Part shown: in pieces, positions 1 to 64,000 of the stretch
Layout of the letters: each line of letters begins with the position of its first letter
Numbering within the stretch: the stretch's first letter is position 1
From: Eledone cirrhosa
Lineage: Eukaryota
DNA length: 64,000 nucleotides
NCBI GenBank assembly: GCA_964016885.1
Contig: OZ024741.1
Coordinates: 271,002,001 to 271,066,000, forward strand
Reading direction: 5' to 3'
Made by a program: the position numbers and the translations under genes
Notes under the pieces: model-generated
What the model saw: the letters and a program-made list of their open reading frames with translations, nothing else
The model's database searches: none
What the model was told of the DNA's origin: nothing

Positions 1-605
1 TGTGACTAATCCCGGTCTTTAAAAAAAAAAACCGCGATAATATTGCTATTTTGCTGAACTCCTTACATTTTGTAGAGTTTTTTTCGGAATGTTTTTTGAC
101 TGCTGTTTCTTGTAAACAGACATTCGTCTCATTCTGACGTCACCAGCCATGTCTCTCCATGTGCGTTTATTTTCATAATTACGCATGACGCGAACTAGAC
201 TGCTTTTAAATTCCCTTTTTGGCATATTCTAACAGTAGTCTAGGGTGATGGTGTTTGAGCTCTACTGATGAACGACTCCAACCGTGACCATCTCCACTGA
301 AAGTTTCGTGAAATAGTCTTTTTAAGATTATATGGAACATTTGTAGTTTTTCCAAATTGACGGAAGAGTATTTAAACTTTATTTTATTCAGAGTTAAGGG
401 TCTATTGATTTTTCCCTAGATTTCACAAAATTCTGTGGATAAATCTATGTCTTGATTTTTTTGAATTGAGTTTCAATTATTTTCCCACATCTTATGTTAA
501 TTATTTTTCCATTTTGACGTTATAGTCACTTATATATTATGAAATTCTGTTGGCTTCACGCTCACAATAATTTCTATACTTTCATTTATATATACCCCCC
601 CCCCC

Positions 606-659
<54 letters not shown>

Positions 660-662
<3 letters not shown>

Positions 663-740
663 CTTGATCACCTTGACCGTCCAGTCTGTCGGGCGCCCAT
701 CGGTGCCGCTGGTCACAGCACGTCGTGCTGTTTTAGACAT
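660..740 (-). mobile_element. Probable extreme 3' tip of a LINE (RTE-like) within (TA)n
   Basis: GC-rich ~80-bp island between TA runs; the minus strand ends in a short tandem tail (CAAGGTGAT)x2, as RTE 3' ends do. No coding motif is long enough to confirm. Confidence 0.3.
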
Positions 741-1084
741 ATATATATATATATATATATATAAGTATGTACACGTACATACATATATGTATACAGACGT
801 ACAGTAGTATGTATATATATATACATACATGCACACATATATATATGTACGTATGGATTCACCGAACATTTATTATAATGCTCGGTGTGTTTGTAAACAA
901 ACATCCAGTATTAAGCTGTAGTGTCTAGCAACCATCGTTGCTCGTTTGTTCAACACTGAGAAAGGAACGCTGTACTAGTTTTTTGCTCTACGGTTCTTAT
1001 ATATTTGATATATATTTATCCTTATCGAGCCCTCTTTGGATTTTAGTCTTCAAATTTATTATTATTACTATTATTATTAATATA

Positions 1085-1300
1085 TATATCTATCTATCTA
1101 TCTAAGGCGGATAAAATTCCCGAAATCCATGGACGAGTTCTCTCCAGCGGTCTCTGTCCCTCATTATCGCTGCCATGTCCTGCATCTCCAACAGACCAGT
1201 GTCTGTCCTTAGGGCATCAACATATGTTAACCTTGGTCTTCCTCTTCTAGTGTGTCCATGTAAGGGCTCCCAAAGGAGTACTGAGTGCAATGTCAACTCT
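1085..1300 (-). mobile_element. 5'-truncated RTE-clade LINE, C-terminal ORF end plus 3' tail
   Basis: ORF 1102-1296: LLWEPLHGHTRRGRPRLTYVDALRTDTG...MRDRDRWRELV matches the RTE C-terminal G-R-RGRP...DR..WR pattern; followed by a (GATA)n tail. Confidence 0.75.
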
Positions 1301-1325
1301 GGATGTATATATATATATTATATAT

Positions 1326-1374
<49 letters not shown>

Positions 1375-1401
1375 ATATGTGAGAAAAACCACAGACCCTC
1401 C

Positions 1402-1607
1402 ATCTCAACTCTACTTTTGAAAAGCAGAAGAACTGCGAAATCGGTAAAGGAACCAAATAAATATATATATTTAAAAAAAAAATAAGACTCCAGTTGCATT
1501 TTCGATTTCATCTTTTTTCTTTATACTTTCACTCGTGTAGAACACCTCGGTTATTTTTCAATTTGTAAAAAAAAAAAAAAAAAAAACTTAAAAAAAAAAC
1601 ACCTCAC

Positions 1608-1612
<5 letters not shown>
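1402..1612 (+). repeat. Dispersed repeat (probable Penelope-like pseudo-LTR fragment); inverted copy at 52202-52382
   Basis: Near-identical to the reverse complement of 52202-52382; both end in (TA)n and carry a hammerhead-like motif. Confidence 0.7.
1414..1449 (+). ncRNA. Minimal type I hammerhead-like motif, U3-A8 core variant
   Basis: ctt-TTGAAAA-GCAG(aagaa)CTGC-GAAA-tcgg-TA-aag; stem I ctt/aag, stem II GCAG/CTGC. Confidence 0.55.
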
Positions 1613-1672
<60 letters not shown>

Positions 1673-1927
1673 TATATATCGCTATTTCAAAGCACCAATT
1701 CTTATATATATATATATATATTATATATATATATATTATATATTATATATATATATATGTATATATGTATGTATATAAGATGGCATATATATATATATAT
1801 GTATGTATATATATATATATTATATATTATATATATATATATATATATATTATATATTATATATATATATATGTATGTATATATATAGGTATATATGTAT
1901 GTATATAAGTATGCATGTATATATATG

Positions 1928-2006
<79 letters not shown>

Positions 2007-2070
2007 ATATACATATATACATACATATATATATATGCATACTTATATACATACATATATACATTGATTG

Positions 2071-2810
2071 TGCTGATTGGGAGAGGAGATGATGTATATA
2101 TTTTATCAAATGATTCTATGGACATACTTTATTGTATATTGCTCTGATTGTTGATTATTTAATTAATTAATTCGTCATTGAGCCAAATCGTGAATGGCCG
2201 CCAAAAACACACATATATATATATCTATGACTTTGTCTAGTTTATGTATATGTAAATCTTTATATTTGATATGGTTGAGATGTAATTTAGGCAGTATTGG
2301 GCTGCGCTTTCTAGTAACCAGCCCACTCGCCGTAAGGTACCAATCACATTCTTTATGACTTGACCACTGCCACGTCACAGTTATTATTCATTTTGAATTC
2401 GTTTCTGGCGGGGATCATTTAAGAAAAATCTTCGTCCAAGTGAGTTTGTTTCCTGATGATTTCGAAACTCGTGAATTTATCCTTGATCGGATATTTCCAA
2501 AAAGCCAATGAAACCTCACGTGGTAGAAGCATAATTTTGGTATGTTTATATACATTTTTTCTTCTAACTTTGATTTTATACCTAATTGTGTATGGTTGAC
2601 GATGTATTTAATCGATTTCCACGTGCTATTAGAAATGCTGGGTAAATATTCTATAGCTGTTGATCGCGGATAGATAGCTGTCGTTTATTTATCTATTATT
2701 TCTTAGAGCCTTGATTAATTTGTTTTTTGTGTGGATGATTATGCTGATTGGGAGAGGAGATGGTGTATATATTTTATCAAATGATTCTACGGACATACTT
2801 TATTGTATAT
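2071..2810. repeat. ~69-bp direct repeats (2071-2139 and 2742-2810) bracketing ~600 bp of unclassified sequence
   Basis: tgctgattgggagaggagatg(a/g)tgtatatattttatcaaatgattcta(t/c)ggacatactttattgtatat occurs twice with 2 mismatches. Confidence 0.75.
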
Positions 2811-2887
2811 ATATATATATATAAAATAATACTTACATATACGAATAATACTTATATATGTGTAAAATACTGTGGTAAGCAGTAAGT

Positions 2888-2984
2888 CAACCGATAGCTC
2901 AGCTCAGTTGGTAGAGCAGGGGATTGTAGGTTGTTATAGGAGGTTGTCATCCTTAGGTTGATGGTTCGAATCCGCCTAGTAAGT
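2888..2984 (+). pseudogene. Intron-containing tRNA-Tyr(GTA) pseudogene
   Basis: D arm GCTCAGTTGGTAGAGC (with a 5-nt agctc duplication), anticodon GTA at 2926-2928, 19-nt intron 2930-2948 after position 37, then ATCCTTAGGT and T loop GGTTCGAATCC; acceptor and T stems are mismatched. Confidence 0.8.
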
Positions 2985-3745
2985 AAGTACCCCCGCTCCC
3001 CACACTTGACCTGCGGCTTAACAACAAATATTCTATTTTATCCCACCCACCCCTATCTCATCTGTCTCGTCTTCTTTTATCTCCCACAGTCGTCATCCTT
3101 ACCTCCTTACACACCATTACCATCATTTGAGGGGTTGTGATTAGTGCACATGTGTGGCAGAGTAAAATGACAGGCCCTCATTTCTCATGGAGTTTTGAAA
3201 TAAGTGGTGTGTGTCTGTGAGATTGTGTAAAGTCCGGGATTTATGCTCATCAACATCATTTTTATATCTATTTTGCCATGTTTAGACGGGGTGTTTTACA
3301 GTTAGATGTCCTTCCTGGTACCAACACTTTTAAACATCTCTTAAAAATTACAGCTCACCTTCCTAAGTAATGGTTTACCTTTGTAAGCAATAGAACGTCC
3401 GTGTAAGCAATGTCATGAGGATGCACATCTCTGTAGGGAGAAGAACTCCAGATGAGTTCCTGATAACAAGCACCAAGATGGACTTCTTATTATGAAGTCA
3501 GTGGATGATCTGCCAGAACACTTTAGTTGCTGATCTAAAGTCAGATTATAACTTAACCCTAAAGTCCTTCCATATCTTAACTTCAGATGCCTTTACTGTT
3601 TCTGCTGTGACTTTTCACACCTGCTTGTACCACAAGTGTTACACCGGACGACTGAGAAGATCAGGTGGTGGTGTTACACCGGACGACCGAGATACTTCTC
3701 TAACAACGAGGGATCCAATAGTTAGAACAACGGAATTGCCTACTC

Positions 3746-4000
3746 GTGAAATTGACATGTAAGTGGCTGAGCATTCTATAGACACACCATCAACGTAGTT
3801 CTCAGGGAGATTCAGCGTGACACAGCGTGTGACAAGTTTGGCCCTTTTGAATTACGGGTACAACTAATAATTTTTCAGCTGAGTGGATTGGATCAACGTG
3901 AAATAAAGTGCCTTGCTCAGGGACAGAACACGCCACCTGCTCAAAGAAACGAACTTATAGCCTTACGGCCATGACTCGAACACACTGACTGCAAAGCCAG
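3746..4000 (-). mobile_element. Diverged tRNA-derived SINE (octopus-type, related to 14726-14972)
   Basis: Contains cagctgagtggattggatcaacgtgaaataaagtgccttgctcagggac, the reverse complement of the GTGTCCTTGAGCAAGACACTT..TTCACGTTGCTCCAGT core seen at 14807-14845; degenerate tRNA-like head toward 4000. Confidence 0.7.
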
Positions 4001-4012
4001 TATGCATATATA

Positions 4013-4583
4013 TCTATATACATAAATGGCAATTTTTGTCTGTTTGTGAGTGTGTGTTTGTGGATTTGTTTGTGAACCTAAAACTCAAAAAATACCGAAC
4101 TGATCTTGATGAAACTTGACACGTGTGTGGGGCTCATGCCCATTTGATTTCTTCCGTACTTTGACGTTAAAAAAAAATCGATAATTTCCAGTCTGCATCG
4201 ATTTAAAAAAAATGAATAGGAAATGTGTATGCAAAAACTCATATGAATGTTATTTTCTGCCATAACTTTTAAAGCTCTCACCCGATTTCCTTCAAACATG
4301 AAACACAGATAGATTATATATATATATAGGATGGATTATGGACTGAGGATGGCTTTTTGTTAAAGACAATTATCCAGACCACTCGAGCAGAGCGTAAGAT
4401 GATTTTTAATTAACTGATGAGCGTAATTTGGCTTCAGCTGTTGTGGGCTTAAAATGGTCTCCATAAATCAACTTAATATTCTGTGGTAGCCGTAACTTTT
4501 ATTTTTGGTCTGAGAGGCATTGGGCATTTTAATGGGAATTGGGAATACCCCCGCTCCCGGGTATTACCGGGTACCTCAGCTAG
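4013..4583 (+). mobile_element. Complete non-autonomous Helitron (571 bp)
   Basis: 5' A|TCTATATACATAAA followed by a GTCTGT/GTTTGT run; 3' GC hairpin CCCGG-gtatta-CCGGG (4556-4571), 8 nt spacer, then CTAG|T (4580-4584); A-T target with no TSD. Confidence 0.8.
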
Positions 4584-4600
4584 TATATATATATATATAA

Positions 4601-4872
4601 TAATAATTGTTTCTACTTTTGGCACAAGGCTAGCAATTACCCAGTACATTACTGGTACTTTATTTTATAGACCCCGTAAGGATGAAAGGCAAAGTTAACC
4701 TCGGCGGGATTTGAACTCAGAATGGCAAGGGCCGTAACTCTTTACATATATAATAATTGTTTCTATTTTTAGGCACAAGGCCATTAATTACTCAGTACAT
4801 TACTGGTACTTTATTTTATCGACCTCGTAAGGATGAAAGGCAAAGTTAACCTCGGCGGGATTTGAACTCAGA
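4601..4872 (-). mobile_element. Two tandem 5'-truncated copies of a tRNA-derived SINE with Nin/Deu-like core (4601-4740, 4751-4872)
   Basis: Reverse complement of B-box GAGTTCAAATCCC plus GCCTTTCATCCTTACG(G/A)GGTC(G/T)ATAAAATAAAGTACCAG; matches 13084-13281; (TTA)n tails. Confidence 0.8.
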
Positions 4873-4980
4873 TCTTTGCATATATAATAATAATACTTAT
4901 ATATACGAATAATACTTACATATGAATAATTATGTATTAAATACGGTGGTAAGTAGTAAGTCAACCGATTTCGTGTAATG

Positions 4981-4981
<1 letters not shown>

Positions 4982-5064
<83 letters not shown>
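4982..5064. repeat. (CA)n microsatellite
   Basis: Direct reading. Confidence 0.95.
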
Positions 5065-5079
<15 letters not shown>

Positions 5080-5266
5080 AACTAGAAATAGAAGCTTTCG
5101 CCATGTGTGTGTGTGCGTGGAAAAAGATGAGTCTTGACGTACATACGTCAAAACTCATCTTTTCCCATTTCCAGAGGGTTCTAAACTCCACTATCAGGCC
5201 AACATTTCTTTAGTAAAAAATACGGCGAAAGCTTCTATTTCTAGTTTCAAACTTGCTCGCTGTTTC

Positions 5267-5542
<276 letters not shown>

Positions 5543-6014
5543 TGTATATGTATATATATATACTCGATCTCATGTAAAAGTGAAATCTAATCATTTCACG
5601 GATATCAGCTCAACATTTCTGGATCTAGATATCATCCTGTACAGATGAAGGGACGACAGAAAATGGAGGCGATTTTACATTCTTCCATAATCGGGGCAAC
5701 TAGTAACATAATCAACCCCTATCACCAAATACAACAAAGTGTAGCGCTATCTTTTAGTTCTAATCGCTTTCAATGGAATAACCGTATCTTATCGGCAAAA
5801 ATAAATAAACTTGCATTTATTTTTCAACTATGAAACAATAGATTTTCTATTGATACTGTATTCTGTTTACAAGCAACAGTAATTCAACATGTGAATTACT
5901 AACAGCAGCAGCAGTAGTAGTAGTAGCAGCAGCAGCAGCAGCAGCAGTAGTTGTAGGAGGAGGAGGTGTAGGAGCATGAGGTTATAACAGTACACTTGTT
6001 ACCTCTTCCCTCTA

Positions 6015-6076
<62 letters not shown>

Positions 6077-6079
<3 letters not shown>

Positions 6080-6350
6080 CGAAGGAAATGTGGTAAGGAA
6101 CCAGGTGGACCATAACGCACCAAAGTACTCGATACTTAGGGTAGTAGAGTGGGTAATAGGGACGAGTAAGACCCCGACGGCTGAGCTCAAGCCGTTTCGA
6201 CGGCCAGAATTAGCCGTCGAAACGGCTTGAGCTCAGCCGTCGGGGTCTTACTTGTTCCTATATATATATATATACAAATATATATATATACCCTAAGTAT
6301 CGAGTACTCTGGTGTGTCCATCTGGTTCCTTACCACACTTACTTCGTTAT
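6077..6350. mobile_element. Head-to-head inverted pair of short terminal fragments of the Penelope-like element at 10171-12584
   Basis: 6077-6204 matches 10171-10298; 6205-6350 is its reverse complement with a (TA)n interruption; forms a long fold-back. Confidence 0.8.
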
Positions 6351-6940
6351 ATATATATATATATATATAAGTAAAACAATGTTGTCTCTGATCGAGACGA
6401 AACGAGTGTGTATTTGAATACATATAAAAATGAGAAAACCCTTCGCTAGAGCAGCCATTAAAACACCTAAATATAACCAAAGACAGCAATGGGCCTCAGA
6501 GGACAGAGACCAGTGACCTCTGGTCAACAGAAAGACAATCCACAAGGTGAGTGACTGGTAGATGAAATATAGAAAAGATCGAAAGAGGGGAAAGACAGGG
6601 AATTACAATCGTTTGAAACGAAAGAGGACATCTGTTGATATTAGCGGCTTTCTAGGTATAAATACGATGTCTCTCTTATCACATCCAATGAGGATTTTGG
6701 CTTCTATAACGTGAGGCTGTTGTTCAAACACAACCATACGTGTCCCATTCACAAACTAGGCTAATCGAGCTTTCTGCGAAACATTATGACTACTGCCTTT
6801 TTTCAATTCAAGGTTGTGTGGCGGCAAAACCGGAACTTGGTGAAACAGGAGGAAACTTCTAGCAAAAGGACGAACTAAAAACAAAATTCTTTTTATTTTT
6901 TGGGTATTGAACTCTGAACAGTGACTGCCATTTAAAATTG

Positions 6941-8418
6941 ACAGTTGTATAACCAATAGTTGTATACCCAATATAACCAACAGTTGTATAACCAATATAA
7001 CCAACAGTTGTATAACCAATATAACCAACAGTTATATAACCAATATAACCAACAGTTGTATAACCAATATAACCAACAGTTGTATAACCAATATAACCAA
7101 CAGTTGTATAACCAATATAACCAACAGTTATATAACCAATATAACCAACAGTTGTATAACCAATAGTTGTATAACCAATATAACCAACAGTTGTATAACC
7201 AACAGTTATATAACCAATATAACCAACAGTTGTATAACCGATATGACCAACAGTTGTATGACCAACAGTTGTATAACCAACAGTTATATAACCAATATAA
7301 CCAACAGTTGTATAACCAATAGTTGCATAACCAATATAACCAACAGTTGTATAACCAATATAACCAACAGTTGTATAACCAATATAACCAACAGTTGTAT
7401 AACCAATATAACCAACAGTTATATAACCAATACAACCAACAGTTGTATAACCAATAGTTGTATAACCAATATAACCAACAGTTGTATAACCAACAGTTAT
7501 ATAACCAATATAACCAACAGTTGTATAACCAATATGACCAACAGTTGTATGGCCAACAGTTGTATAACCAACAGTTATATAACCAATATAACCAACAGTT
7601 GTATAACCAACAGTTGTATAACCAATAGTTGCATAACTAATATAACCAACAGTTGTATAACCAATATGACCAACAGTTATATAACCAACAGGTGTATAAC
7701 CAACAGTTATATAGCCAACAGTTCTATAGCCAATATAGCCAACAGTTGTATAACCAACAGTTATATAACCAACAGTTGTATAACCAATATAACCAACAGT
7801 TGTAAAACCAACAGTTGTATAACCAATATAACCAACAGTTGTAAAACCAATAGATGTATCACCAACAGTTGTAAAACCAATGTAACCAACAGTTATATAA
7901 CCAACAACTATATAACCAACAGTTGTATAACCAACAGTTATATAACCAACAGTTTATAACCAACAGTTGTATAACCAATATAACGAACAGTTCTATAACC
8001 AACAGTTGTAAAACCAACAGTTGTATAACCAACAGTCGTATAACCAATATAACCGACAGTTATATAGCCAACAGTTCAATAACCAACAGTTGTATAACCA
8101 ATATAACGAACAGTTGTATAACTAACAGTTGTAAAACCAACAGTTGTATAACCAACAGTCGTATAACCAATATAACCGACAGTTATATAACCAACAGTTC
8201 AATAACCAACAGTTGTATAACCAATATAACGAACAGTTGTATAACTAACAGTTGTAAAACCAACAGTTGTATAACCAACAGTCGTATAATCAATATAACC
8301 AAGAGTTATATAACCAACAGTTCAATAACCAACAGTTGTATAACCAACAGTTGTATAACCAACAGTTGTAAAACCAACAGTTGTATAACCAACAGTTGTA
8401 TAATCAACAACTGTACCA
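6941..8418. repeat. Composite minisatellite of a 15-bp unit (AACCAACAGTTGTAT) interleaved with a 9-bp unit (AACCAATAT)
   Basis: Direct reading; 24-bp periodicity on the left, mostly 15-bp on the right, with ~120-bp higher-order repeats near 7980-8340. Confidence 0.95.
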
Positions 8419-8850
8419 ATCACCCACTGCGTCTGCTCCATTTCTCAAATGTTATTTAAAGGCGATATTGTAAATATTCATCCTTGAAATCTTTATAGAT
8501 TTACGTAAGGATTTCATTAAATACCGAAATAGTATCGTTCGATACCGGCTTTGTTTATTTTGGGAATTATCAAAGAATACTTTTAATATTATTTATTTAT
8601 TTACATATTTCCTTCATAGAAATAACAAGTGCACAAGTATAGCTCTTTTTACAAAACGTTTTTCTTTCCATTTCAGGTAGACGCGCGCCATCATCCACTT
8701 TGAAAAAAAAAAAAAAATCATACACAAAACGCCATCACCAACAGTTTTGCAAGAGATGTCAACATGAATGGACCTGTTATTTTTATCTAAAGACATTTTT
8801 TCCAATTCCAACCCACTCGTCCCCTCAATCTATCTTATTTCTCATTCTTC

Positions 8851-8884
8851 CTTCTGATGAAGGACTAGCGTCCGAAACGTTAAG
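8851..8884 (+). ncRNA. Canonical minimal type I hammerhead ribozyme motif (Penelope-associated type)
   Basis: ctt-CTGATGA-a-GGAC(tagc)GTCC-GAAA-CGTT-aag; intact core, 4-bp stem II, palindromic AACGTT stem III. Confidence 0.75.
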
Positions 8885-9159
8885 ACCCTCTTCCTGCTAT
8901 ATCAAGCGTTAACCTAATATATACCTTCCATATACTGTACCAATTGTGTTGTTATTTCTGTTTACCTTTTACATATATATTTATATATATAGACACACAC
9001 ACACATATTTTTAACATAAAGATGGCTGCAACAGGACTTGAACTGTTTTTATATTAAACATGGTGTTCCCACTCTACTAATGTATTGAGAACCTTACTAA
9101 CTGTGGTTACCCCGGATTGAACCGGGGATAAACTTATATATATATTTATATATATATAT

Positions 9160-9239
<80 letters not shown>

Positions 9240-9240
9240 T

Positions 9241-9959
9241 GAAGAATAACACGGTCAACAGTACAAAAAAGGGTTTTATTTACAGTCTGACAATTGTTTC
9301 ACTGATTAAGTTGTCTAAAAATTGCTGAACACTTGAAGCAGTGCCACTCAATTTTAAATACGTTGTTAGCTTAACCAGATCATCGGAGATAACTGTTATA
9401 TGTTCAGAATTCAAATTACAGCATCATTAATAATATTAATAATAAAGATAGAAAGAGAAAAAAAAGAAAGAGAGATAGAGAGAAGAAAGAAATTAAAAAG
9501 AAAAAAAGAAAAAGAAGAAAGGAAAACAGAAAGATATAGAGAGAAAAGAGGAGAGAAAAGGATAAAGAAGAAATAAAGGTAAATAAAAATGAAAATAAAG
9601 GGAAAATAATGATATCAACAATAAATGAATAAATACTAATAAATAAGTGCTAATAAACAAGTTACATTGAGGATGATACAAAACAATACAAAATATGAAA
9701 ATGAATAAATAAAAAATGTTTATAAGTGCGAAGAAAAGTAGACATAGTAAGATTATTGAGAGTAATTTGAATTATTGCTGTAATTTGAATTCTGAACATA
9801 TAACAGTTATCTCCGATGATCTGGTTAAGCTAACAACGTATTTAAAATTGAGTGGCACAGCTTCAAGTGTTCAGCAATTTTTAGACAACTTAATCAGTGA
9901 AACAATTGTCAGACTGTAAATAAAACCCTTTTTTGTACTGTTGACCATGTTATTCTTCA
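9241..9959. mobile_element. ~185-bp inverted repeats (9241-9423 / 9776-9959), probable Penelope-like pseudo-LTR pair, each with a hammerhead-like motif
   Basis: Arms are reverse complements with about 2-3 mismatches around an A-rich spacer. Confidence 0.75.
9810..9913 (+). ncRNA. Hammerhead-like motif with long stem II and CCGATGA core (mirror copy on the minus strand at ~9287-9390)
   Basis: tct-CCGATGA-t-CTGGTTAAG...CTTAATCAG-t-GAAA-CAATTG-TC-aga; stem I tct/aga, palindromic stem III, GUC triplet. Confidence 0.6.
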
Positions 9960-10133
9960 CTTTTTTAATATTATTACTCCAAGATAAACTTACATAGAAA
10001 TACAAGTGAAATCATAAACTCGCCACCTACGTAAACCCCTTGTTGAGACAAACAACGCCGTACGCTAACACTATCCATAATACGAAGTATTCACAACCTC
10101 TAACTGGATTACCTATAACGATATTTTGTTATC

Positions 10134-10173
<40 letters not shown>

Positions 10174-10304
10174 CGAAGGAAATGTGGTAAGGAACCAGGT
10201 GGACCATAACGCACCAAAGTACTCAATACTTGAGGTAGTAGAGTGGGTAATAGGAACCAGTAAGACCCCGACAGCTGAGCTCAAGCCGTTTCGACGGCTA
10301 ATTC

Positions 10305-10339
10305 TGGACTAAATGAAAATTTATCCTGGTATTTAAATA
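10305..10339 (-). promoter_or_regulatory. Candidate TATA + Initiator core promoter in the pseudo-LTR
   Basis: Minus strand: TATTTAAATA starts 29 nt upstream of the A in TTAGTC (A=10310); short copies elsewhere begin at or within 3-4 nt of this A. Confidence 0.45.
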
Positions 10340-10581
10340 GCCGATCTTCTCAAGGGGTAATTCCATATATGGTCAAAGTGATTGTCAAAAATCAGTAGTA
10401 ATTCTGTGGTTGCAAATTAGTAGGGGAGATGGTGGCTAAACCTGCCAGTAGGAGAAAGAGGGGAGGGGGTGGAGTAGACCCAATCAAGCGTTGGTAGTGC
10501 CAGCTACAGCTGGGCATGAGGTCAAAGAAGATACAGGGGAGGGGGAGGGGGAGGAAGTCGGAACGGTAGGTAGAACAATGG

Positions 10582-11498
10582 AACATCACAAGGAACATCC
10601 TAGGAACATCACAAACAACCTGGTCAAAAACATCTCCCTCCGCATATCCCGTTTGTCAGCTAATGAGCGGATATTCGATGAACATGCGCCTTATTACAAC
10701 CAGGCCCTCAAGCGGAGTGGTTTCCGGGAGGAAATATCCTACTGTCCAGCTCCCATTAGCGGAACCAGCAGGAGACACCGCCGCTCACGCAATGTAACAT
10801 GGTTCAATCCTCCCCACAACGCAGAGGTGACTACTCCCATCGGGAAACTATTCTTTAGGCTCATTGAAAAACACTTCCCATTACAACACCGCTACCACAA
10901 CATAATTAACAAAAATACCATCAAACTCTCTTACAGCACTACACCAAACTTCGCACAAAACATCGTCTCTTCTAACAACAAAAAACTCAACCCCGATGGC
11001 AGAAATAACCTAAATAGCAGTGGAGAACCGACCAGGAGGTGTAACTGCCCGGATAGATCTATTTGCCCACTCGACAATAGATGCAGAGACCGTAATGTGA
11101 TCTACCAGTGCAACGTGAGGACGGATACCTCCAACAAAGCCTATATAGGACTTACCGCATGTGACTTCAAGACCCGGCTATACCAACATAGACATACCTT
11201 CCGAAACCCGGCCCGGCGTCACGCCACTACACTTTCGGGCCACATATGGGACCTCAAGGACAACAACATCACCTATGATCTCACTTGGAGATTACTGTCC
11301 AGAGCCAATTCTTACACGGGAGGACGCCGTCCGTGCAATTTATGCTCGGAGGAAACTTTACAAATGCTGTTTTCGACGGACCAACTCCTAAACAAGAAAG
11401 ATGAACTGGTTACTGCATGTAAACATAGATTGCGTAGGACTTACCTCGCCCTCAAACCCCATAATGACCCCGGGGGGGGGGGGGGGGGGGTAGACTAG
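10582..11498 (+). CDS. Penelope-like element RT thumb/linker plus C-terminal GIY-YIG endonuclease (truncated; CxCx5C linker resembles the Hydra clade)
   Basis: HPRNITNNLVKNISLRISRLS, RNVTWFNPP, IKLSYSTTPN, CNCPDRSICPLDNRC, NVIYQC...AYIGLT...FKTRLYQH, CNLCSEE, LLNKKDE..CKH. The first ~30 aa of the track ORF (from 10491) come from the inverted repeat. Confidence 0.85.
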
Positions 11499-12598
11499 GG
11501 CTATAACACCCCACTTGCCGATTTTGCAATGGGTAACCCCTGCTTGCCAAGGAAGATGTAAGATCTTCTTTGTATTCTTTTATCGCTTCCTTTATTTCCT
11601 TCCCCCCTCTCTCCTTTGTCCTTCTACCCCAGCTCTTCTCCTTTGTCGGCGTCTTTTCTCGCCCACCCGAGGCTGCCCTTTGGCCCCATGTAGCCTTAGT
11701 ACCCCCCCCCTCCCCTAGTCTATGATAGATTTGGCGGACTCCGCCCTTTATAGCAGTTGGCTTAGACCCCGGATACTTGCCCCCTTTTTCCGACCGCTCC
11801 CACTATTCTCTGTGCCCTCTATATTTCTTAGTGGCACTTATGCCTTATTTTTTCGTTTCAGTATTTCTTGCTTCGCTTTTCTTCTGGGCGGGGTGGATTC
11901 TGAATTTATTTTTCCGTATTCTACCTTTATTTCGTACGAACTTTCATGTAGCTTGTTTTAGATCTTTTAGAGTTAGCATTAGTATATATTTTTCTCGGGA
12001 CTCAGAATTATTATCTCGTACAAGTTCACTTTGCTGCACTGGGTCGTTGCTGGCCCGGGATGGAAACCTTTATTGTTTATTTCGTGGTAGTCTCTTTAGT
12101 ATTTTGGCCCCTTTTGTTGACCCGTCACCGTATCATTTACGTACTTATACCTCTTAAAAGGGTCCTTGCCTATACCGTCCCACCTAGTTCTTTTACTTAT
12201 TTCCTTATTTATTTATTTATTTTTTTATTTACTTCTTTCTTTCTTTATTTTATTCTCGCCTAACAATAGCCTGACACCTAGGTCGTAGAATTTAATTTAC
12301 TTTACTTTTTTCTTTACACTTATTTGCTTTTCTTCACTCTCAGTATTTTTTCTTTCCTATTTCTACCCCCCATTGTTCTACCTACCGTTCCGACTTCCTC
12401 CCCCTCCCCCTCCCCTGTATCTTCTTTGACCTCATGCCCAGCTGTAGCTGGCACTACCAACGCTTGATTGGGTCTACTCCACCCCCTCCCCTCTTTCTCC
12501 TACTGGCAGGTTTAGCCACCATCTCCCCTACTAATTTGCAACCACAGAATTACTACTGATTTTTGACAATCACTTTGACCATATGTATGTGTATATAT

Positions 12599-13064
<466 letters not shown>

Positions 13065-13083
13065 TCATTATTATTATCTCCCA

Positions 13084-13281
13084 GGGTGGTGAATTGACAG
13101 TATCGGTAGAGGGTCGGACGCAGTGCTTTCTATCATAGAGTTACACCCCTTTATGGTCTGAGTTCAAATCCCGCAGAGGTTAACTTTGCCTTTCATCCTT
13201 ACGGAGTCGATAAAATAAAGTACCAGTAATGTACTGAGATAATTGCTGGCCTTGTGCCAAAAGTAGAAACAATTATTATTA
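13084..13281 (+). mobile_element. Full-length tRNA-derived SINE with Nin/Deu-like core
   Basis: Degenerate A box (TGACAGTATCGG), B box GAGTTCAAATCCC, core GCCTTTCATCCTTACGGAGTCGATAAAATAAAGTACCAG, (TTA)n tail. Confidence 0.8.
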
Positions 13282-13475
13282 CCTCCCAACTAGCAGACTA
13301 ATGAGAGTAAGTTAAACAATCTTTCACTTTTTTTTTTATTGTGTTTTGTTTTGATATGCGCTCTAATTCCTGCTATTAATTTTATCTCTCACTCTTTTAA
13401 GTTGTGAAATAGACAGGTTTTACACACGTGGCTGTCGCAATCCAGCTCGCTACTCTATATCGCTGTATAATAGAT

Positions 13476-13585
13476 AATTGTTTCTACTTTTGGCACAAGG
13501 CCAGCAATTATCCCAGTGTATTACTGGTAATTTATTTTATCGACCCCGTAAGGATGAAAGGCAAAGTTAACCTCGGCGGGATTTA
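13476..13585 (-). mobile_element. Truncated copy of the same SINE
   Basis: Reverse complement of ~13165-13275. Confidence 0.8.
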
Positions 13586-13969
13586 TGACATTTAATGTCC
13601 GTTAAAGGTTCTTGGCACTACCATTGTTACTATCGCTTTCCTCTAGTCATGGGACTTGGAGACATGAGCCGAATGCTACCATTCTATTGTACATAGATGT
13701 GGGACTGCTTTTTCTAATAACCATTTTTTCACTTCTTATTAATTTGTGTTTGAGACACGTTGGCTGGGGCTTCTGACGGGAGAGAAAATATTTGTTTTCT
13801 ATTGTCCCGCCACCACGTAAAGTTTGTAAATCGGTGGCTGGTCGGGGAACAGAGTTGCATCAGATCCCAGTTGCTAATCACTTTACTGTGTCGGCTGTCA
13901 CAAACAGTCATGGCCGGCATGGGCTGGGGTTTGGATTCTGTGGATCGATTGGTTATTGATTAGACGATA

Positions 13970-14080
13970 CCCGCTGATGAAGTCACATACGCCGATTATG
14001 CATTGTTGCGTAATATATGCAGACAGAGGGTGCAGTGCACCCTACTGCTGCATTAAGTGTGGCCGAAACTCGAATCCGGG
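13970..14080 (+). ncRNA. Type I hammerhead ribozyme motif with a large branched stem II
   Basis: CCCG-CTGATGA-a-GTCACA...TGTGGC-c-GAAA-ctcgaa-TC-CGGG; 4-bp stem I, predicted cleavage after 14076; two nested hairpins inside stem II. Confidence 0.7.
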
Positions 14081-14312
14081 AACTACTATAGGTACCCGTT
14101 TACGTGTGTTGTATTGAAGCGAATAACTGTGTATACACTGGGGATGTATCCTACATTACCTATTGAGTACGCTGAGATACAACCGGACCTGGCATTGATA
14201 AATATGCTGGATCCGTCAACGCCTTATTATATATATGTGTGTGTATGTGTGTGTTAGAGAGAGGAGTGAGCAAACAAGCAAAATGATAAAGATGGATAGA
14301 TAGGTGAATGGG

Positions 14313-14356
<44 letters not shown>

Positions 14357-14467
14357 AGAAAGTCTTCCATCTATTTTTGTGGTATACTTAATTAGAATCG
14401 GTGGTCAAACTGGTTCTTTTTTTCTATTATCTGATATGAAAAGATAGTTCAATTGTACACACCCAAT

Positions 14468-14503
<36 letters not shown>

Positions 14504-14519
14504 TTATATATATATGTAA

Positions 14520-14561
<42 letters not shown>

Positions 14562-14620
14562 TTATATTTATATGTAAGTATACATATTTATATACATATA
14601 TATGTGTATATATATATATA

Positions 14621-14652
<32 letters not shown>

Positions 14653-14684
14653 CATACATACACATATATGTATGTGAGTGTCTC

Positions 14685-14718
<34 letters not shown>

Positions 14719-14725
14719 CGTGCGA

Positions 14726-14972
14726 AGGCACGTGGCCCAGTGGTAAGGGTGTAGGACTTACGATCATAATGTCGTGGGTTTGATTCCTTGTCCGAGATGT
14801 GTGTTGTGTTCTTGAGCAAAACACTTCATTTCACGTTGCTCCAGTATACTGAACTGAAACTAAGTACCAGCAATAGCTGTTAGGGGTGTAGTCATATAGT
14901 TTCAGTCGCTTAACGCCACAGAAACTGGGATAAGCATGGACCTGAGGAGCCTCAGAGCTAAGGAAATACTAC
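14726..14972 (+). mobile_element. tRNA-derived SINE, second family
   Basis: A box TGGCCCAGTGG, B box GGTTTGATTCC, core TTGTGTTCTTGAGCAAAACACTT, 3' GTCGCTTAACGCCACAGAAACTGGGATAAGC. Confidence 0.75.
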
Positions 14973-15034
14973 ATATATATATCAGGAAGATGGGAAGGCA
15001 ACTAATTAACAAGTCGATGTGGGGGGGGGGGGAG

Positions 15035-16490
15035 AATTTCTGGAATCAGAAGTCAGGAAGGGTTTGAATAGATGCCTATCAATAAAGCTGTTGGTATCGA
15101 TGACCTGCCTACAGAACTTTTAAAGACAGACAACGAAACAATGATTAAGATATTGTGCTGACTATGCAATAGAATAGTAGAAACAGGTGAGTGGCAGTTT
15201 TTATTCCCATACCAAAGATCACCGGAACAACGAAATGTAGATCGCTCTCATTAGCCACATTCGTAAGATCATCCTGCTGGTTCTTTTAGAGAGAACGCAG
15301 AGAACGGTAGAAGAACAATGTGCTGACGAACAAATGGGTTTCAGAAGGAAGGTGGGGGACCAGGGATCAGATTTTCAATATAGGATTTATCATGGAAAAA
15401 GCAAGGGGGTTTAATGTGCCTTTGTATTTAGCATTTGTAGATTATAAAAAGACATTTAACTCTGTATTACATTCAACGCTTTGGAACGTATTGAAGAGGA
15501 TGGGAGTGAATGACACAATGGTGAAATTATTAAAGAATTGTATGACGAGAGTGGAAAAAGAGCTCACATAATGGTTCACTGTAAACAGAGGAGTTCGACA
15601 GGGATGCCTGGTGTCGCCTTTGGCATTCAATCTTTACTCTGAGGAGGTGATGAGAACGTCAGTAGATACGCTCTCCTGGATCGGGGTTACTGTTGGTGGG
15701 AAAGAGATCAACAACCTGTGGTATGTTGATGACATAGTGCTCATAGCAAACTCAGCCACAAATCTACAAACACTGCTGGATAAATTTACAGAATATCAAG
15801 GGAATATCGTCTAGCGATCAACACTAAAAAGACAAAAGTAATGGCAGCAACTAGACAGAAGGAATGAATGAACATAGGCTTGAACAAGTCGAGAAATTCA
15901 AATACCTTGATTCAATACTTGAGCAGACGGCAGTGGGAAGTTGGGAAATAAGGGCGAGATTAACAACTGCAAGAACAGTCCTGAGCACACTCAGCAGCCT
16001 TTGGAAGGATAGAGCTCTTACAAAGTCCACCAAAAAGAAAGTAATCAAAACATTAGTGTGGCCGGTAGCTATATAAGGTTGTGAATTATGGACTTTAAAG
16101 GTATCTGAGTCGAAACGACTGAGTGCATTTGAAATGCTATGCTTTAATCATGCACTTCCAATTAGCTGGACAGTTCACAGAACAAATTAATCTGTTCTGG
16201 AAGAGATTGGTGCCAATCGACAGTTGGTTGAAACAATAAGGAAAAGGAAACTTCAGAATTTTGACCATGTCATCAGGGCCAAAAATTTGACTACCAACAT
16301 TCTTGGGGGTCACATGCAGGAGAAAAGGGCCAGGGGATGACAGAAAAGGAGATGGACAGATGATATTAGGGAGTGAACAGGAAGGAGTTTGGTGGAACGT
16401 ATGGCAATGGCAAGAAACGGGAAAAGATGGAGAGTGGTGGTCCATAATTCCATGACCCCGACTCTCAGATATGAGGATGAGGATGGGATA
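15035..16490 (+). pseudogene. Decayed 5'-truncated RTE-clade LINE reverse transcriptase
   Basis: Frameshifted motifs KAVGIDDLPTELLK, VFIPIPK, GTRDQIF, LYLAFVDYKKTFNSV, GVRQGCLVSPLAFNLY, NLWYVDDIVLIA, LEQVEKFKYL; short (GATGAG)n tail. Confidence 0.9.
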
Positions 16491-16498
16491 AAAAAGTA

Positions 16499-16563
<65 letters not shown>

Positions 16564-16570
<7 letters not shown>

Positions 16571-19500
16571 TCGAGTTATAGTCGATCTTATGTAGAAGTC
16601 AACCCCCTATTTTGGGGGCAAAAATCTGGAATTTTCCATAGACCTCGTATATAAGTCGACTCAGGTATTTCCTGGAAAACAAATCAAGATTTGTGAGTCA
16701 AGGCATCATCCTGCAGAAATAACGGTGATAAACACGTCAAAAATTTAAGGTAAATTTACGTTATTGCAAATAAATGTCTGAAACTAAAAAATTACACAAA
16801 CGTGTGCCTACCCTACTGTAGCCTGTCCTACTGTAGCCTACACTACTGTAACCTGTACTACTGTAGCCTGTCCTACTGTAGCCTGTACTACTGTAGCCTA
16901 CCTTGCTGTAGCCTGTACTACTGTAGCCTACCTTGCTGTAGCCTGTACTACTGTAGCCTGTCCTACTGTAGCCTACACTACTGTAACCTGTACTACTGTA
17001 GCCTACCTTGCTGTAGCCTGTACTACTGTAGCCTACCTTATTGTAGCCTGTCCTACTGTAGCCTACCTTACTGTAGCCTGTACTACTGTAGCCTGTCCTA
17101 CTGCAGCCTGCCCTACTGTAGCCTGTACTACTGTAGCCTGCCCTACTGTAGCCTGCCCTACTGTAGCCTGTCCTACTGTAGCCTGTACTACTGTAGCCTG
17201 TACTACTGTAGCCTGTCCTACTGTAGCCTGTCCTAGTGTAGCCTGCCCTACTGTAGCCTGCCCTACTGTAGCCTGTCCTACTGTAGCCTGCCCTACTGTA
17301 GCCTGTCCTACTGTAGCCTGCCCTACTGTAGCCTGTCCTACTGTAGCCTGTCCTACTGTAGCCTGTCCTAGTGTAGCCTGTCCTACTGTAGCCTGTCCTA
17401 CTGTAGCCTGTCCTACTGTAGCCTGTACTACTGTAGCCTGTCCTACTGTAGCCTGTCCTAGTGTAGCCTGTCCTACTGTAGCCTGTCCTACTGTAGCCTG
17501 CCCTACTGTAGCCTGTCCTACTGTAGCCTGTCCTACTGTAGCCTGTCCTAGTGTAGCCTGTCCTACTGTAGCCTGTCCTACTGTAGCCTGTCCTACTGTA
17601 GCCTGTCTTACTGTAGCCTGTCCTACTGTAGCCTGTCCTACTGTAGCCTGTCCTACTGTAGCCTGTCCTAGTGTAGCCTGTCCTACTGTAGCCTGTCCTA
17701 CTGTAGCCTGTCCTACTGTAGCCTGTCCTACTGTAGCCTGTCCTAGTGTAGCCTGTCCTACTGTAGCCTGTCCTACTGTAGCCTGTCCTACTGTAGCCTG
17801 TCCTACTGTAGCCTGCCCTACTGTAGCCCGTCCTACTGTAGCCTGTCCTACTGTAGCCTGTCCTAGTGTAGCCTGTCCTACTGTAGCCTGTCCTACTGTA
17901 GCCTGTACTACTGTAGCCTGTCCTACTGTAGCCTGTCCTAGTGTAGCCTGTCCTACTGTAGCCTGTCCTACTGTAGCCTGTCCTACTGTAGCCTGTCCTA
18001 CTGTAGCCTGTCCTACTGTAGCCTGTCCTAGTGTAGCCTGTCCTACTGTAGCCTGTCCTACTGTAGCCTGTACTACTGTAGCCTGTCCTACTGTAGCCTG
18101 TCCTAGTGTAGCCTGTCCTACTGTAGCCTGTCCTACTGTAGCCTGCCCTACTGTAGCCTGTCCTACTGTAGCCTGTCCTACTGTAGCCTGTCCTAGTGTA
18201 GCCTGTCCTACTGTAGCCTGTCCTACTGTAGCCTGTACTACTGTAGCCTGTCCTACTGTAGCCTGTCCTACTGTAGCCTGTCCTAGTGTAGCCTGTCCTA
18301 CTGTAGCCTGTCCTACTGTAGCCTGTACTACTGTAGCCTGCCCTACTGTAGCCTGTCCTACTGTAGCCTGTCCTACTGTAGCCTGTCCTAGTGTAGCCTG
18401 TCCTACTGTAGCCTGTCCTACTGTAGCCTGTCCTACTGTAGCCTGTACTACTGTAGCCTGTCCTACTGTAGCCTGTCCTACTGTAGCCTGTCCTAGTGTA
18501 GCCTGTCCTACTGTAGCCTGTCCTACTGTAGCCTGTACTACTGTAGCCTGTCCTACTGTAGCCTGTACTACTGTAGCCTGTCCTACTGCAGCCTGTCCTA
18601 CTGTAGCCTGTCATACTGTAGTCTACCCTACTGTAGCTTGTCCTACTGTAGCCTACCCTACTGTAGCCTGTCCTACTGTAGCCTGTACTATTGTAGCCTG
18701 TCCTACTGTAGGCTGTCCTACTGTAGCCTGTCCTACTGTAGCCTGTCCTACTGTAGCCTGTCCTAATGTAGCCTGTCCTACTGTAGCCTACACTAATGTA
18801 GCCTGTACTACTGTAGCCTACCTTACTGTAGCCTTAACTACTGTAGCCTGTCCTACTGCAGCTGCCCTACTGTAGCCTGTACTACTGTAGCCTGCCCTAC
18901 TGTAGCCTGTCCTACTGTAGCCTGTCCTACTGTAGCCTACACTACTGTAGCCTGTCCTACTGTAGCCTGTCCTACTGTAGCCTGTCCTACTGTAGCCTGT
19001 CCTACCGTAGCCCGTCCTACTGTAGCCTGTCCTACTGTAGCCTGTACTACTGTAGCCTGTCCTACTGTAGCCTGCCCTACTGTAGCCTGTACTACTGTAG
19101 CCTGTCCTACTGTGGCCTGTCCTACTGTAGCCTGTCCTACTGTAGCCTGTCCTACTGTAGCCTGTCCTACTGTAGCCTGTCCTACTGTAGCCTGTCCTAC
19201 TGTAGCCTACCCTACTGTAGCCTACCCTACTGTAGCCTGTCCTACTGTAGCCTACACTACTGTAGCCTGCCCTACTGCAGCCTGTCCTACTGTAGCCTAC
19301 CCTACTGTAGCCTGTACTACTGTAGCCTACCCTACTGTAGCCTGTACTACTGTAGCCTGCCCTACTGTAGCCTGCCCTACTCCAGCCTGTACTACTGCAG
19401 CCTGCCCTACTGTAGCCTGCACTACTGTAGCCTGTACTACTGTAGCCTGCCCTACTGTAGTGTGTACTACTGTAGCCTGTCCTACTGTAGCCTGTCCTAC

Positions 19501-22500
19501 TGTAGCCTGTCCTACTGTAGCCTGTCCTACTGTAGCCTGTCCTACTGTAGCCTACCCTACTGTAGCCTGTCCTACTCTAGCCTGCCCTACTGTAGCCTAC
19601 CCTACTGTAGCCTGTCCTACTGTAGCCTGTACTACTGTAGCCTGTCCTACTGTAGCCTGTCCTAATCTAGCCTGCACTACTGTAGCCTGTACTACTGTAG
19701 TCTGTCCTACTGTAGCCTGCCCTACTGTAGCCTATCCTACTGTAGCCTGTACTACTCTAGCCTACCCTACTGTAACCTGTCCTACTGTAGCCCACCCTAC
19801 TGTAGCATGTCCTACTGTAGCTTACACTACAGTGGCCTGTCCTACTGTAGCCTGTCCTACTGAAGCCTGTTCCACTGTAGCCTGTCCTTCTGTAGCCTGT
19901 ACTACTGTAGCCTGTCCTACTGTAGCCTGTCCTACTGTAGCATGTCCTACTGTAGCCTACACTATTGTAGCCTGTACTACTGTAGCCCGTACTACTGTAG
20001 CCTGTACTACTGTAGCCTGTACTACTGTAGCCTGTCCTACTGTAGCCTGTCCTACTGTAGCCTCTACTACTGTAGCCTGTACTACTGTAGCCTGTACTAC
20101 TGTAGCCTACACTACTGTAGCCTGTACTACTGTAGCCTGTCCTACTTTTCCTGTCCTACTGTAGCCTACACTAGTGTAGACTGTACTACTCGAGCCTGTA
20201 CTACTGTAGCCTGTCCTACTGTAGCCTGTCCTACTGTAGCCTGTCCTACTGTAGCCTGTCCTACTGTAGCCTGTCCTACAGTAGACTGTCCTACTGAAGC
20301 CTGTCCTACTGTAGCCTGTCCTACTGTAGCCTGTCCTACTGTAGCCTGTCCTACTGTAGCCTGTCCTACTGTAGCCTGTCCTACTGTAGCCTGTCCTACA
20401 GTAGACTGTATTACTGTAGCCTGTCCTACTGTAGCCTGTCCTACTGTAGCCTGTCCTACTGTAGCCTGTCCTACTGTAGCCTGTCCTACTGTAGCCTGTC
20501 CTACTGTAGCCTACCCTACTGTAGCCTGTCCTACTGTAGCCTGTCCTACTGTAGCCTACACTACTGTAGCCTGCCCTACTGCAGCCTGTCCTACTGTAGC
20601 CTACCCTACTGTAGCCTGTACTACTGTAGCCTATACTGCTGTAGCCTACACTACTGTAGCCTGTCCTACTGTAGCCTGTCCTACTGTAGCCTGTCCTACT
20701 GTAGCCTGTCCTACTGTAGCCTGTCCTACTGTAGCCTGTCCTACTGTAGCCTGCCCAACTGTAGCCTGTCCTACTGTAGCCTGTACTACTGTAGCCTACC
20801 CTACTGTAGCCTACCATACTGTAGCCTGTAGTACTGCAGCCTGTCCTAGTGTAGCCTGTCCTACTGTAGCCTACCCTACTGTAGCCTGTACTACTGTAGC
20901 CTGTCCTACTGTAGCCTGTCCTACTGTAGCCTACCCTACTGTAGCCTGTCCTACTGAAACCTGTCCTACTGCAGCTGCCCTACTGTAGCCTGTACTACTG
21001 TAGCCTGCCCTACTGTAGCCTGCACTACTGTAGCCTGTACTACTGTAGCCTGCCCTACTGCAGTGTGTACTACTGTAGCCTGTCCTACTGTAGCCTGTCC
21101 TACTGTAGCCTGTCCTACTGTAGCCTGTCCTACTGTAGCCTGTCCTACTGTAGCCTACCCTACTGTAGCCTGTCCTACTCTAGCCTGCCCTACTCTAGCC
21201 TACCCTACTGTAGCCTGTCCTACTGTAGCCTGTACTACTGTAGCCTGTCCTACTGTAGCCTGTCCTACTGTAGCCTGTCCTACTGTAGCCTGTCCTACTG
21301 TAGACTGTCCTAATGTAGCCTGTCCTACTGTAGCCTACCCTACTGTAGCCTGTCCTACTGTAGCCTGTCCTACTGTAGCCTACACTACTGTAGCCTGCCC
21401 TACTGCAGCCTGTCCTACTGTAGCCTACCCTACTGTAGCCTGTACTACTGTAGCCTGTCCTACTGTAGCCTGTACTACTGTAGCCTACCCTACTGTAGCC
21501 TGTCGTACTGTAGCCTATACTGCTGTAGCCTACACTACTCTAGCTTGTCCTACTGTAGCCTGTCCTACTGTAGCCTGTCCTACTGTAGCCTGTCCTACTG
21601 TAGCCTGTCCTACTGTAGCCTGACCTACTGTAGCCTGTACTACTGTAGCCTACCCTACTGTAGCCTACCCTACTGTAGCCTACCATACTGTAGCCTGTAC
21701 TACTGTAGCCTTCCTACTGTGGCCTACCCTACTGTAGCCTGTCCTACTGAAACCTATCCTACTGCAGCTGCCCTACTGTAGCCTGTACTACTGTAGCCTG
21801 CCCTACTGTAGCCTGCACTACTGTAGCCTGTACTACTATAGCCTGCCCTACTGTAGTGTGTACTACTGTAGCCTGTCCTACTGTAGCCTGTCCTACTGTA
21901 GCCTGTCCTACTGTAGCCTGTCCTACTGTAGCCTGTCCTACTGTAGCCTACCCTACTGTAGCCTGTCCTACTCTAGCCTGCCCTACTGTAGCCTACCCTA
22001 CTGTAGCCTGTCCTAGTGTAGCCTGTCCTACTGTAGCCTACCCTACTGTAACCTGTCCTACTGTAGCCCACCCTACTGTAGCATGTCCTACTGTAGCTTA
22101 CACTACAGTGGCCTGTCCTACTGTAGCCTGTCCTACTGTAGCCTGTCCTACTGTAGCCTGTACTACTGTAGCCTGTCCTACTGTAGCCTGTCCTACTCTA
22201 GCCTGCACTACTGTAGCCTGTACTACTGTAGTCTGTCCTACTGTAGCCTGCCCTACTGTAGCCTATCCTACTGTAGCCTGTACTACTGTAGCCTACCCTA
22301 CTGTAACCTGTCCTACTGTAGCCCACCCTACTGTAGCATGTCCTACTGTAGCTTACACTACAGTGGCCTGTCCTACTGTAGCCTGTACTACTGTAGCCTG
22401 TCCTACTGAAGCCTGTTCCACTGTAGCCTGTCCTTCTGTAGCCTGTACTACTGTAGCCTGTCCTACTGTAGCCTGTCCTACTGTAGCATGTCCTACTGTA

Positions 22501-25500
22501 GCCTACACTATTGTAGCCTGTACTACTGTAGCCCGTACTCCTGTAGCCTGTACTACTGTAGCCTGTACTACTGTAGCCTGTCCTACTGTAGCCTGTCCTA
22601 CTGTAGCCTCTACTACTGTAGCCTGTACTACTGTAGCCTGTACTACTGTAGCCTACACTACTGTAGCCTGTACTACTGTAGCCTGTCCTACTTTTCCTGT
22701 CCTACTGTAGCCTACACTAGTGTAGACTGTACTACTCGAGCCTGTACTACTGTAGCCTGTACTACTGTAGCCTGTCCTACTGTAGCCTGCCCTACTGTAG
22801 CCTGTACTACTGTAGCCTGTCCTACTGTAGCCTGTCCTACTGTAGCCTGTCCTACTGTAGCCTGCCCTACTGTAGCCTACCCTACTGTAGCCTGTCCTAC
22901 TGTAGCCTGTACTACTGTAGCCTACACTACTGTAGTCTGTACTACTGTAGCCTGTCCTACTGTAGCCTGTCCTACCGTAGCCTGTCCTACTGTAGCCTGC
23001 CCTACTGTAGCCTACACTACTGTAGCCTGTCCTACTATAGCCTGCCCTACTGTAGCCTGTACTACTGTAGCCTGTCCTACTGTAGCCTGCCCTACTGTAG
23101 CCTACACTACTGTAGCCTGTCCTACTGTAGCCTACACTAGTGTAGTCTGTACTACTGTAGCCTGTCCTACTGTAGCCTGTCCTACCGTAGCCTGTCCTAC
23201 TGTAGCCTGTCCTACTGTAGCCTGTACTACTGTAGCCTGTCCTACTATAGCCTGCCCTACTATAGCCTGTACTACTGTAGCCTGTCCTACTGTGGCCTGT
23301 CCTACTGTAGCCTGTCCTACTGTAGCCTGTCCTACAGTAGACTGTACTACTGTAGCCTGTCCTACTGTAGCCTGTCCTACTGTAGCCTGTCCTACTGTAG
23401 CCTGTCCTACTGTAGCCTGTCCTACTGTAGCCTGTCCTACTGTAGCCTGTCCTACTGTAGCCTGTCCTACTATAGCCTGTCCTACTGTAGCCTACACTAC
23501 TGTAGCCTGCCCTACTGCAGCCTGTCCTACTGTAGCCTACCCTACTGTAGCCTGTACTACTGTAGCCTATACTGCTGTAGCCTACACTACTGTAGCCTGT
23601 CCTACTGTAGCCTGTCCTACTGTAGCCTGTCCTACTGTAGCCTGTCCTACTGTAGCCTGTCCTACTGTAGCCTGTACTACTGTAGCCTACCCTACTGTAG
23701 CCTACCATACTGTAGCCTGTAGTACTGCAGCCTGTCCTAGTGTAGCCTGTCCTACTGTAGCCTACCCTACTGTAGCCTGTACTACTGTAGCCTGTCCTAC
23801 TGTAGCCTGTCCTACTGTAGCCTGTACTACTGTAGCCTACCCTACTGTAGCCTGTACTACTGTAGCCCACCCTACTGTAGCCTGTCCTACTGAAACCTGT
23901 CCTACTGCAGCTGCCCTACTGTAGCCAGTACTACTGTAGCCTGCCCTACTGTAGCCTGCCCTACTCTAGCCTGTACTACTGCAGCCTGCCCTATTGTAGC
24001 CTGCACTACTGTAGCCTGTACTACTGTAGCCTGCCCTACTGTAGTGTGTACTACTGTAGCCTGTCCTACTGTAGCCTGTCCTACTGTAGCCTGTCCTACT
24101 GTAGCCTGTCCTACTGTAGCCTGTCCTACTGTAGCCTACCCTACTGTAGCCTGTCCTACTCTAGCCTGCCCTACTGTAGCCTACCCTACTGTAGCCTGTC
24201 CTACTGTAGCCTGTACTACTGTAGCCTGTCCTACTGTAGCCTGTCCTACTCTAGCCTGCCCTACTGTAGCCTGTACTACTGTAGCCTACACTATTGTAGC
24301 CTGTACTACTGTAGCCCGTACTACTGTAGCCTGTACTACTGTAGCCTGTCCTACTGTAGCCTGTCCTCTGTAGCCTCTACTACTGTAGCCTGTACTACTG
24401 TAGCCTGTACTACTGTAGCCTACACTACTGTAGCCTGTATTACTGTTGCCTGTCCTACTTTTCCTGTCCTACTGTAGCCTACACTAGTGTAGACTCTACT
24501 ACTATAGCCTGTACTACTGTAGCCTGTACTACTGTAGCCTGTCCTACTGTAGCCTGCCCTACTGTAGCCTGTACTACTGTAGCCTGTCCTACTGTAGCCT
24601 GTCCTACTGTAGCCTGTCCTACTGTAGCTTGCCCTACTGTAGCCTGTCCTACTGTAGCCTGTCCTACTGTAGCCTGTCCTACTGTAGCCTACACTACTGT
24701 AGTCTGTACTACTGTAGCCTGTCCTACTGTAGCCTGTCCTATCGTAGCCTGTCCTACTGTAGCCTGTACTACTGTAGCCTGTCCTACTGTAGCCTGCCCT
24801 ACTGTAGCCTACACTACTGTAGCCTGTCCTACTGTAGCCTACACTAGTGTAGTCTGTACTACTGTAGCCTGTCCTACTGTAGCCTGTCCTACTGTAGCCT
24901 GTCCTACTGTAGCCTGTCCTACTGTAGCCTGTCCTACCGTAGCCTGTCCTACTGTAGCCTGTACTACTGTAGACTGTACTACTGTAGCCTGTCCTACTGT
25001 AGCCTGTCCTACTGTAGCCTGTCCTACTGTAGCCTGTCCTACTGTAGACTGTACTACTGTAGCCTGTCCTACTGTAGCCTGTCCTACTGTAGCCTGTACT
25101 ACTGTAGCCTGACCTACTGTAGCCTGTCCTACTGTAGCCTGTCCTACTGTAGCCTGTCCTACTGTAGCCTGTCCTACTGTAGACTGTACTACTGTAGCCT
25201 GTCCTACTGTAGCCTGTCCTACTGTAGCCTGTACTACTGTAGCCTGACCTACTGTAGCCTGTCCTACTGTAGCCTGTCCTACTGTAGCCTGTCCTACTGT
25301 AGCCTGTCCTACTGTAGCCTACCCTACTGTAGCCTGTCCTACTGCAGCCTGTCCTACTGTAGCCTACACTACTGTAGCCTGTACTACTGTAGCCTGTCCT
25401 ACTGTAGCCTGTACTACTGTAGCCTACCCTACTGTAGCCTGTCCTACTGTAGCCTATACTGCTGTAGCCTACACTACTGTAGCCTGTCCTACTGTAGCCT

Positions 25501-28500
25501 GTCCTACTGTAGCCTACCCTACTGTAGCCTGTACTACTGTAGCCTGTCCTACTGTAGCCTGTCCTACTGTAGCCTACCCTACTGTAGCCTGTCCTACTGA
25601 AACCTGTCCTACTGTAGCCTGCCCTACTCTAGCCTGTACCACTGCAGCCTGCCATACTGTAGCCTGCACTACTGTAGCCTGTACTACTGTAGCCTGCCCT
25701 ACTGTAGTGTGTACTACTGTAGCCTGTCCTACTGTAGCCTGTCTTACTGTAGCCTGTCCTACTGTAGCCTGTCCTACTGTAGCCTGTCCTACTGTAGCCT
25801 ACCCTACTGTAGCCTGTCCTACTGTAGCCTATACTGCTGTAGCCTACACTACTGTAGCCTGTCCTACTGTAGCCTGTCCTACTGTAGCCTGTCCTACTGT
25901 AGCCTGTCCTACTGTAGCCTGTCCTACTGTAGCCTACCCTACTGTAGCCTGTACTACTGTAGCCTGTCCTACTGTAGCCTGTCTAACTGTAGCCTACCCT
26001 ACTGTAGCCTGCCCTACTCTAGCCTGTACTACTGCAGCCTGCCCTACTGCAGCTGCCCTACTGTAGCCTGTACTAATGTAGCCTGCCCTACTGTAGCCTG
26101 CCCTACTCTAGCCTGTACTACTGCAGCCTGCCCTACTGTAGCCTGCACTACTGTAGCCTGTACTACTGTAGCCTGCCCTACTGTAGTGTGTACTACTGTA
26201 GCCTGTCCTACTGCAGCCTGCCCTACTGTAGACTCTACTACTGTAGCCTGTCCTACTGTAGCCTACCCTACTGTAGCCTGTCCTACTGTAGCCTATCCTA
26301 CTGGAGCCTGCCCTACTGTAGCCTATCCTACTGTAGCCTGTACTACTGTAGCCTACCCTACTGTAACCTGTCCTACTGTAGCCCACCCTACTGTAGCATG
26401 TCCTACTTTAGCTTACACTACTGCAGCCTGTCCTACTGTAGCCCACCCTACTGTAGCATGTCCTACTGTAGCTTACACTACTGTAGCCTACCCTACTGTA
26501 GCCTTTCCTACTGTAGCCTGTCCTACTGTAGCCGGCGCTACTGTAGCCTATCCTACTGTAGGATGTACTACTGTAGCCTACCCTACTGTAACCTGTCCTA
26601 CTGTAGCCCACCCTACTGTAGCATGTCCTACTGTAGCTTACACTACTGCAGCCTGCCCTACTGTAGCCTGTACTACTGTAGCCTGTCCTACTGTAGCCCA
26701 CCCTACTGTAGCATGTCCTACTGTAGCTTACACTACTGCAGCCTGCCCTACTGTAGCCTGTACTACTGTAGCCTGTCCTACTGTAGCCTACCCTACTGTA
26801 GCCTGTACTACTGTAGCCTGTCCTACCGTAGCCTGTCCTACTGTAGCCTGTCCTACTGTAGCCTGCCCTACTGTAGCCTACCCTACTGTAGCCTGTCCTA
26901 CTGTAGCCTGTACTACTGTAGCCTACACTACTGTAGTCTGTACTACTGTAGCCTGTCCTACTGTAGCCTGTCCTACCGTAGCCTGTCCTACTGTAGCCTG
27001 CCCTACTGTAGCCTACACTACTGTAGCCTGTCCTACTATAGCCTGCCCTACTGTAGCCTGTACTACTGTAGCCTGTCCTACTGTAGCCTGCCCTACTGTA
27101 TCCTACACTACTGTAGCCTGTCCTACTGTAGCCTACACTAGTGTAGTCTGTACTACTGTAGCCTGTCCTACTGTAGCCTGTCCTACCGTAGCCTCCCCTA
27201 CTGTAGCCTGTCCTACTATAGCCTGTCCTACTGTAGCCTACACTACTGTAGCCTGCCCTACTGCAGCCTGTCCTACTGTAGCCTACCCTACTGTAGCCTG
27301 TACTACTGTAGCCTATACTGCTGTAGCCTACACTACTGTAGCCTGTCCTACTGTAGCCTGTCCTACTGTAGCCTGTCCTACTGTAGCCTGTCCTACTGTA
27401 GCCTGTCCTACTGTAGCCTGTACTACTGTAGCCTACCCTACTGTAGCCTACCATACTGTAGCCTGTAGTACTGCAGCCTGTCCTAGTGTAGCCTGTCCTA
27501 CTGTAGCCTACCCTACTGTAGCCTGTACTACTGTAGCCTGTCCTACTGTAGCCTGTCCTACTGTAGCCTGTACTACTGTAGCCTACCCTACTGTAGCCTG
27601 TACTACTGTAGCCCACCCTACTGTAGCCTGTCCTACTGAAACCTGTCCTACTGCAGCTGCCCTACTGTAGCCAGTACTACTGTAGCCTGCCCTACTGTAG
27701 CCTGCCCTACTCTAGCCTGTACTACTGCAGCCTGCCCTATTGTAGCCTGCACTACTGTAGCCTGTACTACTGTAGCCTGCCCTACTGTAGTGTGTACTAC
27801 TGTAGCCTGTCCTACTGTAGCCTGTCCTACTGTAGCCTGTCCTACTGTAGCCTGTCCTACTGTAGCCTGTCCTACTGTAGCCTACCCTACTGTAGCCTGT
27901 CCTACTCTAGCCTGCCCTACTGTAGCCTACCCTACTGTAGCCTGTCCTACTGTAGCCTGTACTACTGTAGCCTGTCCTACTGTAGCCTGTCCTACTCTAG
28001 CCTGCCCTACTGTAGCCTGTACTACTGTAGCCTACACTATTGTAGCCTGTACTACTGTAGCCCGTACTACTGTAGCCTGTACTACTGTAGCCTGTCCTAC
28101 TGTAGCCTGTCCTCTGTAGCCTCTACTACTGTAGCCTGTACTACTGTAGCCTGTACTACTGTAGCCTACACTACTGTAGCCTGTATTACTGTAGCCTGTC
28201 CTACTTTTCCTGTCCTACTGTAGCCTACACTAGTGTAGACTCTACTACTATAGCCTGTACTACTGTAGCCTGTACTACTGTAGCCTGTCCTACTGTAGCC
28301 TGCCCTACTGTAGCCTGTACTACTGTAGCCTGTCCTACTGTAGCCTGTCCTACTGTAGCCTGTCCTACTGTAGCTTGCCCTACTGTAGCCTGTCCTACTG
28401 TAGCCTGTCCTACTGTAGCCTGTCCTACTGTAGCCTACACTACTGTAGTCTGTACTACTGTAGCCTGTCCTACTGTAGCCTGTCCTATCGTAGCCTGTCC

Positions 28501-31500
28501 TACTGTAGCCTGTACTACTGTAGCCTGTCCTACTGTAGCCTGCCCTACTGTAGCCTACACTACTGTAGCCTGTCCTACTGTAGCCTACACTAGTGTAGTC
28601 TGTACTACTGTAGCCTGTCCTACTGTAGCCTGTCCTACTGTAGCCTGTCCTACTGTAGCCTGTCCTACTGTAGCCTGTCCTACCGTAGCCTGTCCTACTG
28701 TAGCCTGTACTACTGTAGACTGTACTACTGTAGCCTGTCCTACTGTAGCCTGTCCTACTGTAGCCTGTCCTACTGTAGCCTGTCCTACTGTAGACTGTAC
28801 TACTGTAGCCTGTCCTACTGTAGCCTGTCCTACTGTAGCCTGTACTACTGTAGCCTGACCTACTGTAGCCTGTCCTACTGTAGCCTGTCCTACTGTAGCC
28901 TGTCCTACTGTAGCCTGTCCTACTGTAGACTGTACTACTGTAGCCTGTCCTACTGTAGCCTGTCCTACTGTAGCCTGTACTACTGTAGCCTGACCTACTG
29001 TAGCCTGTCCTACTGTAGCCTGTCCTACTGTAGCCTGTCCTACTGTAGCCTGTCCTACTGTAGCCTACCCTACTGTAGCCTGTCCTACTGCAGCCTGTCC
29101 TACTGTAGCCTACACTACTGTAGCCTGTACTACTGTAGCCTGTCCTACTGTAGCCTGTACTACTGTAGCCTACCCTACTGTAGCCTGTCCTACTGTAGCC
29201 TATACTGCTGTAGCCTACACTACTGTAGCCTGTCCTACTGTAGCCTGTCCTACTGTAGCCTACCCTACTGTAGCCTGTACTACTGTAGCCTGTCCTACTG
29301 TAGCCTGTCCTACTGTAGCCTACCCTACTGTAGCCTGTCCTACTGAAACCTGTCCTACTGTAGCCTGCCCTACTCTAGCCTGTACCACTGCAGCCTGCCC
29401 TACTGTAGCCTGCACTACTGTAGCCTGTACTACTGTAGCCTGCCCTACTGTAGTGTGTACTACTGTAGCCTGTCCTACTGTAGCCTGTCTTACTGTAGCC
29501 TGTCCTACTGTAGCCTGTCCTACTGTAGCCTGTCCTACTGTAGCCTACCCTACTGTAGCCTGTCCTACTGTAGCCTATACTGCTGTAGCCTACACTACTG
29601 TAGCCTGTCCTACTGTAGCCTGTCCTACTGTAGCCTGTCCTACTGTAGCCTGTCCTACTGTAGCCTGTCCTACTGTAGCCTACCCTACTGTAGCCTGTAC
29701 TACTGTAGCCTGTCCTACTGTAGCCTGTCTAACTGTAGCCTACCCTACTGTAGCCTGCCCTACTCTAGCCTGTACTACTGCAGCCTGCCCTACTGCAGCT
29801 GCCCTACTGTAGCCTGTACTAATGTAGCCTGCCCTACTGTAGCCTGCCCTACTCTAGCCTGTACTACTGCAGCCTGCCCTACTGTAGCCTGCACTACTGT
29901 AGCCTGTACTACTGTAGCCTGCCCTACTGTAGTGTGTACTACTGTAGCCTGTCCTACTGCAGCCTGCCCTACTGTAGACTCTACTACTGTAGCCTGTCCT
30001 ACTGTAGCCTACCCTACTGTAGCCTGTCCTACTGTAGCCTATCCTACTGGAGCCTGCCCTACTGTAGCCTATCCTACTGTAGCCTGTACTACTGTAGCCT
30101 ACCCTACTGTAACCTGTCCTACTGTAGCCCACCCTACTGTAGCATGTCCTACTTTAGCTTACACTACTGCAGCCTGTCCTACTGTAGCCCACCCTACTGT
30201 AGCATGTCCTACTGTAGCTTACACTACTGTAGCCTACCCTACTGTAGCCTTTCCTACTGTAGCCTGTCCTACTGTAGCCGGCGCTACTGTAGCCTATCCT
30301 ACTGTAGGATGTACTACTGTAGCCTACCCTACTGTAACCTGTCCTACTGTAGCCCACCCTACTGTAGCATGTCCTACTGTAGCTTACACTACTGCAGCCT
30401 GCCCTACTGTAGCCTGTACTACTGTAGCCTGTCCTACTGTAGCCCACCCTACTGTAGCATGTCCTACTGTAGCTTACACTACTGCAGCCTGCCCTACTGT
30501 AGCCTGTACTACTGTAGCCTGTCCTACTGTAGCCTACCCTACTGTAGCCTGTACTACTGTAGCCTGTCCTACCGTAGCCTGTCCTACTGTAGCCTGTCCT
30601 ACTGTAGCCTGCCCTACTGTAGCCTACCCTACTGTAGCCTGTCCTACTGTAGCCTGTACTACTGTAGCCTACACTACTGTAGTCTGTACTACTGTAGCCT
30701 GTCCTACTGTAGCCTGTCCTACCGTAGCCTGTCCTACTGTAGCCTGCCCTACTGTAGCCTACACTACTGTAGCCTGTCCTACTATAGCCTGCCCTACTGT
30801 AGCCTGTACTACTGTAGCCTGTCCTACTGTAGCCTGCCCTACTGTATCCTACACTACTGTAGCCTGTCCTACTGTAGCCTACACTAGTGTAGTCTGTACT
30901 ACTGTAGCCTGTCCTACTGTAGCCTGTCCTACCGTAGCCTGTCCTACTGTAGCCTGTCCTACTGTAGCCTGTACTACTGTAGCCTGTCCTACTATAGCCT
31001 GCCCTACTGTAGCCTGTACTACTGTAGCCTGTCCTACTGTGGCCTGTCCTACTGTAGCCTGTCCTACTGTAGCCTGTCCTACAGTAGACTGTACTACTGT
31101 AGCCTGTCCTACTGTAGCCTGTCCTACTGTAGCCTGTCCTACTGTAGCCTGTCCTACTGTAGCCTGTCCTACTGTAGCCTGTCCTACTGTAGCCTGTCCT
31201 ACTGTAGCCTCCCCTACTGTAGCCTGTCCTACTATAGCCTGTCCTACTGTAGCCTACACTAGTGTAGCCTGCCCTACTGCAGCCTGTCCTACTGTAGCCT
31301 ACCCTACTGTAGCCTGTACTACTGTAGCCTATACTGCTGTAGCCTACACTACTGTAGCCTGTCCTACTGTAGCCTGTCCTACTGTAGCCTGTCCTACTGT
31401 AGCCTGTCCTACTGTAGCCTGTCCTACTGTAGCCTGTACTACTGTAGCCTACCCTACTGTAGCCTACCATACTGTAGCCTGTAGTACTGCAGCCTGTCCT

Positions 31501-34500
31501 AGTGTAGCCTGTCCTACTGTAGCCTACCCTACTGTAGCCTGTACTACTGTAGCCTGTCCTACTGTAGCCTGTCCTACTGTAGCCTGTACTACTGTAGCCT
31601 ACCCTACTGTAGCCTGTACTACTGTAGCCCACCCTACTGTAGCCTGTCCTACTGAAACCTGTCCTACTGCAGCTGCCCTACTGTAGCCAGTACTACTGTA
31701 GCCTGCCCTACTGTAGCCTGCCCTACTCTAGCCTGTACTACTGCAGCCTGCCCTACTGTAGCCTGCACTACTGTAGCCTGTACTACTGTAGCCTGCCCTA
31801 CTGTAGTGTGTACTACTGTAGCCTGTCCTACTGTAGCCTGTCCTACTGTAGCCTGTCCAACTGTAGCCTGTCCTACTGTAGACTGTCCTACTGTAGCCTA
31901 CCCTACTGTAGCCTGTCCTACTCTAGCCTGCCCTACTGTAGCCTACCCTACTGTAGCCTGTCCTACTGTAGCCTGTACTACTGTAGCCTGTCCTACTGTA
32001 GCCTGTCCTACTCTAGCCTGCCCTACTGTAGCCTGTACTACTGTAGCCTACACTATTGTAGCCTGTACTACTGTAGCCCGTACTACTGTAGCCTGTACTA
32101 CTGTAGCCTGTACTACTGTAGCCTGTCCTACTGTAGCCTGTCCTCTGTAGCCTCTACTACTGTAGCCTGTACTACTGTAGCCTGTACTACTGTAGCCTAC
32201 ACTACTGTAGCCTGTATTACTGTAGCCTGTCCTACTTTTCCTGTCCTACTGTAGCCTACACTAGTGTAGACTCTACTACTATAGCCTGTACTACTGTAGC
32301 CTGTACTACTGTAGCCTGTCCTACTGTAGCCTGCCCTACTGTAGCCTGTACTACTGTAGCCTGTCCTACTGTAGCCTGTCCTACTGTAGCCTGTCCTACT
32401 GTAGCCTGCCCTACTGTAGCCTGTCCTACTGTAGCCTGTCCTACTGTAGCCTGTCCTACTGTAGCCTACACTACTGTAGTCTGTACTACTGTAGCCTGTC
32501 CTACTGTAGCCTGTCCTATCGTAGCCTGTCCTACTGTAGCCTGTACTACTGTAGCCTGTCCTACTGTAGCCTGCCCTACTGTAGCCTACACTACTGTAGC
32601 CTGTCCTACTGTAGCCTACACTAGTGTAGTCTGTACTACTGTAGCCTGTCCTACTGTAGCCTGTCCTACTGTAGCCTGTTCTTCTGTAGCCTGTCCTACT
32701 GTAGCCTGTCCTACCGTAGCCTGTCCTACTGTAGCCTGTACTACTGTAGACTGTACTACTGTAGCCTGTCCTACTGTAGCCTGTCCTACTGTAGCCTGTC
32801 CTACTGTAGCCTGTCCTACTGTAGACTGTACTACTGTAGCCTGTCCTACTGTAGCCTGTCCTACTGTAGCCTGTACTACTGTAGCCTGACCTACTGTAGC
32901 CTGTCCTACTGTAGCCTGTCCTACTGTAGCCTGTCCTACTGTAGCCTGTCCTACTGTAGACTGTACTACTGTAGCCTGTCCTACTGTAGCCTGTCCTACT
33001 GTAGCCTGTACTACTGTAGCCTGACCTACTGTAGCCTGTCCTACTGTAGCCTGTCCTACTGTAGCCTGTCCTACTGTAGCCTGTCCTACTGTAGCCTACC
33101 CTACTGTAGCCTGTCCTACTGCAGCCTGTCCTACTGTAGCCTACACTACTGTAGCCTGTACTACTGTAGCCTGTCCTACTGTAGCCTGTACTACTGTAGC
33201 CTACCCTACTGTAGCCTGTCCTACTGTAGCCTATACTGCTGTAGCCTACACTACTGTAGCCTTTCCTACTGTAGCCTGTCCTACTGTAGCCTACCCTACT
33301 GTAGCCTGTACTACTGTAGCCTGTCCTACTGTAGCCTGTCCTACTGTAGCCTACCCTACTGTAGCCTGTCCTACTGAAACCTGTCCTACTGTAGCCTGCC
33401 CTACTCTAGCCTGTACCACTGCAGCCTGCCCTAATGTAGCCTGCACTACTGTAGCCTGTACTACTGTAGCCTGCCCTACTGTAGTGTGTACTACTGTAGC
33501 CTGTCCTACTGTAGCCTGTCTTACTGTAGCCTGTCCTACTGTAGCCTGTCCTACTGTAGCCTGTCCTACTGTAGCCTACCCTACTGTAGCCTGTCCTACT
33601 GTAGCCTATACTGCTGTAGCCTACACTACTGTAGCCTGTCCTACTGTAGCCTGTCCTACTGTAGCCTGTCCTACTGTAGCCTGTCCTACTGTAGCCTGTC
33701 CTACTGTAGCCTACCCTACTGTAGCCTGTACTACTGTAGCCTGTCCTACTGTAGCCTGTCTAACTGTAGCCTACCCTACTGTAGCCTGCCCTACTCTAGC
33801 CTGTACTACTGCAGCCTGCCCTACTGCAGCTGCCCTACTGTAGCCTGTACTACTGTAGCCTGCCCTACTGTAGCCTGCCCTACTCTAGCCTGTACTACTT
33901 CAGCCTGCCCTACTGTAGCCTGCACTACTGTAGCCTGTACTACTGTAGCCTGCCCTACTGTAGTGTGTACTACTGTAGCCTGTCCTACTGCAGCCTGCCC
34001 TACTGTAGACTCTACTACTGTAGCCTGTCCTACTGTAGCCTACCCTACTGTAGCCTGTCCTACTGTAGCCTATCCTACTGGAGCCTGCCCTACTGTAGCC
34101 TATCCTACTGTAGCCTGTACTACTGTAGCCTACCCTACTGTAACCTGTCCTACTGTAGCCCACCCTACTGTAGCATGTCCTACTTTAGCTTACACTACTG
34201 CAGCCTGTCCTACTGTAGCCCACCCTACTGTAGCATGTCCTACTGTAGCTTACACTACTGTAGCCTACCCTACTGTAGCCTTTCCTACTGTAGCCTGTCC
34301 TACTGTAGCCGGCCCTACTGTAGCCTATCCTACTGTAGGATGTACTACTGTAGCCTACCCTACTGTAACCTGTCCTACTGTAGCCCACCCTACTGTAGCA
34401 TGTCCTACTGTAGCTTACACTACTGCAGCCTGCCCTACTGTAGCCTGTACTACTGTAGCCTGTCCTACTGTAGCCTACCCTACTGTAGCCTTTCCTACTC

Positions 34501-37500
34501 TAGCCTGCCCTACTGTAGCCTACCCTACTGTAGCCTGTCCTACTGTAGCCTGTCCTACTCGAGCCTGCCCTACTCTAGCCTATCCTACTGTAGCCTGTAC
34601 TACTGTAGCCTACCCTACTGTAACCTGTCCTACTGTAGCCCACCCTACTGTAGCATGTCCTACTGTAGCTTACACTACTGTGGCCTGCACTACTGTAGCC
34701 TGTACTACTGTAGCCTGCCCTATTGTAGTGTGTACTACTGTAGCCTGTCCTACTGTAGCCTGTCCTACTGTAGCCTGTACTACTGTAGCCTGTTCTACTG
34801 TAGCCTGTCCTACTGTAGCATGTCCTACTGTAGCCTACACTATTGTAGCCTGTACTACTGTAGCCCGTACTACTGTAGCCTGTACTACTGTAGCCTGTAC
34901 TACTGTAGCCTGCCCTACTGTAGCCTGTCCTACTGTAGCCTGTACTACTCTAGCCTGCCTTACTGTACCCTGCACTACTGTAGCCTGTCCTACTGTAGCC
35001 TGTACTACTGTAGCATGCCCTACTGTAGCCTGTACTACTGTAGCCTGTACTACTGTAGCCTGCCCTACTGTAGCTTGTCATACTGTAGCCTGTCCTACTG
35101 TAGCCTGTTTTACTGTAGCCTGTACTACTGTAGCGTGCCCTACTGTAGATTGCCCTACTGTAGCCTGTACTACTGTAGCCTGTCCTACTGTATCGTCTAC
35201 TACTATAGCCTGCCCTAGTGTAGCCTGTACTGCTGTAGCCTGTCCTACTGTAGCCTACCCTACTCTAGCCTGTCCTACTGTAGCCTATACTGTTGTCGCC
35301 TACACTACTGTAGACTGTCCTACTGTAGCCTGTACTACTGTAGCCTGCCCTACTGTAGCCTGCCCTACTGTAGCCTGTACTACTGTAGCCTGCCCTACTG
35401 TAGCCTGTACTACTGTAGCCTGTACTACTGTAGCCTGCCCTACTGTAGCCTGTCCTACTGTAGCCTGTACTACTGTAGCATGCCCTACTGTAGCCTGTAC
35501 TACTGTAGCCTGTACTACTGTAGCCTGCCCTACTGTAGCTTTCATACTGTAGCCTGTCCTACTGTAGCCTGTTTTACTGTAGCCTGTACTACTGTAGCGT
35601 GCCCTACTGTAGCCTGTACTACTGTAGCCTGTCCTACTGTAGCCTGTCGTACTGTAGCCTGTACTACAGTAGCCTTTACTACTGTAGCCTACACTAGTGT
35701 AGCCTGTCCTACTGTAGCTGTCCTACTGTAGCCTGTACTACTGTAGCCTGTCCTACTGTAGCCTGTACTACAGTAGCCTTTACTACTGTAGCCTACACTA
35801 GTGTAGCCTGTCCTACTGTAGCTGTCCTACTGTAGCCTACACTAGTGTAGCTGTCCTACTGTAGCCTGTACTACTGTAGCCTGTCCTACTGTAGCCTACA
35901 CTAGTGTAGCTGTCCTACTGTAGCCTGTACTACTGTAGCCTGTCCTAGTGTAGCCTGTACTACTGTAGCCTGTCCTACTGTAGCCTACACTAGTGTAGCC
36001 TGTCGTACTGTAGCCTACACTAGTGTAGCCTGTACTACTGTAGCCTGTACTACTGTAGCCTACCTTACTGTAGACTGTCCTACTGTAACCTGTACTGCTG
36101 TAGCCTGTACTACTGCAGCCTGTACTACTGTAGCCTACCCTACTGTAGCCTGTACTACTGTAGCCTGTCCTACTGTAGCCTACACTAGTGTAGCCTGTCC
36201 TACTGTAGCCTACACTAGTGTAGCCTGTACTACTGTAGCCTGTACTACTGTAGCCTACCTTACTGTAGACTGTCCTACTGTAACCTGTACTGCTGTAGCC
36301 TGTACTACTGCAGCCTGTACTACTGTAGCCTACCCTACTGTAGCCTGTACTACTGTAGCCTGTCCTACTGTAGCCTGTCCTACTGTAGCCTACCCTACTG
36401 TAGCCTGCCCTACTGTAGCCTGTCCTACTGTAACCTGTACTGCTGTAGCCTGTACTACTGCAGCCTGTACTACTGTAGCCTGTCCTAGTGTAGCCTGTCC
36501 TACTGTAGCCTGTACTACTGTAGCCTGTCCTACTGTAGCCTGTACTACTGTAGCCTGCCCTACTGTAGCCTGTCCTACTGTAGCCTGTACTACTGTAGCC
36601 TGTCCTACTGTAGCCTGTACTACTGTAGCCTGCCCTACTGTAGCCTGTCCTACTGTAGCCTGTACTACTGTAGCCTGTCCTACTGTAGCCTACCCTACTG
36701 TAGCCTACCCTACTGTAGCCTACCCTACTGTAGCCTGTCCTACTGTAGCCTGTACTACTGTAGCCTACCCTACTGTAGCCTGTACTACTGCAGCCTGTCC
36801 TACTGTAGCCTACACTACTGTAGCCTACCCTACTGTAGCCTGTCCTACTGTAGCCTACCCTACTGTAACCTGTACTGCTGTAGCCTGTATTACTGCAGCC
36901 TGTACTACTGTAGCCTTTTCTACTGTAGCCTGTACTACTGCAGCCTGTTCTACTGTAGCCTGTACTACTGTAGCCTGTCCTACTGTAGCCTGTACTACTG
37001 TAGCCTGTCCTACTGTAGCCTGTACTACTGTAGCCTGTACTACTGTAGCCTACCCTACTGTAGCCTGTACTACTGTAGCCTGCCCTACAGTAGCCTGTAC
37101 TACTGTAGCCTACCCTACTGTAGCCTGTCCTACTGTAGCCTGCCCTACTTTAGCCTGTACTACTGTAGCCTGTCCTACTGTAGCCTACCCTACTGTAGCC
37201 TGTACTACTGTAGCCTGTACTACTGTAGCCTGTCCTACTGTAGTCTACCCTACTGTAGCCTGTACTACTGTAGCCTGTACTACTGTAGCCTGCCCTACTC
37301 TAGCCTGTCCTACTGTAGCCTGTACTACTGTTGCCTACTCTACTGTAGCCTGTCCTACCGTAGCCTGCCCTACTGTAGCCTGTACTACTGTAGCCTGTAC
37401 TACTGTAGCCTACCCTACTGTAGCCTGTCCTACTGTAGCCTGCCCTACTGTAGCCTGTACTACTGTAGCCTGTACTACTGTAGCCTACTCTACTGTAGCC

Positions 37501-40500
37501 TGTCCTACTGTAGCCTGCCCTACTGTAGCCTGTACTACTGTAGACTGTACTACTGTAGCCTGTCCTACTGTAGCCTACCCTACTGTAGCCTGTACTACTG
37601 TAGCGTACCCTACTGTAGCCTGTACTACTGTAGCCTGCCCTACTGTAGCCTGTACTACTGTAGCCTACCCTACTGTAGCCTGTCCTACTGTAGCCTACCC
37701 TACTGTAGCCTGTCCTACTGTAGCCTACCCTACTGTAGCCTGCCCTACTGTAGCCTGTACTACTGTAGCCTGTCCTACTGTAGCCTGTACTACTGTAGCC
37801 TACCCTACTGTAGCCTGTCCTACTGTAGCCTACCCTACTGTAGCCTGTCCTACTGTAGCCTACCCTACTGTAGCCTGCCCTACTGTAGCCTGTACTACTG
37901 TAGCCTGTCCTACTGTAGCCTGTACTACTGTAGCCTACCCTACTGTAGCCTGTCCTACTGTAGCCTGCCCTACTGTAGCCTGTACTACTGTAGCCTACCC
38001 TACTGTAGCCTGTCCTACTGTAGCCTGCCCTACTGTAGCCTGCCCTACTGTAGCCTGTACTACTGTAGCCTACCCTACTGTAGCCTGTCCTACTGTAGCC
38101 TGTCCTACTGTAGCCTACCCTATTGTAGCCTACCCTACTGTAGCCTACCCTACTGTAGCCTGTCCTACTGTAGCCTACCCTACTGTAGCCTGCCCTACTG
38201 TAGCCTGTACTACTGTAGCCTGTCCTACTGTAGCCTGTACTACTGTAGCCTACCCTACTGTAGCCTGTCCTACTGTAGCCTGCCCTACTGTAGCCTGTCC
38301 TACTGTAGCCTACCCTATTGTAGCCTACCCTACTGTAGCCTACCCTACTGTAGCCTGTCCTACTGTAGCCTACCCTACTGTAGCCTGTCCTACTGTAGCC
38401 TACCCTACTGTAGCCTACCCTACTGTAGCCTGTCCTACTGTAGCCTGTCCTACTGTAGCCTGTACTACTGTAGCCTGTCCTACTGTAGCCTGTCCTACTG
38501 GAGCCTACCCTACTGTAGCCTGTCCTACTGTTGCCTGTACTACTGTAGCCTACCCTACTGTAGCCTGTACTACTGTAGCCTGTACCACTGTAGCCTGTCC
38601 TACTGTAGCCTACCCTACTGTAGCCTGTACTACTGTAGCCTACCCTACTGTAGCCTGTCCTACTGTAGCCTGTCCTACTGTAGCCTGTCCTACTGGAGCC
38701 TACCCTACTGTAGCCTACCCTACTGTAGCCTGTCCTACTGTAGCCTGTACTACTGTAGCCTACCCTACTGTAGCCTGTACTACTGTAGCCTGTACTACTG
38801 TAGCCTGTCCTACTGTAGCCTACACTACTGTAGCCTGTCCTACTGTAGCCTACCCTACTGTAGCCTGTCCTACTGTAGCCTGTCCTACTGTAGCCTGTCC
38901 TACTGGAGCCTACCCTACTGTAGCCTACCCTACTGTAGCCTGTCCTACTGTAGCCTGTACTACTGTAGCCTACCCTACTGTAGCCTGTACTACTGTAGCC
39001 TGTACTACTGTAGCCTGTCCTACTGTAGCCTACACTACTGTAGCCTGTCCTACTGTAGCCTACCCTACTGTAGCCTGCTCTACTGTAGCCTGTCCTACTG
39101 TAGCCTGCCCTACTGTAGCCTGTACTACTGTAGCCTGTACTACTGTAGCCTACCCTACTGTAGCCTGTACTACTGTAGCCTGTACTACTGTAGCCTGTAC
39201 TACTGTAGCCTACCCTACTGTAGCCTGTACTACTGTAGCCTGTACTACTGTAGCCTACCCTACTGTAGCCTGCCCTACTGTAGCCTGTACTACTGTAGCC
39301 TGTACTACTGTAGCCTGTCCTACTGTAGCCTGTCCTACTGTAGCCTGTACTACTGTAGCCTACCCTACTGTAGCCTACCCTACTGTAGCCTGTACTACTG
39401 TAGCCTGTACTAATGTAGCCTACCCTACTGTAGCCTACCCTACTGTAGCCTACCCTACTGTAGCCTGTACTACTGTAGCCTGTACTACTGTAGCCTACCC
39501 TACTGTAGCCTACCCTACTGTAGCCTACCCTACTGTAGCCTGTACTACTGTAGCCTGTACTAATGTAGCCTACCCTACTGTAGCCTGTCCTACTGTAGCC
39601 TGTCCTACAGTAGACTGTACTACTGTAGCCTGTCCTACTGTAGCCTGCCCTACTGTAGCCTGTACTACTGTAGCCTGTACTACTGTAGCCTACCCTACTG
39701 TAGCCTGTACTACTGTAGCCTGTACTACTGTAGCCTGTACTACTGTAGCCTACCCTACTGTAGCCTGTACTACTGTAGCCTGTACTACTGTAGTTTACCC
39801 TACTGTAGCCTGCCCTACTGTAGCCTGTACTACTGTAGCCTGTACTACTGTAGCCTACCCTACTGTAGCCTGTCCTACTGTAGCCTGTACTACTGTAGCC
39901 TACCCTACTGTAGCCTACCCTACTGTAGCCTGTACTACTGTAGCCTGTACTAATGTAGCCTACCCTACTGTAGCCTACCCTACTGTAGCCTACCCTACTG
40001 TAGCCTGTACTACTGTAGCCTGTACTACTGTAGCCTACCCTACTGTAGCCTACCCTACTGTAGCCTACCCTACTGTAGCCTGTACTACTGTAGCCTGTAC
40101 TACTGTAGCCTACCCTACTGTAGCCTGTCCTACTGTAGCCTGTCCTACAGTAGACTGTACTACTGTAGCCTGTCCTACTGTAGCCTGCCCTACTGTAGCC
40201 TGCCCTACTGTAGCCTGTCCTACTGTAGCCTGTACTACTGCAGCCTGTCCTACTGTAGCCTGTACTACTGTAGCCTACCCTACTGCAGCCTGTCCTACTG
40301 TAGCCTGTCCTACTGTAGCCTGCCCTACTGTAGCCTGTCCTACTGTAGCCTACCCTACTGTAGTCTACCCTACTGTAGCCTGTCCTACTGTAGCCTGTCC
40401 TACTGTAGCCTACCCTACTGTAGCCTGTCCTACTGTAGCCTGTCCTACTGTAGCCTGTCCTACTGTAGCCTGTCCTACTGTAGCCTGTCCTACTGTAGCA

Positions 40501-43500
40501 TACCCTACTGTAGTCTACCCTACTGTAGCCTGTCCTACTGTAGCCTGTCCTACTGTAGCCTACCCTACTGTAGCCTGTCCTACTGTAGCCTGTCCTACTG
40601 TAGCCTGTCCTACTGTAGCCTGTCCTACTGTAGCCTACCCTACTGTAGCTTGTCCTACTGTAGCCTACCCTATTGTAGCCTACCCTACTGTAGCCTGTCC
40701 TACTGTAGCCTGTCCTACTGTAGCCTGTCCTACTGTAGCCTACGCTACTGTAGCGTGTCCTACTGTAGCCTACCCTATTGTAGCCTACCCTACTGTAGCC
40801 TGTCCTACTGTAGCCTGTCCTACTGTAGCCTGTCCTACTGTAGCCTACCCTACTGTAGCCTGTACTACTGTAGCCTACCCTATTGTAGCCTGTCCTACTG
40901 TAGCCTACCCTACTGTAGCCTGTCCTACTGTAGCCTGTCCTACTGTAGCCTGTCCTACTGTAGCCTACCCTACTGTAGCCTGTCCTACTGTAGCCTACCC
41001 TATTGTAGCCTGTACTACTGTAGCCTGTCCTACTGTAGCCTGCCCTACTGTAGCCTACCCTACTGTAGCCTACCCTATTGTAGCCTGTACTACTGTAGCC
41101 TGTCCTACTGTAGCCTGCCCTACTGTAGCCTACCCTATTGTAGCCTGTACTACTGTAGCCTGTCCTACTGTAGCCTGCCCTACTGTAGCCTGTACTACTG
41201 TAGCCTGTCCTACTGTAGCCTACCCTACTGTAGCCTGCCCTACTGTAGCCTGTCCTACTGTAGCCTGTCCTACCGTAGCCTGTCCTACTGTAGCCTACCC
41301 TACTGTAGCCTACCCTACTGTAGCCTACCCTATTGTAGCCTGTACTACTGTAGCCTGTCCTACCGTAGCCTGTCCTACTGTAGCCTACCCTACTGTAGCC
41401 TACCCTACTGTAGCCTACCCTATTGTAGCCTGTACTACTGTAGCCTGTCCTACTGTAGCCTGTCCTATTGTAGCCTACCCTATTGTAGCCTGTACTACTG
41501 TAGCCTGTCCTACTGTAGCCTGCCCTACTGTAGCCTGTACTACTGTAGCCTGTCCTACTGTAGCCTACCCTACTGTAGCCTGCCCTACTGTAGCCTGTCC
41601 TACTGTAGCCTACCCTACTGTAGCCTGTCCTACTGTAGCCTACCCTACTGTAGCCTGTCCTACTGTAGCCTACCCTACTGTAGCCTACCCTACTGTAGCC
41701 TGTACTACTGTAGCCTACCCTACTGTAGCCTACCCTACTGTAGCCTACCCTACTGTAGCCTGCCCTACTGTAGCCTACCCTACTGTAGCCTGTCCTACTG
41801 TAGCCTACCCTATTGTAGCCTACCCTACTGTAGCCTGTCCTACTGTAGCCTACACTAGTGTAGCTGTCCTACTGTAGCCTGTCCTACTGTAGCCTGTAGT
41901 ACTGCAGCCTGTTCTACTGTAGCCTGTACTACTGTAGCCTGCCCTACCGTAGCCTACCCTACTGTAGCCTACCCTACTGTAGCCTGCTCTACTGTAGCCT
42001 GTACTACTGTAGCCTGTCCTACTGTAGCCTGTAGTACTGTAGCCTACCCTACTGTAGCCTACCATACTGTAGCCTGTCCTACTGTAGCCTACCCTATTGT
42101 AGCCTGTCCTACTGTAGCCTGTAGTACTGTAGCCTACCCTACTGTAGCCTACCATACTGTAGCCTGTCCTACTGTAGCCTGTCCTACTGTAGCCTATACT
42201 ACTGTAGCCTGTACTACTGTAGCCTGTCCTACTGTAGCCTACCCTATTGTAGCCTGTACTACTGTAGCATGTCCTACTGTAGCCTACACTACTGTAGCCT
42301 GTCCTACTGTAGCCTACACTACTGTAGCCTGTACTACTGTAGCCTGTCCTACTGTAGCCTGTCCTACTGTAGCCTATACTACTGTAGCCTGTACTACTGT
42401 AGCCTGTCCTACTGTAGCCTGCCCTACTGTAGCCTGTCCTACTGTAGCCTGTACTACTGTAGCCTGTCCTACTGTAGCCTGCCCTACTGTAGCCTGTCCT
42501 ACTGTAGCCTGTACTACTGTAGCCTGTCCTACTGTAGCCTGCCCTACTGTAGCCTGTCCTACTGTAGCCTGTACTACTGTAGCCTGTCCTACTGTAGCCT
42601 GTCCTACTGTAGCCTGTACTACTGTAGCCTGTCCTACTGTAGCCTGCCCTACTGTAGCCTGTACTACTGTATCCTGTCCTACTGTAGCCTGTCCTACTCT
42701 AGCCTGTACTACTGTAGCCTGTCCTACTGTAGCCTACCGTATTGTCGCCTGTACTACTGTAGCCTGTACTAACGTAGCCTGTCCTACTGTAGCCTGTCCT
42801 ACTGTAGCCTGTCCTACTGTAGCCTGTCCTACTGTAGCCTGTACTACTGTAGCCTGCCCTACTGTAGCCTGTCCTACTGTAGCCTGTCCTACTGTAGCCT
42901 GTCCTACTGTAGCCTGAACTACTGTAGCCTGTCCTACTGTAGCCTGCCCTACTGTAGCCTGTCCTACTGTAGCCTACCCTACTGTAGCCTGTCCTACTGT
43001 AGCCTGCCCTACTGTAGCCTGTCCTACTGTAGCCTACCCTACTGTAGCCTGCCCTACTGTAGCCTGTCCTACTGTAGCCTGTACTACTGTAGCCTGTCCT
43101 ACTGTAGCCTGTCCTACTGTAGCCTGTCCTACTGTAGCCTGTCCTACTGTAGCCTACCCTACTGTAGCCTGCCCTACTGTAGCCTGTACTACTGTAGCCT
43201 GTCCTACTGTAGCCTGTCCTACTGTAGCCTGTCCTACTGTAGCCTACCCTACTGTAGCCTATCCTACTGTAGCCTGCCCTACTGTAGCCTGTCCTACTGT
43301 AGCCTACCCTACTGTAGCCTGCCCTACTGTAGCCTGTCCTACTGTAGCCTGTACTACTGTAGCCTGTCCTACTGTAGCCTGTCCTACTGTAGCCTGTACT
43401 ACTGTAGCCTGTACTACTGTAGCCTGTCCTACTCTAGCCTACCCTACTGTAGCCTGTCCTACTGTAGCCTGTCCTACTGTAGCCTGTCCTACTGTAGCCT

Positions 43501-46500
43501 GCCCTACTGTAGCCTGTCCTACTGTAGCCTACCCTACTGTAGCCTGTCCTACTGTAGCCTGTCCTACTGTAGCCTGTCCTACTGTAGCCTACCCTACTGT
43601 AGCCTGTCCTACTGTAGCCTACCCTACTGTAGCCTGCCCTACTGTAGCCTGTCATACTGTAGCCTACCCTACTGTAGCCTGCCCTACTGTAGCCTGTCCT
43701 ACTGTAGCCTACCCTACTGTAGCCTGCCCTACTGTAGCCTGTCCTACTGTAGCCTGTCCTACTGTAGCCTGTCCTACTGTAGCCTACCCTACTGTAGCCT
43801 GCCCTACTGTAGCCTGTCCTACTGTAGCCTGTACTACTGTAGCCTGTCCTACTGTAGCCTGTCCTACTGTAGCCTGTCCTACTGTAGCCTACCCTACTGT
43901 AGCCTGTCCTACTGTAGCCTGTCCTACTGTAGCCTGTCCTACTGTAGCCTACCCTACTGTAGCCTGTCCTACTGTAGCCTACCGTACTGTAGCCTACCCT
44001 ACTGTAGCCTACCCTACTGTAGCCTGTCCTACTGTAGCCTGTACTACTGTAGCCTGCCCTACTGTAGCCTGTCCTACTGTAGCCTGTCTTACTGTAGCCT
44101 ACCCTACTGTAGCCTGTCCTACTGTAGCCTGCCCTACTGTAGCCTGTCCTACTGTAGCCTGTCCTACTGTAGCCTGTCCTACTGTAGCCTGCCCTACTGT
44201 AGCCTGTCCTACTGTAGCCTGTCCTACTGTAGCCTGCCCTACTGTAGCCTGTCCTACTGTAGCCTGTCCTACTGTAGCCTGTCCTACTGTAGCCTGCCCT
44301 ACTGTAGCCTGTCCTACTGTAGCCTGCCCTACTGTAGCCTGTCCTACTGTAGCCTGTACTACTGTAGCCTGTCCTACTGTAGCCTGTCCTACTGTAGCCT
44401 GTCCTACTGTAGCCTACCCTACTGTAGCCTGTCCTACTGTAGCCTGTACTACTGTAGCCTACCCTACTGTAGCCTGCCCTACTGTAGCCTGTCCTACTGT
44501 AGCCTGTCCTACTGTAGCCTGCCCTACTGTAGCCTGTCCTACTGTAGCCTGTCCTACTGTAGCCTGCCCTACTGTAGCCTGTCCTACTGTAGCCTGTACT
44601 ACTGTAGCCTGTCCTACTGTAGCCTGTCCTACTGTAGCCTGTCCTACTGTAGCCTACCCTACTGTAGCCTGTCCTACTGTAGCCTGTACTACTGTAGCCT
44701 ACCCTACTGTAGCCTGCCCTACTGTAGCCTGTCCTACTGTAGCCTGTCCTACTGTAGCCTGTCCTACTGTAGCCTGTCCTACTGTAGCCTGTCCTACTGT
44801 AGCCTGCCCTACTGTAGCCTGTCCTACTGTAGCCTGCCCTACTGTAGCCTGTCCTACTGTAGCCTGTACTACTGTAGCCTGTCCTACTGTAGCCTGTCCT
44901 ACTGTAGCCTGTCCTACTGTAGCCTACCCTACTGTAGCCTGTCCTACTGTAGCCTGTACTGCTGTAGCCTACCCTACTGTAGCCTGCCCTACTGTAGCCT
45001 GTCCTACTGTGGCCTGTCCTACTGTAGCCTGTACTACTGTAGCCTGTACTACTGTAGCCTGTCCTACTGTAGCCTGTCCTACTGTAGCCTGTCCTACTGT
45101 AGCCTGTCCTACTGTAGCCTGCCCTACTGTAGCCTGTCCTACTGTAGCCTGTCCTACTGTAGCCTGTCCTACTGTAGCCTGCCCTACTGTAGCCTACCCT
45201 ACTGTAGCCTGTACTACTGTAGCCTGTCCTACTGTAGCCTGCCCTACTGTAGCCTGTCCTACTGTAGCCTTTCCTACTGTAGCCTACCCTACTGTAGCCT
45301 GTCCTACTGTAGCCTGTACTGCTGTAGCCTGTACTACTGTAGCCTATCCTACTGTAGCCTGTGCTACTGTAGCCTATACTGCTGTAGCCTGCCCTACTGT
45401 AGCCTACCCTACTGTAGCCTGTCCTACTGTAGTCTGTCCTACTCTAGCCTGTCATACTGTAGCCTGTCCTACTGTAGCCTGTCCTATTGTAGCCTACACT
45501 AATGTAGCCTGTACTACTGTAGCCTATACTGCTGTAGCCTGCCCTACTGTAGCCTACCCTACTGTAGCCTGTCTTACTGTAGCCTGTCCTACTGTAGCCT
45601 GTCCTACTGTAGCCTGTACTACTGTAGCCTGTACTACTGTAGCCTGTACTACTGTAGCCTGTCCTACTGTAGCCTGTCCTACTCTAGCCTTTCCTACTGT
45701 AGCCTCTCCTACTCTAGCCTGTCCTACTGTAGCCTGTCCTACTGTAGCCCGTCCTACTGTAGTCTGTCCTACTCTAGCCTGTCCTACTGTAGCTTACACT
45801 AGTGTAGACTGTACTACTCTAGCCTGTACTACTGTAGCCCGTCCTACTGTAGCCGTACTACTGTAGCCTGCCCTACTGTAGTCTGTCCTACTCTAGCCTG
45901 TCCTACTGTAGCCTGTCCTACTGTAGCCTGTCCTACTGTAGTCTGTCCTACTGTAGTCTGTCCTACTGTAGCCTGTCCTACTGTAGTCTGTCCTACTCTA
46001 GCCTGTCCTACTGTAGCCTGTCCTACTGTAGCCTGCCCTACTGTAGTCTGTCCTACTCTAGCCTGTCCTACTGTAGCCTGTCCTACTGTAGCCTGTACTA
46101 CTGTAGCCCGTACTACTGTAGCCTGTACTACTGTAGCCTGTCCTAATGTAGCCTGTACTACTGTAGCCTACCCTACTGTAGCCTGTCCTACTGTAGCCTG
46201 TCCTACTGTAGCCTGTCCTACTCTAGCCTGTCCTACTGTAGCCTGTCCTACTGTAGCCTGCCCTACTGTAGCCTGTCCTACTGTAGCCTGTCCTACTGTA
46301 GCTTGCCCTACTGTAGCCTGTCCTACTGTAGCCTGTCCTACTGTAGCCTGTCGTACTGTAGCCTACCCTACTGTAGCCTGTCCTACTGTAGCCTGTTCTA
46401 CTGTAGCCTGTACTACTGTAGCCTGCCCTACTCTAGCCTGTCCTACTGTAGCCTGTACTACTGTAGCCTGCCCTACTGTAGCCTGGCCTACTGTAGCCTG

Positions 46501-47685
46501 TCCTACTGTAGCCTGGCCTACTGTAGCCTGTCCTACTGTAGCCTGTCCTACTGTAGCCTGCCCTACTGTAGCCTGCTCTACTGTAGTCTGTATTACTGTA
46601 GCCTGTACTACTGTAGCCTACCCTACTGTAGCCTGTCATACTGTAGCCTGTCCTACTCTAGCCTGTCCTACTCTAGCCTGTCCTACTGTAGCCTGTACTA
46701 CTGTAGCCTGTACTACTGTAGCCTACCCTACTGCAGCCTACCCTACTGTAGCCTGTCCTACTGTAGCCTGTCCTACTGTAGCCTGTCCTACTGTAGCCTG
46801 TCCTACTGTAGCCTGTCCTACTGTAGCCTGTCCTACTGTAGCCTGTCCTACTGTAGCCCACCCTACTGTAGCCTGTCCTACTGTAGCCCACCCTACTTTA
46901 GCCTGTCCTACTGTAGCCCACCCTACTGTAGTCTGTACTACTGTAGCCTGTCCTACTGTAGCCTGTCCTACTGTAGCCCACCCTACTGTAGCCTGTCCTA
47001 CTGTAGTCTGTACTACTGTAGCCTGTCCTACTGTAGCCTGTCCTACTGTAGCCCACCCTACTGTAGCCTGTCCTACTGTAGCCCACCCTACTGTAGCCTG
47101 TCCTACTGTAGTCTGTACTACTGTAGCCTGTCCTACTGTAGCCTGTCCTACTGTAGCCCACCCTACTGTAGCCTGTCCTACTGTAGCCTGTCCTACTGTA
47201 GCCCACCCTACTGTAGCCTGTCCTACTGTATGCTCTGTAGCTGGAGATTGTGATGCAAAACACGCTGAGTAGTCATCGGCCCTGTGTACAGTATTACGCT
47301 AGGCAATGAGATACCGGTAGACATATTACCCATGATAATATACAGTATTTATGAGATATAATTTGATGGTACTAAGCTAGTCTGTTAAGTTTAATGGATA
47401 CGACTGAAACAGCAAATGTAAATATTTATAAGAGCCTCACTGCCTTCTTTATGGACTTTGTTATTTACTAGGACGTGTGTTTTGATGAATAGAATCGGTA
47501 ATATTACTGCAATTCATTGTCTTTTGGTTTTTATTCATTTAAACCTCTGCTACTGAGATATGTTACTTTGGATTCTAGCTAGAATTTCAAGCCCCTCAAA
47601 AGTGGTATCCATGTAATAGTCGACCACACAAATTTAACCATAAAATATGTTCTAAAAAATTCGACTTTTACACCAGTTTAAACGG

Positions 47686-47687
<2 letters not shown>
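16564..47687. mobile_element. Tc2/pogo-like (Tc1-mariner superfamily) non-autonomous DNA transposon split by the 15-bp satellite; left arm 16564-16805, right arm 47231-47687
   Basis: Left TATATACTCGAGTTATAGTCGA versus right TCGACTTTTACACCAGTTTAAACGG|TA (reverse complement TA|CCGTTTAAACTGGTGTAAAAGTCGA); both fit a CCGTATATACTCGxGTATAAGTCGA-type TIR; subterminal AGTCGAC-like repeats in both arms; (TA)n on both outer sides. TIRs are imperfect. Confidence 0.6.
16806..47230. repeat. ~30.4-kb tandem array of a 15-bp unit (consensus CCTACTGTAGCCTGT; about 2,000 units) with higher-order repeats
   Basis: Direct reading; near-constant CTACTGTAGCCT core plus a variable triplet (GTC/GTA/GCC/ACC/ACA). 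Confidence 0.98.
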
Positions 47688-48579
<892 letters not shown>

Positions 48580-48965
48580 TCATCATCATCATCAACGTTT
48601 AACGTCCGTGTTCCACGCTTGCATGGGTTTGGACGGGGGTTTTCCCACTTGAGGCAAGAGTGATTGTCTTGCTCGCATAGGACTGTCTGGCAGGTTTTCT
48701 ACAGTTGGATGCCCTTCCTAACACCAACCACATTTACAGTGTGGGTCTGGGAGGTTTTTACCGTGTTGCCTACACGGCCACATTACAGTGTGGACTGTGT
48801 GTTTTTTTGTCGTGACACCTACACGATCTCATTTGTTTCGGCCTGGATGGTGTGGCACCAACATAACTTTACATAGAAGGGGGCGGTGTGGATGGGGTGG
48901 GGTGGTGGGACGGGGGTGTATTTTGTTAGAGATGCCTACTGACTGTAGTAGGTTTTAATTTGTAT

Positions 48966-50223
48966 TTAGGTAAGTCGGGTCTTCTCTATTACTGAGTACC
49001 GCCAAAGGTCTCGATCCAGTGACATTGTCATGGTGAGGTGTAAGTGTGTGAGGTCGGAGTTTATCAGCTCGTCCCAGGTTTTTCTGGGTCTGCCTATTCC
49101 GTGGCTACCGTCTATCTTTATTGCTCTGCACTTTGTTATACAGCTATCGTCCTTCATGCGCATCACGTGACCATACCAACGTAGCCTTCTCTCTAGTAAA
49201 CAACATCTGATCCCTCTTATTTCTAATTTTTTCCTTAGTTCGTTTATGCTTTATCGTTCACGTATATTACTATTACACATCCAGCGGAGCATGCAAGCTT
49301 CGTTTCTCTCTCGTCTGCGTATATCCTCTGCACACAATGCCCAGGTCTCACTGCCATGCAACATTGCTGTTCGTATGCAGGCATCGTACAACCTGCCTTT
49401 CATTTTTAGGGAGAACCCTTTAGCGGCTAATAGTGGTATAAGCTCTCTGAACTTTTTCCACCCAGTTCTGACTCTAGCTACTGTACTTTCAGAGCACCCT
49501 CCCCCACTGCTGATTTTGTCACCCAGGTAACGGAAGCTGTCCACTATTTCTATAGAACCCTCTGTGCAGTTGAAAGAGCTAGTATTTTGTGGGCACATCT
49601 GCGTATAGGAGTTTCCATGGGCAGCCGGTCTTGAACTCCACTGTTATAGCCTGGAGGGCGATAATAAATAGTAGGGGGCTAAGAACAGAGCCCTGATGAA
49701 CACCAACTTTTACACTAAACTCTTCACTATATTCGTTGTTAATTCTAACCTTGCTGACTGTTTCTTGATACATGGCTTGTATAGCTCTCACAAGCCATTC
49801 ATCAACACCTAGTTTTCTAAGAGCCCACCAGATAATGGAACGGGGGACTCTGTCGAAGGCCTTCTCCAAGTCGACGAAAGCTAAGTATAGGGGTTTACTT
49901 TTAGCTAGGTACTTCTCCTGTAGTTGTCGTACAATGAAAAGAGCGTCTGTGGTACTTTTTCCTGACACAAACCCGAACTGCATTTCATCTAGATCAATTC
50001 GCTCTCTGATTAGTTGCGCTATTACTTTTTCCGTGACCTTCATGACCTGGTCGATTAATTTAATGCCTCTATAGTTACTCCTATCTAGGGCATCTCCTTT
50101 ACCCTTATAACAGTTAACGACGATGCTGCTACGCCAGTCCTTCGGAACAACCCCATTCTGTATGACTTGGTTTACTATCCGGGTGACCATGGTGTGTCCC
50201 ACCATTCCAGAAGCTTTCAGCAT
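48966..50223 (-). pseudogene. RTE reverse transcriptase and C-terminus with deletion and frameshifts
   Basis: YKGKGD..NYRGIKL, QFGFVSGKSTTDA, FVDLEKAFDRVPR, GVHQGSVLSPLLF, LLYAD then a jump to EIVDSFRYLGD. Confidence 0.9.
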
Positions 50224-50224
50224 T

Positions 50225-51832
50225 TCAGCAACCTATTTCCGAAGGCCCAGCCGCCTTGCCTGTCTTCATATCTTTGATTGCCTTACTTATTATACTACCC
50301 TCGACTAACACTGCTGGTCCCTCTATTGGGTCGATGTGGGGGAGACTGTCTTTCTCCCATTTATTCTCCTCATTTAGTAGCCTTTCATAGTGACACTTCC
50401 AAGCTACCTTCTTATCGGCGTCGGTGATGGCAAGTACGCCGTCATCGTTAAGTACACACTTCTCCCCGACAATATCACTGTTTTCCTTGACACATTGCCT
50501 AGCAATCCTGAACACCTCACGTTTTTGGTCCTCGCGTTGTAGAACATGCTTGAACTTTCTTTCCTCTGCTTGTCTCCTAGCTTCCCTCCTGGCCACTTGA
50601 TAGTCTTCTCTGCTTCCCCCATCCCGCCATACTTTCCAAGCCTGCTTTTTGGCCTTAATTAACCCCTCCACCTTACTGTTCCACCACCATATTACTCTCC
50701 TCCTGCCTACAGGCCTGCTCCAGCCACAGACTTCGTCTGCCGCCGTCAGCAGGTTTGCTTTCAGGAATTCCCACTGTTCCTCTACCTTGTACGTCTCTAA
50801 TTGCTCTTCCTTACTGTCGAAAAGATCAAGTAATATGCTTTGGAATTTATTTTTGGCTGTGGGGTCCTTTAACTTCCATATTTTTCTCCTGAAGATAGTC
50901 CTCTTCTGTTGTCTAGTAGGTCTCGTCCTGACTATTAGGTCGCTAATTATCAGTCTATGTTGGGAGGTGCATTCTTCATGGGGGAGGGATTTAGTGTTTA
51001 CGACAGTCACTTTGTCACGTCTTCTGGTAAGGATATAATCTACCTGGCTGGTATGTTCCCCTGATCTGTAGGTGATCAAGTGATTGTCTCGTTTTTTGAA
51101 GTTAGTGTTGCAGATAGTTAGGTTATTTGCGTCGCAGAATTCCAGGATTCTGGAGCCTTCCTCATTTCTAGTACCAAACCCATAGCCTCCATGGATTTCG
51201 TCGTAGCCGTCACAATGTTGTCCAACGTGACCGTTTAGGTCGCCTGCAATAATTATATAGTTACTGTCGGTTATTTGGGAGGTAGTGAGCATCAGTGTCT
51301 CATAGAAACTGTCTTTTATAGTGCTGGGCAGTCCGGATTGGGGTGCGTACTCGGATATTACTGTCACCGTAGTTCTATTGAGGACAAGTGTTATTTTAAT
51401 TATTCTGTCGTTCACTCTATTTACGTCTATTATCTTATCTGCCCACTTTTCTGCTACCATGATTCCTATTCCACCCAGCCCATTGTCGTTTCCCACCCAG
51501 AAAAGCTTATAGCATCGTTTTCTACCCACAATGTATCTAGCAGATCCACCACTCCACCTGGTCTCTTGAATACAACAAAGATCGACCTCCTTACGTTCAA
51601 GCATTTCTACAACTTCGTTAGAGCGACCCTTTAAGGTGCCTACATTCAAGGTACCAAATCTGAAGTTTTGGATTGCGTTTGGGGGGTGGGAAAGGTGGGG
51701 GGCGGGGGGAGATGGGGTTATGTTAGCCATCCGCGGCCGAAACAAAGAGGCATGCTCGCATTCTCGTCCACGAGGTGTGTTTGTCTTTAACTTTGGCATT
51801 GTCGCTGAGCGTCCAGATTTTTCTCTCTTCAA
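50225..51832 (-). CDS. RTE ORF N-terminal part: apurinic-like endonuclease and linker
   Basis: GTLNVGTL, CCIQETRW, YAPQ, IIAGDLNGHVG, GFGTRNEEG, TYRSG..SQVDYIL, SQHRLI, KAAGPSEI. Confidence 0.9.
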   Translation of the reverse strand: MKREKSGRSATMPKLKTNTPRGRECEHASLFRPRMANITPSPPAPHLSHPPNAIQNFRFGTLNVGTLKGRSNEVVEMLERKEVDLCCIQETRWSGGSARYIVGRKRCYKLFWVGNDNGLGGIGIMVAEKWADKIIDVNRVNDRIIKITLVLNRTTVTVISEYAPQSGLPSTIKDSFYETLMLTTSQITDSNYIIIAGDLNGHVGQHCDGYDEIHGGYGFGTRNEEGSRILEFCDANNLTICNTNFKKRDNHLITYRSGEHTSQVDYILTRRRDKVTVVNTKSLPHEECTSQHRLIISDLIVRTRPTRQQKRTIFRRKIWKLKDPTAKNKFQSILLDLFDSKEEQLETYKVEEQWEFLKANLLTAADEVCGWSRPVGRRRVIWWWNSKVEGLIKAKKQAWKVWRDGGSREDYQVARREARRQAEERKFKHVLQREDQKREVFRIARQCVKENSDIVGEKCVLNDDGVLAITDADKKVAWKCHYERLLNEENKWEKDSLPHIDPIEGPAVLVEGSIISKAIKDMKTGKAAGPSEIGC

Positions 51833-52201
51833 CTCTCCGTAGTCCTTCCATCCTACATATCGAAGGCGACCAGGTAAGCGATAGTATAGGCCTCTGGCTT
51901 ATGATTGGTCCACGTAATAATAATGGTGGTGCGTGGGGGCGCGAGGGAGGGGTGTTGAGTTGTTAGCGAGAAGGATAGGTTTAAGTGAGATCCCCGTATT
52001 TAACGAACGTAAACAAAAATACAAGATTTGTTTAGTAAAATACGCCAAAAACTTCCGTATTTTACAAGCATGACAAAAATACAAGAGATTTGTTTTGGAA
52101 AATACAGGGGGAAATAGGATGGATGGATGGCTAGTGAGACAAGAATTGGAAAGAGGATAGAAAAAATGCTATTGGAAGGTATATATGTATATATATATAT
52201 T

Positions 52202-52382
52202 AGAAAGTGTGGGTTTTTTTTACAAAATGAAAAATAACCGAGGTGTCCTACACGAGTGAAAGTATAAAGAAAAAAAGATGAAATCGAAAATGCAACTGGA
52301 GTCTATTTAAAAAAAAATATATTTATTTATTTGGTTCCTTTACCGGTTTCGCAGTTCTGCTTTTCAAAAGTAGAGTTGAGAT
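52202..52382 (-). repeat. Second copy of the 1402-1612 repeat, with U3-A8 hammerhead-like motif at 52338-52370
   Basis: Minus strand ctt-TTGAAAA-GCAGAACTGC-GAAA-CCGG-TA-aag. Confidence 0.7.
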
Positions 52383-52619
52383 ATATATATTTGTGTGTGT
52401 GTGTGTGTGTGTTTGCGAAAAGTAAACGGAAAAAAACGTAGTAACCAATACACTACAATGGAAATATATATTAGTTTAACGACGTTTGACATAGTAGGAA
52501 GCGCTAGTCCTTCATATATAAGGAAAGGAAAGAAGCCTATCGTCAAATCTGACCAAGGAAACTGCTTTCATTGCTCTTTCATTGACTGATACTGTCTGTT
52601 AGCCGTGGCTTCCAGATGA

Positions 52620-52720
52620 AGGAGTCAGAATTTAAACTCAGAAAGCACAGAACCAGATTATATTCCGCAAATCATAGTTCAACTCTTTAACAATTCCAGC
52701 AATCTACCGCACCCTGGGGT
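52620..52720 (-). mobile_element. Old diverged SINE head
   Basis: Minus strand ccagggtgcggtag...ctgagtttaaattc resembles the 5' half of 13081-13170. Confidence 0.45.
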
Positions 52721-52761
52721 AATACTTTATTTGTCGCCCTTGAAAGGCTAAGAGAGCAAAG

Positions 52762-52822
<61 letters not shown>

Positions 52823-52827
52823 CATAC

Positions 52828-52885
<58 letters not shown>

Positions 52886-52888
<3 letters not shown>

Positions 52889-53090
52889 GAAGGAAATGTG
52901 GTAAGGAACCAGATGGACCATAACGCACCAAAGTACTCAATACTTAGGGTAGTAGAGTGGGTAATAGGAACAAGAAGGACCCCGACGGCTGAGCTCAAGC
53001 CGTTTCGACGGCTAATTCTGGACTTTTTTTTTTCAGTCCAGAATTAGCCGTCGAAATGGCTTGAGCTCAGCCGTCGGGGTCCTACTTGTT

Positions 53091-53093
<3 letters not shown>
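52886..53093. mobile_element. Second head-to-head inverted pair of the Penelope-like terminal fragment
   Basis: 52886-53024 matches 10171-10310; T-run spacer; 53035-53093 is the reverse complement starting AGTCCAGAATTAGCC. Confidence 0.85.
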
Positions 53094-53170
<77 letters not shown>

Positions 53171-53245
53171 CACACACACACACACATATATATATACACT
53201 TTTTCCTCTGTATCTATCCTTTGTTATCCTGTCTCTAGTTTTGTA

Positions 53246-53279
53246 CTCCCGAAGAAGGGCTAAAGCCCGACATGTCGAA
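53246..53279 (+). ncRNA. Degenerate minimal hammerhead-like motif
   Basis: tc-CCGAAGA-a-GGGC(taaa)GCCC-GACA-TGTC-ga; two core substitutions. Confidence 0.4.
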
Positions 53280-53427
53280 CTTTCTTTCCTCTTTCTCAAA
53301 TAAAGCATGAAACTAATGACATTTTGTACCTCTGTTTGTTGTTTCCTTGAACTATCACAACAGGATAGTTATACATGGCCTGCAGCATATCAAAATGACT
53401 GCATAACTGTACTTATGATTACGTAAG

Positions 53428-53475
53428 AATCTGATGAAGTCACATGCATAACCATATAACAGAAATGTATATCAT
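53428..53475 (+). ncRNA. Degenerate hammerhead-like motif
   Basis: at-CTGATGA-agtcacatg...catataaca-GAAA-tgtata-TC-at; weak stems. Confidence 0.35.
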
Positions 53476-53659
53476 GCAATAAACAATTATGGTGAAATAA
53501 TCTCTTCTTAACTACTCTTATTTGATAAATGAATACTCCGTCAGTCCTAATCACCAACTCTTTCCTGGGATAAACTACTGACGTGTGGTGCTTTTGGATC
53601 GCTCAGTTCGGCTTATCCTCAAGAAGTTACAACATAACAACTATGTATAGGCAACCTAT

Positions 53660-54290
53660 CATCTGAAATATATGCGTTCGAGGCTGTTCATGTACGAGAT
53701 CGCTAGCACACCCGACAGGCTTGAGCCCATGGGTAGCCCTGAGGTATGCCGGTATGTTTGGTCGAGAAAATTGAAATATGTGTTGTCAACGACGACGGAT
53801 AGGAGCTGGTGGATGTCAGTGGGGGTGAGCCCGAAACAGTGTAGGTTGGTAGATTGAACACGTTCTAAAAACACCGGTCACAGATGGCGTTGATGTGCTC
53901 CTCGATCTGCGCGGTAGTGATCCCTGTGACTTTAGAGTAGAGGCTCTCACCGTCAAGGTGTTGAAGGGCCAGAGTGTTGTAGGCCTCTCTGCTGATGACG
54001 CAGAATTCTTTTCCCTTGTCGGAGGGGAGGTAGATGAGGTTTCTCGATTTCAGGTTGGAGAGAGTGAGGTTGTGTGTTGTGCGTGTGTGTGTGTTTATGT
54101 AGGATATAAGAGATGGAGTGTTTTAACCTGATGAGTTTAGTGTCGAGTTCGTGGTTGGTGGGTGGGGTGGGGAGGAGTGGGTTGTCGAGGTGGTAAGTGG
54201 GGAACTTGGGGCGGGTTGTGTGGGTGCTATTATTTTCCATGGTGCTGTTGATGGCGGTCACCCATTTAAGTTGGTAAGCGGCTCGGCAGA
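53660..54290 (-). mobile_element. Inverted, internally deleted 5' segment of a Penelope-like element
   Basis: Minus strand gives YLPSDKGKEFCVISREAY (pre-RT DKG motif) joined to TYFNFLDQTYRHTSGLPMGSSLSGVLA, homologous but not identical to +54600-54795. Confidence 0.8.
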
Positions 54291-54309
54291 AGTTGGCTTC
54301 GATGTCGAG

Positions 54310-55754
54310 ACTACCCGCCTTCTATCACCTCGTCAAAACATACAAACAGGGACCCGACACGAAGATAAGCCTATTGTATCGAGCGTGGAAGGACCGTCTA
54401 CAAAATTTCATGGCTCCTAGCCAGAATACATAAACCCCTATTGGGCACCTTGCCGGGACACGTAAACAGCTCCGAGGAAGTGTTGGAGCGCCTACATCAA
54501 ATGGATCCCGACACCCGAAATGCTAACAGATATGCCTTCAGCCTTGATGTGGTCGCTCTCTACACCTCGTTCCCGGCGCTCCCGGTCGTCGATATACTGA
54601 TAGAAGGTGTTCAATCTACCAACCTACACTGCTTCGGGCTCACCCCCACTGACATCCACCAGCTCCTATCCGTCGTCGTTAACAACACGTATTTCAATTT
54701 TCTCGACCAAACATACCGACAGATCTCAATGCTATCCATGGGCTCCAACCTGTCGGGTGTGCTAGCGATCTTGTACATGGACAGCCTCGAACGCAAGGCA
54801 CTCAACACCTGCCACCCCAACGCCGTCTCCTCCTTCTCAAGATACGTGGACGACATCCTCATCCTCACATCTTTCCAGGAGATGGCGAACGGGATTCACG
54901 AGACGTTCAATAACACGGACGAGAATATTGACTTCAGTGTTAAACACCCCAACGACGACGGGTCCCTTGCCCTCCTCGACTTCCGAATCAACATCACGGA
55001 GCAGGGAGGGATCCACACCAGCTTCTACCGTAAGGCAACCTGCAAGGACTTGTTCGTCCCCTACAAATCTGCCCTCCCTAACAGTGCTAAAAGAGTGTAC
55101 ACCACGAACGAGATCACCCAGATTAAAAACAGATACAGCAATCCCGTGAGTGGTGTGACCCATACCAAGCGGTTCCTCGGGGTGTTGGAGACGAACGGAT
55201 ACCCAGCATCATTAACAAGCAGAGTAAGAGATACCAGACGCAAAAGGCAGAGAAACACCCAAGGCAAGTGCTTCCTTAAAATCCTGCACCTGGGCGAGAA
55301 AACCACCAACGCTATCCGCAGGGCCATACGGAGGGAGGGCCTCGACATCCACTTGGCCCATTCGGGCCCCTCCCTACGGAGATGCTTCTCCAGGAAACCC
55401 GAGAAATTGGTTGACGCCTGTTCCCTCAGCAACTGTCCGATGCGCCAAACGAACTGTTGCTTACGCACGTACGTTGTATACGAGGTAGAATGAGACAAGT
55501 GCAACGACTACTACATCGTTAGCACAATCCGGCCACTACATGTCCGGATCAAGGAGCACATCAACACCAGGGCCTTGTTTTTCCGGAAACACATAACCAA
55601 ATGCGGAAACAAAGACGGAAGGCCCATTGTTACAGTGTTAGCGACTGAACGCAACGTCGGCACTTTAAGAATCAAGGAAGCACTTTGGATCAAACGCCTC
55701 GGACCACAAATAAATAACCGATCCGAGAGAAGTGAGACGAGATGGCTGGTGTAA
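54310..55754 (+). pseudogene. Penelope-like element RT + GIY-YIG endonuclease (5' frameshifts; in-frame TGA at 55491-55493)
   Basis: PIVSSVEGP, FSLDVVALYTS, MGSNLSGVLA, RYVDDILI, LALLDFRI, FYRKAT; beyond the TGA the frame continues VVYEVE*DKCNDYYIVST.RPLHVRIKEH...KHITKC...LRIKEALWIK.LGPQINNR to TAA at 55752-55754. Confidence 0.9.
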
Positions 55755-56112
55755 ACAAACGAAACAACAACAACACACACACAGTGGCAATCGAACGATT
55801 GTTATTGTGTATAACGTGTCCACCATCCACCGACCAACAAACAACAATCAGGTAGACTACCAATACAACAACACACCTGCCAGTATCAAAGACTGAATAT
55901 AAGTAATGTAAGAAATTGACAGCGAAGATGCTTACGCACTGACACATCACCATCCCACTACTCTAGTATAGAAGAACTGCCTCGACCTTTGTCTGACCAC
56001 AGCTATTCCACGCGCACGCGCGCCCTACAAAGTAGTTCAGGTGTTCACAAACGGTAGACTACAGAAGCCACGTGTTGTTCCTCTCCGACTAAAAACTTTC
56101 CCCCTCGGAAAA

Positions 56113-56148
56113 CCCCCAGTTGATGGATGTGAAATCCGAAATATAGGG
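56113..56148 (+). ncRNA. Degenerate minimal hammerhead-like motif in the 3' pseudo-LTR of the Penelope-like element
   Basis: ccc-CAGTTGA-t-GGAT(gtgaa)ATCC-GAAA-TATA-ggg; stems intact, first core box mutated. Confidence 0.45.
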
Positions 56149-56325
56149 ACAATTAAATCGCTTCCAAGGTAACTCTATCTTGTGTTATTATTTTTACACT
56201 CTTTCCTACGTTCCTCTATATCCTATACGTCTCATTATACCTTTCCTCTTACATCTCTCTCATTACGCCTGATTCTGTTACCCGGAGATTTACGCATCCG
56301 CATTGTTGAGGCTTCCAAAACGACC

Positions 56326-56371
<46 letters not shown>

Positions 56372-56444
56372 CTAATGAGTATAAATCGAAGTTGTAGCCG
56401 CAGTATAACGGATAATAATCGAGTTGTTTGAAGCAGTATATATT

Positions 56445-56683
<239 letters not shown>

Positions 56684-56798
56684 ATTGCAGCTTTTTGTAA
56701 ACTTTATTACATATTACAATTTGTTTCCATTTCGATCAGCTCGGGTGTGATCATGTGATCGGAACCCGACTCTTAATCGACACTTCTTCACCTAATAA

Positions 56799-56849
<51 letters not shown>

Positions 56850-56853
<4 letters not shown>

Positions 56854-57645
56854 TTTAGTACAACATTAACGAAGCTTTAGTTTGCGGCCAAGCTAACGAA
56901 TGCAAATTCGGTATGTAGCTTTAGCACTCGATAGGGAATAGTATCCCAGAGTAATAACAATACGTTTAGACAGCTTAGCAAATCAAATATAGCGATCGGC
57001 AGTCCAGCCGCATTACCACAGCAACGAAAATGGTTGGACTCAGGAAAGAATTTTAGGCTGACCTGGACATAGGGCGGATACCGAATGCAATATATAATGC
57101 ACATCGCATAGCATACGATATACATCACATACAACACATAACACCCACGCTAGGTTTCTGCAAATCCAAGATCGACAAATTCCACTTGCAGGGGTCTGCA
57201 AGTTAATGGTCTTTGACGACAGAACAAAGGATTTCCTTCTTCAACAAGTCTTGTGTTCTTTAGCCTCTGAGAGTATGTTCTAGCAGTAAATTTCGCTATA
57301 GACACGTGGTTTTCTCCAAAGGAGGTAACCCCCCGTTTTGGCGGGGAATTCGAAATTTGAGACAAAGGAATGAAATTCCCTTAGACAAACCGAATTAGGC
57401 ACTCAACCAGAAGTTATCAAACAAACATAAAAATTAATCAATCAATAGAATTGTCTAATTAAATTAATCAGTTAATCGTTAATTCTAGGAGTTAAAATAC
57501 AAATTTTAGTACAGCATTAACATATATATATATAGTTAAAGAAAGAAAAGTAACAGTTGGCTGTACAATAAGGGCTTTATTCAAACACAGAATACTCTAA
57601 CTGGACTACCTCTAAGTGGATCACTTATAACGATAACTTGTTATT

Positions 57646-57678
<33 letters not shown>

Positions 57679-58256
57679 AAATTTAGTACAGCATAATCGA
57701 AGCTCTGGCTGCAGCGAACCTAACGAATGCAATCGGGGTGTACAGCTAAGCACTCAATAAGGTATATTACCCTAGAGTTATAACATTACGTTTAGACAGC
57801 TTTGCAAATTGAAGACAGCGATCGATAGACGGGCCGCAGTGACCAAAGCGACGAAAAAAACCGAACTCAGGAAAATATGACAAACCTGGACCGTTGCGTT
57901 GACACCATACATAACATATAACACATAATATATAATATATAATATATATCACATATAATATATAATATCTCCGCTAGGTTTTTGTAAATCCGAAATCAAC
58001 AAAATCCACTTGCAGGGGCCTGCAAGTTATTGGTTTTGGAAGATAGAACAGTGGAATTTACCTCGTCAACAAGTTTTCGTTCTAGTCCGCCCGTTTGTGA
58101 TTATTAGCAGTAAACACGGCTAGTAGGCACATGGTTTTCTCGAAGGGAGGTAACCCCCGGTTTTGGCGGTCAAATTCAAAATTTGAACAAAGGAATAAAT
58201 TCTTTTACACAAACCGAATAAAGCACTCAACTAGATGTTATTAAGCAAACATAAAT
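56850..58256. repeat. Two diverged direct copies (~56850-57440 and ~57677-58256) of an unclassified ~590-bp element
   Basis: Collinear shared blocks (TTAGTACA.CAT, TACGTTTAGACAGCTT, CGCTAGGTTT, CCACTTGCAGGGG.CTGCAAGTTA, GGAGGTAACCCCC, ACAAACCGAAT..GCACTCAAC). Confidence 0.8.
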
Positions 58257-58385
58257 AAATATATATCCATATGTTTATTGCTCTGGTCTTTAACCCTTGG
58301 AGCGCTTGCCAGCATGACTCGGAATTTGCGTTACGTTTCGCTTTTTCTACCCGCCGAAATGCGATTCTCGCTGAATTTATATTTA

Positions 58386-58426
<41 letters not shown>

Positions 58427-58462
58427 CAAGAGAAAGAAAGAAAGAAAGAGAGAGAGGTGTGT

Positions 58463-58533
<71 letters not shown>

Positions 58534-58799
58534 ACAGTCCCTTCTCATCAGTTGACTGCTACCCTTCAAACACCCCGATCACAGTCACCGCATTACCACC
58601 ACCAATAACAACAACAACATCAACAACAGTGGCACTAACAACAACTGCAACAACAATAATGAGGAGAGCATCGTCAACAACGGCAGCAACAAAAAACATC
58701 AATAACAACAATAACAGCAACAACAACGAAAGTGGATTCATAACATGATGATGGTGATGATAGTTGTGGTGGTTGTAATGGTAGGGATGAGGATGGAGA

Positions 58800-58871
58800 T
58801 GATAGTAGTAGTAGTAGTAGTAGTAATAGTAGTAGTAGTAGCAGTAGTAGTAGTAGTAGTGGTGGTGGTGA

Positions 58872-58928
<57 letters not shown>

Positions 58929-59002
58929 TAGTAGTAGTAGTAGTAGTAGCAGTAGTAGCAATAGTAGTAGTAGTAGTGGTAGTAGTAGTAGTAGTAGTAG
59001 TA

Positions 59003-59063
<61 letters not shown>

Positions 59064-59127
59064 TAGTAGTAGTAGCAGTAGTAGCAGTAGTAGTAGTAGT
59101 AGTAGTGGTAGTAGTAGCAGTAGTAGC

Positions 59128-59173
<46 letters not shown>
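58800..59173. repeat. (TAG)n trinucleotide array flanked by (CAA)/(CAC)-rich low-complexity sequence
   Basis: Direct reading. Confidence 0.95.
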
Positions 59174-59399
59174 CGAAGAAGAAGAAGAAAGAAGAAATAA
59201 GGTCCACCAGTACCAAACTCCACCACCACGCCACCCCAACTCAGCCGTCTCTACCACCACCAGCACCACCACTATCCCCACCACCACCACAACAATCACT
59301 AACAATATCCCCCCCCCTACCACCACTACCACCCTATCACCATCACCACCACCACCACCACCACTGTTGCTCATTTAAAAGCTAAGAACACTGACACAC

Positions 59400-59512
59400 C
59401 CACTTGGTATCTAATTAACAAGAATACCACGCCCACTACACACTCAAGTACGGCCACGCCCACCTTTCCAACTAGTGGACTGAAATGAAAGGTCAATGGA
59501 ACTGAGGTCATG
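59400..59512. promoter_or_regulatory. Candidate cis-regulatory motif cluster
   Basis: CTAATTAA (59411), CCACGCCC twice (59427, 59454), AGGTCA twice (59490, 59505) in a non-repetitive island. Confidence 0.25.
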
Positions 59513-59992
59513 TTTTTATTTTGGTACAGTATAGTATTTCACTTACTTTAAGTGTAGTCCTCCCTTCCATCACTCCATCTCATCTCCCTTAACTCACCCC
59601 TCTACCCCACGTTTCTCTCTCTACCCCCTCCCCCGCCAACCCTTCTTTTACACCACCCCGTCTCCATCCCCCACATCCCCTGTTGTCTCCTCCGCCCCAC
59701 CATCGTTCCCCCCTCTTCGTCTCACCAACCAGCTCAGTCCCCTTTCGTCCTACCACGACCCCCTTCTGATGTCACTCTGCTCTAATGCTTTAAAATGTAT
59801 TTAGTGTTGTTTCACAGCTATTTGGCTAATATCAAAGTATTTCCACCTATTTCATTATTTGTTTATTAAACATTTTCCTACTTTCTTTTTATATTAACCT
59901 CCCACCCACACGCATTCATATCCCCACACGTCCCCCACACTTATCCCCCTCCCATATGGGCCTCCACACACGATCCCCACGTCCTTTGACAG

Positions 59993-60142
59993 ACTCGTTC
60001 CCCCACGCACGTGTCACCCCACCACGTCCCTCATACACGTCAGCCCCCATGCGGGACCCCCCCCCCCCGAACGCCAAGAACAATCTTTCTCTTTTGAGTA
60101 CAATGGCACTTCATGGTACCAAGTTGACCAATTGTACCACAG
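59993..60142 (+). CDS. Candidate 150-nt internal exon of an unidentified host gene
   Basis: Acceptor ccccacgtcctttgacAG|, donor CAG|GTAATT, length divisible by 3, open in two frames; no family recognised. Confidence 0.4.
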
Positions 60143-60156
60143 GTAATTATCTTCTA

Positions 60157-60363
60157 CAACCATCCAAACAACCACCCAAACAACCACCCAACCAACCACC
60201 CAACCAACCATGCAAACAACAATCCAACCACCCAACCACCCAACCAACCACCCAACCAGCCAACCAACCACCCACCCAACCAACCACTCAACCAACCATG
60301 CAAACAACAATCCAACCACCCACCCAACCAAACACCCAACCAACCATGCAAACAACAATCCAA

Positions 60364-60402
<39 letters not shown>

Positions 60403-60619
60403 ACCAACCATGCAAACAACAATCCAACCAACCACCCAACCAACCAACCACACAACCACCCAACCAACCATCCACCCAACCAACCACCCAACCAACCATG
60501 CAAACAACAATCCAACCAACCACCCAACCAACCAACCACACAACCACCCAACCAACCACCCACCCAACCAACCACCCAACCAACCACCCAACCAACCATG
60601 CAAACAACAATCCAACCAA

Positions 60620-60654
<35 letters not shown>

Positions 60655-63600
60655 ACCAACCATGCAAACAACAATCCAACCAACCACCTAACCAACCACC
60701 AAACCAGCCAACCAACCATCCATCCAACCAACCAACCAACCAACTAACCAACCAATCACCACCCACCCAACAAACCAACCATCCAACCACCAAACCAACC
60801 AAGCAACCAACCATCCAACCAACCACCCAACCAACCAACCACACAACCAACCACCCAACCAATCAACCAACCAACCATTCAAGCAACCAACCATCCAACC
60901 AACCACCCACTAACCTACCCACCCAACCAACCACCCAACCACCCACCCAACCAACAACCCAACCAACCAACCACCCAGCCACCCAACCACCCAACCAACC
61001 ACCCAACAAACCAACCATCCAACCACCAAACCAACCAAGCAACCAACCATCCAACCAACCACCCAACCAACCAACCACACAACCAACCACCCAACCAATC
61101 AACCAACCAACCATTCAAGCAACCAACCATCCAACCAACCACCCACTAACCTACCCACCCAACCAACCACCCAACCACCCACCCAACCAACAACCCAACC
61201 AACCAACCAACCACCCAACCAACCAACCAACCACCCAACCAACTACCCAATCAACCACCCACCCAGCAACCCAACCACCCAACCACCAACCCACCCACCC
61301 AACCACCCACCCAGCCACCCAACCACCTAACCACCCAACCACCCACCCAACCACCCAACCACCCACCCAGCCACCCAACCACCCAACCACCCAACCAATC
61401 ACCCAACCACCCACCCAGCCACCCAACCACCCAACCACCCAACCAACCACCCAACCAACCACCCAACCAACCAACCACCCGCCCACCCGCCCACCCACCA
61501 ACCAACCACCCAACCACCCAACCACCCAACCAACCACCCAACCAACCAACCAACCACCCAACCAACCACCCAACCGCCCAACCACCCAACCAACCACCCA
61601 ACCACCCAACCACCCAACCACCCAACCAACCACCCAACCAACCACCCAACCAACCAACCACCCGCCCACCCAACCACCCACCAACCAACCTCCCAACCAC
61701 CCAACCACCCAAACAACCACCCAACCAACCAACCACCCAACCACCCAACCACCCAACCATCCAACCAACCACACAACCAACCACCCAACCACCCAACCAA
61801 CCACCGAACCACCCAACCACCCAACCACCCAACCACCCAACCATCCAACCAACCATCCAACCAACCACCCAACCACCCACCCACCCACCCAACCACCCAA
61901 CCAACCACCCAACCACCCAACCAACCAACCAACCAACCACCCAACCACCCAACCACCCAACCAACCACCCAACCAACCACCCACCCACCCACCCAACCAC
62001 CCACCCAACCACCCACCCAACCACCCAACCACCCAACCATCCAACCAACCATCCAACCAACCAACCACACACCCACCCAACCACCCACCCACCCACCCAC
62101 CCAACCAACCAACCACCCACCCACACAACCACCCAACCACCCACCCACCCACCCAACCACCCAACCAATCACCCAACCACCCAACCACCCAACCATCCAA
62201 CCAACCATCCAACCAACCAACCACCCACCCACCCAACCACCCACCCACCCACCCAACCACCCAACCACCCAACCACCAAACCAACCACCCAACCACCCAA
62301 CCACCCAACCACCCAACCACCCAACCATCCAACCAACCACCCACCCAACCAACCACCCAACCACCCACCCAACCAACAACCCAACCAACCAACCACCCAA
62401 CCACCCAACCACCCAACCAACCACCCAACAAACCAACCATCCAACCACCAAACCAACTAAGCAACCAACCATCCAACCAACCACCCAACCAACCAACCAC
62501 ACAACCAACCACCCAACCAATCAACCAACCAACCATTCAAGCAACCAACCATCCAACCAACCACCCACTAACCTACCCACCCAACCAACCACCCAACCAC
62601 CCACCCAACCTACAACCCAACCAACCAACCAACCACCCAACCAACCAACCAACCACCCAACCAACTACCCAATCAACCACCCACCCAGCCACCCAACCAC
62701 CCAACCACCCACCCACCCACCCAACCACCCACCCAGCCACCCAACCATCCAACCAACCACCCAACCACCCAACCACCCACCCAACCACCCAACCACCCAA
62801 CCACCCACCCAGCCACCCAACCACCCAACCACCCAACCAATCACCCAACCACCCACCCAGCCACCCAACCACCCAACCACCCAACCAACCACCCAACCAA
62901 CCACCCAACCAACCAACCACCCGCCCACCCAACCACCCATCAACCAATCACCCAACCACCCAACCACCCAACCAACCACCCAACCAACCAACCAACCACC
63001 CAACCAACCACCCAACCACCCAACCACCCACCCACCCACCCAACCACCCAACCAACCACCCAACCACCCAAACACCCAACCATCCAACCAACCATCCAAC
63101 CAACCAACCACCCACCCACACAACCACCCACCCACCACCCAACCACCCACCCACCCACCCAACCACCCAACCAACCACCCAACCACCCAACCACCCAACC
63201 ATCCAACCAACCACCCAACCAACCAACCACCCACCCACCCAACCACCCACCCACCCACCCAACCACCCAACCACCCAACCACCCAACCATCCAACCAACC
63301 ACCCAACCAACCACCCACCCACCCACCCAACCAACCACCCAACCACCCAACCACCCAACCAACCAACCACCCACCCACCCAACCACCCACCCACCCACCC
63401 AACCACCCAACCACCCAACCACCCAACCATCCAACCAACCACCCAACCAACCACCCACCCACCCACCCACCCACCCAACCAACCAACCACCCAACCACCC
63501 AACCACCCAACCACCCAACCACCCAACCAACCACCCAACCACCCAACCACCCACCCAACCAACCACCCAACCACCCAACCACCCACCCAACCAACCACCC

Positions 63601-63815
63601 AACCACCCAACCACCCAATTATCCAACCAACCACCCAACCACCCAACCAACCAACCACCCACCCACCCAACCACCCAACCAACCACCCAACCACCCAACC
63701 ATCCAACCAACCATCCAACCAACCAACCACCCAACCACCCAACCACCCAACCATCCAACCAACCACACAACCAACCACCCAACCACCCAACCAACCACCG
63801 AACCACCCAACCACC

Positions 63816-63847
<32 letters not shown>

Positions 63848-64000
63848 CAACCAACCAACCACCCAACCAACCACCCAACCACCCACCCAACCAACCACCC
63901 AACCACCCAACCACCCAACCATCCAACCAACCAACCAACCACCCAACCAACCACCCAACCAACCACCCAACCACCCACCCAACCAACCACCCACCCAACC
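60157..64000. repeat. Complex CCAA/CCAC/CCAACCACC array running off the window end
   Basis: Direct reading; plus strand almost entirely C and A; marker ccattcaagcaacc..cactaacctaccc recurs near 60875, 61111 and 62533. Confidence 0.95.

What the first reader, a model, noticed from the sequence alone, without database searches (positions are those of the whole stretch)
16564..47687. A 30-kb satellite apparently expanded inside a ~700-bp Tc2/pogo-like MITE
Seen: only ~240 bp (left) and ~455 bp (right) of non-tandem sequence separate the array from (TA)n, and their outer ends are imperfect inverted repeats sharing a TATAAGTCGA-like motif that recurs subterminally. Known: CCGTA-starting TIRs with TA targets typify Tc2/pogo-like elements, and non-autonomous transposons can carry internal tandem repeats. 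Inference: a transposon-borne minisatellite grew to about 40 times the element's own length, so a MITE family may be seeding satellite blocks in this genome.
Basis: partly seen in the sequence, partly recalled or inferred. Interest (0 to 1): 0.75.

Follow-up and report, generated by a model that had tools for sequence, protein, structure and literature searches.

The report
One-off satellite inside a dead transposon
A 30-kb run of about 2,030 copies of a 15-base unit sits inside one old copy of a small DNA transposon, at the exact spot where sister copies carry that unit once, and it occurs nowhere else in the assembly, so it likely grew in place after the transposon landed: a clean example of a known process, not a transposon family spreading a satellite.

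Summary
The array (16806-47230, 2,030 units) is bracketed by the two arms of one dispersed, TA-flanked element family: 91 of 117 other family loci keep both ends (217-1,534 bp, median 680). Sister copies carry a 1.6-copy imperfect repeat at exactly this point (40 of 117 keep it, none expanded). The first array unit matches it at 14 of 15 bases, and ancestral-type units cluster at the left edge. The family's ends match a 2.7-kb Passer-type pogo transposon (DD35D) in the same genome at 20-21 of 25 bases; the direct parent was not found. The 'family seeds satellite blocks' reading fails for this unit: genome-wide pattern counts equal the window counts (140/140, 1,195/1,195, 1,950/1,950). Other copies hold only short arrays of other units, about as often as flanking DNA does. 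The left end is broken, so the swollen copy is likely immobile. 3.7-4.0-kb blocks 98-99.9% alike point to recent growth by large duplications. An independent run bridges the right junction; total length is unverified. This scan has already noted many arrays born inside transposons in this genome. Known kind of event, tidy example.

The parts
16501..16569 (.). (TA)34.5 run at the left target site; merged with the TATATA of the left terminal repeat
16564..16585 (+). Remnant of the left terminal inverted repeat; first three bases (CCG) missing
   Evidence: against family ends
16564..16805 (+). Left arm of the non-autonomous element
   Evidence: 40 scored genome hits, 76-85% identity
16806..16820 (+). 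First array unit = the family's seed unit, 14 of 15 bases, collinear with the arm
16806..47230 (+). 15-bp tandem array, 2,030 units, five main variants differing at unit positions 5-7; found only here
   Evidence: uniqueness
16896..17075 (+). Edge zone holding 5 of the 8 units that keep the ancestral ACCTT core
23451..30940 (+). Two adjacent copies of a 3,746-bp block (about 250 units), 2 mismatches in 3,700 bases
31099..34700 (+). Third, older copy of that block (lag 4,016-4,031); 56 mismatches in 3,587 aligned bases against the second copy
47231..47245 (+). Remnant of the seed's second, partial repeat, ending at an internal-deletion junction (about 400 bp of family interior missing, TGGA on both sides)
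47231..47685 (+). Right arm of the element
   Evidence: 40 scored genome hits, 75-84% identity; an independent run bridges the junction
47661..47685 (-). Right terminal inverted repeat, 22 of 25 identical to the family majority
47686..48577 (.). TA target dinucleotide and 0.9-kb TA-rich run at the right flank

Best explanation
This is a single-locus 15-bp array of 30 kb lying inside one old, non-coding copy of a Passer-like (pogo) DNA transposon family, and it likely arose after insertion by slippage between two imperfect direct repeats 15 bp apart that sister copies carry, then likely grew by unequal exchange. Shown: the arms belong to one family; the seed lies at the same point in sister copies; both halves of the seed still bracket the array; the array is unique in the assembly; it holds nested duplications from 135 bp to 4 kb. 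Inferred steps: (1) a copy inserted at a TA site during the family's old burst and lost about 400 bp of interior; (2) mispairing of GCCTACCTTA with GCCTGCCCTA duplicated 15 bp, giving a hybrid unit and two core types (ACC, GCC), from which GTC, GTA and ACA differ by single changes; (3) local duplications spread the variants, sparing the left edge; (4) 3.7-4.0-kb blocks were duplicated last. The element is a passive substrate with no inferred function. With its left end broken it is unlikely to move the array.
For: Arms co-occur in order in 49 of 55 loci and 91 of 117. The seed is kept in 40 of 117 loci and never as two full units at 2 or fewer mismatches. First unit 14/15 to the seed at the collinear site, chance about 4e-8 for that one position. 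5 of 8 ancestral-core units lie in the first 18 of 2,030 units. Genome count equals window count for three two- or three-unit patterns, reverse strand 0. The window's arms are 12.7% from the family majority against a median of 12.6% for 49 copies, while internal blocks differ by 0.05-1.6%, so growth is far younger than insertion. A 313-base contig of run X2 bridges array and right arm with 4 differences in 292 bases, and X2 holds many array contigs. A 2.7-kb transposon with BrkDBD + HTH_Tnp_Tc5 + DDE_1 and D-D-35-D spacing shares 20-21 of 25 terminal bases. Initiation between short direct repeats is a described route (PMC3389668, passages).
Against: No empty or unexpanded allele of this locus was seen, so the order insertion-then-expansion rests on divergence and on sister copies. 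Homogenisation can make an old array look young. The family sample is biased to copies that resemble the window's arms and were intact enough to be found (117 loci of at least several hundred candidates). Why this copy and not the other 40 expanded is unexplained; hairpin folding is no better than shuffles. Slippage, gene conversion and unequal crossing-over cannot be told apart from one sequence. The 3,746-bp pair is nearly identical and could be an assembly duplication. The X2 bridge is one contig at depth 4.
Confidence: 0.85

Rival explanations
1. The family carries and spreads tandem arrays (miDNA4-like) and is a special source of satellite blocks; other large arrays exist but with other units or in unassembled DNA.
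For: Two of 117 copies hold element-derived arrays of 250 bp or more (L200, 56 bp x 5.8; L209, 76 bp x 5.9) and a few hold shorter ones. Earlier unreviewed notes report other transposon families in this genome with many swollen copies. Copies swollen by large arrays would be under-sampled by arm searches.
Against: The 15-mer is single-locus. Patterns for a tripled 21-bp internal repeat and for a tandem 56-bp subterminal unit gave 0 matches at 3 mismatches (the latter also missed L200, whose units carry an indel, so it is not a sensitive test). Arrays occur at 2 per 62 kb of element and 9 per 355 kb of flank, about the same rate.
Confidence: 0.08
2. The array is real but its length is inflated by mis-assembly of the near-identical 3.7-4.0-kb blocks.
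For: The 3,746-bp pair differs at only 2 of 3,700 bases. No long read was available; neither run spans even the junction stretches in one piece.
Against: The third copy differs at 56 of 3,587 bases plus a 15-bp gap; most of the array has a non-repeating order of variants; no N in the window. Removing one block would still leave about 26.7 kb. This rival changes the size, not the origin.
Confidence: 0.12
3. A satellite that arose elsewhere was captured by, or inserted into, the element.
For: Capture of a pre-existing repeat is proposed for miDNA4 (PMC12628747, passages).
Against: No other copy of the array in the assembly; the unit is collinear with the family's own seed, and both halves of the seed bracket the array.
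Confidence: 0.02

Closest known systems
miDNA4 of Xenopus tropicalis (Scalvenzi and Pollet 2014; seen only through passages of the reviews PMC12628747, and PMC9659126)
   Same: A non-autonomous Tc1/mariner-group element whose interior holds a repeat as a single monomer or as an array, proposed to yield satellite DNA.
   Different: There many copies carry arrays and capture of a pre-existing repeat is proposed; here 1 copy is expanded against 0 of 40 seed-bearing sisters, and the unit is made from the element's own 1.6-copy repeat.
Human TE-derived minisatellites (Ahmed and Liang 2012, PMC3389668; passages), including the direct-repeat model it credits to Haber and Louis
   Same: Single-locus arrays started inside a resident element after insertion; some are flanked by short direct repeats and explained by slippage, conversion or unequal crossing-over.
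   Different: Most of the repeats that paper discusses have very few units; this one has 2,030 units with kb-scale higher-order blocks, and the host is a DNA transposon.
Passer family of pogo transposons (PMC7386202 and PMC9976928; passages)
   Same: TA target, terminal repeats under 30 bp; a Brk + HTH_Tnp_Tc5 + DD35D element in this genome shares 20-21 of 25 terminal bases.
   Different: The element here codes for nothing, and its interior does not match that 2.7-kb family, so this is a relative, not the parent.
Anolis TcMar-N4_AC and TcMar-N6_AC (PMC3014272; table row and passage)
   Same: Non-autonomous, TA target, 23-25-bp ends; the first 20 bases of N6 match this family's ends at 18 of 20; N4 is described as similar to the Tc2-related DNA5_Xt.
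   Different: Only the ends were compared; the passages I saw mention no internal array.
DTC84 of Donax trunculus (PMC3879986; search listing and start of abstract only)
   Same: Tandem repeats inside a non-autonomous element.
   Different: There short arrays are part of the element itself; here the mobile form has no array.

Membership tests
Passer / pogo (Tc2-like) non-autonomous element | TA target duplication | tested here: inconclusive
   TA abuts both ends in the window and in sister copies, but the window's flanks are TA runs, no empty site was seen, and the pattern demanded TA.
Passer / pogo (Tc2-like) non-autonomous element | Short terminal inverted repeats (under 30-40 bp) | tested here: met
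   25-bp ends in the family (71 exact pattern matches, 0 for the reversed control); right end 22/25 in the window, left end lacks 3 bases.
Passer / pogo (Tc2-like) non-autonomous element | Ends shared with a Passer transposase element (BrkDBD + HTH_Tnp_Tc5 + DD35D) | tested here: met
   2.65-2.69-kb elements, ends 20-21/25 identical, first 13 bases the same; spacing D266-D302 = 35.
Passer / pogo (Tc2-like) non-autonomous element | Direct derivation from an identified autonomous element | tested here: not met
   No interior match in 30 of 151 DDE_1 loci or in 24 BrkDBD loci and 3 full elements; only 30 DDE_1 loci were examined.
MITE (strict sense) | Short, non-coding, with terminal inverted repeats, dispersed in many copies | tested here: met
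   Median 680 bp; 385 and 239 first-look candidates; no translated match to transposase loci.
MITE (strict sense) | Uniform size and sequence from a burst of one master copy (criterion recalled, not from a call) | tested here: not met
   217-1,534 bp with many different internal deletions; copies 8-28% from the majority sequence.
miDNA4-type tandem-repeat-carrying MITE | Variable-length arrays of the same unit in many copies | tested here: not met
   0 of 40 seed-bearing copies with two full units; two-unit pattern only in the window.
TE-derived single-locus minisatellite | Unit homologous and collinear to a segment of the host element, host sequence on both sides | tested here: met
TE-derived single-locus minisatellite | Length polymorphism among individuals | not testable with these tools
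   Only two runs kept as short contigs were served.
Classical satellite DNA (abundant, heterochromatic or centromeric; criterion as in the abstract start of PMC10048060) | High abundance at several sites or at the centromere | tested here: not met
   30 kb at one site of a 3.0-Gb assembly; chromatin state not testable.

The most novel reading that the evidence does not exclude
The locus is a satellite caught at birth and still growing: one slip in a dead Passer-type element made a hybrid 15-mer that no sister copy has, and the array now changes in steps of about 250 units, so living individuals should differ by multiples of 3.7-4 kb. That would make it a natural test bed for how a two-copy repeat becomes a higher-order satellite, with ancestor, edge relics and every later step readable at one site.
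Probability: 0.35. Interest if true: 0.5.

Novelty: new member of a known kind. Interest (0 to 1): 0.3.

Why it matters
Satellite origins are usually erased. Here the ancestral seed (40 sister copies), both its halves, edge relics and nested duplications are all preserved at one site, so the path from imperfect repeat to 30-kb higher-order array can be read. The negative result also matters: the transposon is a passive substrate, arrays arise in it about as often as in neighbouring DNA, and so the cause of large expansions lies with the genome or with chance, not with this family. The process itself is described in reviews and was noted repeatedly in this genome by earlier, unreviewed reports.

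Tried and rejected
Hairpin explanation: the unit holds a 9-base odd palindrome, but four-unit folds are no more stable than shuffled units (fraction of shuffles as stable 0.17-0.73 for the four commonest units; only one strand of the minor ACA unit reached 0.02, 1 of 14 tests). Parent among the best DDE_1 hits: none in 30 of 151 loci; those with visible ends start CAG. Expansion of two other internal repeats: 0 matches (weak tests). Preference for TA runs: 8 of 30 ends lie in three or more TA against 12% of background TA positions, 5 of 30 in five or more against 9%; small sample, not pursued. Run X1 holds family pieces but has no cover at 47195-47245 and little over the first units; contigs cannot show absence, so this is not used as evidence. 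Neither run covers the whole left arm. A T-to-C difference at 47234 in X2 equals the ancestral base but rests on one contig at depth 4. Coding role: the long open frames in the array follow from a stop-free 15-bp period and were not tested further; three of six non-array frames scanned are LINE endonuclease or reverse transcriptase and three had no Pfam match; no host gene was identified. The Taylor and Breden paper on minisatellite birth is not held and was not read. One search for pogo + Tc2 + Passer + CCGT found no paper; a search including 'octopus' listed no cephalopod study of such arrays among 15 of 203 papers shown. I make no claim that the locus or family is absent from print or from repeat libraries, which could not be searched. 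No supplementary files were read; TIR tables in the pogo and Passer supplements may name this family's closer relatives.

Full report
Observation. The window has one array at 16812-47230 with period 15 and 2,029.6 copies. Read in phase it begins at 16806 and holds 2,030 units, 2,005 of 15 bp and 25 of 14 bp; there is no N. It is separated from TA runs by 242 bp on the left and 455 bp on the right, a ratio of 43.7. The ends are imperfect inverted repeats. Neither reads CCGTA in the window: the left has lost three bases into the TA run and the right matches the family's majority end at 22 of 25.

The arms are one family. Searches of the window's own genome (3.0 Gb, 1,796 contigs) gave 385 and 239 first-look candidates for the right and left arm, 40 scored each, at 75-85% identity. 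Of the 60 loci fetched, 55 were distinct and not the window; 49 held both arms in the same order. A terminal-repeat pattern gave 71 exact matches and 0 for its reversed control. After fetching more places I had 125 distinct loci; 117 matched the family, 91 of these kept both ends, with lengths of 217-1,534 bp, median 680. The spread comes from different internal deletions and later insertions, so this is a set of old deletion derivatives rather than a uniform MITE. The window's arms are 12.7% from the majority sequence; the median for 49 copies is 12.6%. The sample favours copies that resemble the window.

Superfamily. The 30 best of 151 DDE_1 loci did not share the ends. A BrkDBD search gave 24 loci, most of one family whose ends start with the same 13 bases as ours and match at 20-21 of 25. 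[quoted passage not shown] This is the Passer description in PMC7386202 and PMC9976928 (passages). Interiors do not match, so it is a younger relative, not the parent. Anole TcMar-N6_AC ends match at 18 of 20, and that paper links TcMar-N4 to a Tc2-related frog element (PMC3014272, table row and passage).

Origin of the unit. Sister copies carry, straight after the left-arm sequence, GCCTACCTTACTGTA followed by GCCTGCCCTATAGCTGG: one full unit and a partial second one. 40 of 117 loci keep this seed; none has two full units at 2 or fewer mismatches. At 3 mismatches one of 55 loci and L133 scored two; in L133 this is the ordinary seed pair. The array's first unit matches the seed at 14 of 15 at the collinear position (chance about 4e-8), and a remnant of the partial second repeat follows the last unit at 47231-47245, then a deletion of about 400 bp with TGGA on both sides. 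That junction was not found in the other 117 loci; the 14 near matches were the normal undeleted sequence. The cores ACC and GCC are the two seed halves; GTC (dominant, 710 exact units), GTA and ACA follow by single changes. Of 8 units with the ancestral ACCTT core, 5 lie in the first 18 units. I infer that mispairing between the two halves made the first duplication.

The array is single-locus. An exact 44-base pattern gave 140 genome matches and 140 in the window. A degenerate two-unit pattern gave 1,195 and 1,195, and with 2 mismatches 1,950 and 1,950; the reverse strand gave 0 each time. DNA missing from the assembly is not covered. Other copies do make arrays from other segments: L200 (56 bp x 5.8, between two subterminal direct repeats) and L209 (76 bp x 5.9, a related subfamily), plus a few of under 170 bp. 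But arrays of 250 bp or more number 2 in 62 kb of element and 9 in 355 kb of flank, about the same rate on small numbers. Patterns for expansion of two other internal repeats found nothing, though the second also missed L200. So the element looks like a passive substrate in a genome that makes such arrays often; earlier unreviewed notes say the same.

Growth. Variant order shows duplications at lags of 135-645 bp and blocks of 3,746 and 4,016-4,031 bp. The first two blocks differ at 2 of 3,700 bases, the third at 56 of 3,587 plus a one-unit gap. Against 12.7% for the arms, most of the present length is recent, unless homogenisation has reset the clock. Unequal crossing-over or conversion is the likely cause (inference; the routes are listed in PMC3389668, passages). 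The near-identical pair could be an assembly duplication, which would cut the size by 3.7 kb but not change the origin.

Independent data. Two runs were served, both as short contigs. In X2 one 313-base contig at depth 4 covers 47195-47486 with 4 differences, bridging array and right arm, and summed depth over array units is in the thousands; this shows presence, not copy number. X2 may or may not be the sample behind the assembly. The left junction was not bridged by a long orthologous piece. No long reads were available.

What it does. Probably nothing selected. The left end is broken, so mobilisation is unlikely (inference from the need for two ends, PMC9976928). Folding is no better than shuffled units. 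Nearby long frames that matched Pfam are LINE remnants, and no host gene was identified.

Comparison and verdict. Expansion of short repeats inside non-autonomous elements is described for miDNA4 and Xstir (review passages; originals not seen), and post-insertion minisatellite birth for thousands of human loci. It works like the latter; it fails the miDNA4 test of arrays in many copies. Earlier notes of this scan report arrays of 19-230 kb inside hAT, piggyBac-like and pogo elements in the same genome (not checked here); none matched this sequence or place. The locus is a new, unusually legible member of a known kind. Interest 0.3.

Noticed in passing
window 6941-8409: A second 15-bp array (mixed with a 9-bp sub-unit) built, like the main one, of a 9-base odd palindrome plus a 6-base spacer; its fold is not beyond shuffles. 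Origin not traced.
   Followed up: partly
window 60157-64000: A CAAC/CACC-type array with periods 8, 12 and 20, extremely strand-skewed, runs off the window's right end.
   Followed up: no
L252, L253, L256, L258 (for example G000:C3:42838450-42841140): A 2.7-kb Passer-type DD35D transposon family, copies 93-95% alike, with a 380-codon open frame in L242; at least 17 loci share its left end.
   Followed up: partly
L200:2632-2959 and L209:2265-2716: Short arrays (56 bp x 5.8; 76 bp x 5.9 with an inner 20-bp repeat) grown from other parts of the same or a related element: early stages of the same process.
   Followed up: partly
window 16501-16569; L017, L024, L045, L054, L055: The terminal CCG is lost where the target TA and the TATATA of the terminal repeat merge into one TA run, apparently a recurrent way for these elements to lose an end.
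   Followed up: no
L003, L006, L020, L026, L033; L034, L041, L138, L139: Shared deletion junctions define subfamilies that likely multiplied after the deletion.
   Followed up: no
window 49579-51898 (-) and 54369-55493 (+): LINE remnants: endonuclease and reverse transcriptase matches.
   Followed up: no
window 10452-11498 (+): A 348-codon stop-free frame outside any tandem repeat with no Pfam match.
   Followed up: no
L052:1900-3170: About 1.3 kb of other sequence interrupts a family copy and the family sequence resumes after it; looks like a nested DNA transposon by eye, not tested.
   Followed up: no
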